DNA of 60,695 nt from an uncultured Candidatus Saccharibacteria bacterium (lineage in GTDB: Bacteria > Patescibacteriota > Minisyncoccia > Phycocordibacterales > UBA918): the NCBI GenBank assembly GCA_964608605.1, contig CAZSOS010000001.1, positions 55,193 through 115,887 of the forward strand, read 5' to 3'. Shown one piece after another: positions 1-60,695 of this stretch. The number at the start of each line of letters is the position of its first letter. Positions within the stretch are counted from its first letter, which is position 1. The notes under the pieces were generated by a model. That model did not search any database. It saw only the letters and a program-made list of their open reading frames with translations, and was not told the DNA's origin. A program made the translations under genes and the position numbers.

Positions 1-1
1 G

Positions 2-319
2 CGAGACTGGATCCTGAAGGAGAAACCGGACGCGGCCGTCTTCTGGCATAGCCAGGCCAACGCCGTCTATGGCTCAGAATGCCGTGAAGGAATATTGCCC
101 GGGACCCTGGACGCCATGAACGCTTACGCCAAAGCCTCCGGCTACGCGGCGGTACCCGCGTTCACCAGCTATCCTGTCACCGGCGACGCGGAGGGCTGGC
201 TGGCCTCGATCGGCATTCCGGCCATCACCGTGGAGCTCCGGACCCACCAAACGGTGGAGTGGGAGCAGAATCTGGCCGGCGTCAAGGCCTTGTTCGCCCA
301 TTATGGTGGTTCGGACTGA
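2..319 (+). CDS. M14-family zinc carboxypeptidase, C-terminal part (5' truncated by window)
   Basis: Open frame from base 2: ...AAVFWHSQANAVY...GDAEGWLASIGIPAITVEL..., resembling the M14 H-S zinc ligand and the terminal TVE catalytic Glu. Confidence 0.65.
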   Translation, partial: RDWILKEKPDAAVFWHSQANAVYGSECREGILPGTLDAMNAYAKASGYAAVPAFTSYPVTGDAEGWLASIGIPAITVELRTHQTVEWEQNLAGVKALFAHYGGSD

Positions 320-345
320 CCTCCCATACTCTTTAACACAGGCCC

Positions 346-1569
346 ATGTCATCTAAACGAAACGTCTTTCTCTGGGTACTCTACGACTTCGCCAATTCGT
401 TCACGCAGATCGTTTTTCTGCTGTACTTCGCTCAATGGGTGGTGATAGAGCAGGGAGTAGCGGATATTTATTTCAATTTGGTGTTCGTGGCTTCAGCCGC
501 GTTGCTTTTACTCACGGCACCGGCGGCCGGAGCCTGGCTCGACGCCAAGCTCCGGCGGATCACTGGCCTGCGCTATTCGACCGTCGCCATGGCACTCTTG
601 TACGCCGCGACCGCGATCGCGGCGATAGCGGACCTGCCGACCATCGCCCTCTGCTTGTACGTCTTCGGTTTTTATTTCTTCCTGCTCACGTTTACGTTCT
701 ACACGCCGCTGATCTTCGACCTGGCTTCTCCGGAGAAACGCGGACGGGTGTCCGGCTACGGCGTAGCCGCCAATTTCGCCGGACAGATCGTGGCCCTCAT
801 AGCGGTCTTGCCGCTCTCAACCGGCGCGGTGTCCTTCTTTGGTAGCAGTCCACGGGCCGAGACTCTTCTACCGGCCGTGGCCGGATTCCTGCTCTTCGCG
901 CTTCCAATGCTTATTTGGTTCCGTGAGTCTTCCAAAGAAACCATCGTGCCGTTTAGCCTGGCCAACTTGCGGCAACAGACCAAAGCGCTTTTCCTCGCGC
1001 CCGGTATCGCACTCTTCCTGCTCGCTTACTTTTTGGCGAACGACGCGGTGCTGACGGTCAGCGTCAATTTTTCCATCTTTCTCGAAGCGGTCTGGGGCGT
1101 GTCTGATACCATCAAAACATTCCTCCTGCTCGGGATCCTGCTCGCTACCGCCGTCGGCGGCCTCTTCTCCGGCGTGCTGGCCGACCGCTTCGGACACAAG
1201 CGGTCGCTCGCGTACGTCCTCTCCGGCTGGCTGATCCTGCTGCCGCTCATGGCTATAACCACCGATTTCTCTTTGTACGTCGCGCTGGTCGTCTTGACCG
1301 GTTTGTGGCTAGGTGCGCACTGGGCGGTATCGCGTTCGGTGATGACCTACCTGGCGCCAGTAGGTCAGCGCAATCTGGCGTTCGCCTATTTCGGCATCAT
1401 GGAGCGAGCCTCTTCTTTTATCGGCCCGTTGGCCTGGGGACTTACCGTCAGCGGCTTAGTCCACCTTGGTCCTGACCGCTATCGTTTGGCCGTGGCGTTG
1501 ATGGCGGTGTTCATCGCGTTAGGACTTTTCACTCTCACCCGCGTGCGGAGCGACCGCGGTATTAACTGA
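346..1569 (+). CDS. MFS transporter (UMF1/Atg22-like)
   Basis: 407 aa, about 12 TM helices, WVLYDFANS N-terminal motif, G-x-L-A-D-R-x-G-x-K-R loop motif. Confidence 0.85.
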   Translation: MSSKRNVFLWVLYDFANSFTQIVFLLYFAQWVVIEQGVADIYFNLVFVASAALLLLTAPAAGAWLDAKLRRITGLRYSTVAMALLYAATAIAAIADLPTIALCLYVFGFYFFLLTFTFYTPLIFDLASPEKRGRVSGYGVAANFAGQIVALIAVLPLSTGAVSFFGSSPRAETLLPAVAGFLLFALPMLIWFRESSKETIVPFSLANLRQQTKALFLAPGIALFLLAYFLANDAVLTVSVNFSIFLEAVWGVSDTIKTFLLLGILLATAVGGLFSGVLADRFGHKRSLAYVLSGWLILLPLMAITTDFSLYVALVVLTGLWLGAHWAVSRSVMTYLAPVGQRNLAFAYFGIMERASSFIGPLAWGLTVSGLVHLGPDRYRLAVALMAVFIALGLFTLTRVRSDRGIN

Positions 1570-1799
1570 GCGATCTTCAAAACGGTAGTGAAGGTAAAGA
1601 AGTTATAAATCTACAGAATCTCTTTATGGATCGTGGTTACTAAATTACTCCTGGAGCAACGGGCTTCTTTGTAAGCTATACGCAAAGTACTCTCGCTGCC
1701 TATCAGTCTGATGATGGAATCACTTCGTCAGCCGGTTACTTTGGCTGTATCACTCGCGCTCAGATGAAATCTGTGGGCCTACCAGGACTGTGATGGTAG
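1569..1799 (+). pseudogene. Degenerate remnant of the C-terminal peptidoglycan-binding domain of a surface protein
   Basis: Translates SDLQNGSEGKEVINLQNLFMDRGY*ITPGATGFF...AAYQ...AGYFGCITRAQMKSVGLPGL*W*, collinear with the C-terminus of 2639..5077. In-frame TAA at 1641 and TGA at 1791; no start codon. Confidence 0.85.
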
Positions 1800-1839
1800 A
1801 CAGAAGTTAAAAACAACGGCGTCTAAAGCGCCGCTGTTC

Positions 1840-2496
1840 TTAATCTACTAACTGTTTAAGCTTTCGTAGATCGATTATCGATATACTTTTAGTGGCAAGT
1901 TTAATAAAGCCCGCTTTCTCAAGTTTGCGCAGAACGACATTAGTACTCTCTCGAGTAGTGTGCAGGAAGTCGGCGGCGGTCTCTTGTTTGATCGGTACAA
2001 ATATATTGACACCCCTGCCTGACTTATTCCCGTAGTACTTAGCCATGAAAAGCAGCCACCGCACGCACTTAAGGTAAAGACCCTTCTCTCCTTGGTATAC
2101 CACTCTATCGATCAAGAATATCTGATTTCTTAAAGTCATATTCATATATTCTTCCATCAAATCAGGGTGTCTGCGCAAGAACGAACGAAATTTATTAGAC
2201 TTCATCCTGAGGGTGGTCAAGTTGGTGGTGGCCGTGTAGGAGATCGAGCCGTCTGGGTTATTTATGAATGAACCGCTCTTGGCAAATATTGCTCCGGGGA
2301 CAAAGTAGCCAATGATCCTATTAGTCCCATCGGGGAGGGTAAAAGAGACCTTTACTAGACCCTTTTCAAGAAAAAATACCCAATCAGAGTCGTCTTGGCT
2401 CCAGACCAGGTGCTGGTCTTTCTCGTATTTTATTCGCTGTCCTTGTTCCAGAAAAAGGTATTCAAGATCCTTAGAATATTGGAAAAAATCCGACAT
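1840..2496 (-). CDS. Crp/Fnr-family transcriptional regulator
   Basis: cNMP-binding-like beta-roll (FFLEKGLVKV, GYFVPGAIF) and C-terminal HTH (QETAADFLHTTRESTNVVLRKL). Start moved to ATG at 2496. Confidence 0.9.
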   Translation of the reverse strand: MSDFFQYSKDLEYLFLEQGQRIKYEKDQHLVWSQDDSDWVFFLEKGLVKVSFTLPDGTNRIIGYFVPGAIFAKSGSFINNPDGSISYTATTNLTTLRMKSNKFRSFLRRHPDLMEEYMNMTLRNQIFLIDRVVYQGEKGLYLKCVRWLLFMAKYYGNKSGRGVNIFVPIKQETAADFLHTTRESTNVVLRKLEKAGFIKLATKSISIIDLRKLKQLVD

Positions 2497-2528
2497 ATGT
2501 GGATAAGTGTACCGGGACAATCAATTTT

Positions 2529-2544
2529 TGTGAAGTTTATTACA
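2529..2544. promoter_or_regulatory. CRP-type operator TGTGA-N6-TTACA (site 1)
   Basis: TGTGAAGTTTATTACA between the divergent Crp-family gene and surface-protein gene. Confidence 0.6.
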
Positions 2545-2586
2545 TTAAATTTATCGAATGACTTACTAAAAGAGCTATAGGTAATT

Positions 2587-2602
2587 TGTGATATTTATTA
2601 CA
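2587..2602. promoter_or_regulatory. CRP-type operator TGTGA-N6-TTACA (site 2)
   Basis: TGTGATATTTATTACA, same half-sites as site 1, 58 bp away. Confidence 0.6.
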
Positions 2603-2638
2603 ATATAAAGATTACTTTGAAGATAACTGTATTTAAAA

Positions 2639-5077
2639 ATGAGAAAGCTTACTAGCAGTCTGTCCGCATTTATTTTAATCACTGTTTTGGTGTTAGGGCC
2701 GGTGCCTTTTGCATTGCCTAAAATTGCAAATGCCGACACGCCCGATAGCGGTCTGATTGGTAACGTCATCAATATCTACGAATCCTATGTTGAAGATGCG
2801 AGTGTAAAGCTATCGTGTACCGATAGTTGGTATACGCTTGGATATACCGATATCGATGGTAACTACGAATTCACCATAGAAGATATTCTTGGATTTTTTG
2901 GAGACTCAGGATGTGAAGATGGTAGTCAGCTCCGCATTACTATTGAGAAAGAACACTACTATCCGATAGAGGAGCAAGTGGTAGCAACCATTAACTTTGC
3001 TGCTGCTAACGCGGAAACACTTGGAGAATGGGCGGAATGGTATTTCAATACGCTTCGTACGCATAGCTTTGTGTCAACACCGCGTCCAGCGGGGTGGTAT
3101 GGAGAGGTGATTGATGATGATACCTACGAGCCCATTGCGGGAGCAACACTTACTGTGTCATGTAGCACGCAAGATAGCTCACGAGTTATTGCGACTTCAA
3201 GCGAAGACGGAACCTATGAAATAACACAAAATCAATTTGTAGCGCAGTTGAATAGTATTGGGTGTTACTACGACAATAGCTTTGATGTGGTGGTGGTTGC
3301 GTCCTATGATGGATACGAGGATGATCTCTATACCGAGTCGAACGTGAGCGGAAGTGATATGGGTGCGTCATTCGACGAGCCTATGGAAGTGTCGTTCTAC
3401 TTGTATCCAGAGCCTATCGACCCGGCAACCTACTACGCAGAAGGTGACGGCTCAGAGAATAACCCATTCATTGTTGATACAGTTGAGCGATTTGAAGGTA
3501 TGGGAGATTTTCCTGAGTATGCGGAAGGTATCTACTTTGCACTCGATGTAGATATTACTTTAGGCGAGGAAGAAGGGTATATTGGCAACTTCTCAGGAGT
3601 ATTTGACGGGCGCAATCATACGATAACAGGGAATGACAGATCGTTGTTTGGTCGCCTCCAAGATGATGCGGTAGTGAAAAATCTCTTGATTGATACTGTC
3701 ATCCACTATGACTATTCAGAGAGTAATATCGGTATTTTGACTGGAAGAATGGAAGGGCAATCATATGTCGAGAATGTGCACGCGTCAGGGTCAATCAACG
3801 TAGAGTGTGGTTTCTCGGTGTGTGATCGTATTGGTGGTTTGGTAGGAGAAATGTCAGGTACTTCACGTATCTACCGCTCAAGCTCAAGTGCGGATTTGTT
3901 AAGTTCTGGTGACAACGTCTTTGCTTCTGGCGGTCTTGTTGGGTTCATGAATGGTGGAAGTATTGAGCAGTCATACGCAACCGGAGATGTGTATGCGGTA
4001 AGTGGCGCGGGCGGTCTTGTCGGCTCGGTAAATGGCACGCCAGAAACAACACGGGTGATTGACTCTTATGCCACAGGAAATGTATATACGCGAGGTCAAT
4101 ACTATAGCACCGCGGCGGGATTTGTAGGTGAGCTTGGGGGAGGTCTTGTTATGCGTTCGTACTCAACCGGTTCGGTCTTTGCGTCCACCACTCCGGCAGG
4201 AGGATTCGTTGGTGAGGTAAATAGCGAAGATGCGGTTATTGCGAATTCATTTTCAATTGCTTCGGAGGTGGAAGGAAATGGAGAAGTGGGTGGGTTCATG
4301 GGCTCTATCTACGCTGGTGAGGTTCGAAACAGCGCATGGCTTCGAGAGATCGGTAAAGATGCGGTTGGATTTGTAGACGGGGGTAGTGCCTGTGGTCTTA
4401 ATGGTCCACTTGATCTGCTTATGAGTGATGCGCCCTGTAATTTTGGGTACGACATTGGCACGCTTGATGAGTTCAAACATAACGGGTATGGCGGAGTAAT
4501 GGCACCAATGTATCTCGACGGCGAAGATTCATGGGACTTCGGTAACGTGTGGGGATTTGACGAGGATATTAACAATGGCTTGCCGTATCTTTTATGGGGA
4601 ACTGACTGGGAGCCTGACGATAATGAGGTGGTGACCCCACCAACTTCTGGAGGAAGTAGTACATCAGGTGGCCGTGGTTCTGGTATGGCTCGAGCGGTAC
4701 AGGCAGTGGCAAGCGGAGATATCGTGGCGCTATTGGCTCAGATAAATATTCTGATAGCTCAGCATATTGCGCGCGGTGGTGAAATGACTTCCCTGATGCA
4801 AGCTTTCTTGGCTGCTAATAATTCCACAAGAAATAACAGCCAGGCTCGTGACTTAGATGTTGGTTCAGTCGGAGACGATGTCAAAGCCCTGCAGAACGTC
4901 TTGATCAGCCAAGGATACTCGATTCCGGCGGGAGCGACCGGTCTTTTCCAAAACCAGACCCGAGCTGCTTTATCAGCTTATCAAGCGGCCAACAATATCG
5001 ATCCAGCGGTCGGCTATTTCGGCTCGATCACGCGAGCTTTCATGAAGTCCGCGGGCCTGGCGGGGTTGTGGTGGTAG
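2639..5077 (+). CDS. Secreted surface protein with GLUG repeats and C-terminal peptidoglycan-binding domain
   Basis: Signal peptide, repeated GGLVG/GGFVG motifs, Ser/Gly linker, DLDVGSVGDDVKALQ...GYFGSITRA tail. Confidence 0.85.
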   Translation: MRKLTSSLSAFILITVLVLGPVPFALPKIANADTPDSGLIGNVINIYESYVEDASVKLSCTDSWYTLGYTDIDGNYEFTIEDILGFFGDSGCEDGSQLRITIEKEHYYPIEEQVVATINFAAANAETLGEWAEWYFNTLRTHSFVSTPRPAGWYGEVIDDDTYEPIAGATLTVSCSTQDSSRVIATSSEDGTYEITQNQFVAQLNSIGCYYDNSFDVVVVASYDGYEDDLYTESNVSGSDMGASFDEPMEVSFYLYPEPIDPATYYAEGDGSENNPFIVDTVERFEGMGDFPEYAEGIYFALDVDITLGEEEGYIGNFSGVFDGRNHTITGNDRSLFGRLQDDAVVKNLLIDTVIHYDYSESNIGILTGRMEGQSYVENVHASGSINVECGFSVCDRIGGLVGEMSGTSRIYRSSSSADLLSSGDNVFASGGLVGFMNGGSIEQSYATGDVYAVSGAGGLVGSVNGTPETTRVIDSYATGNVYTRGQYYSTAAGFVGELGGGLVMRSYSTGSVFASTTPAGGFVGEVNSEDAVIANSFSIASEVEGNGEVGGFMGSIYAGEVRNSAWLREIGKDAVGFVDGGSACGLNGPLDLLMSDAPCNFGYDIGTLDEFKHNGYGGVMAPMYLDGEDSWDFGNVWGFDEDINNGLPYLLWGTDWEPDDNEVVTPPTSGGSSTSGGRGSGMARAVQAVASGDIVALLAQINILIAQHIARGGEMTSLMQAFLAANNSTRNNSQARDLDVGSVGDDVKALQNVLISQGYSIPAGATGLFQNQTRAALSAYQAANNIDPAVGYFGSITRAFMKSAGLAGLWW

Positions 5078-5090
5078 GAAGTTAAAAACA

Positions 5091-5119
5091 AAACAGCGGC
5101 GCCGAAGGCGCCGCTGTTT
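5091..5119. terminator. Bidirectional intrinsic terminator
   Basis: 13-bp stem AAACAGCGGCGCC/GGCGCCGCTGTTT with GAA loop, between convergent genes. Confidence 0.8.
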
Positions 5120-5132
5120 CGTGATATGGGGT

Positions 5133-6398
<1,266 letters not shown>

Positions 6399-6519
6399 TA
6401 TGTTGTCTTAGGGGAAACGCTGGGTTTCCGGGCATGCGGGAGAATAAATTCAGGGAAAAGCGAGCGCCTTTCCGTATCACGAGCCTCCGCATCCCACATT
6501 AGTGCCAAAGCTTTATTTA

Positions 6520-6548
6520 AGTATAGCATGTATCTGTTTTAGAGTCAA
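6520..6548 (-). promoter_or_regulatory. Sigma70 promoter of the helicase (TTGACT-17-TATACT)
   Basis: -35 at 6548-6543 and -10 at 6525-6520 on the minus strand, 17-bp spacer. Confidence 0.7.
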
Positions 6549-6607
6549 GTACAAAGCCGGCCCGGATGATTCTTCTGGCCGCCGACATCGGGTTATACTA
6601 AGGCCCA

Positions 6608-7216
6608 ATGACCGAGGCCATAGTGAGTTTCATGAGCGAATACGGCTACGCGGCCGTCTTTCTGCTGATGGTGGTGGAGAACGTGTTTCCGCCCATTCCT
6701 TCCGAGGTCATCTTGCCTTACGTCGGACATCTGGCGGCGATCGGCGAGCTGGAGCTGCTGCCGGCCTTGGCCACGGCCGTGGCCGGCTCCTTCGTCGGCA
6801 CGTCCTTCTGGTTCGTCTTCGGCTGGGTGATGTCGGTCGACCGGCTGCGCCGATTCTTCACCCGATACGGTGGCTACGTGGCCATCACGGTCAAGGATTT
6901 CGATCAGGGAGCGCGCTTCTTCGAGAAGTACGACAAGGTGGCCGTCTTTTTCGGGCGCATGATCCCGGCCGTGCGGTCGGTCATTTCCGTTCCGGCCGGT
7001 TCCGTCCACATGCCGCCGCGTTCCTTCGCGCTCATCTCGCTGGCCGGCATCCTGATCTGGAACACTCTTCTCATCTCCATCGGCTATCTGGTCTTGACCG
7101 ACGTTCACCTGGTCGAACGCTACGTCGATCCCGTGGCCGACCTAGTGCTGTTCTTTTTCATCGTCGCTTACCTGGTGCAGGTAGCGCGCTTCATCATGGG
7201 ACGGAAGCGTGATTAG
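6608..7216 (+). CDS. DedA-family membrane protein
   Basis: ENVFPPIPSEVILP, FFGRMIPAVRSVISVPAG. Confidence 0.92.
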   Translation: MTEAIVSFMSEYGYAAVFLLMVVENVFPPIPSEVILPYVGHLAAIGELELLPALATAVAGSFVGTSFWFVFGWVMSVDRLRRFFTRYGGYVAITVKDFDQGARFFEKYDKVAVFFGRMIPAVRSVISVPAGSVHMPPRSFALISLAGILIWNTLLISIGYLVLTDVHLVERYVDPVADLVLFFFIVAYLVQVARFIMGRKRD

Positions 7217-7237
7217 CTTCGTGTTAAAATAACGATC

Positions 7238-7378
7238 ATGAAGATCCCGTCAGGAAATTGGCTCGCCATCGGCATCGCTCTGGGAACCGCGATCGGAGTG
7301 GCCATGGACAATATCGCGCTAGGCATCGCGTTCGGCACCGTGATCGGCGCGTTGCTTGATTCGCTAAGCCGCAAATGA
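7238..7378 (+). CDS. Small (46 aa) Gly/Ala-rich membrane protein, absent from the ORF track
   Basis: MKIPSGNWLAIGIALGTAIGVAMDNIALGIAFGTVIGALLDSLSRK*. GxxxG-rich; TGA overlaps the next ATG. Confidence 0.7.
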   Translation: MKIPSGNWLAIGIALGTAIGVAMDNIALGIAFGTVIGALLDSLSRK

Positions 7379-7668
7379 TGAACATTAAAGAATTGGATCC
7401 GAACGACCGGAATGACGACGCGCTTGAATTGGAAGAGCGGGAGCTCAAGCATCTGGCCAACATCGAACAGGAGCTCGGAGAGCTGAAGGACAAGGTGCCA
7501 GGACCGCCGCGAGCGTTCTTAAACGGCATCCTGCAAGGCATGGGGGTGGTGCTGGGCTCCATCTTGGCCTTGGCGCTGCTTGGTTGGCTGTTGTCTTTCT
7601 TCGGACTGATTCCCGGTTTCGGGCAGATCACCGGCTACCTGGAGGGCTTAGTGGACAGATACGAATAG
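7375..7668 (+). CDS. Hypothetical membrane protein (DUF5665-like)
   Basis: 97 aa; FLNGILQGMGVVLG followed by a TM segment. Confidence 0.6.
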   Translation: MMNIKELDPNDRNDDALELEERELKHLANIEQELGELKDKVPGPPRAFLNGILQGMGVVLGSILALALLGWLLSFFGLIPGFGQITGYLEGLVDRYE

Positions 7669-7725
7669 ACAGGCTCCTCTCCAGGATGCCCGACCGCCGG
7701 CTCATAAAATGATATAATGGAGGCC

Positions 7726-8496
7726 ATGAATACCAAGATCATCATCGCGGTCCTGGCCGCCTTAGCCGTCGTCGGCGTCGCTTCGTGGTTCGTCTTTTAT
7801 CGAGAGCAAGATGTGGTGGCCGAGAATGACGCCGTCAGCCACACTTTCGTCAGCGAAACCGAAGGATCGATGACCGTGTCCTTCGATAACGAGGCGGCCA
7901 CCGCCACCATGACCGGCGCCGGTTACTCCGATATAACTTTCACCCAAGCTATTTCTGCCTCGGGCGCGCGTTACGTGAACGAAGAGCTTGATCTGGTGCT
8001 CTGGAACAAAGGTAACGAGGTGACTCTTTATAAGGGAGAGGAGCCGGTCTTCGTTGGTACCACTAAGGCGGCTTCGAGCGATGTCGAAGAAGTGGAAGAG
8101 GAGGAAGGCGATAACACTCCGGTAGTTCCGAGCACTCCTGACCACACCCGTCCCGTGTCTTTGGAGGGCTCTTCCTGGTCCTGGGTCCGCACCGACCTAC
8201 ACGATGGCACGCGCGTCGAGGCGCCCGCCGGCGACAAGTTCATCCTCTCCTTCGACGGTTCGGGCCGGGTGTCCAGCCGTACCGATTGTAATGGTCTTGG
8301 CGGCAATTACGTCGTCGATGGCGAGGTCCTAAGTATGGGGCAGTTCATCTCCACTTTGATGTACTGCGAAGGTTCCCTGGAAGGAGTGTATGGCGAACAG
8401 CTCGGCCTCGTCAATTCCTACGTCATCGAGGGCGGCACCCTTCGGCTCAATTTAAACCGCGATCACGGCACCATGATCTTTAAACGTCATCAATAA
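7726..8496 (+). CDS. Membrane-anchored protein with MliC-like and META domains
   Basis: N-terminal TM; QAISASGARY...LWNKG (MliC-like); TDCNGLGGNY...STLMYC (META). Start set 7 nt after TATAAT (7713-7718). Confidence 0.8.
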   Translation: MNTKIIIAVLAALAVVGVASWFVFYREQDVVAENDAVSHTFVSETEGSMTVSFDNEAATATMTGAGYSDITFTQAISASGARYVNEELDLVLWNKGNEVTLYKGEEPVFVGTTKAASSDVEEVEEEEGDNTPVVPSTPDHTRPVSLEGSSWSWVRTDLHDGTRVEAPAGDKFILSFDGSGRVSSRTDCNGLGGNYVVDGEVLSMGQFISTLMYCEGSLEGVYGEQLGLVNSYVIEGGTLRLNLNRDHGTMIFKRHQ

Positions 8497-8508
8497 CTTC
8501 TTTCTTCT

Positions 8509-9096
8509 ATGATCCGCAATATCATCATCGTTATCCTCTTCGCTCTCGTTTTACTAGCTGGCTTGGCCTTCGCCTTTGGATACGGTCCTTTCGTTAGGGA
8601 GAATCGGGACGAAGGCGCCGCCGTCTCGGTCGAAGACATCCTGTCCTTCGAGGACTGTGAAGCCGCCGGACTGCCGGTCATGGAGAGTTACCCGCGGCAA
8701 TGCCGCACGCCGGACGGCCGCCTCTTCGCCGAGGAGATAAAGGTCGAACCGACCTATGAGAACGCCAGCGCTGATCTCATCGTCGTCGATAACCCGCACC
8801 CTGGCGGCGTTACTGGCAAGGAATTCGTCATCGTTGGACAGGCCCGCGGCCAGTGGTTCTTCGAAGGTTCTTTCCCTATCGAAGTGATCGGTGCCGACGG
8901 CAACCAGATCGCTGGCTCTTTCGCCACCGCCGAAGGTGAGTGGATGACCACCGACTTCGTCCGTTTCAAGTCGGAGACTCTCGACCTGCCCTCAGCTTAT
9001 CGCGGTCCGGCCACTTTGATCTTGCGACGCCATAATGCCTCGGGATTACCCGAACACGACGCTTCCATCTCCATCCCGATAGTAGTGGAATACTAG
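8509..9096 (+). CDS. Gmad2 immunoglobulin-like domain protein
   Basis: SFEDCEAAGLPVMESYPRQC, GQARGQWFFEGSFP, NASGLPE. Confidence 0.75.
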   Translation: MIRNIIIVILFALVLLAGLAFAFGYGPFVRENRDEGAAVSVEDILSFEDCEAAGLPVMESYPRQCRTPDGRLFAEEIKVEPTYENASADLIVVDNPHPGGVTGKEFVIVGQARGQWFFEGSFPIEVIGADGNQIAGSFATAEGEWMTTDFVRFKSETLDLPSAYRGPATLILRRHNASGLPEHDASISIPIVVEY

Positions 9097-9109
9097 TCAG
9101 ACTGGTATA
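9089..9109. repeat. 21-bp near-palindrome AATACTAGTCAGACTGGTATA (copy 1)
   Basis: Identical to 28868-28888; 9-1-9 dyad with one mismatch. Confidence 0.85.
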
Positions 9110-9111
9110 AA

Positions 9112-9426
9112 ATGCGGGGAAGGACTTTTAGTGAAAGGGTGGTGGAACTGGCGTTGACGATCCCTCCCGGTCGCGTTACTACCTACGGCGACCTGGCCCG
9201 CGCCGCTGGCGGCACGCCGATGACGGCCCAGAGCGTCAGTCCGATACTGAGCAAAGCCGCCCGCTCTGGGGTGAAGGGAATTCCGTGGCATCGGATAGTC
9301 TATAGCGGCGGCAAGGTTTGGATCGACGACGAGCATCGGGAAGAACGGATGAAGCTCTACAAAAGGGAGAAGATCGAGATCGACGATCAGGGTCGGGTGG
9401 TCGATTTCGAGGACATCCGCTTTTGA
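9112..9426 (+). CDS. Alkyltransferase-like protein (ATL, MGMT DNA-binding fold)
   Basis: IPPGRVTTYGDLA and PWHRIV (Trp in place of the catalytic Cys of PCHR). Confidence 0.88.
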   Translation: MRGRTFSERVVELALTIPPGRVTTYGDLARAAGGTPMTAQSVSPILSKAARSGVKGIPWHRIVYSGGKVWIDDEHREERMKLYKREKIEIDDQGRVVDFEDIRF

Positions 9427-9430
9427 CTGA

Positions 9431-9464
9431 TTCTTCATGATATCGTTGGAGATATCATGAAGAA
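9431..9464. repeat. Perfect 14-6-14 dyad TTCTTCATGATATC-GTTGGA-GATATCATGAAGAA
   Basis: Directly visible; same core as the three sites at 20760-20949. Confidence 0.85.
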
Positions 9465-9484
9465 CTGGTTCAGATGGGATATGG

Positions 9485-9523
9485 AAACCCGCCGCCGGAC
9501 CTTCGGTCCGGCGGCGGGTTTTT
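9485..9523. terminator. Bidirectional intrinsic terminator
   Basis: 17-bp GC-rich stem followed by a T tract, between convergent genes. Confidence 0.85.
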
Positions 9524-9527
9524 ATGA

Positions 9528-10262
9528 TCATTTATACGGATCCTTCTGGGCGTAGATAGAGACGGTGCGGCGCTTGCGGGCCTTGCCGTGAGAGCGGTGT
9601 TTGTGCGAACGGTAGACCTTATGAACGATGAATTTCTCCCCCAGGAATTCCGCCAGCTCTTCTTCGGTGTAGACGTGTTCCGGCACGCCGATGACCGGAT
9701 GGATATAAGTGCCCGGTTCATCGGTGGGATACTCTTTTAAAAGCCGAGCGGAGTGCAGATCGTCATCCAGGAGGAAGGTCTTCATGAAGAGCCAGCCGCC
9801 GGGGCGCAAGGAGCGGTGGATCTCGTCCCGAAGGTGTCGGCGCTCGGCGGCGTTCAGAAAGTGCGACGTCATCATGTCGAGCGCCAGGTCATAGGATCCG
9901 TCCTCGGTCGGCAGATCACCGGCGATGCTTCTGGCTTCGAAGGTAAGCCCTAGTCCTTCTCCGGCCCGCCTGGCCTCGGCGATGGCCGCGGTCGAGGTGT
10001 CGATGCCGAAACCGCGGGCGCCAAATTCCCGGGCCAGGAAGATCAGGTTACGACCATTGCCGCAGCCTAGGTCCATCACTTGGACGTGGCGGTTCAGTCC
10101 GGTCTCGCCCTTTTGGCGCCCTATCCAGCGGGTGAACTTAGCCAGGTCCTCGCTTTCCTCGCTCGACAACGCCAAATGCTCTCCGCCCTTGGCGTACTCG
10201 CTGTCCCAGAAGGTCTGGCCATGCTGGCGGCGCTTTTGCTTGCGGATAAAGGGTCGTTTCAT
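9528..10262 (-). CDS. Class I SAM-dependent methyltransferase
   Basis: VMDLGCGNGRN motif I, GIDTS, YDLALD. Confidence 0.9.
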   Translation of the reverse strand: MKRPFIRKQKRRQHGQTFWDSEYAKGGEHLALSSEESEDLAKFTRWIGRQKGETGLNRHVQVMDLGCGNGRNLIFLAREFGARGFGIDTSTAAIAEARRAGEGLGLTFEARSIAGDLPTEDGSYDLALDMMTSHFLNAAERRHLRDEIHRSLRPGGWLFMKTFLLDDDLHSARLLKEYPTDEPGTYIHPVIGVPEHVYTEEELAEFLGEKFIVHKVYRSHKHRSHGKARKRRTVSIYAQKDPYK

Positions 10263-10374
10263 ACTCAGTTGACTGGTTGTCTAGTTTTCTGGTTCGCTGG
10301 TTGATTGAGCGGATAATGACCAAAAAACAAGTTAACTAGTAAACCAGAACGCTAGTTGGTACAATATCACGCAT

Positions 10375-11016
10375 ATGCTAAAAAGACACTTTTGGAAGAT
10401 CGTAGCCTTGGTGGTCGTGATCTTGATCGGTGCCTCGGTGGTTTATTCGCAGCAGGCCGCCAAGAAGGCCAACGAAGGCGTGTCGGTGGAGACCCACGTC
10501 AAAGGCGATCCGGACGCTTCAGTGACCCTGGCCGAATACAGCGATTTCCAGTGCCCGGCCTGCGCCCAGTTCTATCCGTACATCAAAGATATCTTGAGCG
10601 AGCATGGCGACAGCATCCGCTTCGAGTATCGGCATTTTCCGCTCATCAACATCCACCCGCAGGCCGTTCCGGCCGCCCGGGCCGCCGAGGCCGCCGGGCA
10701 GCAGGGGAAATTCTGGGAGATGCACGACAAACTCTTCGAAAATCAGTCGGTCTGGAGCAAGTCTTCGAACCCGTCGGGCTTCTTCAACCAGTACGCCGAG
10801 GAACTCGGATTGGACATCACTCTCTTCAAGCGTCATATGGGATCCACCGTCATCACTGACGCCATCAACCAGAGCTTCGAGGACGCCCGCGACCGCGGTT
10901 TCACCGGCACGCCCACCTTCCTTCTCAATGATCAGGTGATGAACTTCACCACCTTCGACGAATTCCGCGCCCAGATAGAGGCCGCCGTTTCGGCCAGCAG
11001 CACCGACGCTTCCTAA
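10375..11016 (+). CDS. DsbA-family thioredoxin-fold oxidoreductase
   Basis: TM anchor, EYSDFQCPAC, RHFPL, GTPTF. Confidence 0.93.
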   Translation: MLKRHFWKIVALVVVILIGASVVYSQQAAKKANEGVSVETHVKGDPDASVTLAEYSDFQCPACAQFYPYIKDILSEHGDSIRFEYRHFPLINIHPQAVPAARAAEAAGQQGKFWEMHDKLFENQSVWSKSSNPSGFFNQYAEELGLDITLFKRHMGSTVITDAINQSFEDARDRGFTGTPTFLLNDQVMNFTTFDEFRAQIEAAVSASSTDAS

Positions 11017-11091
11017 TTTTTAAAAGAAACGAATCCGTGTTGTAGTGATTACGCATCCCTATAACGTGCTAGCATTTTGCATCCAAGCGAT

Positions 11092-12384
11092 ATGCCAAAA
11101 AAGAAGCGAAACATCATAGCCTACGTCTCTAAGTTACCGGCGGAAGCGATCGCCGATATCCGGGTCTGGGAGAAAGAGACCGGCGAGCGATACCGGATCA
11201 TGCTGATAGAGAACGCCGCTCGAAAGTTCACCAAGAAGCAGTCCGGCGCCAATCTGGAAGGTGTCAATATCGTTGTATCCGTCGATTTTGGCAATGATTC
11301 CGCGCTTCAAGAAGCTCTGGCTCCGTACCAGGACCAGCTTTGCGCTATCACCAGCCGGGCCGAATCTTACCTGGCCGATTTCATCAAGATCATCCCGTTC
11401 GTGCCGTATCTGCCGGCTCCGACCCCGGAATCGTTGCGCTGGGCCAGTGATAAACGCTTGATGCGCCGCCACTTCAAGGTGGCCGATTCTTCGATATCTC
11501 CCAAGTACACTCTTGTCAGGAACGCTGAGGAAGCAGAGTTGGAGCGTGTGGTCGGCCAGGTCGGTTTTCCGATGATCGTCAAGCCGACCAATCTGGCTCA
11601 GAGCCTTCTGATCAGCGTCTGTCATCATCGTGATGAATTACGTAAGGCGGTCAAGGATATCCTGAAGAACATCGAGAAGATCTACGAAGAGAACGGGCGG
11701 ACCGAGCGGCCGCGCATCATCGCTGAAGAATATATGGATGGTCTGCAGTACTCCATCGACGCCTATGTTTCAGCCCGAGGTAAGGTCACTTGCTGTCCGT
11801 TGGTGCGTCAAAAGACCGGACACGACATCGGCCGGGATGACTTCTTCGGCTACTTGCAGTCGACCCCGACCGGGCTTTCCGCCGCTACGGTCAAGAAGGC
11901 CGAAGAGGTGGTCCGCCGCGGCGCGCACGCGCTCGGTCTCAGGAACACCACCGTGCACGTGGAATTGATGCGCATCGACAACACCTGGAAGATCATCGAG
12001 ATCGGCGCTCGCATTGGCGGCTTTCGTGCTCAGCTTCATCGTCTTTCCTGTGGCATCAATCACGGCATGAACGACGTGCTGGTGCGCATGGGGCGTCAGC
12101 CGGTGGTACCGCGCCGCTGCCGCCGCTTCGCGGCGGCCATGAAGTACTACGCCAAGGAAGAGGGGGAGATCGTTAGTATCCTGGGTCTCAAGAAGGTCGA
12201 GAAGTTGGCTTCTTTCCATAAGATCGAGATGCGCAAGAAGCGCGGGGACAAGAGCGTGTTCGCCAAAAACGGTGGCGGCGCCATCTTCGTATTGTATCTG
12301 GTGAACGATTCCCGTTCGGATCTGTTGGCTGATATCCGGCGGGTGGAGGAGACAGTGAAGGTTAAGGTTCAGAATGCCCTATGA
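11092..12384 (+). CDS. ATP-grasp domain protein (amino-acid-ligase-like)
   Basis: DKRLMR, FPMIVKP, IAEEYMDG, IIEIGARIGG. Confidence 0.85.
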   Translation: MPKKKRNIIAYVSKLPAEAIADIRVWEKETGERYRIMLIENAARKFTKKQSGANLEGVNIVVSVDFGNDSALQEALAPYQDQLCAITSRAESYLADFIKIIPFVPYLPAPTPESLRWASDKRLMRRHFKVADSSISPKYTLVRNAEEAELERVVGQVGFPMIVKPTNLAQSLLISVCHHRDELRKAVKDILKNIEKIYEENGRTERPRIIAEEYMDGLQYSIDAYVSARGKVTCCPLVRQKTGHDIGRDDFFGYLQSTPTGLSAATVKKAEEVVRRGAHALGLRNTTVHVELMRIDNTWKIIEIGARIGGFRAQLHRLSCGINHGMNDVLVRMGRQPVVPRRCRRFAAAMKYYAKEEGEIVSILGLKKVEKLASFHKIEMRKKRGDKSVFAKNGGGAIFVLYLVNDSRSDLLADIRRVEETVKVKVQNAL

Positions 12385-13226
12385 AGTTGGCCTTGGTCGC
12401 TTTCTCTGACAAGCAGGAATTTCGTCTCCAAATAAGAGAGGAGATGATAGATCGTGGTCATCAGTGTGATCTTAAGCCGTTTTCTGTCCTGCCTATCAAC
12501 GCGAGCATGATGGATGACGTGTTCATGGTGCTGCGTCAATATGACGTGGTACATTTCGTGCTAGGTTTCAACGAAGAGCTCGCTAAAACTTTACAAGCGA
12601 GGCTATCATCTGAAGGAGTAATTTGTCCAAATAATAGAAGCAACGCCACGAACATAAACGACAAGATATTCCAGATGGTAGAACTGGCTAAAGTTGGGGT
12701 GCCTACACCTCGTTCTGTCAGATTAGTGAGTCCTGATAAATCCGAAGTCAGGGCTAGTCTAGGTTTTCCTTGTGTGATCAAAGAACCTGTGGGGAGTAAG
12801 GGTGAAAAAGTAGCTTTGTGCACTGAGAATAATTTTGATGAAGTCATAAAACCCAACAAAGAGTACCTAGGACAAGAGCTCGTAAGATACACCGCTGACT
12901 ATCGGGTGCATGTAGCGGGTAACGAGACTTTCTGCATTTACGAACGAGTAGCGCCGGAAGGTGATTTTAGGGCGAACGTATCTCTTGGTGGAGCCATGAA
13001 AAAGGTCGATGACGCAGAATTGCTGATAAGATTATCTGAATTGGCTCTTCAGACAACTCGAGCCTTATCCATGGATTATGGAGGAGTAGATATCATCAAG
13101 GATGAGTCAGGCAATCTGTTCGTGTTGGAATTCAATCCGAATCCTGGTTTCAAAAATGTTACAGATGTTACTGGAGCACCCTTCTATAGGCACGTGGCTG
13201 ATTACTACGAGTCGTTGATGCAATAG
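12381..13226 (+). CDS. RimK-family ATP-grasp ligase
   Basis: PCVIKEPVGSKG, DYRVHV, FRANVSLGG, GGVDII, LEFNPNPG; visibly AT-richer than its neighbours. Confidence 0.88.
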   Translation: MKLALVAFSDKQEFRLQIREEMIDRGHQCDLKPFSVLPINASMMDDVFMVLRQYDVVHFVLGFNEELAKTLQARLSSEGVICPNNRSNATNINDKIFQMVELAKVGVPTPRSVRLVSPDKSEVRASLGFPCVIKEPVGSKGEKVALCTENNFDEVIKPNKEYLGQELVRYTADYRVHVAGNETFCIYERVAPEGDFRANVSLGGAMKKVDDAELLIRLSELALQTTRALSMDYGGVDIIKDESGNLFVLEFNPNPGFKNVTDVTGAPFYRHVADYYESLMQ

Positions 13227-13246
13227 GTTTGTTGTATAATACATTC

Positions 13247-13801
13247 ATGATTCGCACGCGTGATTTTTTGGTGTTCTCAGTGGCCTTAGTGTTCCTATTT
13301 TCCGGGATCACCGCCACGGTGGTATCTGATTCTTTTTCCGGCGCTGGCGGGCAGGTGGCTAGCGTGGCCAGCTTCGCGGCCCCGGCCGCTATTAGCGGCG
13401 CCGAACCCGCTGCTTCTAGCGACGACAATGCCGCCAACGTTGCCCGCCTGAAGGCCAAGATCGCCGCCGGAGATGGCGACATCGCCGCGGGAGAGCCGAT
13501 CTTCACTTCGGTCGACACCGTGACCGCCACCACGGCCGTGACTCTCACCGACCAGACTCCGGATTCGGCGATGATCGGGCACACGCTGGATGGTCAGCCG
13601 CTTCTGAGCGGGGATCTCTGGCGTTTCGTCGGCTTCGGTCCGGGCGATCAGATAGGCGTGGCCTTGAACGATCGGCCGATATTCGGTCCGCGCTCCGATG
13701 ATTTCGTTCTCGACGCTTGCGGGGGAGTAGATGAGGGCTTCGGCTACCGTTACCACTTCCAGCCCGGGAAGACTATCGATCCGGTTTGTTACGCAAATTA
13801 A
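13247..13801 (+). CDS. Membrane-anchored hypothetical protein with YHYH-like C-terminus
   Basis: N-terminal TM; GVALNDRPIFG...LDACGG...GYRYH. Start 6 nt after TATAAT. Confidence 0.55.
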   Translation: MIRTRDFLVFSVALVFLFSGITATVVSDSFSGAGGQVASVASFAAPAAISGAEPAASSDDNAANVARLKAKIAAGDGDIAAGEPIFTSVDTVTATTAVTLTDQTPDSAMIGHTLDGQPLLSGDLWRFVGFGPGDQIGVALNDRPIFGPRSDDFVLDACGGVDEGFGYRYHFQPGKTIDPVCYAN

Positions 13802-13806
13802 CTTTT

Positions 13807-13835
13807 TATAAAAGCGCCCAAAGGGCGCTTTTATA
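13807..13835 (+). terminator. Intrinsic terminator
   Basis: TATAAAAGCGCCC-AAA-GGGCGCTTTTATA. Confidence 0.75.
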
Positions 13836-13852
13836 TCTGTTATAATTTAGAT

Positions 13853-13993
13853 ATGTCTGACAGAAAATTCCCCGAAGGATTCTATTGGGGTGAGACGAGG
13901 CAGTGCCTCGTCGCAAGGCCGGACTGGAGCGGAGTGGAAGGAGGCGGGGTCGCGCAAATTTTTATTAAATTTCTTAATAAAAATTATGTGTGA
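13853..13993 (+). pseudogene. Displaced original 5' end of the GH1 gene (MSDRKFPEGFYWG) running into the inserted element
   Basis: ATG 6 nt after TATAAT; the first 13 codons match the GH1 FPxxFxWG motif; stops at TGA 13991-13993. Confidence 0.75.
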
Positions 13994-14046
13994 CCGGCTA
14001 CGGCCTCAAAGTATATGAAACAATTTCCAAAAAATTTTTACTGGGG
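13891..14046 (+). mobile_element. 156-bp folded insertion supplying a replacement gene start
   Basis: Bounded by TATTGGGG / TACTGGGG. Hairpins at 13894-13912 and 13948-13995. Ends in a diverged copy of the GH1 N-terminus. Confidence 0.6.
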
Positions 14047-15238
14047 CGCGGCCGCGGCCTCATACCAAGTAGAAGGAGGGATCGAGAACACGGATTGGGC
14101 CAAGGCGGCCCGCGAAGGTCGGGTGCCACCCTGCGGCCGCGCTTGCGATCATTATCATCGCTATGAAGCGGATTTCGATCTGGCCAAAGAGCTCGGACAC
14201 AACGCGCATCGACTATCGGTGGAGTGGGCGCGCATCGAGCCTGAGGAAGGGAAATTCGACGAGGCGGCCATCGAGCATTACCGAGAAGTGTTGCGGGCGC
14301 TGCGCGCCCGTGGCCTGGAACCCTTCATCACCATCTGGCACTTTACTCTGCCGCTATGGTTCTCCGAAAGGGGAGGATTCGAGAACAAGGATTCGATCGA
14401 GATCTTCGCTAGGTACTGCGCCTACGTCGTCGACCAGCTCGGCGATCTCTGCGTCAATTTCTCCACCATCAACGAGCCCTCAGTGTATGGCTCCAACGGC
14501 TGGCTGCGCGGCAGCTGGCCGCCCTTCAAGCGCTTCGCGGCCACCGACCTGGTAGCCATCACGAATTCCGGTCGCACCTTCGAGTCTAAAGCTAATAAAG
14601 GTATCAAACCTTTATTCACTTGGATGAGGGTGATGAAGAATCTTGCCCGGGCCAATAACGCCGCCTACCGGGAGATAAAAAAAGTGCGTCCGGAGACCAA
14701 TATCAACTTCGTGCACCATGTCATCGTCTTCGACTCAAATTGGAATCCGTTCAACAAGCTCAAGGCCTATATCGCCAATAGTCAGTGGACCCATAAGTTC
14801 ATGAAGCGCACGGCCGGCCATTATGACTCGATCGGACTGAACTATTATTTCTATACAAAGTTCGGCGATAAACGAGAGTGGCGCAAGACCGACATGGATT
14901 GGAACTTCGCTCCCGAACGCATCTATGACGCCTTGATGATGTTGAAACGTTATCAGAAACCCATCTACGTATCGGAAGCCGGTATCGCCGACGCGGCGGA
15001 TTCTGGCAGGGCGGAATATATCACCAGACAGGTGGAAGGAACGTGGCGCGCCCTTAAAGACGGCGTGGACGTGAGAAGCCATATCTACTGGTCCCTGCTC
15101 GACAACTACGAGTGGGCGCTCGGGTTCGATAAGCGTTTCGGCCTGATCAAGATCGATTACGACACCTTGGAGCGCAAGGTGCGCCCGAGCGCGTATGTTT
15201 ATAAAAAGATCATCGCCGATAACGGGCTAGAATCTTAA
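14015..15238 (+). CDS. Glycoside hydrolase family 1 (beta-glucosidase-like)
   Basis: FYWGAAAASYQVEG, TINEP acid/base, YVSEAG nucleophile, WSLLDNYEW. Confidence 0.95.
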   Translation: MKQFPKNFYWGAAAASYQVEGGIENTDWAKAAREGRVPPCGRACDHYHRYEADFDLAKELGHNAHRLSVEWARIEPEEGKFDEAAIEHYREVLRALRARGLEPFITIWHFTLPLWFSERGGFENKDSIEIFARYCAYVVDQLGDLCVNFSTINEPSVYGSNGWLRGSWPPFKRFAATDLVAITNSGRTFESKANKGIKPLFTWMRVMKNLARANNAAYREIKKVRPETNINFVHHVIVFDSNWNPFNKLKAYIANSQWTHKFMKRTAGHYDSIGLNYYFYTKFGDKREWRKTDMDWNFAPERIYDALMMLKRYQKPIYVSEAGIADAADSGRAEYITRQVEGTWRALKDGVDVRSHIYWSLLDNYEWALGFDKRFGLIKIDYDTLERKVRPSAYVYKKIIADNGLES

Positions 15239-15301
15239 AATGGACCTATTTGTTTCTGGATATCCTTTTTAATTTTGAGATTTTCATTCTAAAATTGAAA
15301 C

Positions 15302-16234
15302 ATGTCCTGGGTTTTTCTGGCAGCCGGCGCGCAACTCCTCAATGCTATCGTCGCCATCGGTGACAAGTATCTGGTAACCGACGAACGGCGGATGCCCAAA
15401 CCGTTCGTGTACGGTTTTTATACTTGTCTGCTGACGTCCTTTTGGCTCCTCATTTATCCCTTCGGCTTCATTCCGCAATTAGCCGCGCTGGGGATACCGC
15501 AATTCAGCAACATTCAATTTCCCACGCTCGAAGTCGTGGGGCTCTCGTTCTTCTCGGCTTACACTTTCTTCCTGGCCATCGTATCCCTCTACGGCACCTT
15601 AAAGCGGGCCGACACCTCGGACGTGATGCCTGTGGTCGGCGCCGTGTCGGCCATCGCCACCTTTGGTCTGTCGGTGTTGTTTCTCAACTCGGCCTACTCC
15701 TCGAACGTGATTTGGGGCGTGCTTCTCTTGGCTACCGGCACCTTCTTGGTATCGCATCTGCGTTTTTCCACCAACATCGCTTTAGCGGCGGTTCATAGCG
15801 GTCTTTTCTTCGCGCTTCATTACATTTCGATGAAGGGCCTCTTTATCTCCACTAACTTCGATGACGCCTTCTTTTGGTCGCGCGTGGCATTGATCCTCTT
15901 CGCTCTTTCTTGGCTTTTGGTACCGAATTATCTCGACGTCATCAAGACCCAGAGCAAATCCACTTCGAAGACCACCGGGGTCATGGTCTTTGGCAACAAG
16001 ATCTTGGCTGGCGTGGCGTCATTCATGATCCTCAAGGCGACCGACTGGGGCGACGTGGCGGTGGTGCAGGCGCTCGATGGTCTTAAGTTTGTGTTCATCC
16101 TACTGATCGGACTGGCTCTCGGTTCGTGGTTGCCTAAAGCAGCTCGAGAGAAGGACCGCAGCTTCCGCACCATCGTGCGCAAATTCCTTTACGTGACCAT
16201 TATTTGTATCGGTTTTATTCTTTTGTTCGAATGA
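15302..16234 (+). CDS. EamA/DMT-like membrane transporter
   Basis: 310 aa, about 10 TM segments in two repeats. Confidence 0.65.
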   Translation: MSWVFLAAGAQLLNAIVAIGDKYLVTDERRMPKPFVYGFYTCLLTSFWLLIYPFGFIPQLAALGIPQFSNIQFPTLEVVGLSFFSAYTFFLAIVSLYGTLKRADTSDVMPVVGAVSAIATFGLSVLFLNSAYSSNVIWGVLLLATGTFLVSHLRFSTNIALAAVHSGLFFALHYISMKGLFISTNFDDAFFWSRVALILFALSWLLVPNYLDVIKTQSKSTSKTTGVMVFGNKILAGVASFMILKATDWGDVAVVQALDGLKFVFILLIGLALGSWLPKAAREKDRSFRTIVRKFLYVTIICIGFILLFE

Positions 16235-17247
16235 GTACGGTTAGAAAATGGCTTACATATATCGGCGTGGTCGTCTTGGCCTTTACGGTAGTAGGCGCCG
16301 CGTTCTTTTTTATCCATGACAAGCCGGAACCGGAGCGGATCGTCTATGGCATGTCATTCAACACCTTCTATGCCGAGGAGCTCGGACTCGATTGGCGCGA
16401 GGCGTACGACGCCATACTGAACGACCTAGGGGTACGCCATCTGCGCCTGGCCGCTCACTGGCCGATGCTAGAGCCCGAGCGCGGCCACTTCTCCTTCGCC
16501 GAGATCGATCATCAGCTCACGGAGGCCGAAAAGGTCAGCGCGGACGTGATCCTGGCGGTCGGCCGCCGTTTGCCCCGGTGGCCCGAGTGCCATATCCCGG
16601 AGTGGGCGGCCGGTCTGTCCTGGGAGGAACAGAAAGAAGAATTGCGCGCCTATATCGAAGCGGTGGTAACCCGCTATCGCGGTCATGACAGCGTCATCAT
16701 GTGGCAAGTGGAGAACGAACCTTATCTGGGGGTCTTCGCCCGCGAACATTGCGACGAACTCGATGAAGAATTCCTGAAGGAAGAGATCGCCTTGGTAAAA
16801 AGCCTCGATCCGTCCCGTCCGGTCTTGGTTACCGACAGTGGCAATCTGGGCACCTGGTCCGGCGCCTATCGGCACGGCGACGCCTTCGGCACCAGCGTGT
16901 ACGTCTATTTTTGGAATCCGGAGTTCGGCCAGTTTAGGAGCATGCTGCCGCCTTGGTTCTATCGCGCCAAAGAGGCTCTCGTTCGCCTTATCTATGGCGC
17001 CAAACCGACCTACCTGATCGAGCTTTCGGCCGAGCCTTGGCTCTTGGAACCCATCACCAACGTCGACGTCGAGACGCAGTATTCGCGCATGGATGTCGGC
17101 AAGGTCCGGGAGATCGTTGAATATGCCGAGAAAACCCGCTACGATAAGCAATATCTATGGGGCGCGGAGTGGTGGTATTGGCTGAAGCAGAGAGGCCATG
17201 ATGAAATGTGGGAACTAGGGCGAGAGCTGTTTCAAGTTAAAAATTAA
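16231..17247 (+). CDS. Membrane-anchored clan GH-A glycoside hydrolase (beta-galactosidase/GH5-like)
   Basis: TM anchor, GRRLPRWPECH, WQVENEP, IELSAEPW, LWGAEWW. ATG overlaps the upstream TGA. Confidence 0.75.
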   Translation: MSTVRKWLTYIGVVVLAFTVVGAAFFFIHDKPEPERIVYGMSFNTFYAEELGLDWREAYDAILNDLGVRHLRLAAHWPMLEPERGHFSFAEIDHQLTEAEKVSADVILAVGRRLPRWPECHIPEWAAGLSWEEQKEELRAYIEAVVTRYRGHDSVIMWQVENEPYLGVFAREHCDELDEEFLKEEIALVKSLDPSRPVLVTDSGNLGTWSGAYRHGDAFGTSVYVYFWNPEFGQFRSMLPPWFYRAKEALVRLIYGAKPTYLIELSAEPWLLEPITNVDVETQYSRMDVGKVREIVEYAEKTRYDKQYLWGAEWWYWLKQRGHDEMWELGRELFQVKN

Positions 17248-17256
17248 AATCTCAAA

Positions 17257-18387
17257 ATGAAAAATTACCAGACGAAGTTCAAGGTCATGAGCGCTGTCTG
17301 CGGCGGCGTTCTGGCCTTATGCTTGCCTTTCATTGTCTCAGCTGAAACCGTGGTTCGTACCGGACACTCGGTCTCTATCGGTGCCAGCCAGACGGTGGAG
17401 AACGATTTCTATGCCGCCGGCAGCAACGTCACTCATTCCGGGCAGGTGAAAGAAGATCTCTATGCCGTCGCCGGGTCGGTGACGGTGAACGGTCCGGTGG
17501 GTAGCGATCTCACCGTGCTTGGTGGTACGGTGCAGGTGCACGCGCCGGTCAAGGACGACGTTAGGATCGTTGGCGGCGACGTGGTCATCGCGAGCGAGGT
17601 CGGCGGCGACGTGTTCGTCATCGGCGGTCGTCTGCAGGTGCTGTCTTCGGCCTCCGTCGCCGGCAACGTGTATTTCTATGGTGGCGAAGCCGACATCGAA
17701 GGGCCGGTCAAAGGTCTTTTGATGGGTAGCGCCGAATCCTTCTTCATCAACGGCGAAGTAGGCGGGATCGATGCTTCCGCTCTGCGTCTTGGTCTTGGCG
17801 ACAAGGCGGTGGTCCGCGGCGACGCGCGCTACGCCGGAGCCGCCGAGATCGACCGAGCGCCGGGAGCGGTGGTCGAAGGCGAGATCGCCCGGACGGCTGA
17901 CGCGGCCGCCGATGAAGGGAAGGGAGGAGGCACCGGCCTAGTCTTCGCGCTGGCCTTCGTGTTCACGACGCTGTGCTTCTTCCTGCTGCTTCGCGAACCG
18001 CTGTCGAAGCTGGTCTTCGATATCAGGCATGACCCGCTTCGCGTCGGTCTTGTCGGCCTGGCGGTGGCTATCGGCGCGCCGATCCTGTCCTTCGTCCTCT
18101 TGGCCACCGTGCTCGGCGCCTGGATCGGCTTCGTCCTGCTGTTGGTGACCCTTCTTCTCTTCATCGTCTGTTTCATCCTCATGCCTATCCTGCTCGGTGG
18201 GTATATCCTGGGATATTTCTTCAAGGGACGTAGCCTGGACGTCTTTTCGATAGGCGTCGGTCTGGTCGCTCTGCTCCTCTTTACCTTCGTTCCGGTCCTG
18301 GGCAAATTCCTCTTCCTGGCCGCTTTCCTGATGACTGTCGGGGCCGTGGCCAACGCTCTCTATAAAAAGGCCCGGAATATAGGTTGA
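17257..18387 (+). CDS. Bactofilin-like (polymer-forming) repeat protein with C-terminal TM domain
   Basis: Repeated V-x-G-D-V beta-helix-like motifs, then 5 TM segments. Confidence 0.7.
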   Translation: MKNYQTKFKVMSAVCGGVLALCLPFIVSAETVVRTGHSVSIGASQTVENDFYAAGSNVTHSGQVKEDLYAVAGSVTVNGPVGSDLTVLGGTVQVHAPVKDDVRIVGGDVVIASEVGGDVFVIGGRLQVLSSASVAGNVYFYGGEADIEGPVKGLLMGSAESFFINGEVGGIDASALRLGLGDKAVVRGDARYAGAAEIDRAPGAVVEGEIARTADAAADEGKGGGTGLVFALAFVFTTLCFFLLLREPLSKLVFDIRHDPLRVGLVGLAVAIGAPILSFVLLATVLGAWIGFVLLLVTLLLFIVCFILMPILLGGYILGYFFKGRSLDVFSIGVGLVALLLFTFVPVLGKFLFLAAFLMTVGAVANALYKKARNIG

Positions 18388-18462
18388 CAGGATAATATTT
18401 CTGTGTAATTAATATACAAGGAAGTACCGTTTTATCATCGACATCCAAGAAAGGGAAGTCAA

Positions 18463-18804
18463 ATGGGAGTTTTCATTTTGATCGGACGTGGCATCAGGGC
18501 CAGGACGATCTTGGTGACCGGACTCAGCGCTATCAGCGAAAGACCGTTCGGACGCGTTACTAAGGGAGCGTACAAAGACGGTCAGTTGGGCACTGGCGCT
18601 CATATCGTCACCCGTCACCTCAACCCCTCCGAGCGTCGGGCGTATTACTACGCCAAATCGAACGGGCTGAAGGTTATCGAGCTGGAAGAGGTACCCAGTA
18701 GCTACCCTACGATCCCCCCGGCTGAAGCGGTCGTCAGGCGGGGGGTGAATCCCAGGCTGCGGATCATTCCGACGCCGACCATTGCGTTCAGGGGTTACCC
18801 CTGA
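18463..18804 (+). CDS. Hypothetical protein
   Basis: 113-aa ORF with purine-rich upstream sequence; no recognisable family. Confidence 0.45.
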   Translation: MGVFILIGRGIRARTILVTGLSAISERPFGRVTKGAYKDGQLGTGAHIVTRHLNPSERRAYYYAKSNGLKVIELEEVPSSYPTIPPAEAVVRRGVNPRLRIIPTPTIAFRGYP

Positions 18805-18872
18805 ATATTGGGCCGGGGCGCTTGCGCCCCGGCCCACCCACAAGCCACCAGGTTTTGCTACAATACTATCGT

Positions 18873-19559
18873 ATGCAAAAACCGGTGGCTTTTTTCGATA
18901 TCGACGGTACGGTGTTCCGCTCCAGTCTCTTAATCGAACTGGTGGATCGCTTGCTCGACGCCGGGATCTTTCCTCCGAGCTCCAGCGAGGAGTTCAGCGA
19001 GTTGAAGCGCCGCTGGCAGGATCGCGAAGGCCGCTACGAGGACTACATCGACGCTGTGGTCCGGGTGTTCCGGCGCGACATCAAAGGCGTCTTTTATGGC
19101 GACCTGGCCGACATCGGTCGCGAAGTCGTGGCCGAGAGGAGTAAGCGCGTCTACCGCTACACCCGCGATCTCATCAAGGAACTGAAACAGGACGGCTACT
19201 ACCTGGTGGCCATATCGCAGTCGCCGAAGACCATCCTCGACGACTTCTGCCGCCAATACGGCTTCGACAAGGTCTACGGCCGCATCTATGAGCTGGGTCC
19301 GCAAGACCGCTTCACCGGCGAGGTGACCGACGAGCACCTGATCTCCAACAAGGCCAATATCATCGCCCGCGTGTTTGAGAACCCCGAGTTGACGCGCGAG
19401 CGTTCCGTGGGGGTCGGCGACACCGAAGGCGACATCCCGCTCCTGGAAGCGGTGGAGCGGCCGATCTGCTTCAATCCCAACCAGCTGCTCCTAGAGCACG
19501 CCAAGCGGCGCGGGTGGCCTTTGGTTGTAGAGAGGAAGGACGTTATTTATGAGTTATAA
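18873..19559 (+). CDS. HAD-IB family phosphatase (SerB-like)
   Basis: FFDIDGT motif I, VGDTEGD motif IV, CFNPN. Confidence 0.9.
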   Translation: MQKPVAFFDIDGTVFRSSLLIELVDRLLDAGIFPPSSSEEFSELKRRWQDREGRYEDYIDAVVRVFRRDIKGVFYGDLADIGREVVAERSKRVYRYTRDLIKELKQDGYYLVAISQSPKTILDDFCRQYGFDKVYGRIYELGPQDRFTGEVTDEHLISNKANIIARVFENPELTRERSVGVGDTEGDIPLLEAVERPICFNPNQLLLEHAKRRGWPLVVERKDVIYEL

Positions 19560-19688
19560 CTAAACTTACTGAAAATCGAGATCTGCGGCATTGGACTTCA
19601 CAAAATAACACTCGCTGGACTAACTTTGCCCCACTCGCGTTATTTTGTTTGTCCGCCTTGCATCTGATCGATTTTCAACAAGTTTTAG
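19560..19688. repeat. ~129-bp long imperfect hairpin element
   Basis: Outer arms CTAAACTTACTGAAAATCGA / TCGATTTTCAACAAGTTTTAG; inner GGAC/GTCC and ACAAAATAAC/GTTATTTTGT. Confidence 0.7.
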
Positions 19689-19707
19689 GGTGTTGTACAA
19701 TGTGTAT

Positions 19708-19950
19708 ATGTCAAAGAAACTTTATCGAAGCGCTGATAACAAGCTCATCGCCGGCGTCTGCGCCGGTCTAGCCGAGTATTTCGACCACGATCCGACCTTG
19801 TGGCGCCTGGGCTTCGCGCTATTTCTGGTCGTTACCGGCTTCATGCCCGGCATCGTGCTCTACCTCATCGCTTGGATCGTGATGCCGCTCCCGGGCGAGA
19901 CCACCTTCGTCGAGGTCAAACCGGAGCCGGAAGCCAAAGACCAAATTTAG
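19708..19950 (+). CDS. pspC: PspC domain protein
   Basis: KKLYRS...[12 protein letters not shown]...YLIAWIVMP. Confidence 0.9.
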
Positions 19951-20020
19951 ACGCCGACTTATACAGGGTTTTCCCGGATCTTCCCAGACTCGATTCGCGG
20001 GTGCGGTATAATCGTATGAA

Positions 20021-20650
20021 ATGGAGCTTGAACGCAATGAACTCAATACCGCCGGCGCGGGCATGAACGCCGCCGACCGGCGTTCCAATATAGTCAGGAC
20101 GCTGACCGCCAACGACATCATCTTCTGGGGCTCGGACGCCTTCATCTCGGTGGCGCTGGCCCTCTTCGTGGTGTCGCACATCGGCGAGGCCACCATTTTG
20201 AACGTCGGCATCGCGCTCATGATCTACCGCGTGGTCGGTGCTATATCGGCTGTGCCGATCGGCCGCTGGTTCGACTCGCACAAAGGCTATCTCGACGAAG
20301 TGCGCGGCCTGTCCTTCGCCTGTCTGGCCGCCGGTAGCGTCTACGTGGCGCTCAGCTTCGCCACGGCCGTCTGGCAACTCTACGTCGGTATGTTCTTCCT
20401 GGGCATCTTCGTTACTGTCAGCCTCACTTCCTGGCGCATCCTTTTCTATAGCAATATCGGCAAGAAGCAGTTCGGCCAGACTATCGGCGTCTATCAGATG
20501 CTCTACTCGCTCGGTATCGGCCTCTTCCTGGCGGTCGGCGGCTTCGTCGGCGATCGCTATGGCTATGATGCCGTGCTGCTTCTTGGCGGCTTCCTGATGA
20601 TGTTCGGTAGTCTCTTGCCGATGCTGATCAGAGGGCATTTCAAGAAGTAG
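20021..20650 (+). CDS. Half-size MFS-like membrane protein
   Basis: 209 aa, 6 TM, GGFVGDRYGY loop motif. Confidence 0.65.
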   Translation: MELERNELNTAGAGMNAADRRSNIVRTLTANDIIFWGSDAFISVALALFVVSHIGEATILNVGIALMIYRVVGAISAVPIGRWFDSHKGYLDEVRGLSFACLAAGSVYVALSFATAVWQLYVGMFFLGIFVTVSLTSWRILFYSNIGKKQFGQTIGVYQMLYSLGIGLFLAVGGFVGDRYGYDAVLLLGGFLMMFGSLLPMLIRGHFKK

Positions 20651-20727
20651 AGGTCGATCCACCACCGGAAAAACCTTTGGAGGAGCCTGCCGAAGGTACG
20701 GGGATGGGTGAGGGAGGGTGAGAAAAG

Positions 20728-20754
20728 ACAAGGCGGCCTTTCGGGCCGCCTTGT
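20728..20754. terminator. Intrinsic terminator-like hairpin
   Basis: ACAAGGCGGCC/GGCCGCCTTGT stem with T-rich flanks. Confidence 0.7.
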
Positions 20755-20759
20755 TCTTA

Positions 20760-20949
20760 TTTATGATATCCTCAATGATATCATAAACCTCTATCCGCAC
20801 CATCGACCATACCAACCGGTCCACACGGTCTTGATATCATTGAGGATATCATAAGTTTGAAAACCTTTGAGTCTTAGTGTCATCAGAAGTATCAGAACTT
20901 ACGTGAGCTTGCACGTTACCACTTCTTGATATCATTGAGGATATCATGA
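20760..20949. repeat. Array of three GATATC-N6-GATATC dyad sites (one inverted, two direct)
   Basis: Sites at 20760-20787 (spacer CTCAAT), 20829-20854 and 20924-20949 (spacer ATTGAG). Confidence 0.9.
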
Positions 20950-20953
20950 CCAA

Positions 20954-20986
20954 GTAAAGGCCGGCCCCGTAGGGGCCGGCCTTTAC
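20954..20986. terminator. Terminator-like hairpin downstream of rnj
   Basis: 15-bp perfect stem GTAAAGGCCGGCCCC/GGGGCCGGCCTTTAC. Confidence 0.75.
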
Positions 20987-21014
20987 TAACCACTGGCAAC
21001 TACCAACTAAAAAC

Positions 21015-23018
21015 TTAAATTCCTATCAATACCGGAATGACCATCGGGGTCTTATTGGTGCGCTGCATCAGGAAGCCGCTCACTGTATTGGTGAGCTCGT
21101 CCTTGACGTAATCGAGGTCCAGCGGGTGCATCTTCTCGGTGTGCTTCTCGACCGTGCGCTTGATGAGCGTGCGGGCTTCGGAGAGAAGCTGCTGGTTCTC
21201 GCGCAGGTACACGAAGCCGCGGGAGATGATGTCCGGCGACTTGCGGAGCTTGCCGTTCTTGGTGTTCACCGTGGCGATGATGACGAACATGCCGTCCTCG
21301 GCCAGGGTCTGGCGGTCGCGTAGGACCACTTCCTGTCTAGCGCCGACGGTGAAGCCGTCCACCAAGACCATCTCGGTCGGGGCCTTCTCCTTCAGCACCT
21401 TCATCTCGGTGCCGTTCTTGAATTCGATGATGGTGCCGTTGTCGGGCACGGTGATGTTCTCACGCGGGAAGCCGTTCTCGATGGCGGCGTACATATGGCT
21501 CTTCAGGTGGAAGTGGTGTCCGTGGACCGGCACCAGGAACTTCGGCTTCACGGCCTGATGTACCCACACCAGCTCGCCGGCGTTGCCGTGGCCGGAAGAG
21601 TGGACCGAGGCTGAGCGGTAGTTCACCACGCGCACGTTCTTGCGGTAGATGTTGTCCTTGAGCTTCTGCACCGCGATCTCATTACCTGGGATGACAGAGG
21701 AAGAGAGCACCACGGTGTCGCGCTCGGTGAGGGTGATGAACTTGTGCTTGTCGGTGGCCATGCGCATCAGGGCGGCGAATTCCTCGCCCTGGGCGCCGGT
21801 CGACAGGATGACGATCTTGTCCGAAGGGTAGTCGCCCATGTCGCCGGCGTTGATGAAGATCCGGTCATCGACGTCCATCAGCTTCGCCGTGCGGGCGATG
21901 TCGATGTTGGTCTTGATGGAACGGCCTTCGAGCACTACCTTCTTGCCGTATTTCTCGCAGGACTTGATGACGGCGGTCAGGCGCTCGAACTGCGAGGCGA
22001 AGGTGCCGACGATGAGCCGGCCGGTGGCGTCCTTGATGATCCGGTCCAGGGTGGCCAATACTTCGCCTTCCGGCGCGGAGAAGCCCTCCCGGTCGGCGTT
22101 GGTGGAGTCGCAGATCAGGACCAGGTTGTTGTTCTTGCCCACCTTTTCCCATTCTTCCTTTTCGTCGAGGACGACGTCGCCGTTCTCGTGAGTGAGACGA
22201 ATGTCGCCGGTAATGACCACGTCGCCGTGCTTGGTCTCCACGCACACGCCCATGGCGTCAGGGATGGAGTGGGTGACCGGGAAGGTCTTGATCTTGGTCT
22301 TGCCCACGGTGAAAGAGTCGCCCTCCTTGACGATGTGCATGTCGACCGGGTCCAGATGCGGGAATTCCTCCTGGCGCTTCTTGATCATGAGAGAGGTCAG
22401 GTACTGGGTATAGATCGGCGGGTTGCCGATGCGCTCCATGACGAACGGAATGCCGCCGATGTGGTCGAGGTGGCCGTGGGTGACGACGAGGGCGCGGATC
22501 TTGTGCTTCCGTTCCTCGACGTACTGGGTGTTCGGCAGGATGTAATTGACGCCCGGGGCGTTCGATTCCTCGGAAACGAACTGGAAGCCGATATCGAAAA
22601 TGATCAGGTCGTCCTTGGTCTCGACGACGATCATGTTGCGGCCGATCTCCTCGACGCCCGAGATCGGGATGACGCGGACCGTGTCATCGTCGAGGATCTC
22701 CGGCAGTTTCGGGGCGCGTTCGTCCACCTGGGCCATGCGGTGCTGCAGGGCCGGGGCTTTGTTGGAGCGGCGCTTGTTGCCGAAACGGGAGGATGACCGG
22801 CGCGAGCGGCCGGCCGAACGGCCTTCGGCCGGCTTGGCCTCTACTCCTTCCGCCGGACGCGCCGCCGCGGGGCGGGCCGTCCGCTCACCAGGACGCCGGT
22901 CTTTGTTGAAACGCCGGCCGCGACTTCGGCCCTGGCCCGCGCCGCCGCGGTAGGTGAAGGTCCGCCTCTTGGAGCCGGTCTCGGGGGTCTTGCCGCTAGA
23001 ATTGTTAGAGTCGTTCAT
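21015..23018 (-). CDS. rnj: Ribonuclease J with Arg/Ser-rich N-terminal extension
   Basis: EEIGRNM, THGHLDHIG, STGAQGE, HSSGHG, PVHG. Confidence 0.97.
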   Translation of the reverse strand: MNDSNNSSGKTPETGSKRRTFTYRGGAGQGRSRGRRFNKDRRPGERTARPAAARPAEGVEAKPAEGRSAGRSRRSSSRFGNKRRSNKAPALQHRMAQVDERAPKLPEILDDDTVRVIPISGVEEIGRNMIVVETKDDLIIFDIGFQFVSEESNAPGVNYILPNTQYVEERKHKIRALVVTHGHLDHIGGIPFVMERIGNPPIYTQYLTSLMIKKRQEEFPHLDPVDMHIVKEGDSFTVGKTKIKTFPVTHSIPDAMGVCVETKHGDVVITGDIRLTHENGDVVLDEKEEWEKVGKNNNLVLICDSTNADREGFSAPEGEVLATLDRIIKDATGRLIVGTFASQFERLTAVIKSCEKYGKKVVLEGRSIKTNIDIARTAKLMDVDDRIFINAGDMGDYPSDKIVILSTGAQGEEFAALMRMATDKHKFITLTERDTVVLSSSVIPGNEIAVQKLKDNIYRKNVRVVNYRSASVHSSGHGNAGELVWVHQAVKPKFLVPVHGHHFHLKSHMYAAIENGFPRENITVPDNGTIIEFKNGTEMKVLKEKAPTEMVLVDGFTVGARQEVVLRDRQTLAEDGMFVIIATVNTKNGKLRKSPDIISRGFVYLRENQQLLSEARTLIKRTVEKHTEKMHPLDLDYVKDELTNTVSGFLMQRTNKTPMVIPVLIGI

Positions 23019-23065
23019 GAATTTTTATTGAATGTTAATGGGATTTTTAATTTGAATATCGGATG

Positions 23066-24808
23066 TCAGTTCTGTCTGTCCGCGAACATGGGCCACACTC
23101 CGCTCTCGTTCATGTACCATTCTCCGATGTTGGCGAATCGTTCGCTCTGTCTCTGCAATTGTCTGAATCCCGGAGTGGTGAGCGAGTGGGTGGTCACGTA
23201 GTCGAAGGTCGGCGTGAACAGGAAGATGGCCGGCCGTTCCTTCTCGATCTCGGTGACGAAGCGGCCGATGAGCTCGTCGCGGGCCTCCGTAGAGGTGGCG
23301 ACGCGCACCTCGTTCACCAACCGGTCGACGGTGATGTTGGCATATAAAGAGACGTTAAGGCCCGGATCCTCGCGGCTAGCCGAATGCCAGAACGGATAAA
23401 GGTCCAGCGATCGGCCGATGTCCATGCCGAAGAGGAGGGCCTGATAATCGCGCGGGCGGATGATGGTCTGCACCAGGTCGCTCTGTTCGTAGAACTCGAA
23501 GTTCACTTCGGCTCCGAGCGCTTGCCAGGTCTCGCTCAGATAGGCGGCCATCTTTTCGAAGAGTTCGCCGTTGGCGGAGCGAACAGTGAAGATGAGAGGC
23601 ACGTTGGCGCCGTCGATCTGCTTCTCCCAACGCCCGTTCTGGCCTCGGGTCCAGCCGCCGTTCGTCAAAATGGCGGCGGCCGCGGCCAATCGGTCTTCGG
23701 TGGAGCTGGAGGTCGCCGTTTCGAGACCTTCGATCCAGCCGGCCGGAATCGGGGTGTGGGCGGGGCGGCCGAAACCATTGACCGAGCGCTTGATGAGCTC
23801 TTCGCGGTCGATGGCGGCGTCGAGGGCCTGGCGCGCGGCGGCGTCGCGCAGGACCGGGGTGCGGTTCTGGTTCATGAAAATGGAAAAGACGCGCGGCAGC
23901 GACTCGGAGGTGAGCTTGTATCGGCTCTGATCGAGTCCGGATAGCCACTTTTCTCCCAACGCGGCCGTGCTAGTGATCTCGCCGCGGCGCAGGGCGCCCT
24001 GGAGCTCTTCTTCGTTCTGGTAGTAGCGGACGATGACGCGTTCGATATGGGCGTCGCGCTTATGGTCGTCGGCGGGGACCAGCTCGTATTCGGAGACCAA
24101 TCCGGCCGGACTGCGCTTCACCAGGCCGACGCGGTAAGGGCCGCTGCCCACCGGCTCTATGTTGTGTTGGCTAAAAGGAAACTCCTCGTCGGTCAGATTC
24201 TGCCAGATGTGCTTCGGCAGGATGCCCAGGGTGAGGTTCTCCCGGAAGGGAGCGTAAGGGCTTTCTAGGACCAGGTTCAGTTCGCGGCTGTTGATCACTT
24301 CCACCGTTACTCCGCTCCAGTTGCCACGGATCGGCGATTTGAGATTGGGCTTTTGGATGAGGGCGATGGTGAAGGCGATGTCCTCGGCGGTCACCCTGAC
24401 GCCGTCATGGAAATGGCGGTCGGTCTTAAGGACTATGTTGTAGACGCGGCCATCGTCGGAGATGGTGACGCTTTCGGCCAGGTCGTTCTCCAGGGCGCCT
24501 TCGGGAGACAGGCGCATGATGCCGCTGTAGGTCAGCATCATGAGGTCGTGATCGGCGCGGGTGATGGCCAGTACCGGGTTGATGAAGCGCGGAGCGCCGA
24601 TGGCGCCCTCGATCAGGGTGCCGCCTTGGACCGGCACTTCCACCAGAAAACCGCGGGCGAAAGCGTAGAAGCTATACGCGGCGGTGATGATGAAGACCAG
24701 GCCGATCAGAGAGACGAGCAGGCGATCGAACGGGCGCAAAGACTCCAGGTGATCGAACAGCCGATCGAACAAGGGAAAGCCGGAGGGCTTCAAAGATGAT
24801 AGGTTCAT
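23066..24808 (-). CDS. ABC transporter substrate-binding protein, family 5 (OppA/DppA-like)
   Basis: PRFINPVLA, FHDGVRVTAEDIAFT, PVGSGPY, WQALG. Start set at ATG 24808. Confidence 0.9.
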   Translation of the reverse strand: MNLSSLKPSGFPLFDRLFDHLESLRPFDRLLVSLIGLVFIITAAYSFYAFARGFLVEVPVQGGTLIEGAIGAPRFINPVLAITRADHDLMMLTYSGIMRLSPEGALENDLAESVTISDDGRVYNIVLKTDRHFHDGVRVTAEDIAFTIALIQKPNLKSPIRGNWSGVTVEVINSRELNLVLESPYAPFRENLTLGILPKHIWQNLTDEEFPFSQHNIEPVGSGPYRVGLVKRSPAGLVSEYELVPADDHKRDAHIERVIVRYYQNEEELQGALRRGEITSTAALGEKWLSGLDQSRYKLTSESLPRVFSIFMNQNRTPVLRDAAARQALDAAIDREELIKRSVNGFGRPAHTPIPAGWIEGLETATSSSTEDRLAAAAAILTNGGWTRGQNGRWEKQIDGANVPLIFTVRSANGELFEKMAAYLSETWQALGAEVNFEFYEQSDLVQTIIRPRDYQALLFGMDIGRSLDLYPFWHSASREDPGLNVSLYANITVDRLVNEVRVATSTEARDELIGRFVTEIEKERPAIFLFTPTFDYVTTHSLTTPGFRQLQRQSERFANIGEWYMNESGVWPMFADRQN

Positions 24809-24966
24809 GAGTGAATAACTGACGGGTAATGTCTGGAATTCTTCCTTAATTAAGGCGATAGGGACCCGACTGGGACCGGCTCTGGGAGCGGGTTTGTCAA
24901 ACGGCAGGGGCGCGTACCGGGGAGCGCCGTCGCGCGTCCCGGTCATCGCCCTCTTAGAGTATCGGG

Positions 24967-25209
24967 CTAGGCGACAAGGTTAAGTAGTGCCGACAGTACG
25001 AAGAGCACCGCCAAAACGATCGAAGCTCGGAACAGGAAAAGTTCACCGCCGCGGCGCTTGTGAAAGGCTGCCGAGAAGTTGTCTCCGCCGAAAGCTCCGC
25101 CAAGACTAGAGCCTCTCTGTTGGAGCAGGATCGCTGCCACAAGTAGGATGGAGAGGATTATCTGAATGTAAGGGAGGATCGGTACAATGACTGATCGGAC
25201 GAATTCCAT
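24967..25209 (-). CDS. secG: Preprotein translocase subunit SecG
   Basis: ILLQQRGSSLGGAFGG...KRRGGELFL, two TM segments. Confidence 0.9.
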   Translation of the reverse strand: MEFVRSVIVPILPYIQIILSILLVAAILLQQRGSSLGGAFGGDNFSAAFHKRRGGELFLFRASIVLAVLFVLSALLNLVA

Positions 25210-25256
25210 GTCGTATAGGAGTATAACACGGTCCGCGGGAAACTCAAAATCACTGA

Positions 25257-25280
25257 ACCCCGAGGCGGATGCCTCGGGGG
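25257..25280. terminator. Terminator-like hairpin
   Basis: ACCCCGAGGC-GGAT-GCCTCGGGGT. Confidence 0.55.
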
Positions 25281-25292
25281 TATGATTGGTGT

Positions 25293-25607
25293 TCATTCTG
25301 CCAGGTCTCTGTGGCGCTGTCTCTCGCCAAGGTCCATTATCCATACCTGGATAATGGGTACCCCGAACGTAATTGATAGTAGGATGGCGGTTACTTGAAG
25401 ACCGTTGGCCTGATCGAAAGGAAATATCACACCCACTATTGCGGCTATGCAAACGACAGAGAGCACCATTACCGTGGCCAACACAATGAATGACGCGAAA
25501 CCCAGTGTCGTTTCTTGGACCAGTCTATGCCACCAGTAGTTGGTGGCAGACACGGCTGTCAATATGATCGCCGCTCCGACCAGTGTGATAAACGAATCGG
25601 TGGTCAT
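25293..25607 (-). CDS. Hypothetical 3-TM membrane protein
   Basis: 104 aa, AAGGAGGGAG RBS upstream. Confidence 0.65.
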   Translation of the reverse strand: MTTDSFITLVGAAIILTAVSATNYWWHRLVQETTLGFASFIVLATVMVLSVVCIAAIVGVIFPFDQANGLQVTAILLSITFGVPIIQVWIMDLGERQRHRDLAE

Positions 25608-25658
25608 TATGAACTCCCTCCTTGTTCCCCCGGGAACGGTAGCATAAAGTCTGGAATT

Positions 25659-25687
25659 TTGACATAGCTCTCATTGCTTCCTATAAT
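25659..25687 (+). promoter_or_regulatory. Consensus sigma70 promoter of groESL
   Basis: TTGACA-17bp-TATAAT, exact consensus. Confidence 0.9.
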
Positions 25688-25758
25688 CAACCCGCCTACC
25701 GGCGCTTTTACGCGTCGGTGACGTGTGTTATTGGAATTTTTGAAAACAAGCTTTTTCT

Positions 25759-26067
25759 ATGTCAGAACTTAAATTGAAACCCCTCGCCGATCGCGTCGTG
25801 GTCCGTCCACTGACCGATGAGGAAGCGGGGAACGTATCAGCCTCGGGCATCATCATTCCGGATACCGCCAAGAAAGATAAGCCGGAACAGGGTATCGTCG
25901 TGTCCGTTGGCGCTGGAAAATGGGACGAAGACGGCGAGAAGCGCGTACCGATGGAAGTTTCAGTGGGTGACAAGGTAATTTTCCGCACTTGGGGCGAAGC
26001 GACCAAACTGGACGACAAGGAATACTGGATATTATCAGAAAGCGACATCTTAGCAGTAATTAACTAG
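25759..26067 (+). CDS. groES: Co-chaperonin GroES
   Basis: LKPLADRVVV, GIIIPDTAKKDKPEQG, ESDILAVI. Confidence 0.98.
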   Translation: MSELKLKPLADRVVVRPLTDEEAGNVSASGIIIPDTAKKDKPEQGIVVSVGAGKWDEDGEKRVPMEVSVGDKVIFRTWGEATKLDDKEYWILSESDILAVIN

Positions 26068-26143
26068 CACATAGCTTTTAGCACTTAGCGTTAAGAGAAT
26101 TTTCTCACCAAGTGCCAAGAGCTAATAACTAAGAGCTGAACTA
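26065..26143. repeat. 7-nt-periodic inverted arms (empty heptamer element)
   Basis: TAGCACA TAGCTTT TAGCACT TAGCGTT ... CAAGTGC CAAGAGC TAATAAC TAAGAGC. Confidence 0.75.
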
Positions 26144-27789
26144 TGGCTAAACAAGTGATTTTCGACGAAGAAGTGAAGAAGAAGCTCAAGAAGGGCGTCG
26201 ACACGGTGGCCAACGCGGTCAAGGTGACCTTAGGTCCGCGCGGTCGCAACGTCATTCTCGACAAAGGCTATGGCGGTCCGACCATCACCAACGACGGCGT
26301 CTCCATCGCCAAGGAGATCACCTTGAAGGACAAGTTCGAGAACATGGGCGCCGAGATCGTGAAGGAGGTGGCTAACAAGACCAACGAACTGGCCGGCGAC
26401 GGCACCACCACCGCCACAGTGCTGATGCAGGCTTTAGTGAACGAGGGCCTGCGCCAGACCTCCCTGGGACTCAACTCCATGGCCGTGCGCACCGGCATGG
26501 AGCACGCGGCCGTCGACGTGGTCGAGGCTCTGAAAGAAATGTCCACCAAGATCAAGTCGACCGACGAGATCAAGCAGGTGGCCACCATCTCCGCCGAGAG
26601 CGCCGAGATCGGCGAGAAGATCGCCGAGACCATCGAGAAGGTGGGCAAGGACGGGGTGGTCACCGTCGAGGAGGGTCAGTCCTTCGGCATCGAGACCGAG
26701 TTCACCGAAGGCATGGAGTTCGACAAGGGCTACGTCTCGCCCTACATGGTGACCAATACCGAACGCATGGAGGCGGAATATAAGGATGCCGACATCCTCA
26801 TCACCGACAAGAAGGTGTCGAGCGTGAAGGAGATACTGCCGCTCCTTGAGAAGATCGCGCAGTCCGGCCGCAAGGAGCTGGTCATCATCGCCGACGATAT
26901 CGACGGCGAGGCTTTGACCACCTTCGTCATCAATAAGCTCAAGGGCGGCTTCTCCGTGCTCGGCATCAAAGCGCCGGGTTTCGGCGACCGCAAGAAGGAA
27001 GTCTTGCAGGACATCGCCATCATGACCGGCGGACAGGTGATCACCGAGGAGCTCGGTCTGAAGCTCGAGAACGCGGAGCTAGAACAGCTCGGCAAGGCCG
27101 GCCGCGTCGTTTCCACCAAGGACAGCACGGTCATCGTGGGCGGCGCTGGAAAGAAGAAGGATATCGAAGAGCGGGTAGCAGCGCTACGTTCTCAACTGGA
27201 GAACACCACTTCCAAGTACGATAAGGAGAAGCTGGAGGAGCGCGTCGCCAAGCTTGGCGGCGGCGTCGCCGTGCTGCGAGTGGGCGCGGCCACCGAGACC
27301 GAGATGAAGTATCTGAAGCTCAAGATCGAGGACGCCGTCAACGCCACCAAGGCGGCCATCGATGAAGGTATTGTGCCTGGCGGCGGTACGGCGCTCACGC
27401 GCGCGGCCGCTAAGGTGGAAAAGGAAGTGCTCGGAAAGAAAGATCTCGGCCGCGAGGAACTGGTCGGCTATAACATCGTCTTAAAGGCGCTCGAAGTACC
27501 GCTCAAGCAGATCGCCGACAATACTGGCAAGATCGACGGCGCCGTGGTGGTCGACAAAGTGAAGAACGCCAAAGGCAATTACGGTTTCGACGCCTTCAAG
27601 GGCGAGTTCGTCGAAGATATGATCAAGGCCGGTATCATCGACCCGGTCAAGGTAGAGCGTGCCGGCGTGCAGCACGCCGTCTCGGCCGCGGCCATTCTCC
27701 TCACCTCAGAGGCGGCTATCGCCGATGAGCCGGAGGAACATAAGCACGCCCCGATGCCGGACATGGGTGGCATGGGCGGGATGTACTAA
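26143..27789 (+). CDS. groEL: Chaperonin GroEL
   Basis: VTLGPRGRNV, AGDGTTTATV, GGMGGMY C-terminus. Confidence 0.99.
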   Translation: MAKQVIFDEEVKKKLKKGVDTVANAVKVTLGPRGRNVILDKGYGGPTITNDGVSIAKEITLKDKFENMGAEIVKEVANKTNELAGDGTTTATVLMQALVNEGLRQTSLGLNSMAVRTGMEHAAVDVVEALKEMSTKIKSTDEIKQVATISAESAEIGEKIAETIEKVGKDGVVTVEEGQSFGIETEFTEGMEFDKGYVSPYMVTNTERMEAEYKDADILITDKKVSSVKEILPLLEKIAQSGRKELVIIADDIDGEALTTFVINKLKGGFSVLGIKAPGFGDRKKEVLQDIAIMTGGQVITEELGLKLENAELEQLGKAGRVVSTKDSTVIVGGAGKKKDIEERVAALRSQLENTTSKYDKEKLEERVAKLGGGVAVLRVGAATETEMKYLKLKIEDAVNATKAAIDEGIVPGGGTALTRAAAKVEKEVLGKKDLGREELVGYNIVLKALEVPLKQIADNTGKIDGAVVVDKVKNAKGNYGFDAFKGEFVEDMIKAGIIDPVKVERAGVQHAVSAAAILLTSEAAIADEPEEHKHAPMPDMGGMGGMY

Positions 27790-27825
27790 GAACAATTCAA
27801 AGATTAAAAGTCAAAATGCAAAATT

Positions 27826-27855
27826 GCGGGACGGGCCAAAGGCCCGTCCCGCTTT
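27826..27855. terminator. Intrinsic terminator after groEL
   Basis: GCGGGACGGGCC-AAA-GGCCCGTCCCGC followed by TTT. Confidence 0.8.
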
Positions 27856-27858
27856 CGT

Positions 27859-28164
27859 TCATCCTGCCGATAAGGTGATGCTGTTCTTCAACAGCTCGTT
27901 CTCGTAGACGATCACTCTCTGTCTGGGATTGCAGCGGGTGAGCATCAAGGCGAACGACAGACCGTTCCGTTCCGGCTCCTCCGATCCCGTCTCCCTGACC
28001 GTTTCCGGACATATGAAGAGATCGAATTCGGAGAAGTTGACGAGCAGATGCGCCTGAGCGGCCATAAGATCGTCCTCCATCAAGGTTTGGAATCCGAGTT
28101 CTTCGAGCCGTTTGCCGACCTGGTATCCGCGTTCGATGTTGTCATCTATCAGAAGCGCTTTCAT
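27859..28164 (-). CDS. Degenerate response-regulator receiver-like protein
   Basis: MKALLIDDN...FDLFIC...NGLSFA; GGAGG RBS; phosphoacceptor Asp not evident. Confidence 0.55.
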   Translation of the reverse strand: MKALLIDDNIERGYQVGKRLEELGFQTLMEDDLMAAQAHLLVNFSEFDLFICPETVRETGSEEPERNGLSFALMLTRCNPRQRVIVYENELLKNSITLSAG

Positions 28165-28272
28165 TACCGAGTTCCTCCAAAGAGCTGCCTAATTGAGGCA
28201 GATACTACAATACTCTTGTGGTCTGTCAATTTGTGATATAATTCGGTCATATCAGGTAACTGAAATTGTGTT

Positions 28273-28863
28273 ATGGAACTCACGACCATGATCATATTAG
28301 GCGTGGTGGCGGCAGTGGTCATCTGGGCGATCTTCGCCTACAACCGCTTCGTGTCGCTCACTCAGCGCGCCATGGAAGCTTGGGCCGATATCGACGTGCA
28401 GTTGAAGCGTCGTTATGACCTCATCCCCAACCTGGTCGAGACCGTTAAAGGCTACGCGGCGCACGAGGCTGGTACCTTGAACGCCGTGACCGAAGCGCGC
28501 GCCAAGGCGACGCAGGTCCATGTCGATCCTTCAAACATCACTCCCGAGCAGATAACCGCCATGGCCGCCGCCGAAGGCGCCTTGACCAACTCGCTCGGCA
28601 AACTCCTGGCCATCGCCGAGAATTATCCCGACCTCAAGGCTAGCCAGAACTTCGTGGAGCTGCAACGCGAACTCACCGACACCGAAAACAAGATCCAGGC
28701 CGCTCGCCGCTTCTACAACGGCAACGTGCGCGATCTTTCGACCTCGCTCCAGTCATTTCCGGGCAATCTGATCGGCAATACTTTCGGCTTCAAGGAGCGC
28801 GAATACTTCGAGCTTGGAGAGAACGAGGCCGCTGCCAAGGAGCCGGTCAAGGTAAGCTTCTAA
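28273..28863 (+). CDS. lemA: LemA family protein
   Basis: WADIDVQLKRRYDLIPNLV, ENYPDLKA, ARRFYNGNV. Confidence 0.97.
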   Translation: MELTTMIILGVVAAVVIWAIFAYNRFVSLTQRAMEAWADIDVQLKRRYDLIPNLVETVKGYAAHEAGTLNAVTEARAKATQVHVDPSNITPEQITAMAAAEGALTNSLGKLLAIAENYPDLKASQNFVELQRELTDTENKIQAARRFYNGNVRDLSTSLQSFPGNLIGNTFGFKEREYFELGENEAAAKEPVKVSF

Positions 28864-28867
28864 CCTA

Positions 28868-28888
28868 AATACTAGTCAGACTGGTATA
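28868..28888. repeat. 21-bp near-palindrome AATACTAGTCAGACTGGTATA (copy 2)
   Basis: Identical to 9089-9109. Confidence 0.85.
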
Positions 28889-28893
28889 GAATT

Positions 28894-29232
28894 ATGGCCC
28901 GCGTGGAATACAACAAGTTGATACGCGACCGGGTGAAAGAGAAGATCGAATCGAAGGGAGACGCTTGCGAAGTGTCAGTCTTGAAAGACGAATCAGCATT
29001 CAAAGCGGCGCTCTTAGAGAAATTGGTCGAGGAAGCGACGGAAATTTCAAAAACGAGTAATCGGGAAGATTTCCTGGCCGAGTATGCCGACTTGATGGTG
29101 GTGTTGGATTCCTTGACCGATCTCTACGAACTCTCCGGGGCCGATATCAAGTTGGCCCTGGTCGAGAGTCTCGAGAAGAAAGGCGGGTTCAAAGAACAAC
29201 ATTTCCTCAAGTGGTCCGAGTATAAGGAATAG
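28894..29232 (+). CDS. Nucleoside-triphosphate pyrophosphohydrolase (PRA-PH/MazG-like)
   Basis: YNKLIRDRV, LLEKLVEEATE, EYADL, KKGGF. Confidence 0.85.
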   Translation: MARVEYNKLIRDRVKEKIESKGDACEVSVLKDESAFKAALLEKLVEEATEISKTSNREDFLAEYADLMVVLDSLTDLYELSGADIKLALVESLEKKGGFKEQHFLKWSEYKE

Positions 29233-29262
29233 CTGTTAGCTTGTAGCAATTGGCTCTTAGTT

Positions 29263-29640
29263 ATGAATTCGCATCAAGACTTGTTCGTTTGGCAAAAATC
29301 TATGTCGCTTGTGGAGAGTGTTTACAAGGTGACAGAAAATTTTCCGGCAGAGGAAAAGTTTAACTTGACCAGTCAAATACGAAGGTCTGCCGTTTCTATC
29401 CCATCTAATATCTCAGAAGGACACGGCAGAGGAACCGACGGGGATTTTTCCCATTTTCTCCGTATCGCGTATGGATCTAGTGCTGAATTGGAAACTCAGA
29501 TAATTTTGGCTAATCGGTTAAAACTAATAGCTCAAACAGACATGAAAAAAATCATTGCGGAACTGACCGAAGTACGTAAAATGTTAAATAAGCTTATTGG
29601 TACGGTTTCTAAGAGCCAGAGGCTAATTACTAAAAGCTAA
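29263..29640 (+). CDS. Four-helix-bundle protein (23S rRNA IVS-like family)
   Basis: DLFVWQKSM, FPAEEKFNLTSQIRRSAVSIPSNISEG, FLRIAYGSSAELETQ; AT-rich. Confidence 0.93.
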   Translation: MNSHQDLFVWQKSMSLVESVYKVTENFPAEEKFNLTSQIRRSAVSIPSNISEGHGRGTDGDFSHFLRIAYGSSAELETQIILANRLKLIAQTDMKKIIAELTEVRKMLNKLIGTVSKSQRLITKS

Positions 29641-29642
29641 CT

Positions 29643-30545
29643 ATGGCAACACTTTACACGCAGCAATCGAAGAATATCCGCAAGACCTGGTTCTTGATGA
29701 TCGGGTTCTTCGTGATGGTGATCGCCATCGGCTATTTTCTCAACTGGTACTACAACGACGTGTCGATAATGTACGTAGCCATCGCCTTCGCGCTCTTTAT
29801 GAACTTCGCCAGCTACTGGTGGAGCTCTAGCTTGGTAGTGACCATGACCGGCGCTAAGCCGGCCGACCCTCAAAGACATCGAGACCTCATCAACGTGGTC
29901 GAGAACCTCTCCATCACCGCCGGACTGCCGATGCCGAAGGTCTACGTGGTGAACGATTCGGCCCCGAACGCTTTCGCCACCGGTCGTAACCCTAAGAATG
30001 CCGTGGTAGCTGCCACTACCGGTCTTCTGGATATCTTGGATCGCACCGAGCTTGAAGGCGTCATGGCCCATGAGCTCTCTCATGTGGGGAATCGCGACAT
30101 GCTGGTCTCGACCGTGGCCGTGGTGTTGGCCGGTTTCGTGGCCATCATCGCCGACATCTTCATGCGCTCGATGATGTTCGGGGGAGGCCGAAGCGATGAC
30201 AATAAGGCCGGAGCGATCTTCCTGATACTCGGGATCGTCGGCATCATCCTAGCGCCGATCGCCGCTCAGATGATTCAACTGGCTATCTCCAGAAAGAGGG
30301 AATACCTGGCCGACGCTTCCGGTGCTTTGCTGACCCGCTACCCAGAAGGCCTGGCTTCGGCTTTGGAGAAGATCAGTCTTCATAGCCAACCGATGAAGCG
30401 AGCCAACAACGCCACGGCGCATCTTTTCATTGCCGATCCTTTCGGAGATAACAAGCAGACCCTGGGGCAGAAGATCTCCAATCTGTTCCAGACCCATCCG
30501 CCGGCGCAGGAGCGGATTCGCATCCTCCGAGACATGGGGAAATGA
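29643..30545 (+). CDS. htpX: Zinc metalloprotease HtpX (M48)
   Basis: PNAFATGR, AHELSH, SRKREYLADA, FQTHPP. Confidence 0.96.
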   Translation: MATLYTQQSKNIRKTWFLMIGFFVMVIAIGYFLNWYYNDVSIMYVAIAFALFMNFASYWWSSSLVVTMTGAKPADPQRHRDLINVVENLSITAGLPMPKVYVVNDSAPNAFATGRNPKNAVVAATTGLLDILDRTELEGVMAHELSHVGNRDMLVSTVAVVLAGFVAIIADIFMRSMMFGGGRSDDNKAGAIFLILGIVGIILAPIAAQMIQLAISRKREYLADASGALLTRYPEGLASALEKISLHSQPMKRANNATAHLFIADPFGDNKQTLGQKISNLFQTHPPAQERIRILRDMGK

Positions 30546-30666
30546 GCCCAAAATAAGCGAATTCGCGTTCGTTTCCCTCGGCATCTCACTCTCTGGACAA
30601 TTTCGTCCCGGTCGTGAGGTGTCTTCAGTCCAACGAACACAACTTCATCTTATTTTGGACTCATTT
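30540..30666. repeat. ~127-bp long hairpin element, homologous to 48209-48332
   Basis: Arms ATGAGCCCAAAATAAG / CTTATTTTGGACTCAT; inner GTTCGTT/AACGAAC and TGGAC/GTCCA. Confidence 0.8.
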
Positions 30667-30697
30667 TTGGACGTTTGACTTTGGATTGTACAGAAAT

Positions 30698-30754
30698 AAC
30701 GCAAATCACTTGCGTTTATTTTTATACCTTGCTATAATGCAAATCAATTGCATT
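30698..30754. promoter_or_regulatory. Two Fur-family-like 9-1-9 operators plus -10 box
   Basis: AACGCAAATCACTTGCGTT (30698-30716) and AATGCAAATCAATTGCATT (30736-30754); TATAAT at 30733-30738. Confidence 0.6.
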
Positions 30755-30755
30755 T

Positions 30756-31430
30756 ATGAAGATGGCGATATTGGGCAAAGGAGGTAGTGGCAAGTCGACA
30801 GTAGCGGCTCATTTAACGCGCTATTTCGCCGCGGACGGTTATAAAGTTTTGGCTATCGATGCTGATCATAATATGGACCTGGGATTTAATCTTGACGTCG
30901 AGCCGACCAAGTTTCTCGGTACTGATCCGGGACATATCAAGGAGTTTACCGGTGTCGGGCGTGAAGCCTCCTTCAAAGACGCGCTTGATCATGCTATGGC
31001 AGACGGCTTGACGTTTTCCTTCGCGCCGGCCGATGTCTTCACCGCCCATTACGCGGAGCCGGTCGGTCCGAGGACCTGGTTGATGACAGCCGGTCCTCAT
31101 ACCGATACCGTGCGCTCCCGTGAGGCTTGTAGTCATTCGCTCGCGGCACCTCTGAAGGTTTATTTGCCACTTTTAACGCTTAGTGACCGTCAGATGGTGG
31201 TGATCGATGAGCGGGCCGGTACCGACCCGGTAGCTACGGGTGTCTTGAGCGGCGTCGACCTGGCCGTCATCGTTCGGGAGAACACGCCGAACTCCCGCCG
31301 CGTGGCCGAGCAGATCGCGCGGGAATTGGAGCTGCAGAATATTTCTTATCTGGCGGTAGATAATAAAGAGCAAAACATGGAGATCGATCTGGCGGCTATC
31401 ACCGAAAGTATTTTGAAAAAATTATCCTAG
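30756..31430 (+). CDS. CooC-like (MinD/ParA superfamily) ATPase
   Basis: GKGGSGKS deviant Walker A, AIDADHN, VVIDERAG. Confidence 0.8.
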   Translation: MKMAILGKGGSGKSTVAAHLTRYFAADGYKVLAIDADHNMDLGFNLDVEPTKFLGTDPGHIKEFTGVGREASFKDALDHAMADGLTFSFAPADVFTAHYAEPVGPRTWLMTAGPHTDTVRSREACSHSLAAPLKVYLPLLTLSDRQMVVIDERAGTDPVATGVLSGVDLAVIVRENTPNSRRVAEQIARELELQNISYLAVDNKEQNMEIDLAAITESILKKLS

Positions 31431-31518
31431 CTTACCGATGTTTTCAGCGTGCCCTTCGTAATGCATGGCGGAGGGCACGCTGGCAATATCGCCAGCGTAG
31501 TTCGTTAAGGAGACCTCG

Positions 31519-31890
31519 ATGTCTTTTCCATCCGTTGCCAAGTATCTGGAGCAGGGTCTTTCTAGCGCCGAGGCTTTGCTCGCCGCCGTGAAGGAGGATT
31601 GCGCCGAAGGGGTGGCCTATCTTCATCGGCGGGCGCACGAAGCCGCCGGTTCTCCGGAAGGAATTTTCTGGCTGGAGGACCCCAACTCCAAGCTGGGGAA
31701 ACAGCTCATCCGCATCCACGCCTCTGACGCCGTCCGGCCATTGGTCGAGCGTCATGTCTGCCACGGACAGTCGTTGACGTTCTTCAACTGTTGCGGCGGA
31801 CAGGTCGGCGGTAAGCGGAAGGATCCGGACGAACTGATCCGGATCCAGATCGAATGTCAGGCCGGTCCTTTAGCGTACGCTGACTGTTAG
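31519..31890 (+). CDS. Cys/His-rich hypothetical protein (CCGG motif)
   Basis: AAGGAG RBS; five Cys besides the CC pair and several His; no family recognised. Confidence 0.65.
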   Translation: MSFPSVAKYLEQGLSSAEALLAAVKEDCAEGVAYLHRRAHEAAGSPEGIFWLEDPNSKLGKQLIRIHASDAVRPLVERHVCHGQSLTFFNCCGGQVGGKRKDPDELIRIQIECQAGPLAYADC

Positions 31891-31956
31891 TCATGCGCGC
31901 GCGACCACGCCCCGCCGCTTTGCGGCGGGGCGTTTATTTGCTACTTTATAGACAAC

Positions 31957-32316
31957 ATGAAACCTCGTCGTCGGAGCAAGAAGCGGGAGCAGATACTGGC
32001 GGTGCTGGAGCGGGCCGGCTGCGCTTTGTCGGCCGCTGATATTCATAAGAAAGTATCAGAGGTCGATCTGACCACCGTCTACCGCAATCTGGAGATATTC
32101 GTGGCTGACGGACTGGTAAAGAAACTTGATCTGGACAAGGACGAGGCGCTGTACGAATTCAAGGAGGCCGATCATCATCATGCCATCTGTACTGATTGCG
32201 ACAAGGTGATCCACTTCGAGGTTTCCGATCAGGCGATCATGAAACTCATAAAAGTGAAAGGCTTCGAGCCAGAATCTTTGGAACTGACGGTCCGGGGGAA
32301 ATGTGAACATGACTAA
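31957..32316 (+). CDS. Fur-family transcriptional regulator
   Basis: TTVYRNL HTH, HHHAICTDC, C-terminal GKC. Confidence 0.93.
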   Translation: MKPRRRSKKREQILAVLERAGCALSAADIHKKVSEVDLTTVYRNLEIFVADGLVKKLDLDKDEALYEFKEADHHHAICTDCDKVIHFEVSDQAIMKLIKVKGFEPESLELTVRGKCEHD

Positions 32317-32346
32317 AAGCGGCGACCATTAGGCCGCCGCTTTTAG
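32313..32346. terminator. Bidirectional terminator
   Basis: CTAAAAGCGGCG/CGCCGCTTTTAG between convergent genes. Confidence 0.75.
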
Positions 32347-32360
32347 TCATGAGCGCGAGT

Positions 32361-32744
32361 TTAGAAATAAGCGAACCAGGTCAGGTAGCCGCCGATGACG
32401 AGCAGGAGCACGCCCGCGGTCGGCACCAATTTAGAAGCCACTACCCAATCGCCGCCTTTGTCGGCGATGTTTGGTTTAATGGTATAGACGGCCGCCTTGA
32501 GGAGCGTGCCCCAGCCCAGAAGGGTGATGATGATCTCCGGCAAGGTGTCCCAGGTGTTGTGGTAGCTGATCTGGGCGATGGCGGCCATCATGCCGCCCAC
32601 TCCGAACACCAAGAGGGAGAACGTTTCCTTCTCGATATCGCGATAGATCCTGATGTAATAATTAGGACTTACGAAGAAACCGATGCCCAATACGAGCAGT
32701 GCCGGTCCCCACATGCTGGCTAGGAATATGGTGATACTTTCCAT
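32361..32744 (-). CDS. Hypothetical 4-TM membrane protein
   Basis: 127 aa, hydrophobic. Confidence 0.7.
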   Translation of the reverse strand: MESITIFLASMWGPALLVLGIGFFVSPNYYIRIYRDIEKETFSLLVFGVGGMMAAIAQISYHNTWDTLPEIIITLLGWGTLLKAAVYTIKPNIADKGGDWVVASKLVPTAGVLLLVIGGYLTWFAYF

Positions 32745-32895
32745 GGATTGATCGGATTAATTTATAACCCCTTAACAACTCAATTGTACCCCCTATCGTC
32801 GCTTCGATAGCGACCATTGTGCACAAGTGCGGGTTTTGAGGTCTCATGTTAGAGTTTCTGGATGCCAAGTGGCATGAGGGCTGAAGGAGGCTCTA

Positions 32896-33240
32896 ATGAG
32901 ACTGGGAGCTTTGGGTGTAATAGCAGCGGTTCTTTTCACGGGTATGCTGGCGATCGGCGGCCAAGCCAGTGCGGACGACAGCGTTTCCGGTCCGTCCCCC
33001 GAGACCATCTGCGGAGACCGGGAGCAGATGGTGACCGCGCTCTTCAGTGAGTATCGCGAGGAGTCAAAGGCGGTCGGACAGGTCGACCAGAACGCGATCC
33101 TCGAGATTTTCGTTTCCAACGAAGGCACGTGGACCGTTCTGGCCACTGGTACCGACGGCTTGTCATGTCTGGTCGCCAGCGGCGACGGATGGGAGGATAT
33201 ACCTCCGCTGGCGCCGAAGGTAGCCGGAGTCGAACATTAA
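32896..33240 (+). CDS. Small secreted protein with a Cys pair
   Basis: GAAGGAGG RBS, signal peptide, CGDR...LEIFVS..GTWTVL...GLSCLVASG. Confidence 0.7.
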   Translation: MRLGALGVIAAVLFTGMLAIGGQASADDSVSGPSPETICGDREQMVTALFSEYREESKAVGQVDQNAILEIFVSNEGTWTVLATGTDGLSCLVASGDGWEDIPPLAPKVAGVEH

Positions 33241-33300
33241 ATTAAAAAGGCCGCCCCTTCGGGGCGGCCTTTATCGTTACCAGACCTAGTTCTCTTGCAA

Positions 33301-33452
33301 AGGCGGAGAGAATTTCTCTCATTACATGAGCAGTACACCTTTTGGATATTTTGCTCCAAGTTTTCGCAAAATACCTCAAAAGGTCTTCGAATCTCACGAA
33401 ACAGTCTCCCAGACTGTTTCTTCCGTCCACCTGGACTCACTTCGTTCGTCTG
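33301..33452 (-). mobile_element. ~155-bp folded element downstream of tRNA-Ser, ending in a degenerate copy of the tRNA T-arm/acceptor
   Basis: Direct repeat AGGCGGAGAGA at 33301-33311 and 33456-33466; internal hairpins. Confidence 0.55.
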
Positions 33453-33539
33453 CGGAGGCGGAGAGATTCGAACTCTCGAAGCCCTTTCAGGCTTACCACG
33501 ATTCCAGCGTGGCGCACTAGACCACTATGCGACGCCTCC
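33453..33539 (-). tRNA. tRNA-Ser(GGA), CCA not encoded
   Basis: Acceptor GGAGGCG/CGCCTCC, anticodon arm CCACG-CTGGAAT-CGTGG, long variable arm, GTTCGAATC T-loop, discriminator G. Confidence 0.97.
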
Positions 33540-33643
33540 GTATATTGATATTGCGCTCGACATAATAGCGCAAAGTGGGCGGTTTACCAACTGCGGCGGG
33601 CGCGGCCGAAGGCCGCGCCCTGTTATAATTCAACCACGATGAA

Positions 33644-33761
33644 TCCCGTACGAAATAGCGGACATGTAAGATAAAATAACGCGCACAGTATGGTCGTGAT
33701 TTTAAACACAAATAATATTGGTCGACGAACTTCGAAGGTTCGTCCCCTATTTCGTACGGGA
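33644..33761. mobile_element. MITE-like element: 15-bp perfect terminal inverted repeats, 4-bp TGAA target duplication
   Basis: TCCCGTACGAAATAG ... CTATTTCGTACGGGA, flanked by TGAA at 33640-33643 and 33762-33765. Confidence 0.75.
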
Positions 33762-34324
33762 TGAAACGAGATGACTGGATGCTTCTAAGCCTCACGTTCC
33801 TCACCGGTCTGGCGATCGGCATGTACGTCTATATCGTGGCTTTCAAACCCACGTACGTGCCGGAGGACCTGGGCGGCACCGAGGCGGCGGCCAGCGAGTG
33901 GAGCATGGTTGGCAAGCGTTTTGCCACCGGTCCTAGTGGATACGTTCAGCCTTCGTTCCGACTTTTAGGAGATGGCCAGTACGTCTACCTGCCTGGAGGG
34001 ATGGACGATAGCGCTCCCACACCCATAGAGGGACGGATCTCCAGAGGGCTGATGCGCGAAGTGCGGGCCGCCGATCCCCGCGTGCCCGGTTACGCCGCGG
34101 GCGCGAGCCCGGAGCTCTGTTCCGGCCAGGGTTATGAATATCAGATAACCATCACGGGCGCGACCTACCTGCTCGGACCTTGCCTGGCCGCAGTAGACGC
34201 TGGTTATGCCGCTGTCTTGGAGCGGGTGTGGTTGGAGATAGAGGGTCCGGAGCCTGGTCGGCGCTACGACAGCTTTGCCGACTGGGCGGAGGATTGGATC
34301 AGGAGGAATGTCGGGGTGGAGTGA
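33761..34324 (+). CDS. Membrane-anchored hypothetical protein
   Basis: N-terminal TM, 187 aa; start codon regenerated by the MITE end. Confidence 0.7.
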   Translation: MKRDDWMLLSLTFLTGLAIGMYVYIVAFKPTYVPEDLGGTEAAASEWSMVGKRFATGPSGYVQPSFRLLGDGQYVYLPGGMDDSAPTPIEGRISRGLMREVRAADPRVPGYAAGASPELCSGQGYEYQITITGATYLLGPCLAAVDAGYAAVLERVWLEIEGPEPGRRYDSFADWAEDWIRRNVGVE

Positions 34325-34365
34325 GAACAAAGCGGCGGGGCCAGGGGTCCCGCCGCTTTGTTCTC
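34323..34365 (+). terminator. Terminator-like hairpin
   Basis: 17-bp stem GAGAACAAAGCGGCGGG/CCCGCCGCTTTGTTCTC. Confidence 0.7.
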
Positions 34366-34368
34366 GGG

Positions 34369-34394
34369 TGAAATATTCCCGGACCCGAGGCGTA
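34369..34394 (+). promoter_or_regulatory. ECF (SigW-type) promoter candidate
   Basis: TGAAAT-N16-CGTA. Confidence 0.5.
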
Positions 34395-34444
34395 GTAAAT
34401 TCAGGACCTAAGTTCATCGAGGCTCTAAGAGTGAGCCGCGAAGG

Positions 34445-34468
34445 AACCGCCTCGCGGGGCGGTTTTTT
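34445..34468 (+). terminator. Leader terminator (attenuator candidate)
   Basis: AACCGCC stem plus TTTTTT, located between the promoter and the CDS. Confidence 0.6.
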
Positions 34469-34524
34469 CGTCCCTAGGTTCCATATACCTTTATCTTCAT
34501 CATCAATCTAACCTCACAAACATT

Positions 34525-35121
34525 ATGCTTATGAAAACCATCCTTATTCCTCTGGCCGCCTTCGCGGTCACGGTAACTGGCGCCAGCGCCTTCAATGCCG
34601 ACATGCTGAAACGCGCCGGGCTCAACGATGAGCAGATCGCGGCCTTCGAAGAGGCCAAGGAGCTTAAAGAGGCCGGTGATAAGGAGGCGGCGCGCGACGT
34701 GCTCTTAGCGGCCGGGGTCGACGAGAAGGTGATCAAGCAGGTGCGCGAGGCGATGCGCGAGAGTATGAGCGCCGCGCGCGAGGCCATAGAATCCGGCGAT
34801 TACGCGGCTTTTTCCGCCGCGGTGGAAGGATCGCCGCTGGCGGAGATCATCGATAGCGAAGCTGAGTTCGATCGCCTGGTCGAGGCCCACGCGCTCTTGC
34901 GTTCGGGTGATCATGAGGCGGCCCGAGATATCTTCGAGGAACTGGGTTTCCCTGGTCATGGTTTCATTTCCAAGGCTAAAGACGGCCGGGCGGCTTCCCG
35001 GTCCTGGTCTCAGGATGACCGACGGGGATCTTTCCGCGAGGAAATGAAGGACCGTGGCTTTGACGGGAAGAAGGATGGAAACTTCCGTTTCCACAAAGGC
35101 GCTTTGGTAGGGCAGGACTGA
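34525..35121 (+). CDS. Secreted helical hypothetical protein
   Basis: Signal peptide, two repeats ending ARDVL/ARDIF, charged tail. Confidence 0.75.
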   Translation: MLMKTILIPLAAFAVTVTGASAFNADMLKRAGLNDEQIAAFEEAKELKEAGDKEAARDVLLAAGVDEKVIKQVREAMRESMSAAREAIESGDYAAFSAAVEGSPLAEIIDSEAEFDRLVEAHALLRSGDHEAARDIFEELGFPGHGFISKAKDGRAASRSWSQDDRRGSFREEMKDRGFDGKKDGNFRFHKGALVGQD

Positions 35122-35139
35122 TCGGTCCTGAACCGGACT

Positions 35140-35173
35140 AAAACCCCGACGCCCTCCGGGCGTCGGGGTTTTT
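35140..35173 (+). terminator. Intrinsic terminator
   Basis: AAAACCCCGACGCCC-TCC-GGGCGTCGGGGTTTTT. Confidence 0.85.
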
Positions 35174-35255
35174 GACTAGACACGGACCGCAATATAAGGT
35201 ATTATGCCGGCGATTTAGGATATCCCTAACCGCGCCCCGGGCGCTTTTTATATTT

Positions 35256-37043
35256 ATGTCGCAAGAAATCAGAAACATCGCCATCATCGCCCACGTGGAC
35301 CACGGCAAGACCACCTTGACGGACGCCTTGATGGAACAGACCGGCGCGCGGGAAGAGGGTCAGTCTATGGACAGCAACGCCCTTGAACGTGAGCGCGGTA
35401 TCACCATTTACGCCAAGAATACCTCGATCGAGTATAAAGACACCAAGATCAATATCGTCGATACTCCCGGCCACGCCGACTTCGGCTCAGAAGTGGAGCG
35501 CGTCTTGCGCTCGATCGACTCGGTGCTTCTGGTCGTCGACGCCCAGGAAGGTCCGATGCCGCAGACCCGCTTCGTGCTGAAGAAGTCTCTGGAGCTCGGT
35601 TTGAAGCCGATCGTGGTCATCAACAAGATCGACAAGCCAGCGGCCGATCCTAATCAGACCGAAGAGCAAGTACTGGAGCTATTCCTCGAACTTGGCGCCA
35701 ACGACGAGCAGTCGAATTTCACCACCGTCTACGCCATCGGCCGCGAGGGTGTGGCTATGCGGAAGCTGGATGACGAGCGTAAGGACCTGTCTCCTTTGCT
35801 CGACGTGATATTGGAACAGGTGCCGGCCGCGCCAGCCTTCAATGAAGGCGATCCGCTCACCGCTCAGGTCTTCAACCTGGGCTATGACAACTTCCTGGGT
35901 CGTTTGGCCGTGGCTCGTGTCTATAGCGGCAAGCTCTCTAAGGGCCAGAATCTTTTCATCACCCATGAAGGTCAGGAGACCAAGAAGGGCAAGGTGGTAA
36001 AACTCTCCACTTTTAAAGGAACTAATCAGGTAGAGGCTGAGACCGTGTATGCCGGAGACATCGTGCTCGTCGCCGGTTTTGCTGATATCGATATCGGCGA
36101 GACCTTGACCGACAGGGAGGACGTGGCCCCGCTTCCGGCCATCAAGGTGGACGAGCCGACCATCGGACTTCGCTTCATGCCGAACTCCTCGCCTTTCGCC
36201 GGCCGCGAAGGCAAGTTCGTTACTAGCCGCCAGATCAAGGAGCGTCTGGAGAAGGAACTCGAGATCAACGTCGGTCTCAAGGTGGATTTCTCGCAGGGCG
36301 ACTCTTTCGAGGTCTTCGGCCGCGGTGAGATGCATATTTCCATATTGCTCGAGAACATGCGCCGCGAAGGCTACGAGTTGGCCGTGTCGCAGCCGCAGGT
36401 GATCATCAAGGAAGAAGACGGCCAGAAGCTGGAGCCGTTTGAAGAAGTGGTGGCCGATATTCCTTCCGAATTCCAGGGGGCCGTCATCGAGAAACTCTCC
36501 AACCGCGGTTTCATCATGCAAAACATGATCCCGCACGAGAACCAGGTACGCCTGATCTTCGTCGGTCCCACTCGCGGCATTCTGGGCTACAAGAACCAAT
36601 TCATCATCGACACCAAGGGTGAAGGTATCTTGGCTTCGCACTTCGTGGGCTTCCAGCCGCACGTGGGCGAGATCAAGAAGCGCCAGGTAGGCTCGATGAT
36701 CTCCATGGCCACCGGCAAAGCGCTCGGCTTCTCGCTGTGGAATCTCCAGGACCGTGGCTCGCTCTATATTGGTCCGGCCACCGAGGTGTATGAGGGCATG
36801 GTCATCGGCAATACCTCCAAGGGCGAGGAAATGACGGTGAACCCCACCAAGGGCAAGGCGCTTTCAAACGTGCGCGCTTCCGGTTCTGACGAAGCCATTG
36901 ACCTGGTGCCGTTCCGTCCGCTCTCTATCGAGCTTGGACTCGAAATTATGGCCGACGACGAATATTTGGAAGTAACACCGCAAAGTGTGCGTCTCCGAAA
37001 AGCGCTTTTGAAGGAAAGTGATCGCAAGCGAGGGGGGAAATAG
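35256..37043 (+). CDS. typA: Translational GTPase TypA/BipA
   Basis: [32 protein letters not shown]. Confidence 0.97.
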
Positions 37044-37078
37044 TTTAGTTACCTGGTTTCCTGGTTACCTAGTCACGC

Positions 37079-37111
37079 CAAAAGGCCGGACGCAAAGCGT
37101 CCGGCCTTTTG
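37079..37111. terminator. Bidirectional terminator
   Basis: CAAAAGGCCGGACGC-AAA-GCGTCCGGCCTTTTG. Confidence 0.85.
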
Positions 37112-37136
37112 CTGTTTAGCAGCCACTATATTCTTC

Positions 37137-37844
37137 TTACTTCAAACCCAACTCTTTCAAGAATTTTTCCAACTCACTACCGGTTATTTTTCGATATTGG
37201 TTCGGTTTCAGTTTATCGAGATTGATATTCAAAATACGGACGCGCTTCAGCTGTTGTACCTGCCAGCCTAAAGCCACGCACATACGGCGGATCTGATGCT
37301 TCTTGCCTTCGGTCAGGACGATGCGGAAGGTTCTCTCATTCTTCTTGGCGGTCATGGCTGGCTTAGTGTCGTACCCTTCGATATTGACGCCTTCGGCCAG
37401 TTTCTTCAGGAAGCGGGTGGTGATCGGTTTGTCTACCGTCACTTCGTATTCTTTCTCATGCTCGTTGTCGGGATCAAGGAGCGCGCCGGTTATCAAACCA
37501 TCGTTGGTGAGGATGATCAGTCCCTCGGACGCTTTATCAAGCCGGCCGACCGGGTATACGTCTTTGATCTTGTAGTCGCGGCGGAGGCGCGCGGCGATGT
37601 CGACCTCTTTTTTGTCCTTGTCCGGCGAATGAGTGATGATACCGGCCCCTTTGTAGTAGGCAAGGTAGGTCTTGGCTTTGGTGGCGTCCGGCGCGAGACG
37701 GACGATGTCATCGTCGCCCACTTTCTGGCCGATGACGGCCTTCTTTCCATTTACCAGCACCTTCCCTTCGGCGATCAGCACGTCCGCCTCGCGCCTCGAC
37801 GCTAGTTTTCGCTCCGCTAAGTATTTGTTAAGACGCACCACCAT
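37137..37844 (-). CDS. RsuA/RluB/RluF-family rRNA pseudouridine synthase
   Basis: S4 domain RLNKYLA...SRREAD, PVGRLD catalytic motif, LTEGKKHQIRRM. Confidence 0.95.
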   Translation of the reverse strand: MVVRLNKYLAERKLASRREADVLIAEGKVLVNGKKAVIGQKVGDDDIVRLAPDATKAKTYLAYYKGAGIITHSPDKDKKEVDIAARLRRDYKIKDVYPVGRLDKASEGLIILTNDGLITGALLDPDNEHEKEYEVTVDKPITTRFLKKLAEGVNIEGYDTKPAMTAKKNERTFRIVLTEGKKHQIRRMCVALGWQVQQLKRVRILNINLDKLKPNQYRKITGSELEKFLKELGLK

Positions 37845-37866
37845 TCGCCTCATTGTATCATCCTGC

Positions 37867-37897
37867 TGAAACAAACATCCGCCGGACAGCGTATAAT
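37867..37897 (+). promoter_or_regulatory. ECF-type promoter TGAAAC-N17-CGTA overlapping TATAAT
   Basis: Directly upstream of the ECF sigma gene. Confidence 0.55.
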
Positions 37898-37906
37898 GGG
37901 TGGGCC

Positions 37907-38482
37907 ATGCCCGAAGCAATCCCGAGTGACAAGGAGTTGGTGGCGCTCGCGCTTCGGGAGCGAGCGTTTTTTGGCAATATAGTGGAGCGCTACCAAGCCA
38001 GACTGCGCCGCTACATCACTCGGCTCGGGGTGAAGAATCCCGATGACCAGGAAGACGTGCTCCAGGAGATATTCATCAAGATCTACCGCAACCTCAACAG
38101 TTTCGATCCCGGTCTGTCGTTCTCCTCTTGGGTGTATCGTATCGCCCACAACGAAGCGATAAGCTGGTACCGCAAACTGAAGGTGCGGCCGGAAGGCTAC
38201 CTGGTGGCCGACCCGGATATCCTGCTCGGCCTTTTGGCCCACGATGGCGAAGACCCGGAGAGCCGCATCGAGCGAGAGCAGAACGCCGAGATCGTCCAGC
38301 GGGCGCTGGAGAACCTGGATGAGAAATATCGGGTCGTGCTGGTGTTGCGGTACTTCGAGCATTTGGAATACGAAGATATCTCCGACGTGCTCAAGGTGCC
38401 GGTCGGCACCGTCGGGACGCTGGTCCATCGGGCCAAGAAACAACTCCGCCGGGAACTCGAAGCCTTAGACATTCCATCATGA
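37907..38482 (+). CDS. ECF sigma-70 factor
   Basis: Region 2 (EDVLQEIFIK, FSSWVYRIAHN) and region 4 (GTVGTLVHRAK). Confidence 0.95.
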   Translation: MPEAIPSDKELVALALRERAFFGNIVERYQARLRRYITRLGVKNPDDQEDVLQEIFIKIYRNLNSFDPGLSFSSWVYRIAHNEAISWYRKLKVRPEGYLVADPDILLGLLAHDGEDPESRIEREQNAEIVQRALENLDEKYRVVLVLRYFEHLEYEDISDVLKVPVGTVGTLVHRAKKQLRRELEALDIPS

Positions 38483-39474
38483 ACGACACGACAGAAAACA
38501 ATCGTTTGGCCGATAGCGTCTTGGAACGCCTGGAACGCGAAGGCATCACGCCTCGCTCCCGCTTCTATTGGATGACCCAGGAATACGGCCTTTGGGGCGC
38601 CTGGGTGGTCAGCGTCATACTCGGATCCTTCGCCTTGGCGGTGGCCTCCTTCTCCTCTCTGTACGTGGGGTATTCTCTGTATGAAGCCACTCATGACACC
38701 TTCTTGACCTTCCTACTCGACACCCTCCCTTATCTCTGGTTCGCCGCCTTCGCGGTCATGCTGCTTTCGGCCTATTTCAATCTGCGGTACACCAAGAAAG
38801 GCTATCGATATTCCTTCCTCTGGGTCGCCGGCAGCAGTTTCGGCTTCAGCGTGGCCGGCGGCATTCTGCTCCATTTCCTGGGGGCCGGATATTATTTGGA
38901 CCACTACCTAGGTCGTAGTCTGGACACCTATCATTCCCGCGCCGAACTGGAGACCATGGTCTGGCAGAATCCGCCGGCCGGCCGTCTGGTCGGCTTCGGC
39001 CGGCCTCCGGGAGCGGCCGATCAGATCCCGGGCATCATCTTCACCGACGTGAAGGATCGGGAGTGGCAGCTCATGACCACCGACCTGAGCGAGAGGGAAT
39101 CCGATCTCATCCGCTCCGGACGCAAGGTCCGGGTGCTGGTGGCCACTTCGTCCACGCAGTCGGAGGAAGTGATGGTCGTCTGCGGCGTCTTTCCCTGGCT
39201 GCTCGATGAGGCGCCCATGATCGCCAAACTGCGCGACGATCGCCGTCTCTTCGCAGAGAATCTCAAGATCCGCCGCGAGCACGTGGCCGGCGTCATCAGG
39301 GAGGTGTCCAGAGAGGTCTCGGGAGAAGGAGAGGGAGGGCCAAGGCGGCCGGACGTGCTCGATCCTTCCGGCACCTCGAGTTCGGCCATCGCCCTCGATA
39401 CCGTTTCCGGCCAGCCGTCATCCTGCTCCAAATTGCCGCTCTTCCGGGGTCCGGGACCGATTTTAAGACACTGA
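38479..39474 (+). CDS. Putative anti-sigma membrane protein
   Basis: Overlaps the sigma stop codon; 3 TM segments plus an extracellular domain. Confidence 0.6.
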   Translation: MNDTTENNRLADSVLERLEREGITPRSRFYWMTQEYGLWGAWVVSVILGSFALAVASFSSLYVGYSLYEATHDTFLTFLLDTLPYLWFAAFAVMLLSAYFNLRYTKKGYRYSFLWVAGSSFGFSVAGGILLHFLGAGYYLDHYLGRSLDTYHSRAELETMVWQNPPAGRLVGFGRPPGAADQIPGIIFTDVKDREWQLMTTDLSERESDLIRSGRKVRVLVATSSTQSEEVMVVCGVFPWLLDEAPMIAKLRDDRRLFAENLKIRREHVAGVIREVSREVSGEGEGGPRRPDVLDPSGTSSSAIALDTVSGQPSSCSKLPLFRGPGPILRH

Positions 39475-39696
39475 TTAGGATATCTGTCAACGTTGATGTT
39501 GTCGGTAATGGTTATATACTGCCAACATACATGAATGCTCACTGGAAATGGGCTGGGTGGACGAAATAGACGGTCTCGAACCGCACGCGGAATCTTCCGT
39601 GTGCGGTTCATTCGTAAAGTCTCATCCCACTTTGCTCCTTCCGAGGATACATTCATCGTTTAGCAGGATTTACCAACTAAGACCTACCCGATCGTT

Positions 39697-42600
39697 ATGA
39701 ACCAGTTATTCTTTGCCGCTGATGCCGCTCGAAAGTTGTTCGCGGCCGTCGCGATCTTTTCCTTACTATCCACTTCACTGCCTATTAATGTCTACGTGGC
39801 TTTGGCGGAAGAGATTTCTTCTGAAGCTCCAGTAGAAACTCAGGCAGTGGAGACTCTGGAAGTTGTTCCGGCTGAAGTTCCGGTTGAGGAAACTTCTACT
39901 CCTGAGGAAGAGACCGTGGATGTACCGGCTGTCGACGAGGAAAAGGTAGATTCAGAAGAGTCTAAGTTAGACGAAGAAACAGCTGGTGAGACTGAACAAA
40001 CCAAGGCAGGTGTTGTTGATGATACTGTCGACACGGAATCTCCTGTAACCGACACAACTGAGACTGTTGAGAAAACTGAAGAAGCCAAAGGAGTTATTTC
40101 TACCGTAGTAGAAAAGGTAGTTGATACCGCCAAGTCTGCGGTAGAAGCTATATTTGGCAAGTCAGTAATCTTGACTCTTGGTGACGAAGGTATTGCCACT
40201 ATTGATACTGTTGAACTCGGTGTTACCTACGTAGCTCCACAAAATCCTGAGGTGAAAGTTGTTTTCACCAAACTTCCTGAAGTTCCAGGCTCTCTCTCTA
40301 TAGAAGAAGTAGAGTTAACTCCAGAACAAGTAGAAGCCTTGGGCGCTCTCAGTAATGTTGCCTACGACATTACTTCTAGTATGGAGAATGGTACTTTCGA
40401 GTACAAACTAGAACTTCCTAAGCCAACCGGCGCTTCTTCCGACTCAAAGGTAGTTTATGCTGAAAGTGTTGAGGAATTGGCTAACTCCACAACCGTGGCT
40501 GATGAGAAGGTGGCAGTGAAGTCCAACAAGGTGGTGGTAGAAGAATTGGATCACTTCACCATTTTCGTGGTTACTTCATTTGAAGAGGTGCAGGTTACTG
40601 ATGTTGAGGTTGGTTATAACGGTATTTGGTTTTCTGCGAGTTCTTACGGATCAATAGAGCGTGTTGAATCAGGTACTAATGGAATTATTTCATCAGACGG
40701 TGACGCTCATGCATTAGTATCATCTGTTGGTTATTCCTCGGGTCCTTATACTAGATTTGATGGTTACAAGAGTGTATGGCCAGGAAATTGGAAGACAGAG
40801 ATTGATGTTTATCTAGATCCCGCATGGAGTAATGGTACAGGTTTTCAGTATTCAGTAGCGTCAAACGGTTCAGATGGAAACCATCAGCGTGACTATATTT
40901 TCCATGTTACTAAAGATACATCTACAGGTAAATTACTAGTCGCTGGTAACAATAATTCTACTGCACCTAATGTTCGTGAAGATCTAGAAACCATCACTAA
41001 TCGTTATGAGGTAACAACTGCTGGTTGGTACACTTTGCAGCACCTGTTTTATGATGACGGAGGCGTATTGTCGGTTGACTTGAATCTGCTTGATGACTCA
41101 GGAAGTACTGTCTTCACAGAGAAAAGACAAGGTCAAAATTCTGGTCCGAATGATGACTCGATGGCTCTGATTGGTGGTAATCGTTATGGTTGGTTTACAG
41201 TAGTAACTGTCCCTGGAGGTCTTGCTATCGACAATGCTTCCATTGAATACACTTCTCTTCCGCTTAACGAAACGACGGTCGTTGTTCGTTCGAGCGACAT
41301 GCAAGGTTGGTCAGAAGCCAATACTGTGGGAGGTGTTGTAGCTTTCATTGATGATGCCACAGCACCGATTGGTGATGGGGTGTTGAATTTGACTACTCAG
41401 TCAGACAATCAAGATCGCGCTGGTATTAGTCGCACTGAAGATGTTCGTTTGGCTGATGTTACTACCCTTAAATACACTACAAAGCGAGGTGCGGGATTTG
41501 CAGACGTAGGTAGCGCATCCTACCGCATCCTTATAGATGCTGATGGCGATGATTCTACTGTGACCGACAGGGCATACTTAATCCATGAGCCATATTGGCA
41601 AAATGATGAAGCTCCAGATCCCGCTCCTGTTGTACAAAATGAATGGCAGACTTGGGACGTTAAAAGCAATAACGTATTCTGGGCCAGTATTCCTGGAGGT
41701 AATGCCATTTCAGGTTTGACTAACGGCGCTGGAGGACCTCCTTTCTACACGATTGCCAACGTACTCGCGTTACATCCTAACGCTAAAGTTATAGGTCTTA
41801 ATATCGGCATTGGTTCTTCTAACCTGAACTATAATATTCTCGTTGATGAAGTTGTATTTGGTTACAAGACAGGTTCTTCTATAGAAGTAATTACTTACGA
41901 CTTTGAAGCAGATCCTCCACATCCAGATCCTCTTGGAAAGCACCAGATGAGTCTGACTGGTAATGTATACCGTGACCACAAGTTGAATGACTGTAACGGA
42001 TTGACCTCTTGTAACTCTAAAGGTGAAAATCTAGGTGAAGGGTGGGAGATAAACTTGTATGACTCAAACTGGTCATCATTGCAGAGTGTTCAGACAAATA
42101 GTGCTGGCAACTTCAAGTTCGCCGCTGTAAAAGATGCTGGTACTTATTATGTCTGTCTTGTAGAAAAAGAAGGCTGGACCCAGCAGACTCAAAACTGGTC
42201 CGGTACTCCGTATCACATAGCCACCGATAACCAGTCTAGCAACTCCGATGAAGGTCCTTGGTGTCGTGTGATCAATTATTCTGATACTGGAAATTATTCC
42301 AATGCATTTTATTTCGGAGTAGTTGATACAGAAGCCCCTGTAGGTAATGCCGTATATCACGGCGGAAGTGTGGTGGACGATGTAATCTACATTAAGTCTA
42401 TTGACGATCTATCCTTCACGGAAACCATTACTGATAATCATGGAGTTACACGCTCTACTTACTTGGTGCAAAAATTCAGTACCACAACAAACAGTTATGT
42501 AGGATTCTGTGGTAACTGGAATGCGCTTAGTCTGGGTAGTAACTGGTTGGGAGGTTCAATTACTGAAGTTCATACTGTAAATAGTATTCGTAACTGTGAC

Positions 42601-44667
42601 GGTTCGGCCACGCTATGGACTGATGGTAAATATAAAATCTTCCATGGAGCTTACGATGCGACTTATGTAACAGCAGGTCCAACACATAACGAAGGAAAGT
42701 ACAACACAGATCGTCAAGTATTTGTGATTGATGGTTCTGCCCCTGACGTCCAAATCACTTATCCTGCGAATAATCATGTTGTAAGCGGAGTAATTGAACT
42801 AAAGGGGACTGTGAAAGACGATAATCTCCTAAGGTACTACTACAATGTTAGTGGCGTAACTTTTGAGACAGTCACTCAAGATAATGGTTTTGTGGATCAG
42901 GTCTTCTATACTTGGGACACTACCAGTGTGGCTGATGGTACATACACGATTAGACTAGAGGCGCGAGACAAGGCGGATAATAAGGATTCAGGTTCTGTTT
43001 CCACTATCACCGTGACTGTAGACAACACTGCACCAGAAGCACCTACAAACCTCCATCGTGTCCTCGCTGACAACACTTTCGTGCCCTGTGATGCTACCAT
43101 CAGACCTTCTGCGACCGCTCCTACTTGGACAGCCAGTGTCAGTCCAGATGTTGCGTACTACGAATACAGCAGCTTCAACAAAAATGGCGTTCCAGGCATC
43201 GTGGCTGAAAATATTGGTAATGTAACCTCATTCACTCGTGGTATCGATATAAATTGGATTCCTACTGAGGGAGCGGGTTATAAGTATGCTGTGCGAGCGG
43301 TAGACCATATTGGTAACAGGTCTGCCTGGGCGGAGTGTGGTATTACTTACGACAACAGTGTAGCGGTGGCAGTCATTGGCATTCCTTCCATTCAGTATCC
43401 AGCAAATGGTTCTATTATCGCCACGGGCACTCCTGACTTTATTTGGAACCCTATAACCTATCCTGAAACTCTCACTTATTCTATAGAGGTTTCTACGACA
43501 CCCGATTTCGCATCGTTGATTCCAAATGCGATGCATTATGGTTGGACCATTACGACAGCTAACTTCCCTGGAAACACGCCAGCTCTAGTAGATGGTACTT
43601 ATTACTGGAGAGTAAAGGCTTGTGATAGCTTTAACAATTGTGGAGATTGGGGAGTTTGGAGCTTTGTTGTAGATACGACAGGCCCTTTGCCGCCTACTAA
43701 TTTGACTTGGACATCATCATCTACGTTGGCTATTGTACCTAATGGCGGCACCACTTCAGATCAGTACGGAGCTATTAGTTGGACAGAAGGGGATCCAGAC
43801 ACCGTTCTTTATAGAATGTATGCATGGAATGATATTGTCGGTTCTGACTTGTTTGGAGACTTTAGTTCCAGACACTTGGTTGTAGAAGGATATGCTACAG
43901 AATTTCTAGGTGGTGATTTCTACTTTGGAGAAGGTACTTATAGCGTCTGTCTTACGGCAATTGATGCCATGGGGAACGAATCAGAATGTAGTGATGTATT
44001 AACCGTAACCTATGCGGTACCATCCACACCTGTTGTGACACCATCTGGCAGCTCTATCAATGCTATTGGTAGTATTGCCAGAACTGTGGCGAGCGCTATT
44101 CCAAGCGTTCTCGGTGCCTCGACCTTCGCTACTGACGGTGATTACTGTACTGACCCTTATATCACCCAGAACCTAGGTTTCGGACGAGCTAACGATTCTG
44201 GAGAAGTGACTAAGTTGCAGAGTTTCCTTAATCGAGTCCTTGGTTTGGCTTTGCCTGTTACCGGATTCTTTGGTCCGTTGACCCAGCAAGCAGTAATGGC
44301 CTTCCAGACCACTCACGCTGCTGAGATATTGGCTCCTTGGGGGCTTACCAACCCAACCGGTTTCGTTTATCACACCACCATCAAGAAGATCAACGAGTTG
44401 GTCTGTGATAATCAAAAGGAGTTTCCTTTGACTGAGGCTCAGCTGGAAGAAATCGCTGGCCGCCAGGCTCCAGCTACTCCTGCCACTCCGGTAGTAGCTC
44501 AAAGTCCTACCGTTACTCCAGCTTCAACCATAGCCGGTGCTTCAACTGTTTCTGGAGAGGAGGATGAAAGCTCTGACTCAGCGGACGAATCGTCTTCTGT
44601 GGAAGAAGTTAAGGTAGAAAAACCAGGATTCTTCAAGAAGATCTGGAATTCCATCTTTGGAGGCTAG
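39697..44667 (+). CDS. Giant (1656 aa) secreted surface protein: acidic linker, multiple beta/Ig/FN3-like modules, peptidoglycan-binding domain
   Basis: Signal peptide, LDHFTIF, DNTAPEAP/DTTGPLPP FN3-like starts, EVTKLQSFLN...GFFGPLTQQAV tail; AT-richer. Confidence 0.85.
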   Translation: MNQLFFAADAARKLFAAVAIFSLLSTSLPINVYVALAEEISSEAPVETQAVETLEVVPAEVPVEETSTPEEETVDVPAVDEEKVDSEESKLDEETAGETEQTKAGVVDDTVDTESPVTDTTETVEKTEEAKGVISTVVEKVVDTAKSAVEAIFGKSVILTLGDEGIATIDTVELGVTYVAPQNPEVKVVFTKLPEVPGSLSIEEVELTPEQVEALGALSNVAYDITSSMENGTFEYKLELPKPTGASSDSKVVYAESVEELANSTTVADEKVAVKSNKVVVEELDHFTIFVVTSFEEVQVTDVEVGYNGIWFSASSYGSIERVESGTNGIISSDGDAHALVSSVGYSSGPYTRFDGYKSVWPGNWKTEIDVYLDPAWSNGTGFQYSVASNGSDGNHQRDYIFHVTKDTSTGKLLVAGNNNSTAPNVREDLETITNRYEVTTAGWYTLQHLFYDDGGVLSVDLNLLDDSGSTVFTEKRQGQNSGPNDDSMALIGGNRYGWFTVVTVPGGLAIDNASIEYTSLPLNETTVVVRSSDMQGWSEANTVGGVVAFIDDATAPIGDGVLNLTTQSDNQDRAGISRTEDVRLADVTTLKYTTKRGAGFADVGSASYRILIDADGDDSTVTDRAYLIHEPYWQNDEAPDPAPVVQNEWQTWDVKSNNVFWASIPGGNAISGLTNGAGGPPFYTIANVLALHPNAKVIGLNIGIGSSNLNYNILVDEVVFGYKTGSSIEVITYDFEADPPHPDPLGKHQMSLTGNVYRDHKLNDCNGLTSCNSKGENLGEGWEINLYDSNWSSLQSVQTNSAGNFKFAAVKDAGTYYVCLVEKEGWTQQTQNWSGTPYHIATDNQSSNSDEGPWCRVINYSDTGNYSNAFYFGVVDTEAPVGNAVYHGGSVVDDVIYIKSIDDLSFTETITDNHGVTRSTYLVQKFSTTTNSYVGFCGNWNALSLGSNWLGGSITEVHTVNSIRNCDGSATLWTDGKYKIFHGAYDATYVTAGPTHNEGKYNTDRQVFVIDGSAPDVQITYPANNHVVSGVIELKGTVKDDNLLRYYYNVSGVTFETVTQDNGFVDQVFYTWDTTSVADGTYTIRLEARDKADNKDSGSVSTITVTVDNTAPEAPTNLHRVLADNTFVPCDATIRPSATAPTWTASVSPDVAYYEYSSFNKNGVPGIVAENIGNVTSFTRGIDINWIPTEGAGYKYAVRAVDHIGNRSAWAECGITYDNSVAVAVIGIPSIQYPANGSIIATGTPDFIWNPITYPETLTYSIEVSTTPDFASLIPNAMHYGWTITTANFPGNTPALVDGTYYWRVKACDSFNNCGDWGVWSFVVDTTGPLPPTNLTWTSSSTLAIVPNGGTTSDQYGAISWTEGDPDTVLYRMYAWNDIVGSDLFGDFSSRHLVVEGYATEFLGGDFYFGEGTYSVCLTAIDAMGNESECSDVLTVTYAVPSTPVVTPSGSSINAIGSIARTVASAIPSVLGASTFATDGDYCTDPYITQNLGFGRANDSGEVTKLQSFLNRVLGLALPVTGFFGPLTQQAVMAFQTTHAAEILAPWGLTNPTGFVYHTTIKKINELVCDNQKEFPLTEAQLEEIAGRQAPATPATPVVAQSPTVTPASTIAGASTVSGEEDESSDSADESSSVEEVKVEKPGFFKKIWNSIFGG

Positions 44668-44686
44668 TATTGAGCAAAAGATATAG

Positions 44687-44730
44687 TTTAAAGCAAAAAC
44701 ACCAACGAAAGTCGGTGTTTTTGCTTTAAA
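44687..44730 (+). terminator. Intrinsic terminator
   Basis: 17-bp stem TTTAAAGCAAAAACACC/GGTGTTTTTGCTTTAAA. Confidence 0.75.
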
Positions 44731-44880
44731 AGACAGATACGAAAGCATGTCTTTAATAATGTCCTATATAGTCAACGTTTGTTTTTAAAATTTGTCTACG
44801 TTGAGTTTAGTGATTTTTAAGTGCTAAACTGTTTATAGTTTGTGGAGGGTTAATTCTTGTTATTAATTTTCAGAACGATT

Positions 44881-47124
44881 ATGTTTATTACCTTACCTCG
44901 ATCAATTCAAAGAACAGCGACAATTATTACGCTGCTCGCATTACTAGCGACTTCATTTCCGCTTGGAGTCATGACCGCTTTGGCGGCCAGGACTGGCGTC
45001 ACTCTGGTTGCGCAATCGGTTTCTGCGGCAACAACAAGCACCAATATTTCTCTGAAGGCAACTATTGGAGGTGATGGTCAAGATACCGCCACTTTAAACT
45101 TTAGCGATAATAGCGGTGGCGGGATATTTTCAAATGGAAACACCAGTGGTGGATGTACAAGTGAGCTTTCCACAACCTCTCCTTCACTGACTGTAGCTTC
45201 TGGAACCAGCAATAAAGGTTTTTGCTACAAAAATGACGTTGCTGGAACTTATACGCTTTCCGTAGAGCTGGTAGCGTCAAGTACTTCGATAGATACCGCT
45301 GATATTGTAGTGACCATAACTGATCCGGTCGTGGTTTCACCAACGGTATCGGCCTGTGTTTCTTATAGCGCGGTGCATACTACCGATTTAGGAACATGGG
45401 ACTTGAGTGAGACTCGGCTTACCGGCCACAATGAGCTTTTGGACGATAGTCTGCATGTTTGGACAGAGGGTACAACCAGTAATGATAAGGCAGCCGGATA
45501 TTACGCGACTGACTTTGCGTTGGCTGATATTGGAGAGGGGTTTTCGGTAACATCGACGGGTACTAGCAGTCCAGCCACTGCATTACCAGCATTGCAGATC
45601 GTCTTGAGCTCCGGTCAAATATTGGTCTATGAACCTGGCGCATACGGTGTCAATAATGTCTGGTCAAATCAGGTGGTACCTGGGTTGATTGCCGGAGCCG
45701 GTTATGTGTCGTTTGGTTCCGTAAATGATATTTTGGCAGCCAGCTCCACGATTCGAGTTTCCGCTATCGGGTATAGTCTGGGGTCAGGCGTTCTTGGCGA
45801 CCATATAATTGAAAAAATTACTGTTGGTTGCATAGAGTACACTTTCGGTCTTCCGGTAATTCCTCCGACTTTCTCAGCTAACACTACGGTAGTCACTCCA
45901 GATAATATGCAGAACTGGGCGTTCTTTACTGAGAACGCTGTAGGTGGCCAATCCGGTCAGATCGTAGAAGGACCTGCTGGCCAACCTCTTGGTTCTGGAA
46001 GCGCGCAATTCGTCTTGACTGATAGTAGCGAAGCTCAAGTTCTGGGTACTACGGAGCTTGCTGGTACACCTCTTAAGGATATCACCGCACTCACTTACCA
46101 GACTTACAGAACCGCTTCCGCTGACCCAGCTCAAGCTCCGGCCCTAGCCTTTGAGTTTGATAACGATGTTACAGACGCAGATACAGGGTGGCGAGGTCGC
46201 ATGGTATATGAGCCATATCATGCTCATACTGTGAATACTGGAGTTTGGGAGGAGTGGAATACTCTAGACAATGCTCCGGCGGGCAATTGGTGGGGTAGTG
46301 GAAACGCTCTTTCTACCCTTGATGAAGAGTGTCCACAATCCAATCCGTGTACTTGGCAAGAGGTTTTGACGAAGTTTCCTAACGCTGGTATTAGAGATGC
46401 CGGTGCCGGGACTGGGCTGCTGCTGTTTAAGGCGGGAAGTGGCTGGGCTAACTTCGACGGAAATGTAGACAAACTGGTTATTGGTATCAAGACCGGAAAT
46501 AACATTCATACCGAAACCTACGACTTTGATCCGAATCCACCAGTTACTCCAATTACTAATTCTTCCGGAGGAACAAGTAGTGGTGGACGTGCTGGAAACT
46601 CTGGTACCGACGGTCCAACCCCGCAGGTTCTGGGTGCTTCAACTGATGAAGAGCTTTATCAGCTTCTTGAAGCCATCAAACAGCGCTTGACCGTACTACT
46701 TCTTGAGTCATACGCTTCTGGTCAGACTCCGGTACCGGTTCCTGGTCAGGTGGCAGGTGTGTCTGTTCCATCAGTTAATGCTCAAGTACCTGAAATAGAA
46801 GACGAGGAGATAGAAGAAGATATCACTACACCTTCGGTCATTGATGGTGAGGACGAGAATGTGGTTGAGGAAGCCTTGGATAAAGACTGGACTTGGTTTG
46901 CTTGGGTCTTCGTCATCCTCTGGCTCGCGGCTACCGCTACCGCCTTTTGGCGCCGCCGCACTTACGCTGAGACCTTAGCCGTGAAGACTGTGCAATTAGG
47001 TTTTGGAGCTGTAGCCCTGATCTTATTGGCCATATTCTTCATGTTTGGAGTTGTTGGTATTTTCTGGCCGGCCCTGATCGTGGCGGTGGGTGCCATCACC
47101 ACTTTCTTCTGGACCTTGGAGTAG
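44881..47124 (+). CDS. Large secreted surface protein with C-terminal 3-TM anchor
   Basis: Signal peptide; shares a ~210-aa module with 39697..44667; hydrophobic C-terminus. Confidence 0.8.
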   Translation: MFITLPRSIQRTATIITLLALLATSFPLGVMTALAARTGVTLVAQSVSAATTSTNISLKATIGGDGQDTATLNFSDNSGGGIFSNGNTSGGCTSELSTTSPSLTVASGTSNKGFCYKNDVAGTYTLSVELVASSTSIDTADIVVTITDPVVVSPTVSACVSYSAVHTTDLGTWDLSETRLTGHNELLDDSLHVWTEGTTSNDKAAGYYATDFALADIGEGFSVTSTGTSSPATALPALQIVLSSGQILVYEPGAYGVNNVWSNQVVPGLIAGAGYVSFGSVNDILAASSTIRVSAIGYSLGSGVLGDHIIEKITVGCIEYTFGLPVIPPTFSANTTVVTPDNMQNWAFFTENAVGGQSGQIVEGPAGQPLGSGSAQFVLTDSSEAQVLGTTELAGTPLKDITALTYQTYRTASADPAQAPALAFEFDNDVTDADTGWRGRMVYEPYHAHTVNTGVWEEWNTLDNAPAGNWWGSGNALSTLDEECPQSNPCTWQEVLTKFPNAGIRDAGAGTGLLLFKAGSGWANFDGNVDKLVIGIKTGNNIHTETYDFDPNPPVTPITNSSGGTSSGGRAGNSGTDGPTPQVLGASTDEELYQLLEAIKQRLTVLLLESYASGQTPVPVPGQVAGVSVPSVNAQVPEIEDEEIEEDITTPSVIDGEDENVVEEALDKDWTWFAWVFVILWLAATATAFWRRRTYAETLAVKTVQLGFGAVALILLAIFFMFGVVGIFWPALIVAVGAITTFFWTLE

Positions 47125-47147
47125 GAGATGGTCTTTTGAAAGGAAAC

Positions 47148-47180
47148 AGAAAAGGCGCGAGCGAAGCTCGCGCCTTTTCT
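47148..47180 (+). terminator. Intrinsic terminator
   Basis: AGAAAAGGCGCGAGC-GAA-GCTCGCGCCTTTTCT. Confidence 0.8.
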
Positions 47181-47207
47181 TTGATCAGGTGGTGATATAA
47201 TCGGGGC

Positions 47208-48209
47208 ATGAGAAACTGGCTGGGAAAATTCATGGGCCCGGAGGAAGAGGTAGATCTAAAGCCGCACGCCTTGCAGCGGGCGGCTTTGGTGGGTATGACG
47301 GCCTTGGTCCTGATATCTTTCTCCATCGCCAACCTGCAATCGATCATCTGGTTTTCTTCCGACTGGCTGGTGTCGACCATCCTGCCGGCGGTGGTGACCG
47401 ACGCGACCAATGAGGCGCGCGCGGCCGAAGGCCGCGCGCCGTTGTCGCGCAACTCCTTCCTGGACGAAGCGGCCAGATTGAAGGCTGAGGATATGGCGCT
47501 AAACGGTTACTTCGCTCACTGGAGTCCCACGGGCGTATCTCCTTGGCATTGGTTCGGCGCCGCCGGTTACGCCTATGCCCACGCGGGGGAGAACCTGGCC
47601 GTGCATTTCACCGATTCGACCGCGGTGGTGGATGCCTGGCTCGATTCGCCGACCCACCGCGCCAACATCATGAGCGATCGCTACACCGAGATCGGTATCG
47701 GCACCGCTAAAGGCAGATACGAGGGCTTTGATACCGTCTTCGTGGTGCAGATGTTCGGTACTCCCGTGGCCAACGTGAGCGCGCCGACCGCCATCGATCC
47801 CGCGGCACCGGTTGAAGCCGAAGAGGAAACCGCTACCATCGCGCCGCCGATAGTGGCCGGAGTGGAGACCGATACCAGCGTCGGGGTCACCGATGACGGC
47901 ACGGTGGTCTACGAAAGCTTTGCCGCCACCACGGCGGACAACGTGGAGCAGCTCATCTCCTCGACCGAAGGCAAGACCATCACGCCGCCGTCGGCCCTGA
48001 CTCGGGTCCTTACCTCGCCACGATTGATGCTCCAGATCGCCTATACCATCATCGGCGTCTTGGTGGCGCTGGCGCTCATCGCTTCGATCATGATCGAGTG
48101 GCGCCGCCACCATCCCGTGCAGATAGCCTACGCCACGGCGCTGCTTTTGTTCATGATGGTCCTGTTCGAGGTGCATTTGGCTGTCTCCCGCGGCGTTACC
48201 ATCGCGTAA
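47208..48209 (+). CDS. CAP/SCP-domain membrane protein
   Basis: KAEDMALNGYFAH, AGENLA, WLDSPTHRANI, EIGIG. Confidence 0.92.
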   Translation: MRNWLGKFMGPEEEVDLKPHALQRAALVGMTALVLISFSIANLQSIIWFSSDWLVSTILPAVVTDATNEARAAEGRAPLSRNSFLDEAARLKAEDMALNGYFAHWSPTGVSPWHWFGAAGYAYAHAGENLAVHFTDSTAVVDAWLDSPTHRANIMSDRYTEIGIGTAKGRYEGFDTVFVVQMFGTPVANVSAPTAIDPAAPVEAEEETATIAPPIVAGVETDTSVGVTDDGTVVYESFAATTADNVEQLISSTEGKTITPPSALTRVLTSPRLMLQIAYTIIGVLVALALIASIMIEWRRHHPVQIAYATALLLFMMVLFEVHLAVSRGVTIA

Positions 48210-48332
48210 AACTTCCTAAATGACCGAATTTGCATTCGCCTCAGTCGGACCGCTTGGTCGCTATAGCTCTATCTACGTCTTCCGCGCGGTCCTCCTTCCA
48301 GCGAACGCAACTTCATCTCATTTGGGAAGTTT
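48209..48332. repeat. ~124-bp long hairpin element, homologous to 30540-30666
   Basis: Arms AAACTTCCTAAATGA / TCATTTGGGAAGTTT; inner TTGCATTCGC/GCGAACGCAA and GGACCGC/GCGGTCC. Confidence 0.8.
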
Positions 48333-48341
48333 CTATAATGT

Positions 48342-48644
48342 ATGAGCAAAGTTTTTAACGTGATGAAGGGTGGCGACGAAGAGCGCCCGCTCGACATCCA
48401 TGATTACATGGTCAAGCACCCGGCCTCGACCTTCTTCCTGAAGATGGAAGGGGAGGGGCCAGAAGACAGCGGTATCGAGGCCGGCGACGTCCTGGTCGTC
48501 GACCGGTCGCAGGACCCGAAACTCGGCAGTCTCATTGTGGTCGCCATCGATGGCGAACTGAAGGTGGAGGAATTTTCCAAGAAAGAGGACGAGGAAAAGG
48601 TCCTCTGGGGTGTCGTTACTGGCCTTCTCCGGCGATTATCTTAG
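48342..48644 (+). CDS. UmuD'-like S24-fold protein lacking the cleavage site and catalytic Ser/Lys
   Basis: HPASTFFLKMEG...GDVLVVDRS...IVVAIDGE...WGVV aligns with UmuD. Confidence 0.8.
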   Translation: MSKVFNVMKGGDEERPLDIHDYMVKHPASTFFLKMEGEGPEDSGIEAGDVLVVDRSQDPKLGSLIVVAIDGELKVEEFSKKEDEEKVLWGVVTGLLRRLS

Positions 48645-48741
48645 ACACTCCCAAAAAAGTCTGAGATGTCTTTGTAAAAAAGAAAAGCCTATGATTTAAA
48701 AGTTCCAACTTCGTTTGAGACGATCATAGTATAATCGCTTT

Positions 48742-49197
48742 ATGGATGAAGATATCGCTCATGACGATTCGTATTACGAACAGTTCGTAATAAAACGATA
48801 CAAACACTGGACGCTTCAGTTAGAAGAAAAGCAAAGATACCTAGGTCAGGCGGTCGCCTGGCTTGAGCGTGAAGGCGATATGCAGAGGCTGTCTTCACTA
48901 ACAGAGTCGGAACGCGCCGAACTTTGGGAAAAGGTATTGCCTGACTATGAGACCATTCTCCAAGATCTCTGGCAGCCCGACCATCTTAACTATGCGTGGT
49001 TAGGAAATTTCTTTCACATGCACAAAGGTCATGGACATCTTCATCTTATTCCACGATATGAAAACCCTCGTACTTTTAACGGGAGAGAGTTCGTTGATGA
49101 CCGATGGGGACAAAATTATGTACCGTACTCTCAAGAGCCTGTCTCTATAGAAATGGCTTTGGCAGTGAAAGAAGCATTCGTTTCAAAGTTAAGCTAA
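48742..49197 (+). CDS. HIT-family hydrolase
   Basis: PDHLNYAWLGN...HGHLHLIPRY histidine triad; AT-rich. Confidence 0.85.
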   Translation: MDEDIAHDDSYYEQFVIKRYKHWTLQLEEKQRYLGQAVAWLEREGDMQRLSSLTESERAELWEKVLPDYETILQDLWQPDHLNYAWLGNFFHMHKGHGHLHLIPRYENPRTFNGREFVDDRWGQNYVPYSQEPVSIEMALAVKEAFVSKLS

Positions 49198-49285
49198 GGC
49201 TATGAAAGCTTCATGTTTCAAACGGCCAAGCTAACTAAGTAAAAGACTCGTCGCGAGACGAGCCTTTGTAAATTTGTGGATACCG

Positions 49286-49570
49286 CTACGCGTCCGGATT
49301 GATCCAACCCGTATCGCTGTCCAGAAGGGCTTTTATGTCATCGGGTTCCATCGGTTCGAGTCCGACTTCGATGTACCCCCTATCGGGAGTGTGGATAACT
49401 TCCTCCACCATGAAAAATTTGTCGTGCCCCGTGGCCTCCATTGCCCAGTACGAGCCGATCTCCGGAACTGGCCAATCCTGATAAGACTTTTGGATGGCGG
49501 TGGGTCCCTTTTTCCCTTCCTCTTCCTGTGCTTCCATGTTCACGGTGGCGCTAACCAATAGTGGTGGCAT
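49286..49570 (-). CDS. Hypothetical protein (94 aa)
   Basis: AAGGAGG RBS 7 nt upstream of ATG 49570. Confidence 0.65.
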   Translation of the reverse strand: MPPLLVSATVNMEAQEEEGKKGPTAIQKSYQDWPVPEIGSYWAMEATGHDKFFMVEEVIHTPDRGYIEVGLEPMEPDDIKALLDSDTGWINPDA

Positions 49571-49674
49571 GTGAGAACCTCCTTTTGACCGAGGCGTAGA
49601 TTGACATAAAATTCTAATATAGTCAATTTTCCAATGAAACACTTTGCATGACGTCTCTGCAAAAGTTCGAGGAT

Positions 49675-49705
49675 AAAAAGTCGCGCTACCCAAAGGTAGC
49701 GCGAC
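49675..49705 (-). terminator. Intrinsic terminator of the GNAT gene
   Basis: GTCGCGCTACC/GGTAGCGCGAC followed by TTTTT on the minus strand. Confidence 0.75.
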
Positions 49706-49717
49706 GATCTGTGTTGG

Positions 49718-50290
49718 TCACAGACCTTTTTTGTATTCTTCCCAAAGCGGACGCCAGCGTTCTTGCGTCACGACGAGAAGGATCTCGTCGTGACGCTCGC
49801 CGTGGCGTCTTATCCAACTCGGGATCCTTCCCACTTCTTCGTAACCGCACTTTTTGCCGTAGGCTAGGGAACGGCCGTTGAAGGCGAATACTTTAGAGAG
49901 GATCACCTCCAGATCGAGTTCGTTAAAGGCGAAGTCCAGCAGGAGCATTTTTGCGTCCGTGCCATATCCCTTGCCCTGATACTCTTTGTCACCGATCACT
50001 GTACCGGTTATAGCATTACGGTTAACGAGGTCGATCTGATGTAGGCCGATCGTACCTATGAACCTATCGTCTTTGATAGTGTGGATAGCGAAGGCTACAT
50101 TTTTCGGGTCTTTGCCCTGGTTGTCCATCCACTCCTCTTCTTCGCGAAAAGTCATGGGATAAACCCGCATCAAATATCGCGTCACCTCCTGATTGTTCAT
50201 CCACCCGAGTGCCGTCTCGGAGTGTAATGATTTGTAGAGCGTCCTGATATAGACGAGTTTGCCTTGACGAAATGCCAAATTGCTGGACAT
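49718..50290 (-). CDS. GNAT acetyltransferase (RimJ/RimL-like)
   Basis: FIGTIGL, YQGKGYGTDA, FNGRSLAYGKKCGY. Confidence 0.9.
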   Translation of the reverse strand: MSSNLAFRQGKLVYIRTLYKSLHSETALGWMNNQEVTRYLMRVYPMTFREEEEWMDNQGKDPKNVAFAIHTIKDDRFIGTIGLHQIDLVNRNAITGTVIGDKEYQGKGYGTDAKMLLLDFAFNELDLEVILSKVFAFNGRSLAYGKKCGYEEVGRIPSWIRRHGERHDEILLVVTQERWRPLWEEYKKGL

Positions 50291-50574
50291 GGTAGGAACC
50301 TTTCTGTTAAAGAACTTTGTTTGCTGAACAAAAAACTCGGCTTTCATTCAGCCGAGAGTTTTCAATAAAGGATTTTATTGGAGGAGTTTACATAGAAACT
50401 TCACGGCTAAATACAAGCTGATTCGCGCTATCGGGGAGGGTATAGGAAAATGCCCACGCGGACGCGCGTTCAATCTTCGTATTCATTCCGTATGCGTTTC
50501 TATGCATATGTTTATGATGATACAACAGACCCCTCTCATGTCAAGCTAGGGGAGTCTGAGCGTATAATTGTCTC

Positions 50575-51822
50575 ATGAGATACGTCGGGCTGGCGGATTG
50601 CAATAACTTCTTCGTCTCTTGCGAGCGGGTGTTCCGGCCGGACCTGTGGGAGAAGCCGGTGGCGGTGCTGTCCAATAACGACGGTGCCATCGTGGCCCGC
50701 TCGAACGAAGTGAAGGCACTTGGCGTGCCGATGGGCGTGCCGTACTTCAAGGTGAGGGAGATCCTGGAGAAGCACCAGGTCGCCATCTTCTCTTCGAACT
50801 TCGATCTGTATCGGGACATGTCGGCGCGGGTCATGAAGGTGCTCCAAGAAGAGTTGGGGGAGATCGAGCAGTATTCGGTGGATGAGACCTTCTTTAGGAT
50901 GGACGTGCCGGACGTCGCGGCCGGCCTGGTCGCTTTGTCACGGCTGCGGGACCTGGTGCGGAAGCGTATCGGCATTCCGATGTCCTTCGGCTTGGCGCCT
51001 TCGAAGACGATCGCCAAATTCGCTGGTGAACAGGAGAAGCGGGGCAGCGGAGTCTGTCTCTTGACCAAGGAGGCATGGATAAAGCGGGCGCCGGAAGTGT
51101 CGCTTAGCGATCTGTGGGGTGTCGGCGGCGCGATGAGCCGCAGATTTCGGGACGCCGGACTGAACACGGTGTCCGATCTTTTGGCCGCGGACCCGGCCCG
51201 GGTGGCCAAGCTGTTCGGGGTATACGGCACGCGACTTAGAGCCGAGGTATCGGGCGAACTTACCAGAGCTTCAACGGCGCGAGACGATCTGCCTCAAAGT
51301 ATCATGAGTACCAGGTCTTTCTCCAAGACCACCACGTCTTTCTCGGTGTTGGCGGAGGCATTGGCCTACCATGTCTCTCGGGCGGCGGAAGAGCTGCGCG
51401 GGCACGGCGCGGTGGCCGGCAAGATCACGGCCCTCATCCTGACCAACCGGCACGACGACTGGGTCTTGCACGGCGGCGGACGGGAATCTCTCCTACCACA
51501 AGCCACCAGCGACACCCGAATTCTGCTCAAGGAAGCGCTCCGTCTATCCAGGCAGGTCTACGAGGAGGACGTACCGTACAAGAAGGCGGGAGTGGTGCTC
51601 GGCTTCATTCGGCCGGACGAATTCAGGCAAGCCGATCTGTTCGAGGAAGACGCCATGGAGAACGAGGCGCTCATGAAGGCCGTCGATCATCTGAACCGGA
51701 AGATCGGCACCGACGCGGTCACCATCGGGCGCGTGAAGGATCGGGCTGGTTGGGATTCCCGACGCGACCATCGCTCGCCGGCGTACACCACCGATTGGAA
51801 CGAACTTCCGCCCGCGCGGTAA
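50575..51822 (+). CDS. umuC: Y-family DNA polymerase V catalytic subunit
   Basis: DCNNFFVS, VLSNNDG, YSVDE, and a C-terminal UmuC tail (SPAYTTDWNEL). Confidence 0.9.
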   Translation: MRYVGLADCNNFFVSCERVFRPDLWEKPVAVLSNNDGAIVARSNEVKALGVPMGVPYFKVREILEKHQVAIFSSNFDLYRDMSARVMKVLQEELGEIEQYSVDETFFRMDVPDVAAGLVALSRLRDLVRKRIGIPMSFGLAPSKTIAKFAGEQEKRGSGVCLLTKEAWIKRAPEVSLSDLWGVGGAMSRRFRDAGLNTVSDLLAADPARVAKLFGVYGTRLRAEVSGELTRASTARDDLPQSIMSTRSFSKTTTSFSVLAEALAYHVSRAAEELRGHGAVAGKITALILTNRHDDWVLHGGGRESLLPQATSDTRILLKEALRLSRQVYEEDVPYKKAGVVLGFIRPDEFRQADLFEEDAMENEALMKAVDHLNRKIGTDAVTIGRVKDRAGWDSRRDHRSPAYTTDWNELPPAR

Positions 51823-51880
51823 TTATCCACCCCGTGATCGCTTCTGGAATAATTTACGTGTGATAATGAGCGTACAAGTT

Positions 51881-52903
51881 ATGCGCGCTCTTTTGTTCTC
51901 CATCTCGGGCATCCTTTCGTTGGCGGCGCCATCGGCGGCGCTGGCGCAGAGCGTATCCGACGCGGAACTCTACGAAGGCGGGCCGGACGCGCCGGTAGTG
52001 CTCTCGACGCAGTTTCCCGACCAAGAGAAGTGGTATCGCTCCAGCGACGCCCGGTTCGCCTGGGGTCTGCCAGGGTACATCACCGCGGTCTCCGCCGAGT
52101 TGTCTAACGTGCCGGACGTGGAGCCGCAGCAGACCTACCGGCCGCCGATCTCCGAGCTAACGATAAAGGCCGCCGATCTTAAAGAAGGAACGCAGTACCT
52201 GCTGGTGCAGTTCCGCAACGTCGAAAAGTGGGGCCGGTATACGGCTTATAAGCTGATGATCGATGATACGCCGCCTGAGCCCTTCCGCGTCGGGCTCACT
52301 ACTCACTTGGGCGAACAGCGCGGCGTCGTCGCCTCCTTCGCGGCCGAGGACAAGCTGTCAGGCGTGGCGCATTTCGGCGTCTCCCTCAATCAGGGTCCGG
52401 AACACAGAGTGTCCGTGGACGAGGCGCGCCGCGGGTATTTCCTGCCGATCGACGGCGCGGGGGAGCAGCGGGTGAGCGTCAGGGCCTACGACCGGGCCGG
52501 CAACATCCAGGAATCTTCGGCCGCGGTGGTCACTCTGCCGCCGGTCACGATAGACTTCAGCCGTGATCCGGCCGGCTACGCCGCGGCCGAACCGGCTTCA
52601 ATATTGGTGGCCATCATGTCCCTGCTGACCCTCTTGATGTTCTCCTACATGGTGTACGAGCGCCAGCGCTACGCCCGCGGACTGGCGGAGCTGCGCGGCG
52701 AGACCGACGAGGTGCAGATGGAGATGCTCAAGGTCTTTTCGGCCCTGCGCGAAGAAATCTACGACCAGATCAACGCCATAGACAAGAAGCCGCGTCTCAG
52801 CAAGAAGGAAAAAGAAGCCATCGACGGACTCAATAAAGCCCTGGACGTGTCGGAGCGCCTGCTGCAGAAAGAGGTCAAGGACGTCAAGAAGATAATCGCC
52901 TAA
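51881..52903 (+). CDS. Secreted Ig-like protein with TM and cytoplasmic coiled coil
   Basis: Signal peptide, IDDTPPEPF, AEDKLSGV, AYDRAGN; start position uncertain. Confidence 0.7.
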   Translation: MRALLFSISGILSLAAPSAALAQSVSDAELYEGGPDAPVVLSTQFPDQEKWYRSSDARFAWGLPGYITAVSAELSNVPDVEPQQTYRPPISELTIKAADLKEGTQYLLVQFRNVEKWGRYTAYKLMIDDTPPEPFRVGLTTHLGEQRGVVASFAAEDKLSGVAHFGVSLNQGPEHRVSVDEARRGYFLPIDGAGEQRVSVRAYDRAGNIQESSAAVVTLPPVTIDFSRDPAGYAAAEPASILVAIMSLLTLLMFSYMVYERQRYARGLAELRGETDEVQMEMLKVFSALREEIYDQINAIDKKPRLSKKEKEAIDGLNKALDVSERLLQKEVKDVKKIIA

Positions 52904-52920
52904 TCTGCTATAATTCCCAT

Positions 52921-53949
52921 ATGTTATTGAATCGTGTGGTGGAATACGTCTTCTTCTTCGGCCTCATGGGCGTGGTCGGCTACTTGCTGTGGCAGATGAT
53001 GGCGCCCTTCGTCACGGCGCTGGCCTTGGCGGCAGTCATCGTCACTATCTGCTACCCCTTATACACCCGCATCCTGGAGAAGACGCCGCGGCAGAACGAG
53101 ACCGTGGCGGCCCTTCTCTCGGTGCTGCTGGTCTTGGTGATCGTGGTGATCCCGCTCTTCTGGATCACCTCCATGCTGGTCAGCGAGGCCGTCTCCGTCT
53201 ACCGCATCATCGGCAGCAGCCAGTACTCGGTTTCCGACACGGTCTACAACTTCGAAGAGATGGTAACCTCGCTCATTCCGGGCCTGCAGATCGACCTCAT
53301 CGGCTACGCGCAGCAGGGAGCCCAGTGGTTCGCCGGGAATCTCGGCGCCATCTTCGTTGGCACGGCGTCGACCATCTTCTCTTTCTTCATCGCCATGGTG
53401 GGCTGCTTCTACCTCTTCCGCGACGGTCGCCGCTTCGTGCATTCCCTCATCAAGATCAGCCCGTTGGCCGACATGGAGGATGGACTGATCTTGAAGCGGA
53501 TGGCTTCGGCGGTGCGCGGCGTCGCTACCGGCACGGTCCTCATCGCCATCATCCAGGGCGTGTCTTCGGCCATCGGCTTTTCCATATTTGGCTTCGACCG
53601 GGCGGTGCTGCTCGGTACCGTGGTGGCCATCACGGCGCTGGTGCCGGGTATCGGTCCGTCGGTGGTGTTCATCCCGGCGGCCATCTACTCACTCTTCGTC
53701 GGCGATTACGTCGCGGGGGTGGGATTGATCGTCTGGTTCTTGATCGCGGTCTCGCTCTTGGACAATATCCTGGGACCCTACCTCATGAGTCGGGCGCACC
53801 CGATGCATCCTTTCTTGGTGCTGCTCTCGGTTTTGGGCGGCTTGGTGCTGTTCGGGCCGATCGGCTTCATCGTCGGTCCGGTGATCACCAGCGTCTTCAT
53901 CGTCTTGCTGGAGATCTACGCCACGCACGTGGCGCCGGCGAATGACTGA
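52921..53949 (+). CDS. AI-2E family (PerM) transporter
   Basis: IAIIQG, LVPGIG, DNILGPYL, LGGLVLFGPIGFIVGP. Confidence 0.92.
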   Translation: MLLNRVVEYVFFFGLMGVVGYLLWQMMAPFVTALALAAVIVTICYPLYTRILEKTPRQNETVAALLSVLLVLVIVVIPLFWITSMLVSEAVSVYRIIGSSQYSVSDTVYNFEEMVTSLIPGLQIDLIGYAQQGAQWFAGNLGAIFVGTASTIFSFFIAMVGCFYLFRDGRRFVHSLIKISPLADMEDGLILKRMASAVRGVATGTVLIAIIQGVSSAIGFSIFGFDRAVLLGTVVAITALVPGIGPSVVFIPAAIYSLFVGDYVAGVGLIVWFLIAVSLLDNILGPYLMSRAHPMHPFLVLLSVLGGLVLFGPIGFIVGPVITSVFIVLLEIYATHVAPAND

Positions 53950-53965
53950 GTAAAATAATCACATA

Positions 53966-54376
53966 ATGATCGACAGAAAATACATCGAACGGATCCTGAA
54001 GCTCAATGGACTTTCACCCACGGCTCCCGACGAAGAGATACGTTCGGTGCTCATTTCGGCCCGCTGGAACAAAGAGGACGTGGAGACGGCCATCACTGTC
54101 CTCCGCGAGAACGTGAACACTCATAAGAGCCGCGTCGACACGCTCCATGACGTTTTCTTGACCGATCAACGCCTTAGTCCGGAAGCCATACACTCGCTTT
54201 TGGGGATCGACATCGAGGTCAGTTCCTCGGAGCTGGAGACCTTGAGGAACAGTCGCCGCAACCTGTATCGGTGGCAGATCATCTCGATATTCATCATCTC
54301 CATACTGATAGCCGCCACCGCCATCCTGGGCATGATGTACGCCGAGGGCTTCGGCGCCTTCCATCAGGGGCGCTAG
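53966..54376 (+). CDS. Hypothetical protein with C-terminal TM
   Basis: 136-aa ORF with genome-typical codon use. Confidence 0.7.
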   Translation: MIDRKYIERILKLNGLSPTAPDEEIRSVLISARWNKEDVETAITVLRENVNTHKSRVDTLHDVFLTDQRLSPEAIHSLLGIDIEVSSSELETLRNSRRNLYRWQIISIFIISILIAATAILGMMYAEGFGAFHQGR

Positions 54377-54428
54377 CCATCCCTTCCGTGGGCTCGCTAA
54401 AAACGACGATCTCTAGTACTGTGGGCCG

Positions 54429-55481
54429 ATGTCGAACCGCGTCGTCATCATAGGTATCCTTTTTTTGCTATCGGCGCTGGCGGTCGTCTCTTTGGTCTTG
54501 GTGGCTGGTCAGTTTCGGCACGGGCCGGCAGTGGCGGAGCCTTCGGGCCCGCCACTGCCGGCCCCCGACCCAGAGCCGCTCGCCACGCTCGTCTTCGTCG
54601 GGGACATCATGATGGCCCGCGACGTCGAAAAGCGGCTTAGCGCTATGTCGTCGGGCTATGGCTTCTCTGCCGTCGAGCACCGACTCAAGGCCGATTTGGT
54701 CGTCGGTAACTTCGAAGCCTCGATCCCAGAGGTTCATGAGCCGACCCCGAGTATGGTGATGCGCTTTTCGGTGCCGCCCGCGCTGACCTCGGATCTATCG
54801 GCCGCTGGCTTCACTCATATGTCCTTGGCTAATAATCACGCCTTCGATTTCGGGGCCGCCGGCTTTTCGAACACCGGCAGGGAGTTGCGATCGCGCGGTC
54901 TGGCCATCGCCGGCAGCCCTAACTCCATCGGTCCGGGTTCGGTCTTCATCGAAGAGGTCCATGGCCGGCGCTTGGTCATCGTGAACGTCAACGCCACCTA
55001 CGGCTATCCCGAGGCCAAGACGGTGCGATCGGCCGCGCCGGCGGGAACCGACGCCGACCTGTTGGTCGCTTATATCCACTGGGGCGAGGAATACGAACTT
55101 GTCCATGGCCCGGCGCAGAAACGGCTGGCTCATGGTCTTATCGACGCCGGCTTCGATCTGATCGTGGGCCATCATCCGCACGTGACTCAGGACGTGGAGC
55201 GGTACAAGGATGGCTTGGTGTTCTATTCGCTCGGAAACTTCCTCTTCGATCAGTATTGGAACGATGACGTGCGACAAGGTCTTCTCCTGTCGGTCACGAT
55301 CGAGGACGATGAGTGGAAGGTGGATCTAGTACCGGTCGAAAGCAAGTCGGTCAAGGTGCAGCCGCGAGAAATGGTCGGGGAAGCCCGCCAGTCCTTCTTG
55401 GACGGTTTGGCCGCCCGCAGTTCCGCTTCCTTAAGAAGTGCCATCAGTCAGGGACTGATCTTGATCCAGCGCCACCCCTAA
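54429..55481 (+). CDS. CapA-family metallophosphoesterase
   Basis: FVGDIM, GNFEA, LANNH, HWGEE, GHHPH, YSLGNF. Confidence 0.93.
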   Translation: MSNRVVIIGILFLLSALAVVSLVLVAGQFRHGPAVAEPSGPPLPAPDPEPLATLVFVGDIMMARDVEKRLSAMSSGYGFSAVEHRLKADLVVGNFEASIPEVHEPTPSMVMRFSVPPALTSDLSAAGFTHMSLANNHAFDFGAAGFSNTGRELRSRGLAIAGSPNSIGPGSVFIEEVHGRRLVIVNVNATYGYPEAKTVRSAAPAGTDADLLVAYIHWGEEYELVHGPAQKRLAHGLIDAGFDLIVGHHPHVTQDVERYKDGLVFYSLGNFLFDQYWNDDVRQGLLLSVTIEDDEWKVDLVPVESKSVKVQPREMVGEARQSFLDGLAARSSASLRSAISQGLILIQRHP

Positions 55482-55517
55482 GGCCCTTTTGCAATTTTAG
55501 GCAATTTTGATTATAGT

Positions 55518-57363
<1,846 letters not shown>

Positions 57364-57369
57364 CTCACT

Positions 57370-57855
57370 ATGAATTTTTCAAACATTTTTAGACAAAACT
57401 TCTGGCGAGCACAGATTCATCCGGTGGCAGTTATTGGCTTGTTAATTTTCTTATTTTCAGGAGCACCATTCAGAGATGGCCCCATTTTTTTCTTAGTGTT
57501 AGGTTTGGTCGCTATTTTTAACGCACTTATTTATGCTTACGTACTTAAACACGAGGTCCTAAAATTAAAGACTACATTGGACCAAAAGGACCAAAACCTT
57601 CAAATTGAAATTTTATATTCAGTAATGAGACGCGCAAATATGGCCTATAGAGGGATTTTAATTATTTTGTATGTCATCGTTCTTGTTCTCGTTAGCGAGA
57701 TAGATGCAGCGGGTGCAAATATCGATAACTTTTTTGAAGACTACGCAACCCTCTCATTCTTCATACTTCCCGTTTCGTTAGTAGTTGTCGTTGGTCTGAT
57801 GATGGCAGATCGGAATAAAAAGCGAATTTTGAGAAACGAGTTAAACTTGACATAA
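57370..57855 (+). CDS. AT-rich hypothetical 4-TM membrane protein
   Basis: 161 aa, composition distinct from its neighbours. Confidence 0.65.
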   Translation: MNFSNIFRQNFWRAQIHPVAVIGLLIFLFSGAPFRDGPIFFLVLGLVAIFNALIYAYVLKHEVLKLKTTLDQKDQNLQIEILYSVMRRANMAYRGILIILYVIVLVLVSEIDAAGANIDNFFEDYATLSFFILPVSLVVVVGLMMADRNKKRILRNELNLT

Positions 57856-57911
57856 TTTTTTTTGACTCACTCTAACTTTGTTTATTTTCACAATTCGGCT
57901 AGACTGTACGG

Positions 57912-59954
57912 GTGAAATTCGAACTTGCGACCGATAAGCAGCCGGCTGGCGATCAGCCGGCGGCTATAGAGAAATTGCTGAAAGGCTTTGAGGCTGGGGC
58001 GGAGCATCAGACCCTTTTGGGCGTGACCGGCTCGGGCAAGACCTTCACGGCCGCTAACATCATCAACACGCTCCAAAAGCCAACCTTAGTGATCGCCCAC
58101 AACAAGACTCTGGCGGCCCAGCTGGCGCAGGAGTATCGCGACTTCTTCCCGAACAACGCGGTGCATTACTTCGTCTCCTACTATGACTACTACCAGCCGG
58201 AGGCCTATATGCCGGTTTCCGACACCTATATCGAAAAGGAGGCGCAGATCAACAAAGAGATCGACCGGCTGCGTCATGCCTCCACTCAAGCACTACTGAC
58301 TCGCCAAGACGTCATCATCGTGGCTTCGGTATCCTGCATCTATGGTCTCGGTTCGCCCGCCGAGTACGAAAAAGTGCATAAGAAGATCGAGAAAGGCTTC
58401 AAGACCACTCGCACCGAGATGCTCCGCACCTTAATCGGCATGTACTTCGAGCGCACCAATGCCGATCTGGAGCCTGGGCATTTTCGGGCAGTGGGGAACA
58501 CGGTGGAGATCATGCCTACCAACGAAAAGGTGATCTATCGGCTGGCATTTGCTGGCGACACCGTTTCCGAGATCACTAAGATCGACGCCACCACTCGCGG
58601 CATCATCGAGAATCCGGAAGCCTTCTTCTTATTCCCGGCCAAGCACTTCGTCACTCCGGAGGCGGAGCGGGCGCGGGCTATCGCCGACATCAAACTCGAA
58701 CTCGATGAACAGCTTAAGAAATTCAAGAAAGAAGGGAAGCTGCTGGAAGCCGAACGTCTGAAGCGTCGCACCGATTACGACCTGGCCATGATCCGCGAGA
58801 TCGGCTACTGCAACGGTATCGAGAACTACTCACGCCACTTCGACGGTCGTCAGGTCGACGAGCCGCCGTATACGCTTCTCGACTACTTCCCGCATAAAGC
58901 CGATGGTTCGCCGGATTTCCTCACCATCATCGACGAATCGCACGTGACCATTCCGCAGATCGGCGGCATGTATGCTGGCGACCGCGCTCGCAAGGACACT
59001 TTGGTGGAGTTCGGCTTCCGCTTGCCGTCGGCTCGCGACAACCGGCCCTTGAAGTTCGATGAATTCGAGGCTCGCGTCGGACAAAGGCTCTACACTTCGG
59101 CTACGCCGGGCAAGTATGAATATGCCAAGGCCGAGACCACCGGCTTTCCCATGGTGGAGCAGATCATCCGTCCGACCGGACTGGTCGATCCAGAGATCGA
59201 TCTGCGGCCGATCGTCGAACGCGGAAATTACCCAGGGCAGGTAAAGGACTTCATCGAGGAGGCGGTCAAAGTCATCGACTCTGGCGCGCGTGTCTTGGCG
59301 ACCGTGCTGACCAAACAGATGGCCGAAGACCTGGCGGAATTCTTGGAGGGCAAGGGTATCAAGACCAAGTATATCCACTCCGACGTGGAGACTTTGGAAC
59401 GCATCGAGATCCTGACCGGCTTCCGCAAGGGCGATTTCGACTGCTTGGTGGGAGTGAACCTCCTACGCGAAGGTTTGGACTTGCCGGAAGTGGAACTGGT
59501 GGCCATCCTCGACGCCGATAAGACCGGCTTCCTTCGTAGTGAGACGGCCCTGATTCAGACCATCGGCCGCGCGGCTCGCAACGTCAACGGCCGGGTCATC
59601 CTCTATGCCGACGAGATCACGCCGGCTTTGAAATACGCCATCGACGAGACCAACCGCCGCCGCAAACTGCAGCTTGAGTACAACAAAGAGCACGGCATCA
59701 CCCCGCGGACCATCAAGAAGGAGATCAAGTCCATCGCCGACCAGCTACGGAGCGATCATGAGGAGACGGTCCACACGCTTCTCTCCGTGGATATGGAGCT
59801 TTTCAAGAAGAATCCCGCCAAGGTCCTCAAGGAGAAGCGCCGGCAGATGGACGAAGCGGTATCGATCCTCGATTTCGAGACCGCCGCCATCATTCGTGAC
59901 GAGATCCGGGCGCTGGAAGAGAGTCAGAAACCGCGAAAGAAAAAGACATCATGA
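57912..59954 (+). CDS. uvrB: Excinuclease ABC subunit B
   Basis: GVTGSGKT, YYDYYQPEAY, IDESH, NLLREGLD, UVR tail. Confidence 0.98.
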   Translation: MKFELATDKQPAGDQPAAIEKLLKGFEAGAEHQTLLGVTGSGKTFTAANIINTLQKPTLVIAHNKTLAAQLAQEYRDFFPNNAVHYFVSYYDYYQPEAYMPVSDTYIEKEAQINKEIDRLRHASTQALLTRQDVIIVASVSCIYGLGSPAEYEKVHKKIEKGFKTTRTEMLRTLIGMYFERTNADLEPGHFRAVGNTVEIMPTNEKVIYRLAFAGDTVSEITKIDATTRGIIENPEAFFLFPAKHFVTPEAERARAIADIKLELDEQLKKFKKEGKLLEAERLKRRTDYDLAMIREIGYCNGIENYSRHFDGRQVDEPPYTLLDYFPHKADGSPDFLTIIDESHVTIPQIGGMYAGDRARKDTLVEFGFRLPSARDNRPLKFDEFEARVGQRLYTSATPGKYEYAKAETTGFPMVEQIIRPTGLVDPEIDLRPIVERGNYPGQVKDFIEEAVKVIDSGARVLATVLTKQMAEDLAEFLEGKGIKTKYIHSDVETLERIEILTGFRKGDFDCLVGVNLLREGLDLPEVELVAILDADKTGFLRSETALIQTIGRAARNVNGRVILYADEITPALKYAIDETNRRRKLQLEYNKEHGITPRTIKKEIKSIADQLRSDHEETVHTLLSVDMELFKKNPAKVLKEKRRQMDEAVSILDFETAAIIRDEIRALEESQKPRKKKTS

Positions 59955-60695
59955 GAACCGTTCCTATAGCCTGGGTGGTGATCGCGTGTGCTGGTTTCGC
60001 GACCGGTCTGTTGGCCGCTTACGCGGCCATGGCCGTCCGGGACGACCGCGTGCCGTACCTATCCGAAACTTTCAGCCTGGCGCGCGGCAATCAATGGACC
60101 AATCCGCTTTTGGCCTGCGCCGACCTTCCCGAGCTATCGTTGGGAAAGATGAAGGATCTGAAGGATGCCATCGAAGAACTCATCAAAGATCTCGTGGAAA
60201 AGGAGCGTGTAACCCACGTGTCCGTCTACGTGCGCGATCTCAACAACGGTCCGTGGCTGGCGATCGATGAGGACGCCCTATTCTATCCGGCTTCTCTCCT
60301 CAAGGTGCCCATATTGATCATGGCCTACAAGATGGAAGAGGATACGCCTGGATTCCTGGACACGTCGATCACCTTCACCGAGCCGGTCATGGGAGAGGTG
60401 GTGCAGGATTTTCCACCAGCGGAGACATTAGTGCCGGGGCAGACCTACACGCTTAGAGAATTGACGCGGCGCATGATCGTCTACTCCGATAACGAGGCGA
60501 TGAACCTGGTCGCTTCGCAGCTTGGTCCGGAACTTAACCTCGACGTCTTTTCATACTTCGGCATCGAGAAGCCGAGCATTGTGAACGAATTCCGCATCAA
60601 GGTACGTACTTACGCCTCCTTCTTCAGAGTGCTCTATAACGCTTCGTTCCTAAGCCTGAAGCATTCGGAAGAGGCCCTCGGGTTCTTGACCGAGA
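59951..60695 (+). CDS. Class A beta-lactamase-like serine hydrolase (3' truncated by window)
   Basis: ASLLK (SxxK) and SDN motifs; N-terminal TM. Confidence 0.85.
   Translation, partial: MRTVPIAWVVIACAGFATGLLAAYAAMAVRDDRVPYLSETFSLARGNQWTNPLLACADLPELSLGKMKDLKDAIEELIKDLVEKERVTHVSVYVRDLNNGPWLAIDEDALFYPASLLKVPILIMAYKMEEDTPGFLDTSITFTEPVMGEVVQDFPPAETLVPGQTYTLRELTRRMIVYSDNEAMNLVASQLGPELNLDVFSYFGIEKPSIVNEFRIKVRTYASFFRVLYNASFLSLKHSEEALGFLTE

Follow-up and report, generated by a model that had tools for sequence, protein, structure and literature searches.

The insertion of 156 nt found at positions 13891-14046 of the window (the whole analysed stretch of DNA, 60,695 nt) is best explained as a single copy of a small, structured, non-autonomous element accompanied by a spare version of the first 11 codons of the GH1 beta-glucosidase gene in which it is located. 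The element, of about 105 nt, is a member of a large modular repeat family of Paceibacteria (Parcubacteria), and a covariance-model search retrieved at least about 210 copies of this family from 1.4 Mb of related contigs.

Structure of the GH1 locus and its alleles

The locus carries two GH1 starts, X1 (MSDRKFPEGFYWG) and X2 (MKQFPKNFYWG), with structured DNA between them (window 13853-14046); all features described in this section are on the + strand. The upstream gene of 190 aa (13229-13801) is followed by an intrinsic terminator hairpin with a 13-bp stem and a T run (13807-13835), which marks the end of the preceding transcription unit. An extended -10 promoter, TGTTATAAT, was recognised from its sequence at 13838-13846 (TG at 13838-13839, TATAAT at 13841-13846), and the ATG of X1 (13853) is located 6 nt 3' of this box. 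A TGnTAtAaT box is also present 6-7 nt 5' of the ATG in the empty orthologues L019, L009, L004, L010, L201 and L202, and use of the box at 13838-13846 would give a leaderless transcript beginning at or near 13853.

Based on the ORF calls and its likeness to L201, X1 (13853-13890) is the orphaned ancestral GH1 start; it ends with the first TGGGG (13886-13890) and now provides the initial 13 codons of a uORF of 46 codons (13853-13993), whose TGA stop is at 13991-13993. It is followed by a hairpin with a perfect 8-bp stem, GACGAGGC-AGT-GCCTCGTC (13894-13912), and by a second, long hairpin containing G.U pairs (about 13946-13996). X2 (14015-14046), assigned from the ORF list and its likeness to L205 and L001, is the functional replacement start, with the second TGGGG (14042-14046) at its end, and it opens an intact GH1 beta-glucosidase gene of 407 aa (14015-15238) that matches PF00232 homologues over the full length with up to 89% identity. 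The two ATGs are 162 nt apart (14015-13853) and in the same frame, with one stop between them. The initial annotation had described a TATAAT followed after 6 nt by ATG, the hairpins, the second start and the single TGA, and all of these are present. The fold of 13853-14060 is better than that of all 200 shuffled sequences (z = -3.4), which together with the recurrence of the arrangement in five other genomes shows that it is not due to chance.

A decayed remnant of GH1 codons ~15-23, those following WG (ATAS..QV), was detected at 13995-14013 by local alignment to 14049-14071 (CGGCTACGGCCTCA--AAGTA against CGGCCGCGGCCTCATACCAAGTA; shuffle p = 0.016). The element therefore interrupts an old 5' gene fragment, and the layout of the locus is X1 - element - Y remnant - X2 - Y. 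Comparable remnants are present 3' of the element at the tRNA hosts L140, L146 and L111, while the alignment and shuffle test gave no significant remnant in the other filled GH1 alleles.

The in silico deletion of 13891-14046 (156 nt) gives MSDRKFPEGFYWGAAAASYQ, which matches the real N-terminus of L201 (MSDRKFPDGFYWGAATASYQ) and bears out the claim of the initial annotation that this removal restores an in-frame leaderless gene. The same result would be expected if an intron or a translational bypass (hop) joined X1 to the GH1 body at the RNA level, X2 being removed or skipped, as the exact removal restores both the frame and the orthologous N-terminus (MSDRKFPEGFYWGAAAA being the N-terminus expected on splicing or bypass). 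The matching UGG GGU and UGG GGC (UGG GGN) at the two borders of the insert, the hairpin that begins 4 nt after the first border and the mostly synonymous differences between X1 and L201 agree with this explanation. However, we regard it as very improbable, because no group I, group II or ribozyme family was matched in Rfam at E <= 10, the length of ~105 nt is far under the size of self-splicing introns, and the inserts at the GH1 site are 135, 145, 148, 156 and 166 nt long, with varying frames. Moreover, X2 begins with an ATG of its own and, as coding sequence, is conserved, and the only matching 3' part to which the upstream fragment at tRNA hosts could be spliced is that of the already complete gene.

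The individual candidates of this kind were rejected on the same grounds. Group I introns possess a P3-P9 core with a G-binding site, exceed 200 nt and have a U-ended 5' exon and a G-ended intron; here, there was no Intron_gpI match at E <= 10, and the 5' border of the ~105-nt element follows G. Group II introns begin with 5' GUGYG, end with 3' AY, contain domain V and measure several hundred nt or more, while the element had no domain V/VI match in Rfam and its 5' GUGAG is only partly alike. Translational bypass is known from T4 gene 60 and the mitochondrial byps, and the GH1 insert resembles these in being a structured insert in a coding region with matching border codons. Unlike them, it has no stop right after the putative take-off codon, the next codon being GAG, and its downstream copy has its own AUG, so that bypass is unneeded; the gap of 156 nt is three times longer than any hop known to us. 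The intron-like nature proposed in the initial annotation is thus not upheld, as group I/II features are lacking; where the host is a tRNA gene, a dead fragment is left upstream of the element and the gene copy downstream of it appears complete.

Thousands of GH1 protein relatives occur in Parcubacteria/Paceibacteria MAGs. Six genomes (the window, L001, L008, L011, L013 and L030) are filled at the same TGGGG site, with an upstream ATG..FPxGFxWG copy carrying TGGGG, then GUGAG(A), hairpins and a second complete start; L012 possibly has a degenerate upstream copy, without TGGGG. In the many empty alleles, the extended -10 box is located 6-7 nt before an MS/T-D/E-KKFP start that leads straight into the gene. 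The three closest orthologues of the window GH1 are all empty: L201 (89% aa), L202 (87%) and L203 (86%). The L201 gene begins MSDRKFPDGFYWG, and X1 shares 33 of 39 nt with this start; six codons differ, five of them synonymously and one non-synonymously. L203 is the empty counterpart of the filled L001, and their upstream DNA is alignable. Empty alleles (L201, L202, L203) and filled ones (window, L001) with clean boundaries between them, as in a gene-end-replacing att duplication, are therefore available, and the alignment of GH1 5' regions confirmed that the insertion is genuine.

In the NJ tree, filled and empty alleles interleave, with the sister pairs (window, L201) and (L001, L203), which implies a minimum of two gains of the insert, or else three precise losses; one ancient insertion with three precise losses would be an alternative history still compatible with the data. 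At the same GH1 site the window carries a type-2 core and L001 a type-1 core (98 bits), so that the two insertions are neither recent nor derived from one donor. An ordinary explanation without any mobile element, namely local tandem duplication or chimeric assembly, might be considered for two similar starts separated by 162 nt, as metagenome assemblies can collapse or chimerise strain variants. Its likelihood is negligible, given that the same architecture was found in independent assemblies from different studies, that the intervening sequence matches covariance models from other genomes, and that X1 and X2 have just 15 of 24 nt in common over the FP..WG codons and differ in length.

The comparison of the two starts with those of other lineages showed that X2 is identical to the native start of L205 at 30 of 33 positions and to the X2 of L001 at 28 of 33, while the gene bodies of L205 and L001 are only 72% and 70% identical, respectively, to that of the window. 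Immediately 3' of TGGGG, and from the first nucleotide on, the GH1 body of the window resembles that of L201; the identity to L201 is already 0.85 in the first 60 nt, and no foreign 5' tract was found in the body. MK.FP starts are common in the GH1 family and native in L204-L206, where the ATG abuts the stop of the upstream gene, and the two N-terminal classes of the family correspond to X1 and X2. The locus is thus a mosaic in which the promoter, X1 and body are L201-like and X2 is L205-like. X2 looks as if it had been brought in and not freshly duplicated, in line with the argument of the initial annotation against a fresh tandem duplication.

The repeat family and its targets

The element extends over 13890-13996. 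Its 5' module (13890-13917, + strand) consists of GUGAGA, the P1 hairpin (13894-13901 / 13905-13912) and UCGCAAG, and it was matched by the models R1 (19.9 bits) and R2 (18.8 bits); the same module is present at the same GH1 position in L001, L008, L011, L013 and L030. The type-2 core (13912-13996, + strand) comprises GCCGGA, hairpin A, GAGGCGGGGUCGCG, the AT-rich hairpin B and UGUGACC. The covariance model R3, built from nine type-2 copies with the window copy left out, matched it with 52.6 bits (E about 1e-12), and this was the sole R3 match in the window. The 'purine tract' and the 21-bp hairpin noticed earlier are conserved pieces of the repeat-family core, and the uORF stop (13991-13993) falls within its conserved UGUGACC. 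An assignment of the window GH1 copy to a decayed type 1, of which R1 and R2 had matched the 5' module alone, was dropped once the type-2 core was found by BLAST.

The type-1 consensus, based on eight copies, contains three hairpins: GUGAGA-P1-UCGCAAGA, P2, UGUACNG and P3 with a CUGUAAG loop. Compensatory changes were found in 18 of the 28 type-1 pairs and 14 of the 22 type-2 pairs, and also between the L008 and L011 elements inserted at the same GH1 site. The cells of the type-1 helices comprise 2538 Watson-Crick, 72 G.U and 32 A.C pairs, and of the two type-2 G.U pairs the one in alignment columns 75/127 is invariant (9/9), and that in columns 77/125 is present in five of the nine copies. 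The excess of G.U over A.C suggests that folding concerns one particular strand, in the form of either RNA or single-stranded DNA. The possibility that the element is a coding sequence was rejected, since its reading frames vary by locus and the helix covariation alters the encoded peptide.

A degenerate pattern scan of JGI metagenomes gave at least 120 loci, holding 116 + 51 model matches, and the 1.4 Mb of related contigs contained at least 116 + 51 + 11 type-1 and at least about 42 type-2 matches; the similar elements that the initial annotation expected at other loci are thus numerous. Copies often occur several per contig, at times in tandem arrays. The modules recombine, as a type-1 P3 can precede the type-2 3' hairpin and a type-2 core can precede a P3-like hairpin, and the two L008 copies share P2-P3, which reveals sequence exchange between copies within one genome. 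The window itself contains a second family member, a type-1 core at 33315-33420 on the - strand (R1 50.4 bits, R2 65.9 bits). It is located 31 nt downstream of tRNA-Ser(GGA) at 33452-33539, and a decayed direct copy of the tRNA-Ser 3' end follows it at 33296-33314.

Most copies (182/213) are outside long open frames. Among the type-1 copies, 69 of 177 (39%) are within 200 nt of a tRNA gene, 62 of them on the same strand and 48 of these downstream; the tRNA-proximal type-2 copies are on the strand of the tRNA in 16 of 16 cases. Copies at tRNA 3' ends show the order tRNA, terminator, inverted copy of the tRNA 3' end (last ~21 nt), core and direct tRNA copy. The direct copy reaches from the T-loop to the tRNA 3' end; in the inverted copy, a hairpin with AACUGCU as its loop often intervenes at the junction of acceptor and T-stem.

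The second architecture, at 5' ends, is X-element-(short Y remnant)-spacer-X-Y, in which X covers the gene from about +1 up to the point of insertion and an intact copy lies downstream. Its hosts are GH1, tRNA-Gly (X = 49 nt), -Ala (twice), -Thr, -Ser, -Leu, -Arg and -Met, as well as a P-loop kinase gene with two successive units. Copies inside genes are always arranged as X-element-X-Y, so that an intact gene follows. Direct repeats of 12-70 nt adjoin the 5' end of the element, and their second copy is continuous with the intact tRNA or P-loop kinase gene; at some loci, -10-like sequences are present just 5' of the complete tRNA copy. Flanking gene-end repeats with a reconstituted gene, as in gene-end-replacing att duplications, were accordingly found at GH1 in six genomes, the kinase and seven tRNA types. 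The target junctions have G-rich or AGG/G microhomology with the 5' end of the element and nothing more in common. As most copies are at tRNA genes or intergenic, the earlier proposal that a conserved coding motif is targeted is not supported. The exact-match search for closing inverted repeats around all copies was uninformative, the arms being interrupted by hairpins and the null distribution too generous.

Integration and expression

The second X copy is always within 165 nt of the element, and the Pfam scans of 40 window ORFs detected no integrase, recombinase, transposase or reverse transcriptase (RT); the insert contains no ORF. The element is thus non-autonomous, as had been supposed. 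A search for an autonomous version, in the form of a direct repeat partner more than 165 nt from the element, gave none within 9 kb.

The integration mechanism is one that we infer from sequence. We give about even chances to a non-autonomous integrative cassette, composed of the element and a replacement gene end, which would be mobilised by a trans-acting enzyme and recombine through short X identity. The unit of element and X2 would recombine with the target via the short stretch that X2 shares with the gene (...TGGGG), and the enzyme acting in trans would be a recombinase of the host or of a helper, whose substrate may be a folded single strand. The family lands at the ends of transcribed genes, tRNA genes above all, co-oriented with them and always with a duplicate of the displaced end, which leaves an intact gene. 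Such an architecture can be likened to that of prophages and genomic islands in tRNA genes or icd, which replace the displaced end. However, the G-rich microhomology that the junctions share, and nothing else, is what template switching would also give, and a piece of target carried by each cassette would hardly explain the reach to so many different targets. The start of the tRNA repeats at or near +1 would be no less compatible with a copy made from the 5' end of an RNA, and sequence exchange between copies within a genome blurs the history.

An RNA-mediated origin, which we consider possible but rather unlikely, would make the family a SINE-like non-autonomous retroelement, whose RNA is copied by an RT that template-switches to abundant host RNA. 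The switch would occur at the 5' end of the element by microhomology onto a tRNA or a leaderless mRNA and run to the 5' end of that RNA, and the resulting X-element cDNA would recombine in beside the source gene. At tRNA hosts, the duplicated X indeed begins at or within a few nt of +1, with unrelated upstream DNA (L111 with 49/49 nt, L110, L085), although the 29-nt repeat of L153 includes 5 nt upstream of +1, and the abrupt boundary may just mark the end of tRNA conservation. The X/element junctions have a microhomology of 3-8 nt with the element's own 5' end (AGG/GUGAG, GGUUU), the hosts are abundant RNAs, the copies are co-oriented with tRNA genes (62/69 type-1, 16/16 type-2), and the inverted copies and tail-to-tail pairs resemble snap-back products. 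The G.U pairs exceeding A.C (72 against 32) and the invariant type-2 G.U pair would likewise suggest a folded RNA. Both the beginning of X at or near +1 and the junction microhomology would be better accounted for by this origin than by the cassette. On the other hand, no RT is encoded in the window, the direct tRNA 3'-end copies end at the genomic sequence with no added CCA, and the repeat unit of L096 includes the terminator, which indicates a DNA-level duplication there. Moreover, X2 of the window is like the start of another lineage and not like X1, which is not what a local retro-copy predicts.

A broader claim, which remains tentative, is that the family is a new class of minimal mobile element with its target specificity in carried or copied nucleic acid, or else the first bacterial SINE-like element with chimeric copies of host-RNA 5' ends. 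The nucleic acid bearing the specificity would be the direct copy of the gene end and, in tRNA-type copies, also the inverted copy, which would fold into a single-stranded mimic of the target. If so, one scaffold of ~100 nt could be redirected to tRNA genes, the 5' ends of mRNAs and other sites and leave these undisrupted.

If the insertion has been explained correctly here, Paceibacteria (candidate phyla radiation) harbour in their streamlined genomes an abundant, protein-free and structured mobile element. It would land in tRNA genes (presumably essential) and at the starts of protein genes, and these would survive the insertion thanks to the spare gene end that is carried along or made at the same time. 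For mobile-element biology this would represent a new and minimal way of integrating, the target perhaps being specified simply by the piece of it that the cassette carries. For tRNA gene evolution it would mean that orphan fragments, inverted repeats and tandem arrays build up beside many tRNA genes. A leaderless mRNA would be turned into a uORF-dependent one, and the annotation of metagenome-assembled genomes would suffer from wrongly called starts, spurious small ORFs and pseudo-tRNA fragments.

Expression of GH1 probably relies on termination-reinitiation after translation of the orphan uORF of 46 codons. From the ancestral extended -10 promoter, a leaderless RNA beginning with the X1 AUG would still be made; ribosomes would translate the uORF through the element, stop at UGA 13991 and reinitiate at the X2 AUG, 21 nt downstream. 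Across the element, the X1 ORF remains open in 8/8 copies with a coding host (six genomes with GH1, kinase twice), with varying internal frames, and its stop is at -24 to +5 nt of the next ATG in 8/8, whereas 22 of 86 copies (26%) in non-coding contexts are open in that frame. This difference lends some support to the idea of the initial annotation that the insertion produced a uORF-regulated mRNA. The retained leaderless promoter and the X2 AUG without a Shine-Dalgarno sequence suggest reinitiation after the uORF. In known uORF termination-reinitiation coupling, the upstream ORF similarly ends within a few nt of the main start.

The open uORF would also fit an ancient domesticated leader, that is an old, vertically inherited arrangement of promoter, X1, element and X2 kept for the regulation of GH1 translation by the uORF and folded RNA, with the empty MSDKK-type and MK-type alleles representing two alternative deletions of the filled state. 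All six filled alleles, with GH1 identities as low as 55%, have kept the X1 ATG, its frame and FPxGFxWG; the uORF is open in 8/8 cases, and between L008 and L011 the element at the same site shows compensatory changes. Moreover, two N-terminal GH1 classes correspond to X1 and X2, and L003 and L005 look like partial-deletion scars. Nevertheless, such a leader seems unlikely to us, more so than the RNA-mediated origin, because the occurrence of the same family at tRNA genes, the kinase gene and intergenic sites speaks against a GH1-specific regulator. Filled and empty alleles also interleave among close relatives, the window and L001 hold different core types at the same site, X2 is nearer to L205 than vertical descent predicts, and copies within one genome are homogenised with each other. 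The cassette, RT-based and domesticated-leader explanations are not cleanly separated by the sequence data.

Comparison with known families and systems

The E-value scans of the window locus, L001 and L011 against Rfam 15 placed no family on the element; the best matches, with 14-24 bits against gathering scores of 45-100, were on the terminator. The gathering-threshold scan of 12 element-rich loci gave only tRNA and 5S rRNA, so the element matches no Rfam family. The pattern scan of 2.9 million viral contigs yielded 10 matches, 0 of which were confirmed by the model, and there was no BLAST match to the family in the phage and plasmid collections. No description of the element family was found in the full-text literature searched. 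A riboswitch or cis-regulatory leader was rejected, as the same cores are present 3' of tRNA genes, within tRNA 5' fragments, in the kinase gene and in intergenic regions.

Genomic islands in tRNA genes, P4-type prophages and e14/phage 21 (icd 3' end) insert in a gene end and carry a replacement for it. The family is like these in that the insert is bordered by direct repeats of the target end, of which one is continuous with the intact gene and the other is orphaned, and in that the replacement copy has synonymous differences. The preference for tRNA genes, with the repeat extending from the T-loop to the 3' end, the tandem arrays at one site and the filled and empty alleles among relatives are also shared. 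Unlike these islands and prophages, the element is ~105 nt long and its insertions 135-166 nt, not kilobases, and it codes for no integrase or other protein but has a conserved multi-hairpin core. It also hits 5' ends, where it supplies a new start, and has many different targets per genome, with a repeat length of 12-70 nt.

Small non-autonomous repeats of bacteria include MITEs, Correia elements, REPIN/BIME and Rickettsia palindromic elements. The family agrees with them in the length of ~100 nt, the high copy number, the richness in hairpins and the mostly intergenic location, with occasional occurrence in a transcribed or translated part of a gene. In contrast to them, the element has neither terminal inverted repeats of its own nor a fixed short target duplication; a long, variable gene-end duplication is present instead, and the core has conserved single-stranded motifs (AAGA, UGUAC, CUGUAAG; GAGGCGGGGUCGCG, UGUGACC). 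Its covariation is far more extensive than is usual in MITEs. An origin as a MITE derived from a DDE transposon was rejected, since the flanking repeats of 12-70 nt are copies of host gene ends and not a fixed duplication of 2-10 bp; at tRNA sites, it is the adjacent tRNA and not a family consensus to which the inverted arms correspond.

In the CTX-phi type IMEX elements and at integron attC sites, recombination takes place at a folded single strand. The family differs from them in its target, which is the tRNA 3' end and not dif or attI, in having no phage genome or cassette ORF, and in that the GH1 copy is without an inverted arm. It is like them in its tandem arrays and its strand-specific excess of G.T(U) over A.C. 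The tRNA-type copies also hold two inverted target copies around a structured spacer of ~70-100 nt; on one strand, these copies would fold into a duplex mimicking the target. The inverted arms of these copies recall folded single-strand att sites, e.g., that of CTX-phi.

Element copies at tRNA genes

The window carries a second copy of the folded repeat element, of type 1, at positions 33315-33420 on the minus strand, 31 nt 3' of the tRNA-Ser(GGA) gene (33452-33539), which is the sole tRNA gene in the window. Within the minus-strand stretch 33296-33451, this copy is preceded by a decayed antisense arm and followed by a decayed direct repeat of the tRNA-Ser 3' end, AATTCTCTCCGCCTTTGCA (33296-33314). 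The orthologous tRNA-Ser together with the element is also present in the related locus L118.

The antisense arm of the tRNA-type copies is an inverted copy of the tRNA 3' part, split exactly at the acceptor/T-stem junction by a conserved hairpin with the loop AACUGCU (loci L091, L115, L130, L113, L143, L092 and L093). Because the hairpin lies at this junction, the arm looks like a mini-tRNA in which a single arm replaces the D and anticodon domains.

In five loci, two to four element units are arranged in tandem immediately 3' of a tRNA gene: L100 (4655-5009, with a period of 88 nt), L096 (139-391, where the terminator and the 3' end of the tRNA are repeated in every unit along with the element), L094 (6888-7119), L116 (6949-7236) and L156 (14005-14223). 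The large palindromes adjoining tRNA genes in L014 (2684-2833), L008 (5218-5415) and L140 (8077-8227) are element pairs inverted tail-to-tail.

Other hosts and a weak match

A gene for a P-loop kinase-like protein (MTNLLIGITGTDGAGKGT...) in L107 (100-900, minus strand) contains two consecutive element units 3' of the GAGKG motif. The first 17 codons of this gene are present in three copies, and every upstream ORF stops with TAG 1 nt ahead of the following ATG. In L136 (1711-1968), a type-2 element with a GUGA-P1-GCAAG 5' module has a 5S rRNA gene as its neighbour, 83 nt away and in the opposite orientation, and therefore the surroundings of rRNA genes may be additional targets of the element.

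The type-1 covariance models also gave a weak match in the window at 20903-20979 (15 and 10.8 bits, E 0.07-0.8). This region is mainly a GC-rich terminator-like hairpin, and the match is probably spurious.

Start variants and neighbourhood of the GH1 gene

The N-termini of the GH1 family (P0001-P0120; L204-L206) fall into two classes: the MS/T-D/E-KKFP proteins, of 409 aa, whose genes have their own leaderless extended -10 promoter, and the MK.FP proteins, of 406-407 aa. Within the latter, the GH1 start in L204 and L205 lies 1-3 nt past the stop codon of the upstream gene, while L206, unlike these two, has a TGTTATAAT box with the ATG after a 7-nt gap. Possible deletion scars occur at the GH1 start in L003 (~2950-3010) and L005 (~790-830), where a promoter-proximal ATGTCTAAA precedes an MK-type ATGAAA..TTTCC start, with a stop between the two in L003 and an in-frame GTA in L005.

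The genes in the window at 13229-17247 stand in an order that is conserved in Paceibacteria. The first encodes a 190-aa protein without a Pfam match and is followed by GH1, the gene for a 310-aa membrane protein and, in last place, the gene for a GH42/GH5-like hydrolase. The ORF of this hydrolase (16204-17247) has a TTG start and overlaps the preceding gene by 31 nt. Directly upstream of this neighbourhood are two adjoining ATP-grasp ligase genes (ATP-grasp_4, RimK-like; 11077-13226), which overlap by 4 nt. Elsewhere in the window, a 1656-aa ORF (39697-44667), with only Big_7, SdrD_B-like and peptidoglycan-binding matches, probably encodes a large cell-surface protein.

Follow-up and report, generated by a model that had tools for sequence, protein, structure and literature searches.

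A previously undescribed family of hairpin-forming repeats of approximately 125 bases was found in Patescibacteria, which are bacteria with tiny genomes. Three members, herein referred to as E2, E3, and E6, are located in the window, i.e., the whole stretch of 60,695 nucleotides analyzed here, and 11 further copies were found in other Patescibacteria MAGs. These repeats probably form a non-coding, non-autonomous family of ~125-nt palindromic mobile elements of Paceibacteria/Kaiserbacteria-type Patescibacteria, most copies being located at or shortly past stop codons; their mobility may be of the single-stranded DNA type.

Foldback Elements in the Window

Six stretches of the window (E1-E6) had been predicted to be foldback elements of one or two related families. 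All six are present at the predicted coordinates and fold better than shuffled sequence. The predicted relatedness was retained for E2, E3, and E6, which are one family, and was lost for E1, E4, and E5, which are separate and unrelated features. Each of E2, E3, E5, and E6 forms a single long hairpin, and E1 and E4 each form several small hairpins in a string. The elements are as follows, with fold z-scores against dinucleotide shuffles given for the plus / minus strand.

E1 region, 13853-14046, plus strand: diverged relic of a GH1 gene start, MSDRKFPEGFYWG...VEGGG (13853-13999); fold z of E1 -4.6 / -3.9
E2, 19560-19688, plus strand: diverged member of the hairpin family, beginning 2 nt past the TAA stop of a HAD hydrolase gene (18822-19559); fold z -6.7 / -7.9
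E3, 30540-30666, plus strand: member of the hairpin family, 121.8 bits with the covariance model; fold z -7.5 / -8.5
E4, 33301-33466, unstranded: 155-nt segment between direct repeats AGGCGGAGAGA (33301-33311 and 33456-33466); fold z -5.2 / -5.0
E5, 33639-33765, unstranded: unrelated miniature insertion with perfect 15-bp terminal inverted repeats TCCCGTACGAAATAG (33644-33658 and 33747-33761); fold z -5.2 / -5.3
E6, 48209-48332, plus strand: member of the core subfamily, 134.1 bits with the covariance model; fold z -8.3 / -8.9

Members of the Hairpin Family

The homology of E3 and E6 was recovered by alignment, with covariance-model E-values of 1e-30 and 1e-33. This pair had been regarded as the sole unambiguous homology, a restriction that has to be dropped, E2 being a third member. 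Within the window the copies are old, with 79% identity between E3 and E6 and a much larger divergence of E2. E2 scores 20.5 bits on the plus strand against a covariance model built without it; when it is part of the model, the score is 88.8 bits. E2 is tied to the family because of its similarity to the copy L002c (Smith-Waterman z = 8.3, same orientation), which itself scored 34.7 bits against the model without E2, before L002c had joined any model.

Copies containing the exact 22-mer of the right arm were found in three other Patescibacteria MAGs and one metagenome contig, and diverged copies, both adjoining the 22-mer copies and in relatives, were found using covariance models. Further copies with different flanks are present in related metagenomes, and subfamilies of the element are common to different genomes. 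In these genome fragments, the copy density is 3 per 60.7 kb for the window and 7 per ~52 kb for UBA6201, the highest value seen. The closest within-genome pair, the copies at the E6 site and after groEL in UBA6201, is ~85% identical by eye. No gathering-score match for the elements was found in Rfam 15, where tRNA and rRNA alone were matched; the best sub-threshold match, V_AS5, reached 14.3 bits against a cut-off of 96 bits (E = 2.4). No terminator-like call was obtained on E2, E3, or E6, and a canonical terminator, separate from E3, follows E3.

Hairpin Structure and Strand Asymmetry

The family copies are imperfect palindromes of ~125 nt ending with (T)AAAC...GTTT(A), with terminal inverted repeats AAAC(T/C)TNC...GNA(A/G)GTTT. 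Each copy forms one long imperfect hairpin with an uninterrupted basal stem of 16-17 bp, an AAAAT/ATTTT box, and conserved internal-loop bases, the unpaired bases being arranged as small internal loops. An apical CGTA-loop-TACG hairpin is present in most copies. The sequence of the intervening stems is wholly changed between copies, with the pairing kept. The left arm of the core subfamily contains the local palindrome GCGAAT-TTGC-ATTCGC, the right arm being degenerate, and the diverged subfamilies have no consistent local palindrome.

Joint structural alignment, which had been named as a test of the original prediction, yielded a strongly covarying fold for the E2/E3/E6 family. Compensatory pairs were found at 19 of the 44 stem pairs in 6 copies and at 30 in 9 copies. 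For 13 copies, aligned with a structure-guided aligner, double (compensatory) changes were found in 33 of the 44 stem pairs, a number reached by none of 500 shuffles. In these 13 copies, 90.8% of the cells are paired, compared with 69% after shuffling and 32-47% after sliding, and the covariation score is 0.641 vs. 0.222 (0 of 500 shuffles).

The two strands differ in their folding. The antisense strand is the better folder in all 10 copies analyzed with RNA parameters and in all 5 analyzed with DNA parameters; with RNA parameters, the sense (mRNA) strand folds worse by 2.6-25 kcal/mol in every copy. The antisense strand has 55 G.U cells vs. 15 on the sense strand, or 28 vs. 12 when the conserved wobble columns are removed (p = 0.017). 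Where the antisense strand has G.U, the sense strand has A.C.

Position and Orientation of the Copies

A stop codon is located no more than ~8 nt upstream in 9 of the 14 copies, and in two further copies (E3 and L001) the gene stop is inside the element. The copies L014d and L014e are preceded by rRNA genes, and the gene upstream of L009 is not identifiable. The stop often reads TA+A, the final A being that of the element. In all 13 copies for which the context is readable, the element has the orientation of the upstream gene or rRNA. The genes upstream of copies include rplJ, rplL, groEL, 23S rRNA, and HtpX. The sense strand is the G-rich (leading) strand in all eight loci, and orientation relative to genes is confounded with orientation relative to replication in every locus. 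In the IS608 paradigm, the active strand is on the lagging-strand template; this rule is the opposite of the placement suggested by the better-folding strand in the hairpin family.

In the window, the predicted abutments proved to be real for the stop codons at E2, E3, and E6, as well as for the TATAAT box and ATG at E5 and the tRNA end at E4. The outer stem of E3 includes the TGA with which the HtpX/M48 protease gene (29643-30545) ends. The first bases of E6 overlap the TAA stop of a CAP-domain gene (47208-48209), and a TATAAT box is found 1 nt past E6. Two further features adjoin E2 and E3.

19672-19701, plus strand: promoter-like site of a leaderless PspC gene (1 site found vs. 0.2 expected), with the -35-like TTTTCA within the right arm of E2 and TACAAT 11 nt past E2
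30546-31956, plus strand: window-specific 1.4-kb insertion between HtpX and FUR (31957-32316)

Gain and Loss Among Relatives

Syntenic relatives with spacers of 3-20 nt lack E2 and E6. E2 is missing in L010 and L013, with a HAD-PspC gap of 3-7 nt, and no spacer with the PspC promoter-like site was found in relatives. The E6 site is just 15-20 nt long in L017 and L019 and is filled by a copy of another subfamily in UBA6201 (L018). E3 is missing in L010, L012, and L013, where the HtpX-FUR gap is 5-8 nt. Since E3 is inside the 1.4-kb insertion, its absence in relatives is confounded with the absence of this larger insertion, which also contains a bidirectional terminator (30698-30716), a ParA-like ATPase gene (30756-31430), a 56-nt hairpin, and a 123-aa ORF (31519-31890). 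The groEL copy was found only in UBA6201, and the window has no copy after groEL.

At housekeeping genes (groEL, rplL, HAD, and CAP), the element is present in some close relatives and missing in others, everything else being unchanged. Since syntenic relatives differ in occupancy, the elements undergo gain and loss in the manner of MITEs or REPINs. Fixed positions across relatives, named in advance as a possible refutation of mobility, were not found, and this test therefore favors mobility. Among near-identical strains, no precise pair of empty and filled sites was found, and the junctions given are therefore approximate.

Proposed Mechanism and Alternative Explanations

In the proposed mechanism, the strand antisense to the gene would fold and, as folded single-stranded DNA, would be acted on by an enzyme provided in trans. 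Both the action of the fold, as single-stranded DNA or RNA, and the identity of the moving enzyme are what we infer. The closest analogies would be REPINs, which RAYT-type HUH tyrosine transposases mobilise, and the attC sites of integrons with their bottom strand. Survivorship may account for the uniform orientation: a reactive strand on the leading-strand template would rarely be exposed, so such copies would persist. As a side effect, the right arm could give the downstream gene a -35 box, as at E2.

In line with the original prediction, no mobilising enzyme was found in the window, transposase and recombinase domains being absent from the window genes scanned. A candidate enzyme is encoded by a Y1_Tnp/IS200-like gene in UBA6201 (Pfam, 28.1 bits vs. 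a cut-off of 23). This gene is single-copy and is syntenic with rplJ in a second lineage (L015), for which one weak copy of the element only was found in 21 kb. The gene is not flanked by copies of the element, is not found within the 60-kb window, and scores far under the cut-off of the NCBIfam RAYT model REP_Tyr_transpos (25 bits vs. 80).

A possible, though doubtful, alternative is that the family belongs to the classical MITEs of the IS630/Tc1-mariner type, which move by cut-and-paste, inserting at TA with a preference for CTAG or CTAA and duplicating TA. A TAG stop after C would then be a natural target, rebuilt as TA+A, and the orientation would result from post-insertion selection. Elements of the IS630 family use TA as their target and duplicate it on insertion (PMC2170065); that paper cites Tenzen and Ohtsubo (1991), the title of which gives the CTAG preference. 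The hairpin family resembles such MITEs (PMC2170065) in its short terminal inverted repeats and, for about half of the copies, in apparent TA flanks and CTAG-like targets. TA is found on both sides of AAAC...GTTT in E2, L003a, L003b, L012g, and L018 and, offset by 1, in E6, i.e., in 5-6 of 11 copies; the inferred empty sites are CTAG for E2, L003a, and L018 and CTAA for L012g. TA is also correctly placed in the real empty sites of groEL (TAC-TAG in L010 and L013, TAC-TAA in the window) and CAP (GCC-TAA in L019). Additionally, only two tetranucleotides are rarer than CTAG in the window (79 occurrences vs. a mean of 237), which would concentrate insertions at stops. However, TA is self-complementary, so a flanking TA is indistinguishable from terminal inverted repeats that are 2 bp longer, and flanking TA is missing in 5 of the 11 copies. 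A DDE mechanism predicts neither the co-orientation of 13 of 13 copies nor the antisense-biased wobble pairs. No partner transposase was found: the Pfam lists for ~250 kb of the window and loci contain no DDE transposase, the loci having no DDE domain. Among 185,579 genomes, the right-arm 22-mer, an exact pattern insensitive to diverged ends, matched short elements only and no long element; in viral contigs this 22-mer had no match.

It is unlikely that the hairpins are cis-acting RNAs in the 3' UTR of the upstream gene, i.e., stabilisers, processing sites, or attenuators, which would have been spread and retained by selection on the transcript and not as selfish DNA. All readable copies are indeed in a transcribed 3' region and co-oriented with the gene, one of them within an rRNA operon spacer; the copies E3, L002b, L003a, and L009 are located between the stop codon and a canonical intrinsic terminator, and the structure and internal-loop bases are conserved. 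Against this explanation, the mRNA strand is the worse folder, carrying the A.C mismatches, the element comes and goes at groEL, rplL, HAD, and CAP with nothing else changed, and no Rfam family matches.

Even less probable is that each element is a small gene on the minus strand for a structured antisense RNA of ~130 nt that would target the upstream mRNA at its 3' end. The better folding of the antisense strand and the conservation of G.U pairs and loop bases are consistent with such a gene, but no minus-strand promoter-like site reading into E2, E3, or E6 was found, and the flanks expected to hold the promoter are not conserved between copies.

Comparison With Known Systems

The family has close parallels in REPINs, which have conserved ends and a variable hairpin-forming spacer with common compensatory changes (Bertels and Rainey, 2011, PMC3116915). 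Like REPINs, the family is non-coding, ~100-130 nt long, extragenic, and dispersed, with one long hairpin, conserved ends, a less conserved spacer having frequent compensatory changes, and no enzyme inside the element. A single-copy syntenic Y1_Tnp-like gene was found in at least two related lineages. REPINs form large populations of near-identical copies within a genome, and each of their ends contains a REP sequence, itself a short palindrome. In the genome fragments covered here, the copies within a genome appear far more diverged than this, all readable copies are co-oriented and mostly at stop codons, the REP-like local palindrome is found only in the left arm of the core subfamily, and the host phylum is Patescibacteria. 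RAYT genes typically have REP/REPIN copies on their flanks; in the loci scanned, no such cognate gene was found, the Y1 gene having no flanking copies and scoring far under the RAYT cut-off.

ERIC/IRU and Correia (NEMIS) elements are palindromic MITEs of proteobacteria, ~105-155 bp long (ERIC ~127 bp). They are found in transcribed intergenic regions in both orientations, are co-transcribed with their neighbors, and can create promoters. The hairpin family is similar to them in size, imperfect palindromic form, transcribed intergenic sites, a possible TA target, and promoter supply (E2). In contrast, it has no sequence similarity to them, is found in a single orientation, and has a better-folding strand that is not the transcribed sense strand.

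The attC sites of integrons are 57-141 bp long, fold as bottom strands, and in sedentary integrons have this strand on the leading-strand template (PMC5371416). The family shares with attC an imperfect palindrome that immediately follows an ORF in the same orientation, antisense-strand folding, conserved AAC...GTT at the ends with a variable center, and the bottom strand on the leading-strand template, as in stable arrays. However, its ends are YTAAAC/GTTTAR and not RYYYAAC/GTTRRRY, with AAC/GTT alone in common. An unbroken basal stem of 16-17 bp replaces the R box, unpaired central spacer, and L box, and small internal loops are found instead of extrahelical bases. The neighbors are housekeeping genes (rplJ, rplL, groEL, and rRNA) and not cassettes; no integrase or attI was found, the Phage_integrase domain being absent from the window and loci.

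Separate Features E1, E4, and E5

It is highly improbable that all six stretches form one superfamily in which E1, E4, and E5 are too diverged to align: similar size, folding better than shuffles, and 10-11-mers common to the elements are in its favor, but the word sharing is at chance level, E1, E4, and E5 are matched neither by either covariance model nor by any family copy in pairwise alignment (z < 2.5), and the terminal repeats with the ATGAA duplication of E5, the tRNA-end repeat of E4, and the GH1 relic of E1 each suffice. The three shared words proposed as a sign of relatedness are located where predicted, but shuffled elements share as many. Words of 9-11 nt are shared by shuffled elements as often (P = 0.57, 0.09, and 0.12; all element pairs, both strands), and two or more shared 10-mers were found in 22% of trials with random genomic segments. 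The words are therefore no evidence of relatedness, and the shuffles agree with the earlier caveat that they could partly be chance.

E5 is a separate insertion with terminal inverted repeats and a target duplication. ATGAA flanks it on both sides (33639-33643 and 33761-33765), and the empty site in the relative L010, TATAATTACTACCAATGAAGCG, has a single ATGAA. E5 is located between the TATAAT box and the ATG of gene 33761, and its insertion separated this leaderless gene start from its TATAAT box.

E4 is a duplication of a tRNA end, the layout of which resembles an attL/attR pair. It ends at the 3' end of tRNA-Ser(GGA) (33452-33539, minus strand), and this 3' end is the second AGGCGGAGAGA copy. 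The repeat is 11 nt long (2 matches vs. 0.05 expected). The corresponding site in L010 is ~100 nt long and has no repeat.

E1 is a composite including the relic of the GH1 gene start plus hairpins. A small GC hairpin interrupts the relic, and an AT-rich hairpin follows; the real GH1 start is found downstream of the relic, at 14015 (MKQFPKNFYWGAAAASYQVEGG). The word TGGAAGGAGG in E1 is most simply a coding remnant of the GH1 'VEGG' motif.

Foldback Elements in the Analyzed Window

The window has a GC content of 54% and is syntenic with Kaiserbacteria/Paceibacteria-type Patescibacteria MAGs (HtpX identity of 87-90%). An exact look-up of its HtpX sequence returned no record, and an Rfam search of the window revealed one tRNA and no other Rfam family. 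All six foldback elements of the original prediction, herein referred to as E1-E6, are present:

E1, 13891-14046: small hairpins in strings; overlaps a diverged second copy of the start of a GH1 gene, with its own TATAAT box in front
E2, 19560-19688: single long hairpin
E3, 30540-30666: single long hairpin
E4, 33301-33452: small hairpins in strings; has AGGCGGAGAGA on both sides (33301 and 33456), of which the second is the 3' end of tRNA-Ser
E5, 33644-33761: hairpin with perfect 15-bp terminal inverted repeats forming its closing stem, and ATGAA at both flanks
E6, 48209-48332: single long hairpin

Folding of all six stretches surpasses that of dinucleotide shuffles (z from -3.9 to -8.9). The strongest scores belong to E2, E3, and E6, each of which forms a hairpin of 124-129 nt. 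Three words shared between the elements had been taken as signs of a common origin. These words are indeed present but have no value as evidence for kinship, being matched as well by shuffled elements (P = 0.09-0.57, with every element pair and both strands counted); at least two common 10-mers were found in 22% of the trials with random genomic segments. E3 and E6, already singled out as homologous, are the sole pair aligning among the six, and a ten-way alignment revealed nothing further. The proposed single family of six does not hold, as E1, E4, and E5 match neither the covariance models described below nor any of the copies found.

A Family of Palindromic Repeats

E2, E3, and E6 belong to a family of imperfect palindromes of about 125 nt with (T)AAAC...GTTT(A) ends. 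The first query, a 22-mer taken from the right arm conserved in E3 and E6, was used to scan 185,579 species genomes. Matches were found in three other Patescibacteria MAGs, belonging to Kaiserbacteria (locus L001), UBA6201 (GCA_002422025.1, L002), and Paceibacterota (L003). A two-arm pattern scan of metagenomes yielded six loci: one new true copy (L009), a duplicate of L001, and four false positives in a conserved coding region reading like a sigma-54 activator. A covariance model built from six copies (R1) recovered diverged copies beside the seeds (L002a, L002c, and L003b; letters mark single copies within a locus) and assigned 20.5 bits to E2, on the plus strand only. E2 also aligned with L002c in the same orientation (z = 8.3) and with no other element class.

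The second covariance model (R2) was run on relatives fetched via the flanking proteins. Matches were found in UBA6201 after groEL (L012), in the rRNA operon region (L014d and L014e), and between the CAP and S24 genes (L018). A weak match followed rplJ in another lineage (L015). In related metagenomes, additional copies were found, with flanks that differ. The family had no match in a scan of viral contigs or in a blastn search of plasmids and phages, and Rfam searches at the gathering score and at permissive E-values returned only tRNA and rRNA. The 13-mer AGTCTCCCAGACT, common to E4 and L014, was rejected as a sign of relationship, about 19 such shared 13-mers being expected by chance over those bases.

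Hairpin Structure and Strand Asymmetry

The RNAalifold consensus of the family is one long hairpin, with compensatory changes in 19 of 44 pairs for six copies and in 30 of 44 for nine. For 13 copies aligned to the model, a fit to structure that favors pairing, paired cells reached 90.8%, compared with 69% after shuffling of partners and 32-47% after sliding. In the same alignment, double-sided changes were found in 33 of the 44 pairs, and the covariation score was 0.641 versus 0.222; none of 500 shuffles reached any of these measures, and the earlier MAFFT-based results agree. Despite complete turnover of the stem, the copies keep the AAAC/GTTT ends, a GGA...GAA internal loop, a GA after the apical hairpin, and an AAAT box, which in most copies is part of AAAAT. 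The apical CGTA-loop-TACG is kept in most copies.

Relative to the upstream gene, the antisense strand gives the more stable fold in all 10 copies with RNA parameters, by 2.6-25 kcal/mol, and in all five copies with DNA parameters. There are 55 wobble pairs on the antisense strand versus 15 on the sense strand, or 28 versus 12 without the conserved wobble columns (p = 0.017). The elements are locally C-rich against a sense-strand background that is G-rich in each of the seven other loci as well as in the window. Since the sense strand is G-rich, we infer that a leading- or coding-strand C-to-T bias would place the wobbles on the sense strand, and mutation bias was therefore rejected as the source of the antisense G.U excess. 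Small ORFs within the element (MSEFAFASV... in sense and MKLRSLEG... in antisense) were also dismissed, as their ATG is missing in E3 and all diverged subfamilies and their variation is non-synonymous.

Position Relative to Genes

Of the 14 copies, 11 are tied to the stop codon of a co-oriented gene. Nine of these start between an overlap with the stop codon and 8 nt after it. In the other two, E3 and L001, it lies inside the element, the latter containing the last codons and the stop of a ribonucleotide reductase gene. In five copies (E6, L003a, L014a, L012g, and L018), a TAA stop is completed by the first A of the element. The 23S rRNA precedes one copy and a 5S region another, and L009 has no identifiable upstream gene. 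An ordinary terminator is found 3' of E3, L002b, L003a, and L009, which places these elements in 3' UTRs.

The right arm of E2 contributes a -35-like hexamer to the TACAAT box before the leaderless pspC gene. Leaderless-looking genes, with TATAAT a few bases 5' of the ATG, are numerous in the window. Boxes of the TATAAT/TACAAT type were found just 2-9 nt 5' of the annotated ATG at 13840-13855, 19696-19712, 33622-33641, and 48334-48344, suggesting that this organism makes frequent use of leaderless mRNAs.

Gain and Loss of Elements

The positions of the elements vary among relatives, whereas fixed positions had been expected of cis-regulatory RNAs. In the syntenic relatives L010 and L013, the HAD and PspC genes are 3-7 nt apart; thus, E2 is absent there. 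Similarly, a CAP-S24 spacing of 15-20 nt in L017 and L019 means that E6 is absent. The site after groEL is occupied by a family copy in UBA6201 and by a plain terminator in L010, L013, and the window. The UBA6201 copy at the E6 site belongs to another subfamily and, judged by eye, looks about 85% identical to the copy found after groEL in that genome. The nearest relatives of E6 are copies at other loci of other genomes. Hence, this site was occupied or converted independently, and copies spread within a genome recently.

E3 is missing from four relatives. Its case for mobility is confounded by its location at the left edge of a window-specific 1.4-kb insertion between HtpX and FUR (30546-31956), which is absent from four syntenic relatives and contains an ORF of 123 aa as well as the gene of a ParA/MinD-like P-loop ATPase. 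Reads over E3 represent relatives only as 3x fragments; one contig (~86% identity) skips 30537-30719, with only 27 nt on the far side, and was not relied on. Reads on L014 revealed paralogous copies with other flanks and no empty alleles.

Comparison with Known Repeats

In different respects, the family resembles REPINs, ERIC/Correia elements, and attC sites, but each of these has at least one defining feature that it fails to show. No dispersed repeat family was reported for Patescibacteria in the literature searched. The family is herein filed as a new addition to the small palindromic non-autonomous repeats of bacteria; the stop-codon abutment, single orientation, and antisense-strand fold are unusual traits that could mark a separate variant.

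Genomes of Patescibacteria (CPR) are very small and compact. Gain and loss of an element at the 3' ends of housekeeping genes represent ongoing intragenomic mobility in such reduced genomes. The elements are usable as a strain-typing marker, are a likely cause of assembly breaks, and account for odd long intergenic hairpins, hybrid promoters, and TAA stops in annotation. Additionally, the strict orientation together with the antisense fold offers a clean natural test of ssDNA mobilization (HUH or attC-like) in CPR bacteria.

Possible Routes of Mobilization

Among the genes of the window that were scanned, none showed a transposase or recombinase domain, in agreement with the original prediction. 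Mobilization as ssDNA is consistent with the folding strand, the conserved loop bases, and the strict orientation, as well as with half of the copies having no clear duplication. By this route, the antisense hairpin would be the enzyme substrate, as in REPINs moved by RAYT tyrosine transposases or in the attC sites of integrons. The single orientation may reflect survivorship: copies would persist when the leading-strand template carries their reactive strand, as has been described in sedentary integrons (PMC5371416).

A candidate enzyme gene, encoding an IS200-like HUH domain (Y1_Tnp), was found upstream of rplJ in UBA6201 (L014, 34-612) and in the L015 lineage (10001-10693). It occupies the same neighborhood in two lineages whose proteins are only 68% identical, and thus behaves as a single-copy resident of the genome, unlike an insertion sequence. 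It has no flanking family copies and scores far below the RAYT model. The Y1_Tnp profile had no match in the window.

Cut-and-paste transposition of the IS630 type at TA stands slightly behind. TA is found on both sides in five or six copies; the reconstructed targets are CTAG, the third rarest tetranucleotide, in three copies and CTAA in one; and real empty sites have TA within the stop codon. Such insertion would account for a TAG stop becoming TA+A but leaves the orientation and the strand asymmetry unexplained, and a partner transposase was not seen. The ssDNA route is placed slightly ahead, and both routes stand on much less firm ground than the general claim that the palindromic family is mobile.

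In its fullest form, the ssDNA route would have the element target stop codons and remake them as TA+A. The bottom-strand hairpin would be recognized via conserved loop bases, like attC or REP sites, and the mover would be the syntenic Y1 HUH gene or another enzyme not yet linked to such elements. We consider it unlikely that the family is a novel ssDNA mobile site of Patescibacteria uniting bottom-strand loop-base recognition, stop targeting, leading-template persistence, and a newly implicated enzyme.

Other Elements, Repeats, and Palindromes

E5 is single-copy in all sequences examined. Its empty site in L010 has a single ATGAA, which includes the start codon of a leaderless gene. For the repeat bracketing E4, 0.05 matches are expected; L010 lacks this repeat as well as the 114-aa ORF left of E4, and E4 has the look of a scar left at the tRNA end by an integrase-type insertion. 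The relic in E1 (FPEGFYWG...VEGGG, compared with FPKNFYWG...VEGG at the GH1 start) is broken by a small hairpin and followed 3' by an AT-rich hairpin. A seventh long hairpin, E7 (39526-39662, 137 nt, z = -5.0 / -5.9), precedes the gene of a 1656-aa surface protein and is missing from the corresponding spacer of L010; its fold is good, but no family copy matches it, and it was rejected as a member.

A 37-nt AT-rich inverted repeat (15266-15302 and 17228-17264, 86% complementary) encloses two genes, one for a 310-aa protein of unknown function and the other for a 347-aa protein resembling glycoside hydrolases. Its left arm ends at the first ATG, and its right arm includes both the stop codon of the second gene and the start of the gene that follows; a mobile or invertible segment of 2 kb may be delimited by these arms. 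The palindromic 20-28-nt box TGATATCATTGAGGATATCA has four copies (within 20743-20967 and at 9433-9460), three of them forming nested inverted repeats in the spacer of 190 nt that follows the minus-strand gene 19916-20824; this arrangement looks like an operator array. An AT-rich near-perfect palindrome at 56059-56150, with 46-nt arms of GAAATTC/GAATTTC units, bridges the gap from the FKBP gene to where the tRNA-guanine transglycosylase gene starts; near the L003 element (about 1950-1990), there is a run of similar kind, GAATTTCGAATT.

In L014 (UBA6201 contig DISV01000005), an apparent second 5S copy at 8975-9330, 3' of the 5S rRNA gene 8806-8915, is split into five pieces by four hairpin-forming inserts. 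The same locus has a 169-nt tRNA (8282-8450) with an intron-like insert and a 23S gene with a large ORF-bearing insert. Two GC-rich hairpins of the window, at 33592-33624 and 47411-47443, share 88% identity over 33 nt (TGMGGCGSGCGCGGCCGAAGGCCGCGCSCYGTT); the CAP-domain gene (47208-48209) contains the second.

Follow-up and report, generated by a model that had tools for sequence, protein, structure and literature searches.

The tRNA-Ser(GGA) gene of an uncultured Candidatus Saccharibacteria bacterium is followed by a folded segment that ends in a second copy of the last part of the gene, and this raises the question of what kind of element occupies the site and how it came to resemble its neighbor. 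The locus was analyzed within a stretch of 60,695 nucleotides (GCA_964608605.1 CAZSOS010000001.1:55193-115887), hereafter the window, and positions are counted from its first letter. The 155 bp behind the gene constitute one complete, old copy of a Patescibacteria-wide family of non-coding elements, here termed "gene-end cassettes".

Organization of the tRNA-Ser(GGA) locus

The host gene (33452-33539, minus strand) was recognized both by ARAGORN and by Rfam (RF00005, 54.9 bits), and a consensus scan predicts a promoter-like site, TTGGTA-17-TATTAT, upstream of it (33562-33590, minus strand). An 11-mer, TCTCTCCGCCT, is found in the gene at 33466-33456, where it comprises the last base of the T-loop, the 3' strand of the T-stem and the start of the acceptor 3' strand, and again at 33311-33301, at an offset of 155. 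These are its only two matches in 60.7 kb. A chance repeat was ruled out, since two matches were reached in none of 100 shuffles (0.06 expected). The likeness between the tRNA end and the distal copy is wider than the 11-mer, following the pattern GAGAG..CTCTCCGCCT..GCA, and the ends align as GAGAG-TTCGAAT-CTCTCCGCCTCCGCA in the tRNA and GAGAG-AAATT-CTCTCCGCCTTTGCA in the distal copy. The 160-nt stretch behind the gene has a folding energy of -55.5 kcal/mol (z = -4.6 relative to shuffles).

Read in the direction of the gene, the module consists of the gene end X(1), a spacer, an antisense copy of X (X'), a core and a direct copy of X, X(2). X(1) (33451-33472, minus strand; TTCGAATCTCTCCGCCTCCGCA) spans the T-loop, the T-stem 3' strand, the acceptor 3' strand and 2 nt of trailer, and is the functional copy among the duplicated segments of the tRNA-Ser end. 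It is followed by the spacer (33432-33450, minus strand; GACGAACGAAGTGAGTCCA), in which a terminator scan detected no terminator. X' is in two parts: the first (33420-33431, minus strand), read off the sequence and conforming to a family-wide pattern, is antisense to the acceptor 3' strand but has decayed (GGTGGACGGAAG, where an intact copy would read GGAGGCGGAGAG), and the second (33386-33395, minus strand; GAGATTCGAA) is the exact antisense of the T-loop and T-stem 3' strand. Hairpin A, identified from sequence and fold (GAAACAGTC-TGGGA-GACTGTTTC; 33398-33420, minus strand), splits X' at the acceptor/T-stem junction. This small, sequence-conserved hairpin (AACAGTCTGGGAGACTGTT) often divides X' in the same way in other members of the family and is missing in some copies.

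The core begins with hairpin B (33337-33384, minus strand), an AT-rich stem of 18 pairs with a bulged A in UUGAG that is supported by covariation and by a covariance-model match, and continues with a conserved GUAC linker and hairpin C, CUCA-UGUAA-UGAG (33318-33336, minus strand), also supported by covariation. X(2) (33296-33317, minus strand) is formed by AGAAAT and TCTCTCCGCCTTTGCA and is a direct, drifting copy of X(1). Its T-arm-like hairpin, GAGAG/CTCTC, is partly a coincidence of the hairpin C 3' strand with the copied T-stem, and other copies are without it. All sequence strings quoted in the original prediction are present on the minus strand behind the gene, and its view of the locus as a 155-bp insert bounded by a repeat of the tRNA 3' end is supported, the distal repeat being a copy of that end; what it described as a degenerate T-arm/acceptor at the far end is X(2). 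The antisense copy of the tRNA end within the module and the spread of the family go beyond that prediction.

Two simpler identities of the segment were considered and rejected. A decayed tandem tRNA or tRNA-like gene is contradicted by the lack of any ARAGORN or Rfam match in the module and by the left arm, which is a contiguous antisense of the 3' strand that keeps the extra A of the T-loop complement and not a tRNA with an internal deletion. A small protein gene, as the 62- and 67-aa ORFs of the minus strand might suggest, does not agree with conservation that resides in paired stems, core lengths of 48-99 nt and indels that are not multiples of three.

The first terminator after the tRNA gene, an intrinsic-terminator-like hairpin with a T run, is predicted at 33246-33272 (minus strand), beyond X(2), with none between the gene and X(2). 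The module therefore lies between a promoter-like site and the first terminator, both of them predictions, as it would if it were a cis-acting RNA of the 3' trailer that is transcribed with the tRNA and whose copies reflect function, not selfish spread. In such an RNA, X' would have two possible pairing partners, the tRNA 3' end and X(2), and would act as a switch or imitate a tRNA minihelix. It could steer termination, stability or the maturation of the 3' end by RNase P or RNase Z. This is the main rival of the interpretation favored below, and we consider it a serious possibility, if not a probable one. In many other copies of the family the spacer is itself a terminator-like hairpin with a T run, placed between the gene and X', which speaks against a role of this kind.

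An ORF of 114 aa on the opposite strand (32896-33240, plus strand), with a hydrophobic, signal-like N-terminus, converges on the module and shares the bidirectional terminator with it; an exact copy of its product was not found in the protein collection. The proteins of the genes neighboring the module recovered, by exact-match look-up, one 1.2-kb contig that ends at the tRNA.

Distribution of the type-A family

The source genome (0.65 Mb in 5 contigs, 92.5% complete) contains five further copies detectable by BLAST of the stretch, with 75-80% identity and including one identical pair. With a 401-nt query, matches to the element part were obtained in 38 of 41 related genomes, their number varying from 0 to ~21 among congeneric genomes, a variability that argues against a cis-acting RNA of the trailer. 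Many contigs of related MAGs terminate in a copy.

A wider search of GTDB species representatives with a 23-nt degenerate core pattern listed matches that include more than 120 stretches. A covariance model was built from 21 copies, the window copy being part of the seed (R1, defining the type-A core), and it matches the window at 33395-33310 over the full model length (100.9 bits, E = 1e-23). R1 found the element in 78 of 80 searched loci (L030-L109, from species-representative genomes), with 99 independent copies between them, and in one IMG/VR locus. Among the matches listed, all confirmed copies belong to Patescibacteria, both in Paceibacterota/Parcubacteria groups and in MAGs labeled as Saccharibacteria, and three pattern matches outside CPR were not confirmed by R1. 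The window stretch has the complete type-A core, that is, hairpin B with its bulged A, GUAC, and hairpin C with UGUAA, in the order common to the family. It is also placed as other members are, co-oriented behind a gene, with a direct copy that is exact over 11 nt, an antisense copy exact over GAGATTCGAA and a decayed acceptor part.

No match to a known family was found. In Rfam 15 only the tRNA passes the gathering threshold, and the matches to the module obtained in E-value mode all lie far below gathering score. INPHARED phages and PLSDB plasmids gave no match to the element. Identity as a phage attP was rejected, the sole IMG/VR match resembling a chromosomal CPR tRNA-Ser cluster. Full-text searches of the literature and recent preprints on non-coding elements yielded no description of the cassette family. 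Type-A cassettes thus apparently represent a widespread, undescribed family of small folded non-coding elements in CPR/Patescibacteria.

Conserved fold and locus-specific copies of the host-gene end

The fold of the core is conserved across the 99 copies, with 92.2% of cells paired and changes on both sides in 23 of the 24 pairs. Its covariation score of 0.466 was not reached by any of 500 shuffles (0.109 in shuffles), slid controls showed only 36-55% pairing, and covariation was evident in the 21-sequence set as well. Among pairing cells, G.T combinations number 49 and A.C combinations 10, in an alignment fitted to a model that itself favors G.U pairs; this asymmetry indicates that it is the upstream gene's sense strand that folds. 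While the stems covary, the unpaired nucleotides (the bulged A, GUAC and UGUAA) are conserved across orders.

Orientation is strict. Within 300 nt upstream, 43 of the 99 copies have a tRNA gene on the same strand and none has one on the opposite strand. The upstream hosts include 24 tRNA anticodon types, ftsZ, rplK and one more gene end. The strict co-orientation (43 to 0), the wobble asymmetry between strands and the cross-order conservation of unpaired nucleotides within covarying stems are all features that a cis-acting RNA would explain, and the conserved nucleotides fit a functional RNA as well as they fit a recognition site.

The flanks of the core, in contrast to the core itself, are specific to each locus. 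At 34 of the 59 tRNA-linked loci an antisense copy of the last 14 nt of the tRNA was found with an exact run of at least 8 nt, and at 34 of 59 a direct copy was found by the same measure, compared with ~2% when a tRNA was set against the module of another locus. A direct repeat of at least 10 nt is present in 33 of 94 copies, the repeats ranging from 8 to 35 nt in length. X' and X(2) pair with each other; the resulting stem repeats the acceptor/T-stem helix of the neighboring tRNA, and the core occupies its loop. This closing helix is locus-specific too: its median energy is -11.7 kcal/mol with the own flanks and -8.8 kcal/mol with those of other copies, and values of -15 kcal/mol or lower occur in 32% and 8% of cases, respectively. 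Matched X' and X(2) also occur behind hosts that are not tRNAs, namely ftsZ, where the repeat has the maximum length of 35 nt and includes the stop codon, rplK in two genomes, and one further gene end.

We consider the module to be, with a probability of roughly one half, an insertion cassette that is non-autonomous and adopts its fold as a single strand. The mobile unit would be [X-spacer-X'-core], entering through a crossover or copying event within the terminal segment of a gene; the gene would retain an intact end, and the displaced end would stay behind the cassette. The order X, spacer, X', core, X is the exact outcome of a crossover in X between the gene and such a unit. The presence of an antisense copy inside the unit, in turn, is intelligible only if X' and X pair. 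Such pairing, along with a covarying fold that is specific to one strand, argues for an intermediate folded from a single strand, with a stem that imitates the target duplex. The recognized form would be the sense-strand fold, as ssDNA or as RNA, comparable to integron attC and to the folded attP of CTXphi, with an enzyme acting in trans. The occurrence of one core family on at least 24 anticodon types and several protein-gene ends suggests that the stem is copied for each new target and not inherited; templating of this kind would allow a single core family to occupy dozens of gene ends.

The reconstruction of the acceptor/T-stem helix by X' and X(2) would suit a cis-acting RNA equally, and so would the situation in one congener, a single case, where X' follows a changed tRNA T-stem (GGGA/UCCC) and X(2) keeps the old state. 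When X(1), X' and X(2) were compared with one another, in local alignments that are biased, there were 0 cases in which X(2) and X' had changed together away from the tRNA. Function as an RNA and mobility are compatible, and both can apply to the same element.

A related sequence was noticed in a genome of the same order at tRNA-Ser(GGA) (L024:1595-1730), where no type-A core is present and the trailer carries a palindrome, GATAGTTCGAATCCCGCA...TGCGGGATTCGAACTATC. This palindrome is a T-arm-like X / X' pair and may represent an empty or precursor form of a module.

A second core type in the same architecture

The window contains another repeat-bounded insertion, at GH1, in which TATTGGGG at 13883 recurs as TACTGGGG at 14039, an offset of 156 bp. 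As originally predicted, the layout at both sites is the same: two copies of the target enclose a small hairpin followed by an AT-rich hairpin core. The cores, however, belong to different families. A covariance model built from 12 copies of the second type, with the GH1 copy left out (R2, defining type B), matches the GH1 insertion at 13917-13997 (plus strand; 43.1 bits, E = 7e-11) and finds no match at the tRNA-Ser flank, whereas R1, with filters off and E up to 10, has no match at GH1 13891-14046. MAFFT produced no real alignment between the two segments, and each covariance model finds its own element only. Membership of the two insertions in one core family is ruled out by these reciprocal models. 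The proposal of one minimal element family that hits tRNA ends as well as coding starts consequently holds for a class of architecture and fails for a single sequence family. Both offsets, 155 and 156 bp, are real, and their near-equality carries no weight, since offsets of the modules in this genome span 155 to ~217 bp; the shared layout does count.

Type-B cores have the signature GCCGGAGCG, hairpin, GGGGTCG-G, hairpin, YGTGACC, and the type-B module of GH1 is located within a coding gene, at its 5' end. That position, and the use of the same slot by two unrelated cores, count against a cis-acting RNA of the tRNA trailer. The two types also meet physically. In another congener a contig carries, in one array, tRNA-Gly, a type-B unit and two identical type-A units, each of these with its own terminator and X'. 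A chimera was found at L135:3470-3560. It is type A up to the middle of hairpin C, with hairpin B and an AUAC linker, and from there continues directly as the second half of type B (GGTCGCGGG...TGTGACC).

At two loci (L056 and L049) type-A cores are nested inside type-B hairpins. Nesting of this sort would be in keeping with a REP/REPIN- or PATE-like repeat moved by a HUH single-strand transposase of the RAYT or IS200/IS605 TnpA type that recognizes the hairpins. The stems derived from the target would then arise incidentally, from insertion into or beside pre-existing hairpins. The strand-specific fold and the position of copies at gene 3' ends, after terminator hairpins, would agree with such a repeat. 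On the other hand, IS200/IS605 insertion makes no 10-35-nt target copies that are direct plus inverted, and we regard this explanation as unlikely.

Modules in the source genome and signs of turnover

The inspection of tRNA 3' flanks proposed in the original prediction revealed that the same layout recurs behind many tRNA genes, in this genome and in related ones. ARAGORN annotates 34 tRNA/tmRNA genes in the source genome. A direct copy of at least 9 nt of the last 16 nt of the tRNA lies within 400 nt downstream of six of them, with none in the upstream control, and 8-nt downstream copies were found for three more genes. Modules with either core are carried by at least 10 of the 34 genes, about a third, and this partial occupancy again weighs against a general role as a trailer RNA. 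Type-A cores occur behind Ser(GGA), Ser(GCU) and Asn, diverged type-A cores behind Trp and Arg(CCG), and a weaker type-A copy of ambiguous placement near Pro(GGG). Type-B cores occur behind Tyr, Gly(GCC), Gly(UCC), Arg(GCG) and Leu(CAA), the last with an additional type-A core that adjoins the type-B core. Beside tRNA-Pro(GGG), at C2:61105-61178, ARAGORN reports a 74-nt tRNA-Ser with anticodon ACU, unusual both in its anticodon and in its length, which is short for a serine tRNA.

Insertion of one module into another is seen at the orthologous tRNA-Ser(GGA) gene of a congener (L010:1595-1850), where the hairpin A loop contains a second, intact type-A-like core, and decay is seen in the older one (GUAU, UAUAA and broken pairs). 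The window spacer is kept in this orthologous module, which indicates that the tRNA-Ser(GGA) module is older than the split of the two species. The nested insertion is without target duplication, as would suit a repeat moved by a HUH transposase, and one simple mechanism therefore does not fit all copies. Tandem arrays, nesting and decaying copies are, in turn, difficult to explain by a cis-acting RNA.

Among the points that count against an insertion cassette are the divergence of copies within the source genome and the occurrence of the window copy in a congeneric species as well, which give no sign of recent movement at this site. In the metagenome contigs that were scanned, the predicted empty-site junction and the locus terminator were both absent, and in a BLAST of flanks among the loci, aimed at empty sites, other copies dominated the matches; no empty site, excised circle or strain-level difference in presence was found by these searches.

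A larger insertion was found behind tRNA-Asn (C1:268400-274900; L003, L004), in the form of a 6-kb AT-rich accessory island that encodes DUF2726, a PIN_8 PIN-like protein, glyoxalase, TspO, cupin, EamA and two unknowns. The island is flanked by two type-A modules that are identical over ~190 bp, and beyond these lie older degenerate copies of the tRNA end; it looks like the result of accretion at one site. We take this island, the nested insertion, the tandem arrays and the direct copies behind six tRNA genes as signs of mobility. The tRNA-Asn before the island was missed by ARAGORN.

This island, with its flanking modules and the older tRNA-end copies, brings to mind a conventional origin, in which a prophage or island entered the T-loop of tRNA-Ser by means of a tyrosine integrase, left an attL/attR duplication and subsequently lost its interior until 155 bp remained. 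The direct repeat of the tRNA 3' end, starting from the T-loop as in att sites, would be accounted for. Random deletions, however, would not be expected to spare one and the same covarying core and layout of ~155-217 bp at more than 100 loci; an antisense copy of the target is no part of integrase att sites; and the ends of protein genes are targeted too. Together with the absence of matches in phage and plasmid collections, the only IMG/VR contig being CPR-chromosome-like, this makes the integrase scar very improbable.

Search for a mobilizing enzyme

The cassette encodes no recombinase, and none was recognized by Pfam among the ORFs of the tRNA-Asn island. Homologues were sought by phmmer with single sequences (XerD, lambda Int, gamma-delta resolvase and IS608 TnpA), queries that could miss very distant recombinases. 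None of the four has a homologue detected in this way in the source genome, in which a RecA control was found at 1.8e-121. XerD, lambda Int and resolvase likewise had no detected homologue in the 935 kb that surround the copies, where a single IS608-TnpA-like ORF was present, in L033. The latter was rejected as mobilizer, its ends being unlike the module.

These results count against the insertion cassette and bear on two of the alternatives as well. The integrase scar is weakened by the lack of an integrase in the island, in the source genome and in the 935 kb of flanks; the original designation of the segment as an integrative element is sound as far as an inserted, repeat-bounded segment is meant, and weakened in its classical sense. 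A HUH-moved repeat is likewise disfavored, given that no TnpA or RAYT homologue was found in the source genome and that the only IS200-like TnpA, in L033, lacks module-like ends. The absence of a Xer-type recombinase would be notable in itself, if profile searches agree.

Relation to known elements

Tyrosine integrases reportedly use att sites in tRNA genes, with the T-loop as one of their sublocations. The cassettes resemble tRNA-targeting integrative elements in being inserted toward the 3' end of a tRNA gene that stays intact, in a direct repeat whose start is in the T-loop, in tandem units and in the presence of an island at tRNA-Asn. They differ from them in the lack of an integrase, a size of ~155-217 bp, the antisense copy of the target, a covarying single-strand fold, and the use of one core on at least 24 anticodon types and on protein-gene ends.

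Integron attC sites, attP(+) of CTXphi and IMEX at dif are folded single-stranded recombination sites, in which structure is conserved and the enzyme acts in trans. As in these, structure and not stem sequence is conserved in the cassettes, one strand folds, the elements are small or gene-less, and arrays form at one site. The covariation and the G.T versus A.C counts support, as in attC, an imperfect palindrome whose structure is conserved and of which one strand folds. In contrast, no IntI or Xer homologue was found and, in the sequences read, no GTTRRRY or RYYYAAC pair bounds the units; furthermore, the stem copies the target, and many gene ends are used in place of one attI or dif.

Like REP/BIME/REPIN, ERIC, Correia, RUP, Rickettsia palindromic elements and PATEs (IS200/IS605-derived), the cassettes are short, non-coding, hairpin-forming, multi-copy and non-autonomous, and often found at gene 3' ends. 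Unlike these small repeats, they have an outer stem that is locus-specific and derived from the neighboring gene in antisense and sense, a strict orientation, and copies that are diverged with covariation instead of near-identical bursts. Nor do they share the constant features of MITE and REP elements, namely invariant terminal inverted repeats or an invariant palindrome, and a short target duplication of set length; their outer stems vary, and their direct repeats are 8-35 nt long.

Group IIC introns insert after terminator or attC stem-loops, and the cassettes share with them a target that is a stem-loop at a gene end and a position just 3' of the hairpin, but have a core of only ~70-90 nt, with neither intron domains nor a reverse transcriptase, and give no intron match in Rfam. 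A further likeness is to tRNA-like structures and minihelices, such as the tmRNA domain and the bacterial Y-RNA module, in that X' and X(2) rebuild a stacked acceptor/T-stem helix. The helix of the cassettes differs in being copied from the neighboring gene and in forming at ftsZ and rplK ends as well, with no encoded CCA and no ARAGORN or Rfam match.

Taken further, the insertion cassette may be part of a retargetable platform without protein genes of its own, in which interchangeable cores (type A, type B) are closed by a stem that duplicates, as a double strand, the last 10-35 nt of the target, this folded mimic serves for an insertion that leaves the gene unbroken, units build up into arrays that sometimes enclose kilobases of cargo, and a host enzyme does the work. 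Such a platform would be integron- or CTX-like, with tRNA T-arms and other gene ends as landing sites. We offer this broader proposal tentatively and consider it rather doubtful as a whole.

If the cassettes move as proposed, they would provide compact insertion of DNA at a chosen gene end without damage to the gene, the target being set by a short stem and not by a protein, which would be of interest to mobile-element biology and to genome engineering. If they are RNA elements, they would form a major level of 3'-end biology, for tRNAs and mRNAs alike, that has gone unrecognized in a vast group of uncultivated bacteria whose genomes are very small. Whichever reading applies, many of the "orphan tRNA fragments", unusual palindromes and broken contigs of CPR assemblies are explained by the cassettes, and family models of the Rfam type would improve annotation.

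One more palindromic region of the window deserves mention. At 56059-56136 (24% GC), GAAATTC and GAATTTCGAA repeats are interleaved with their complements, and R1 gives weak matches on both strands (16.9 and 12.6 bits). This region looks like a separate array of short palindromic repeats.
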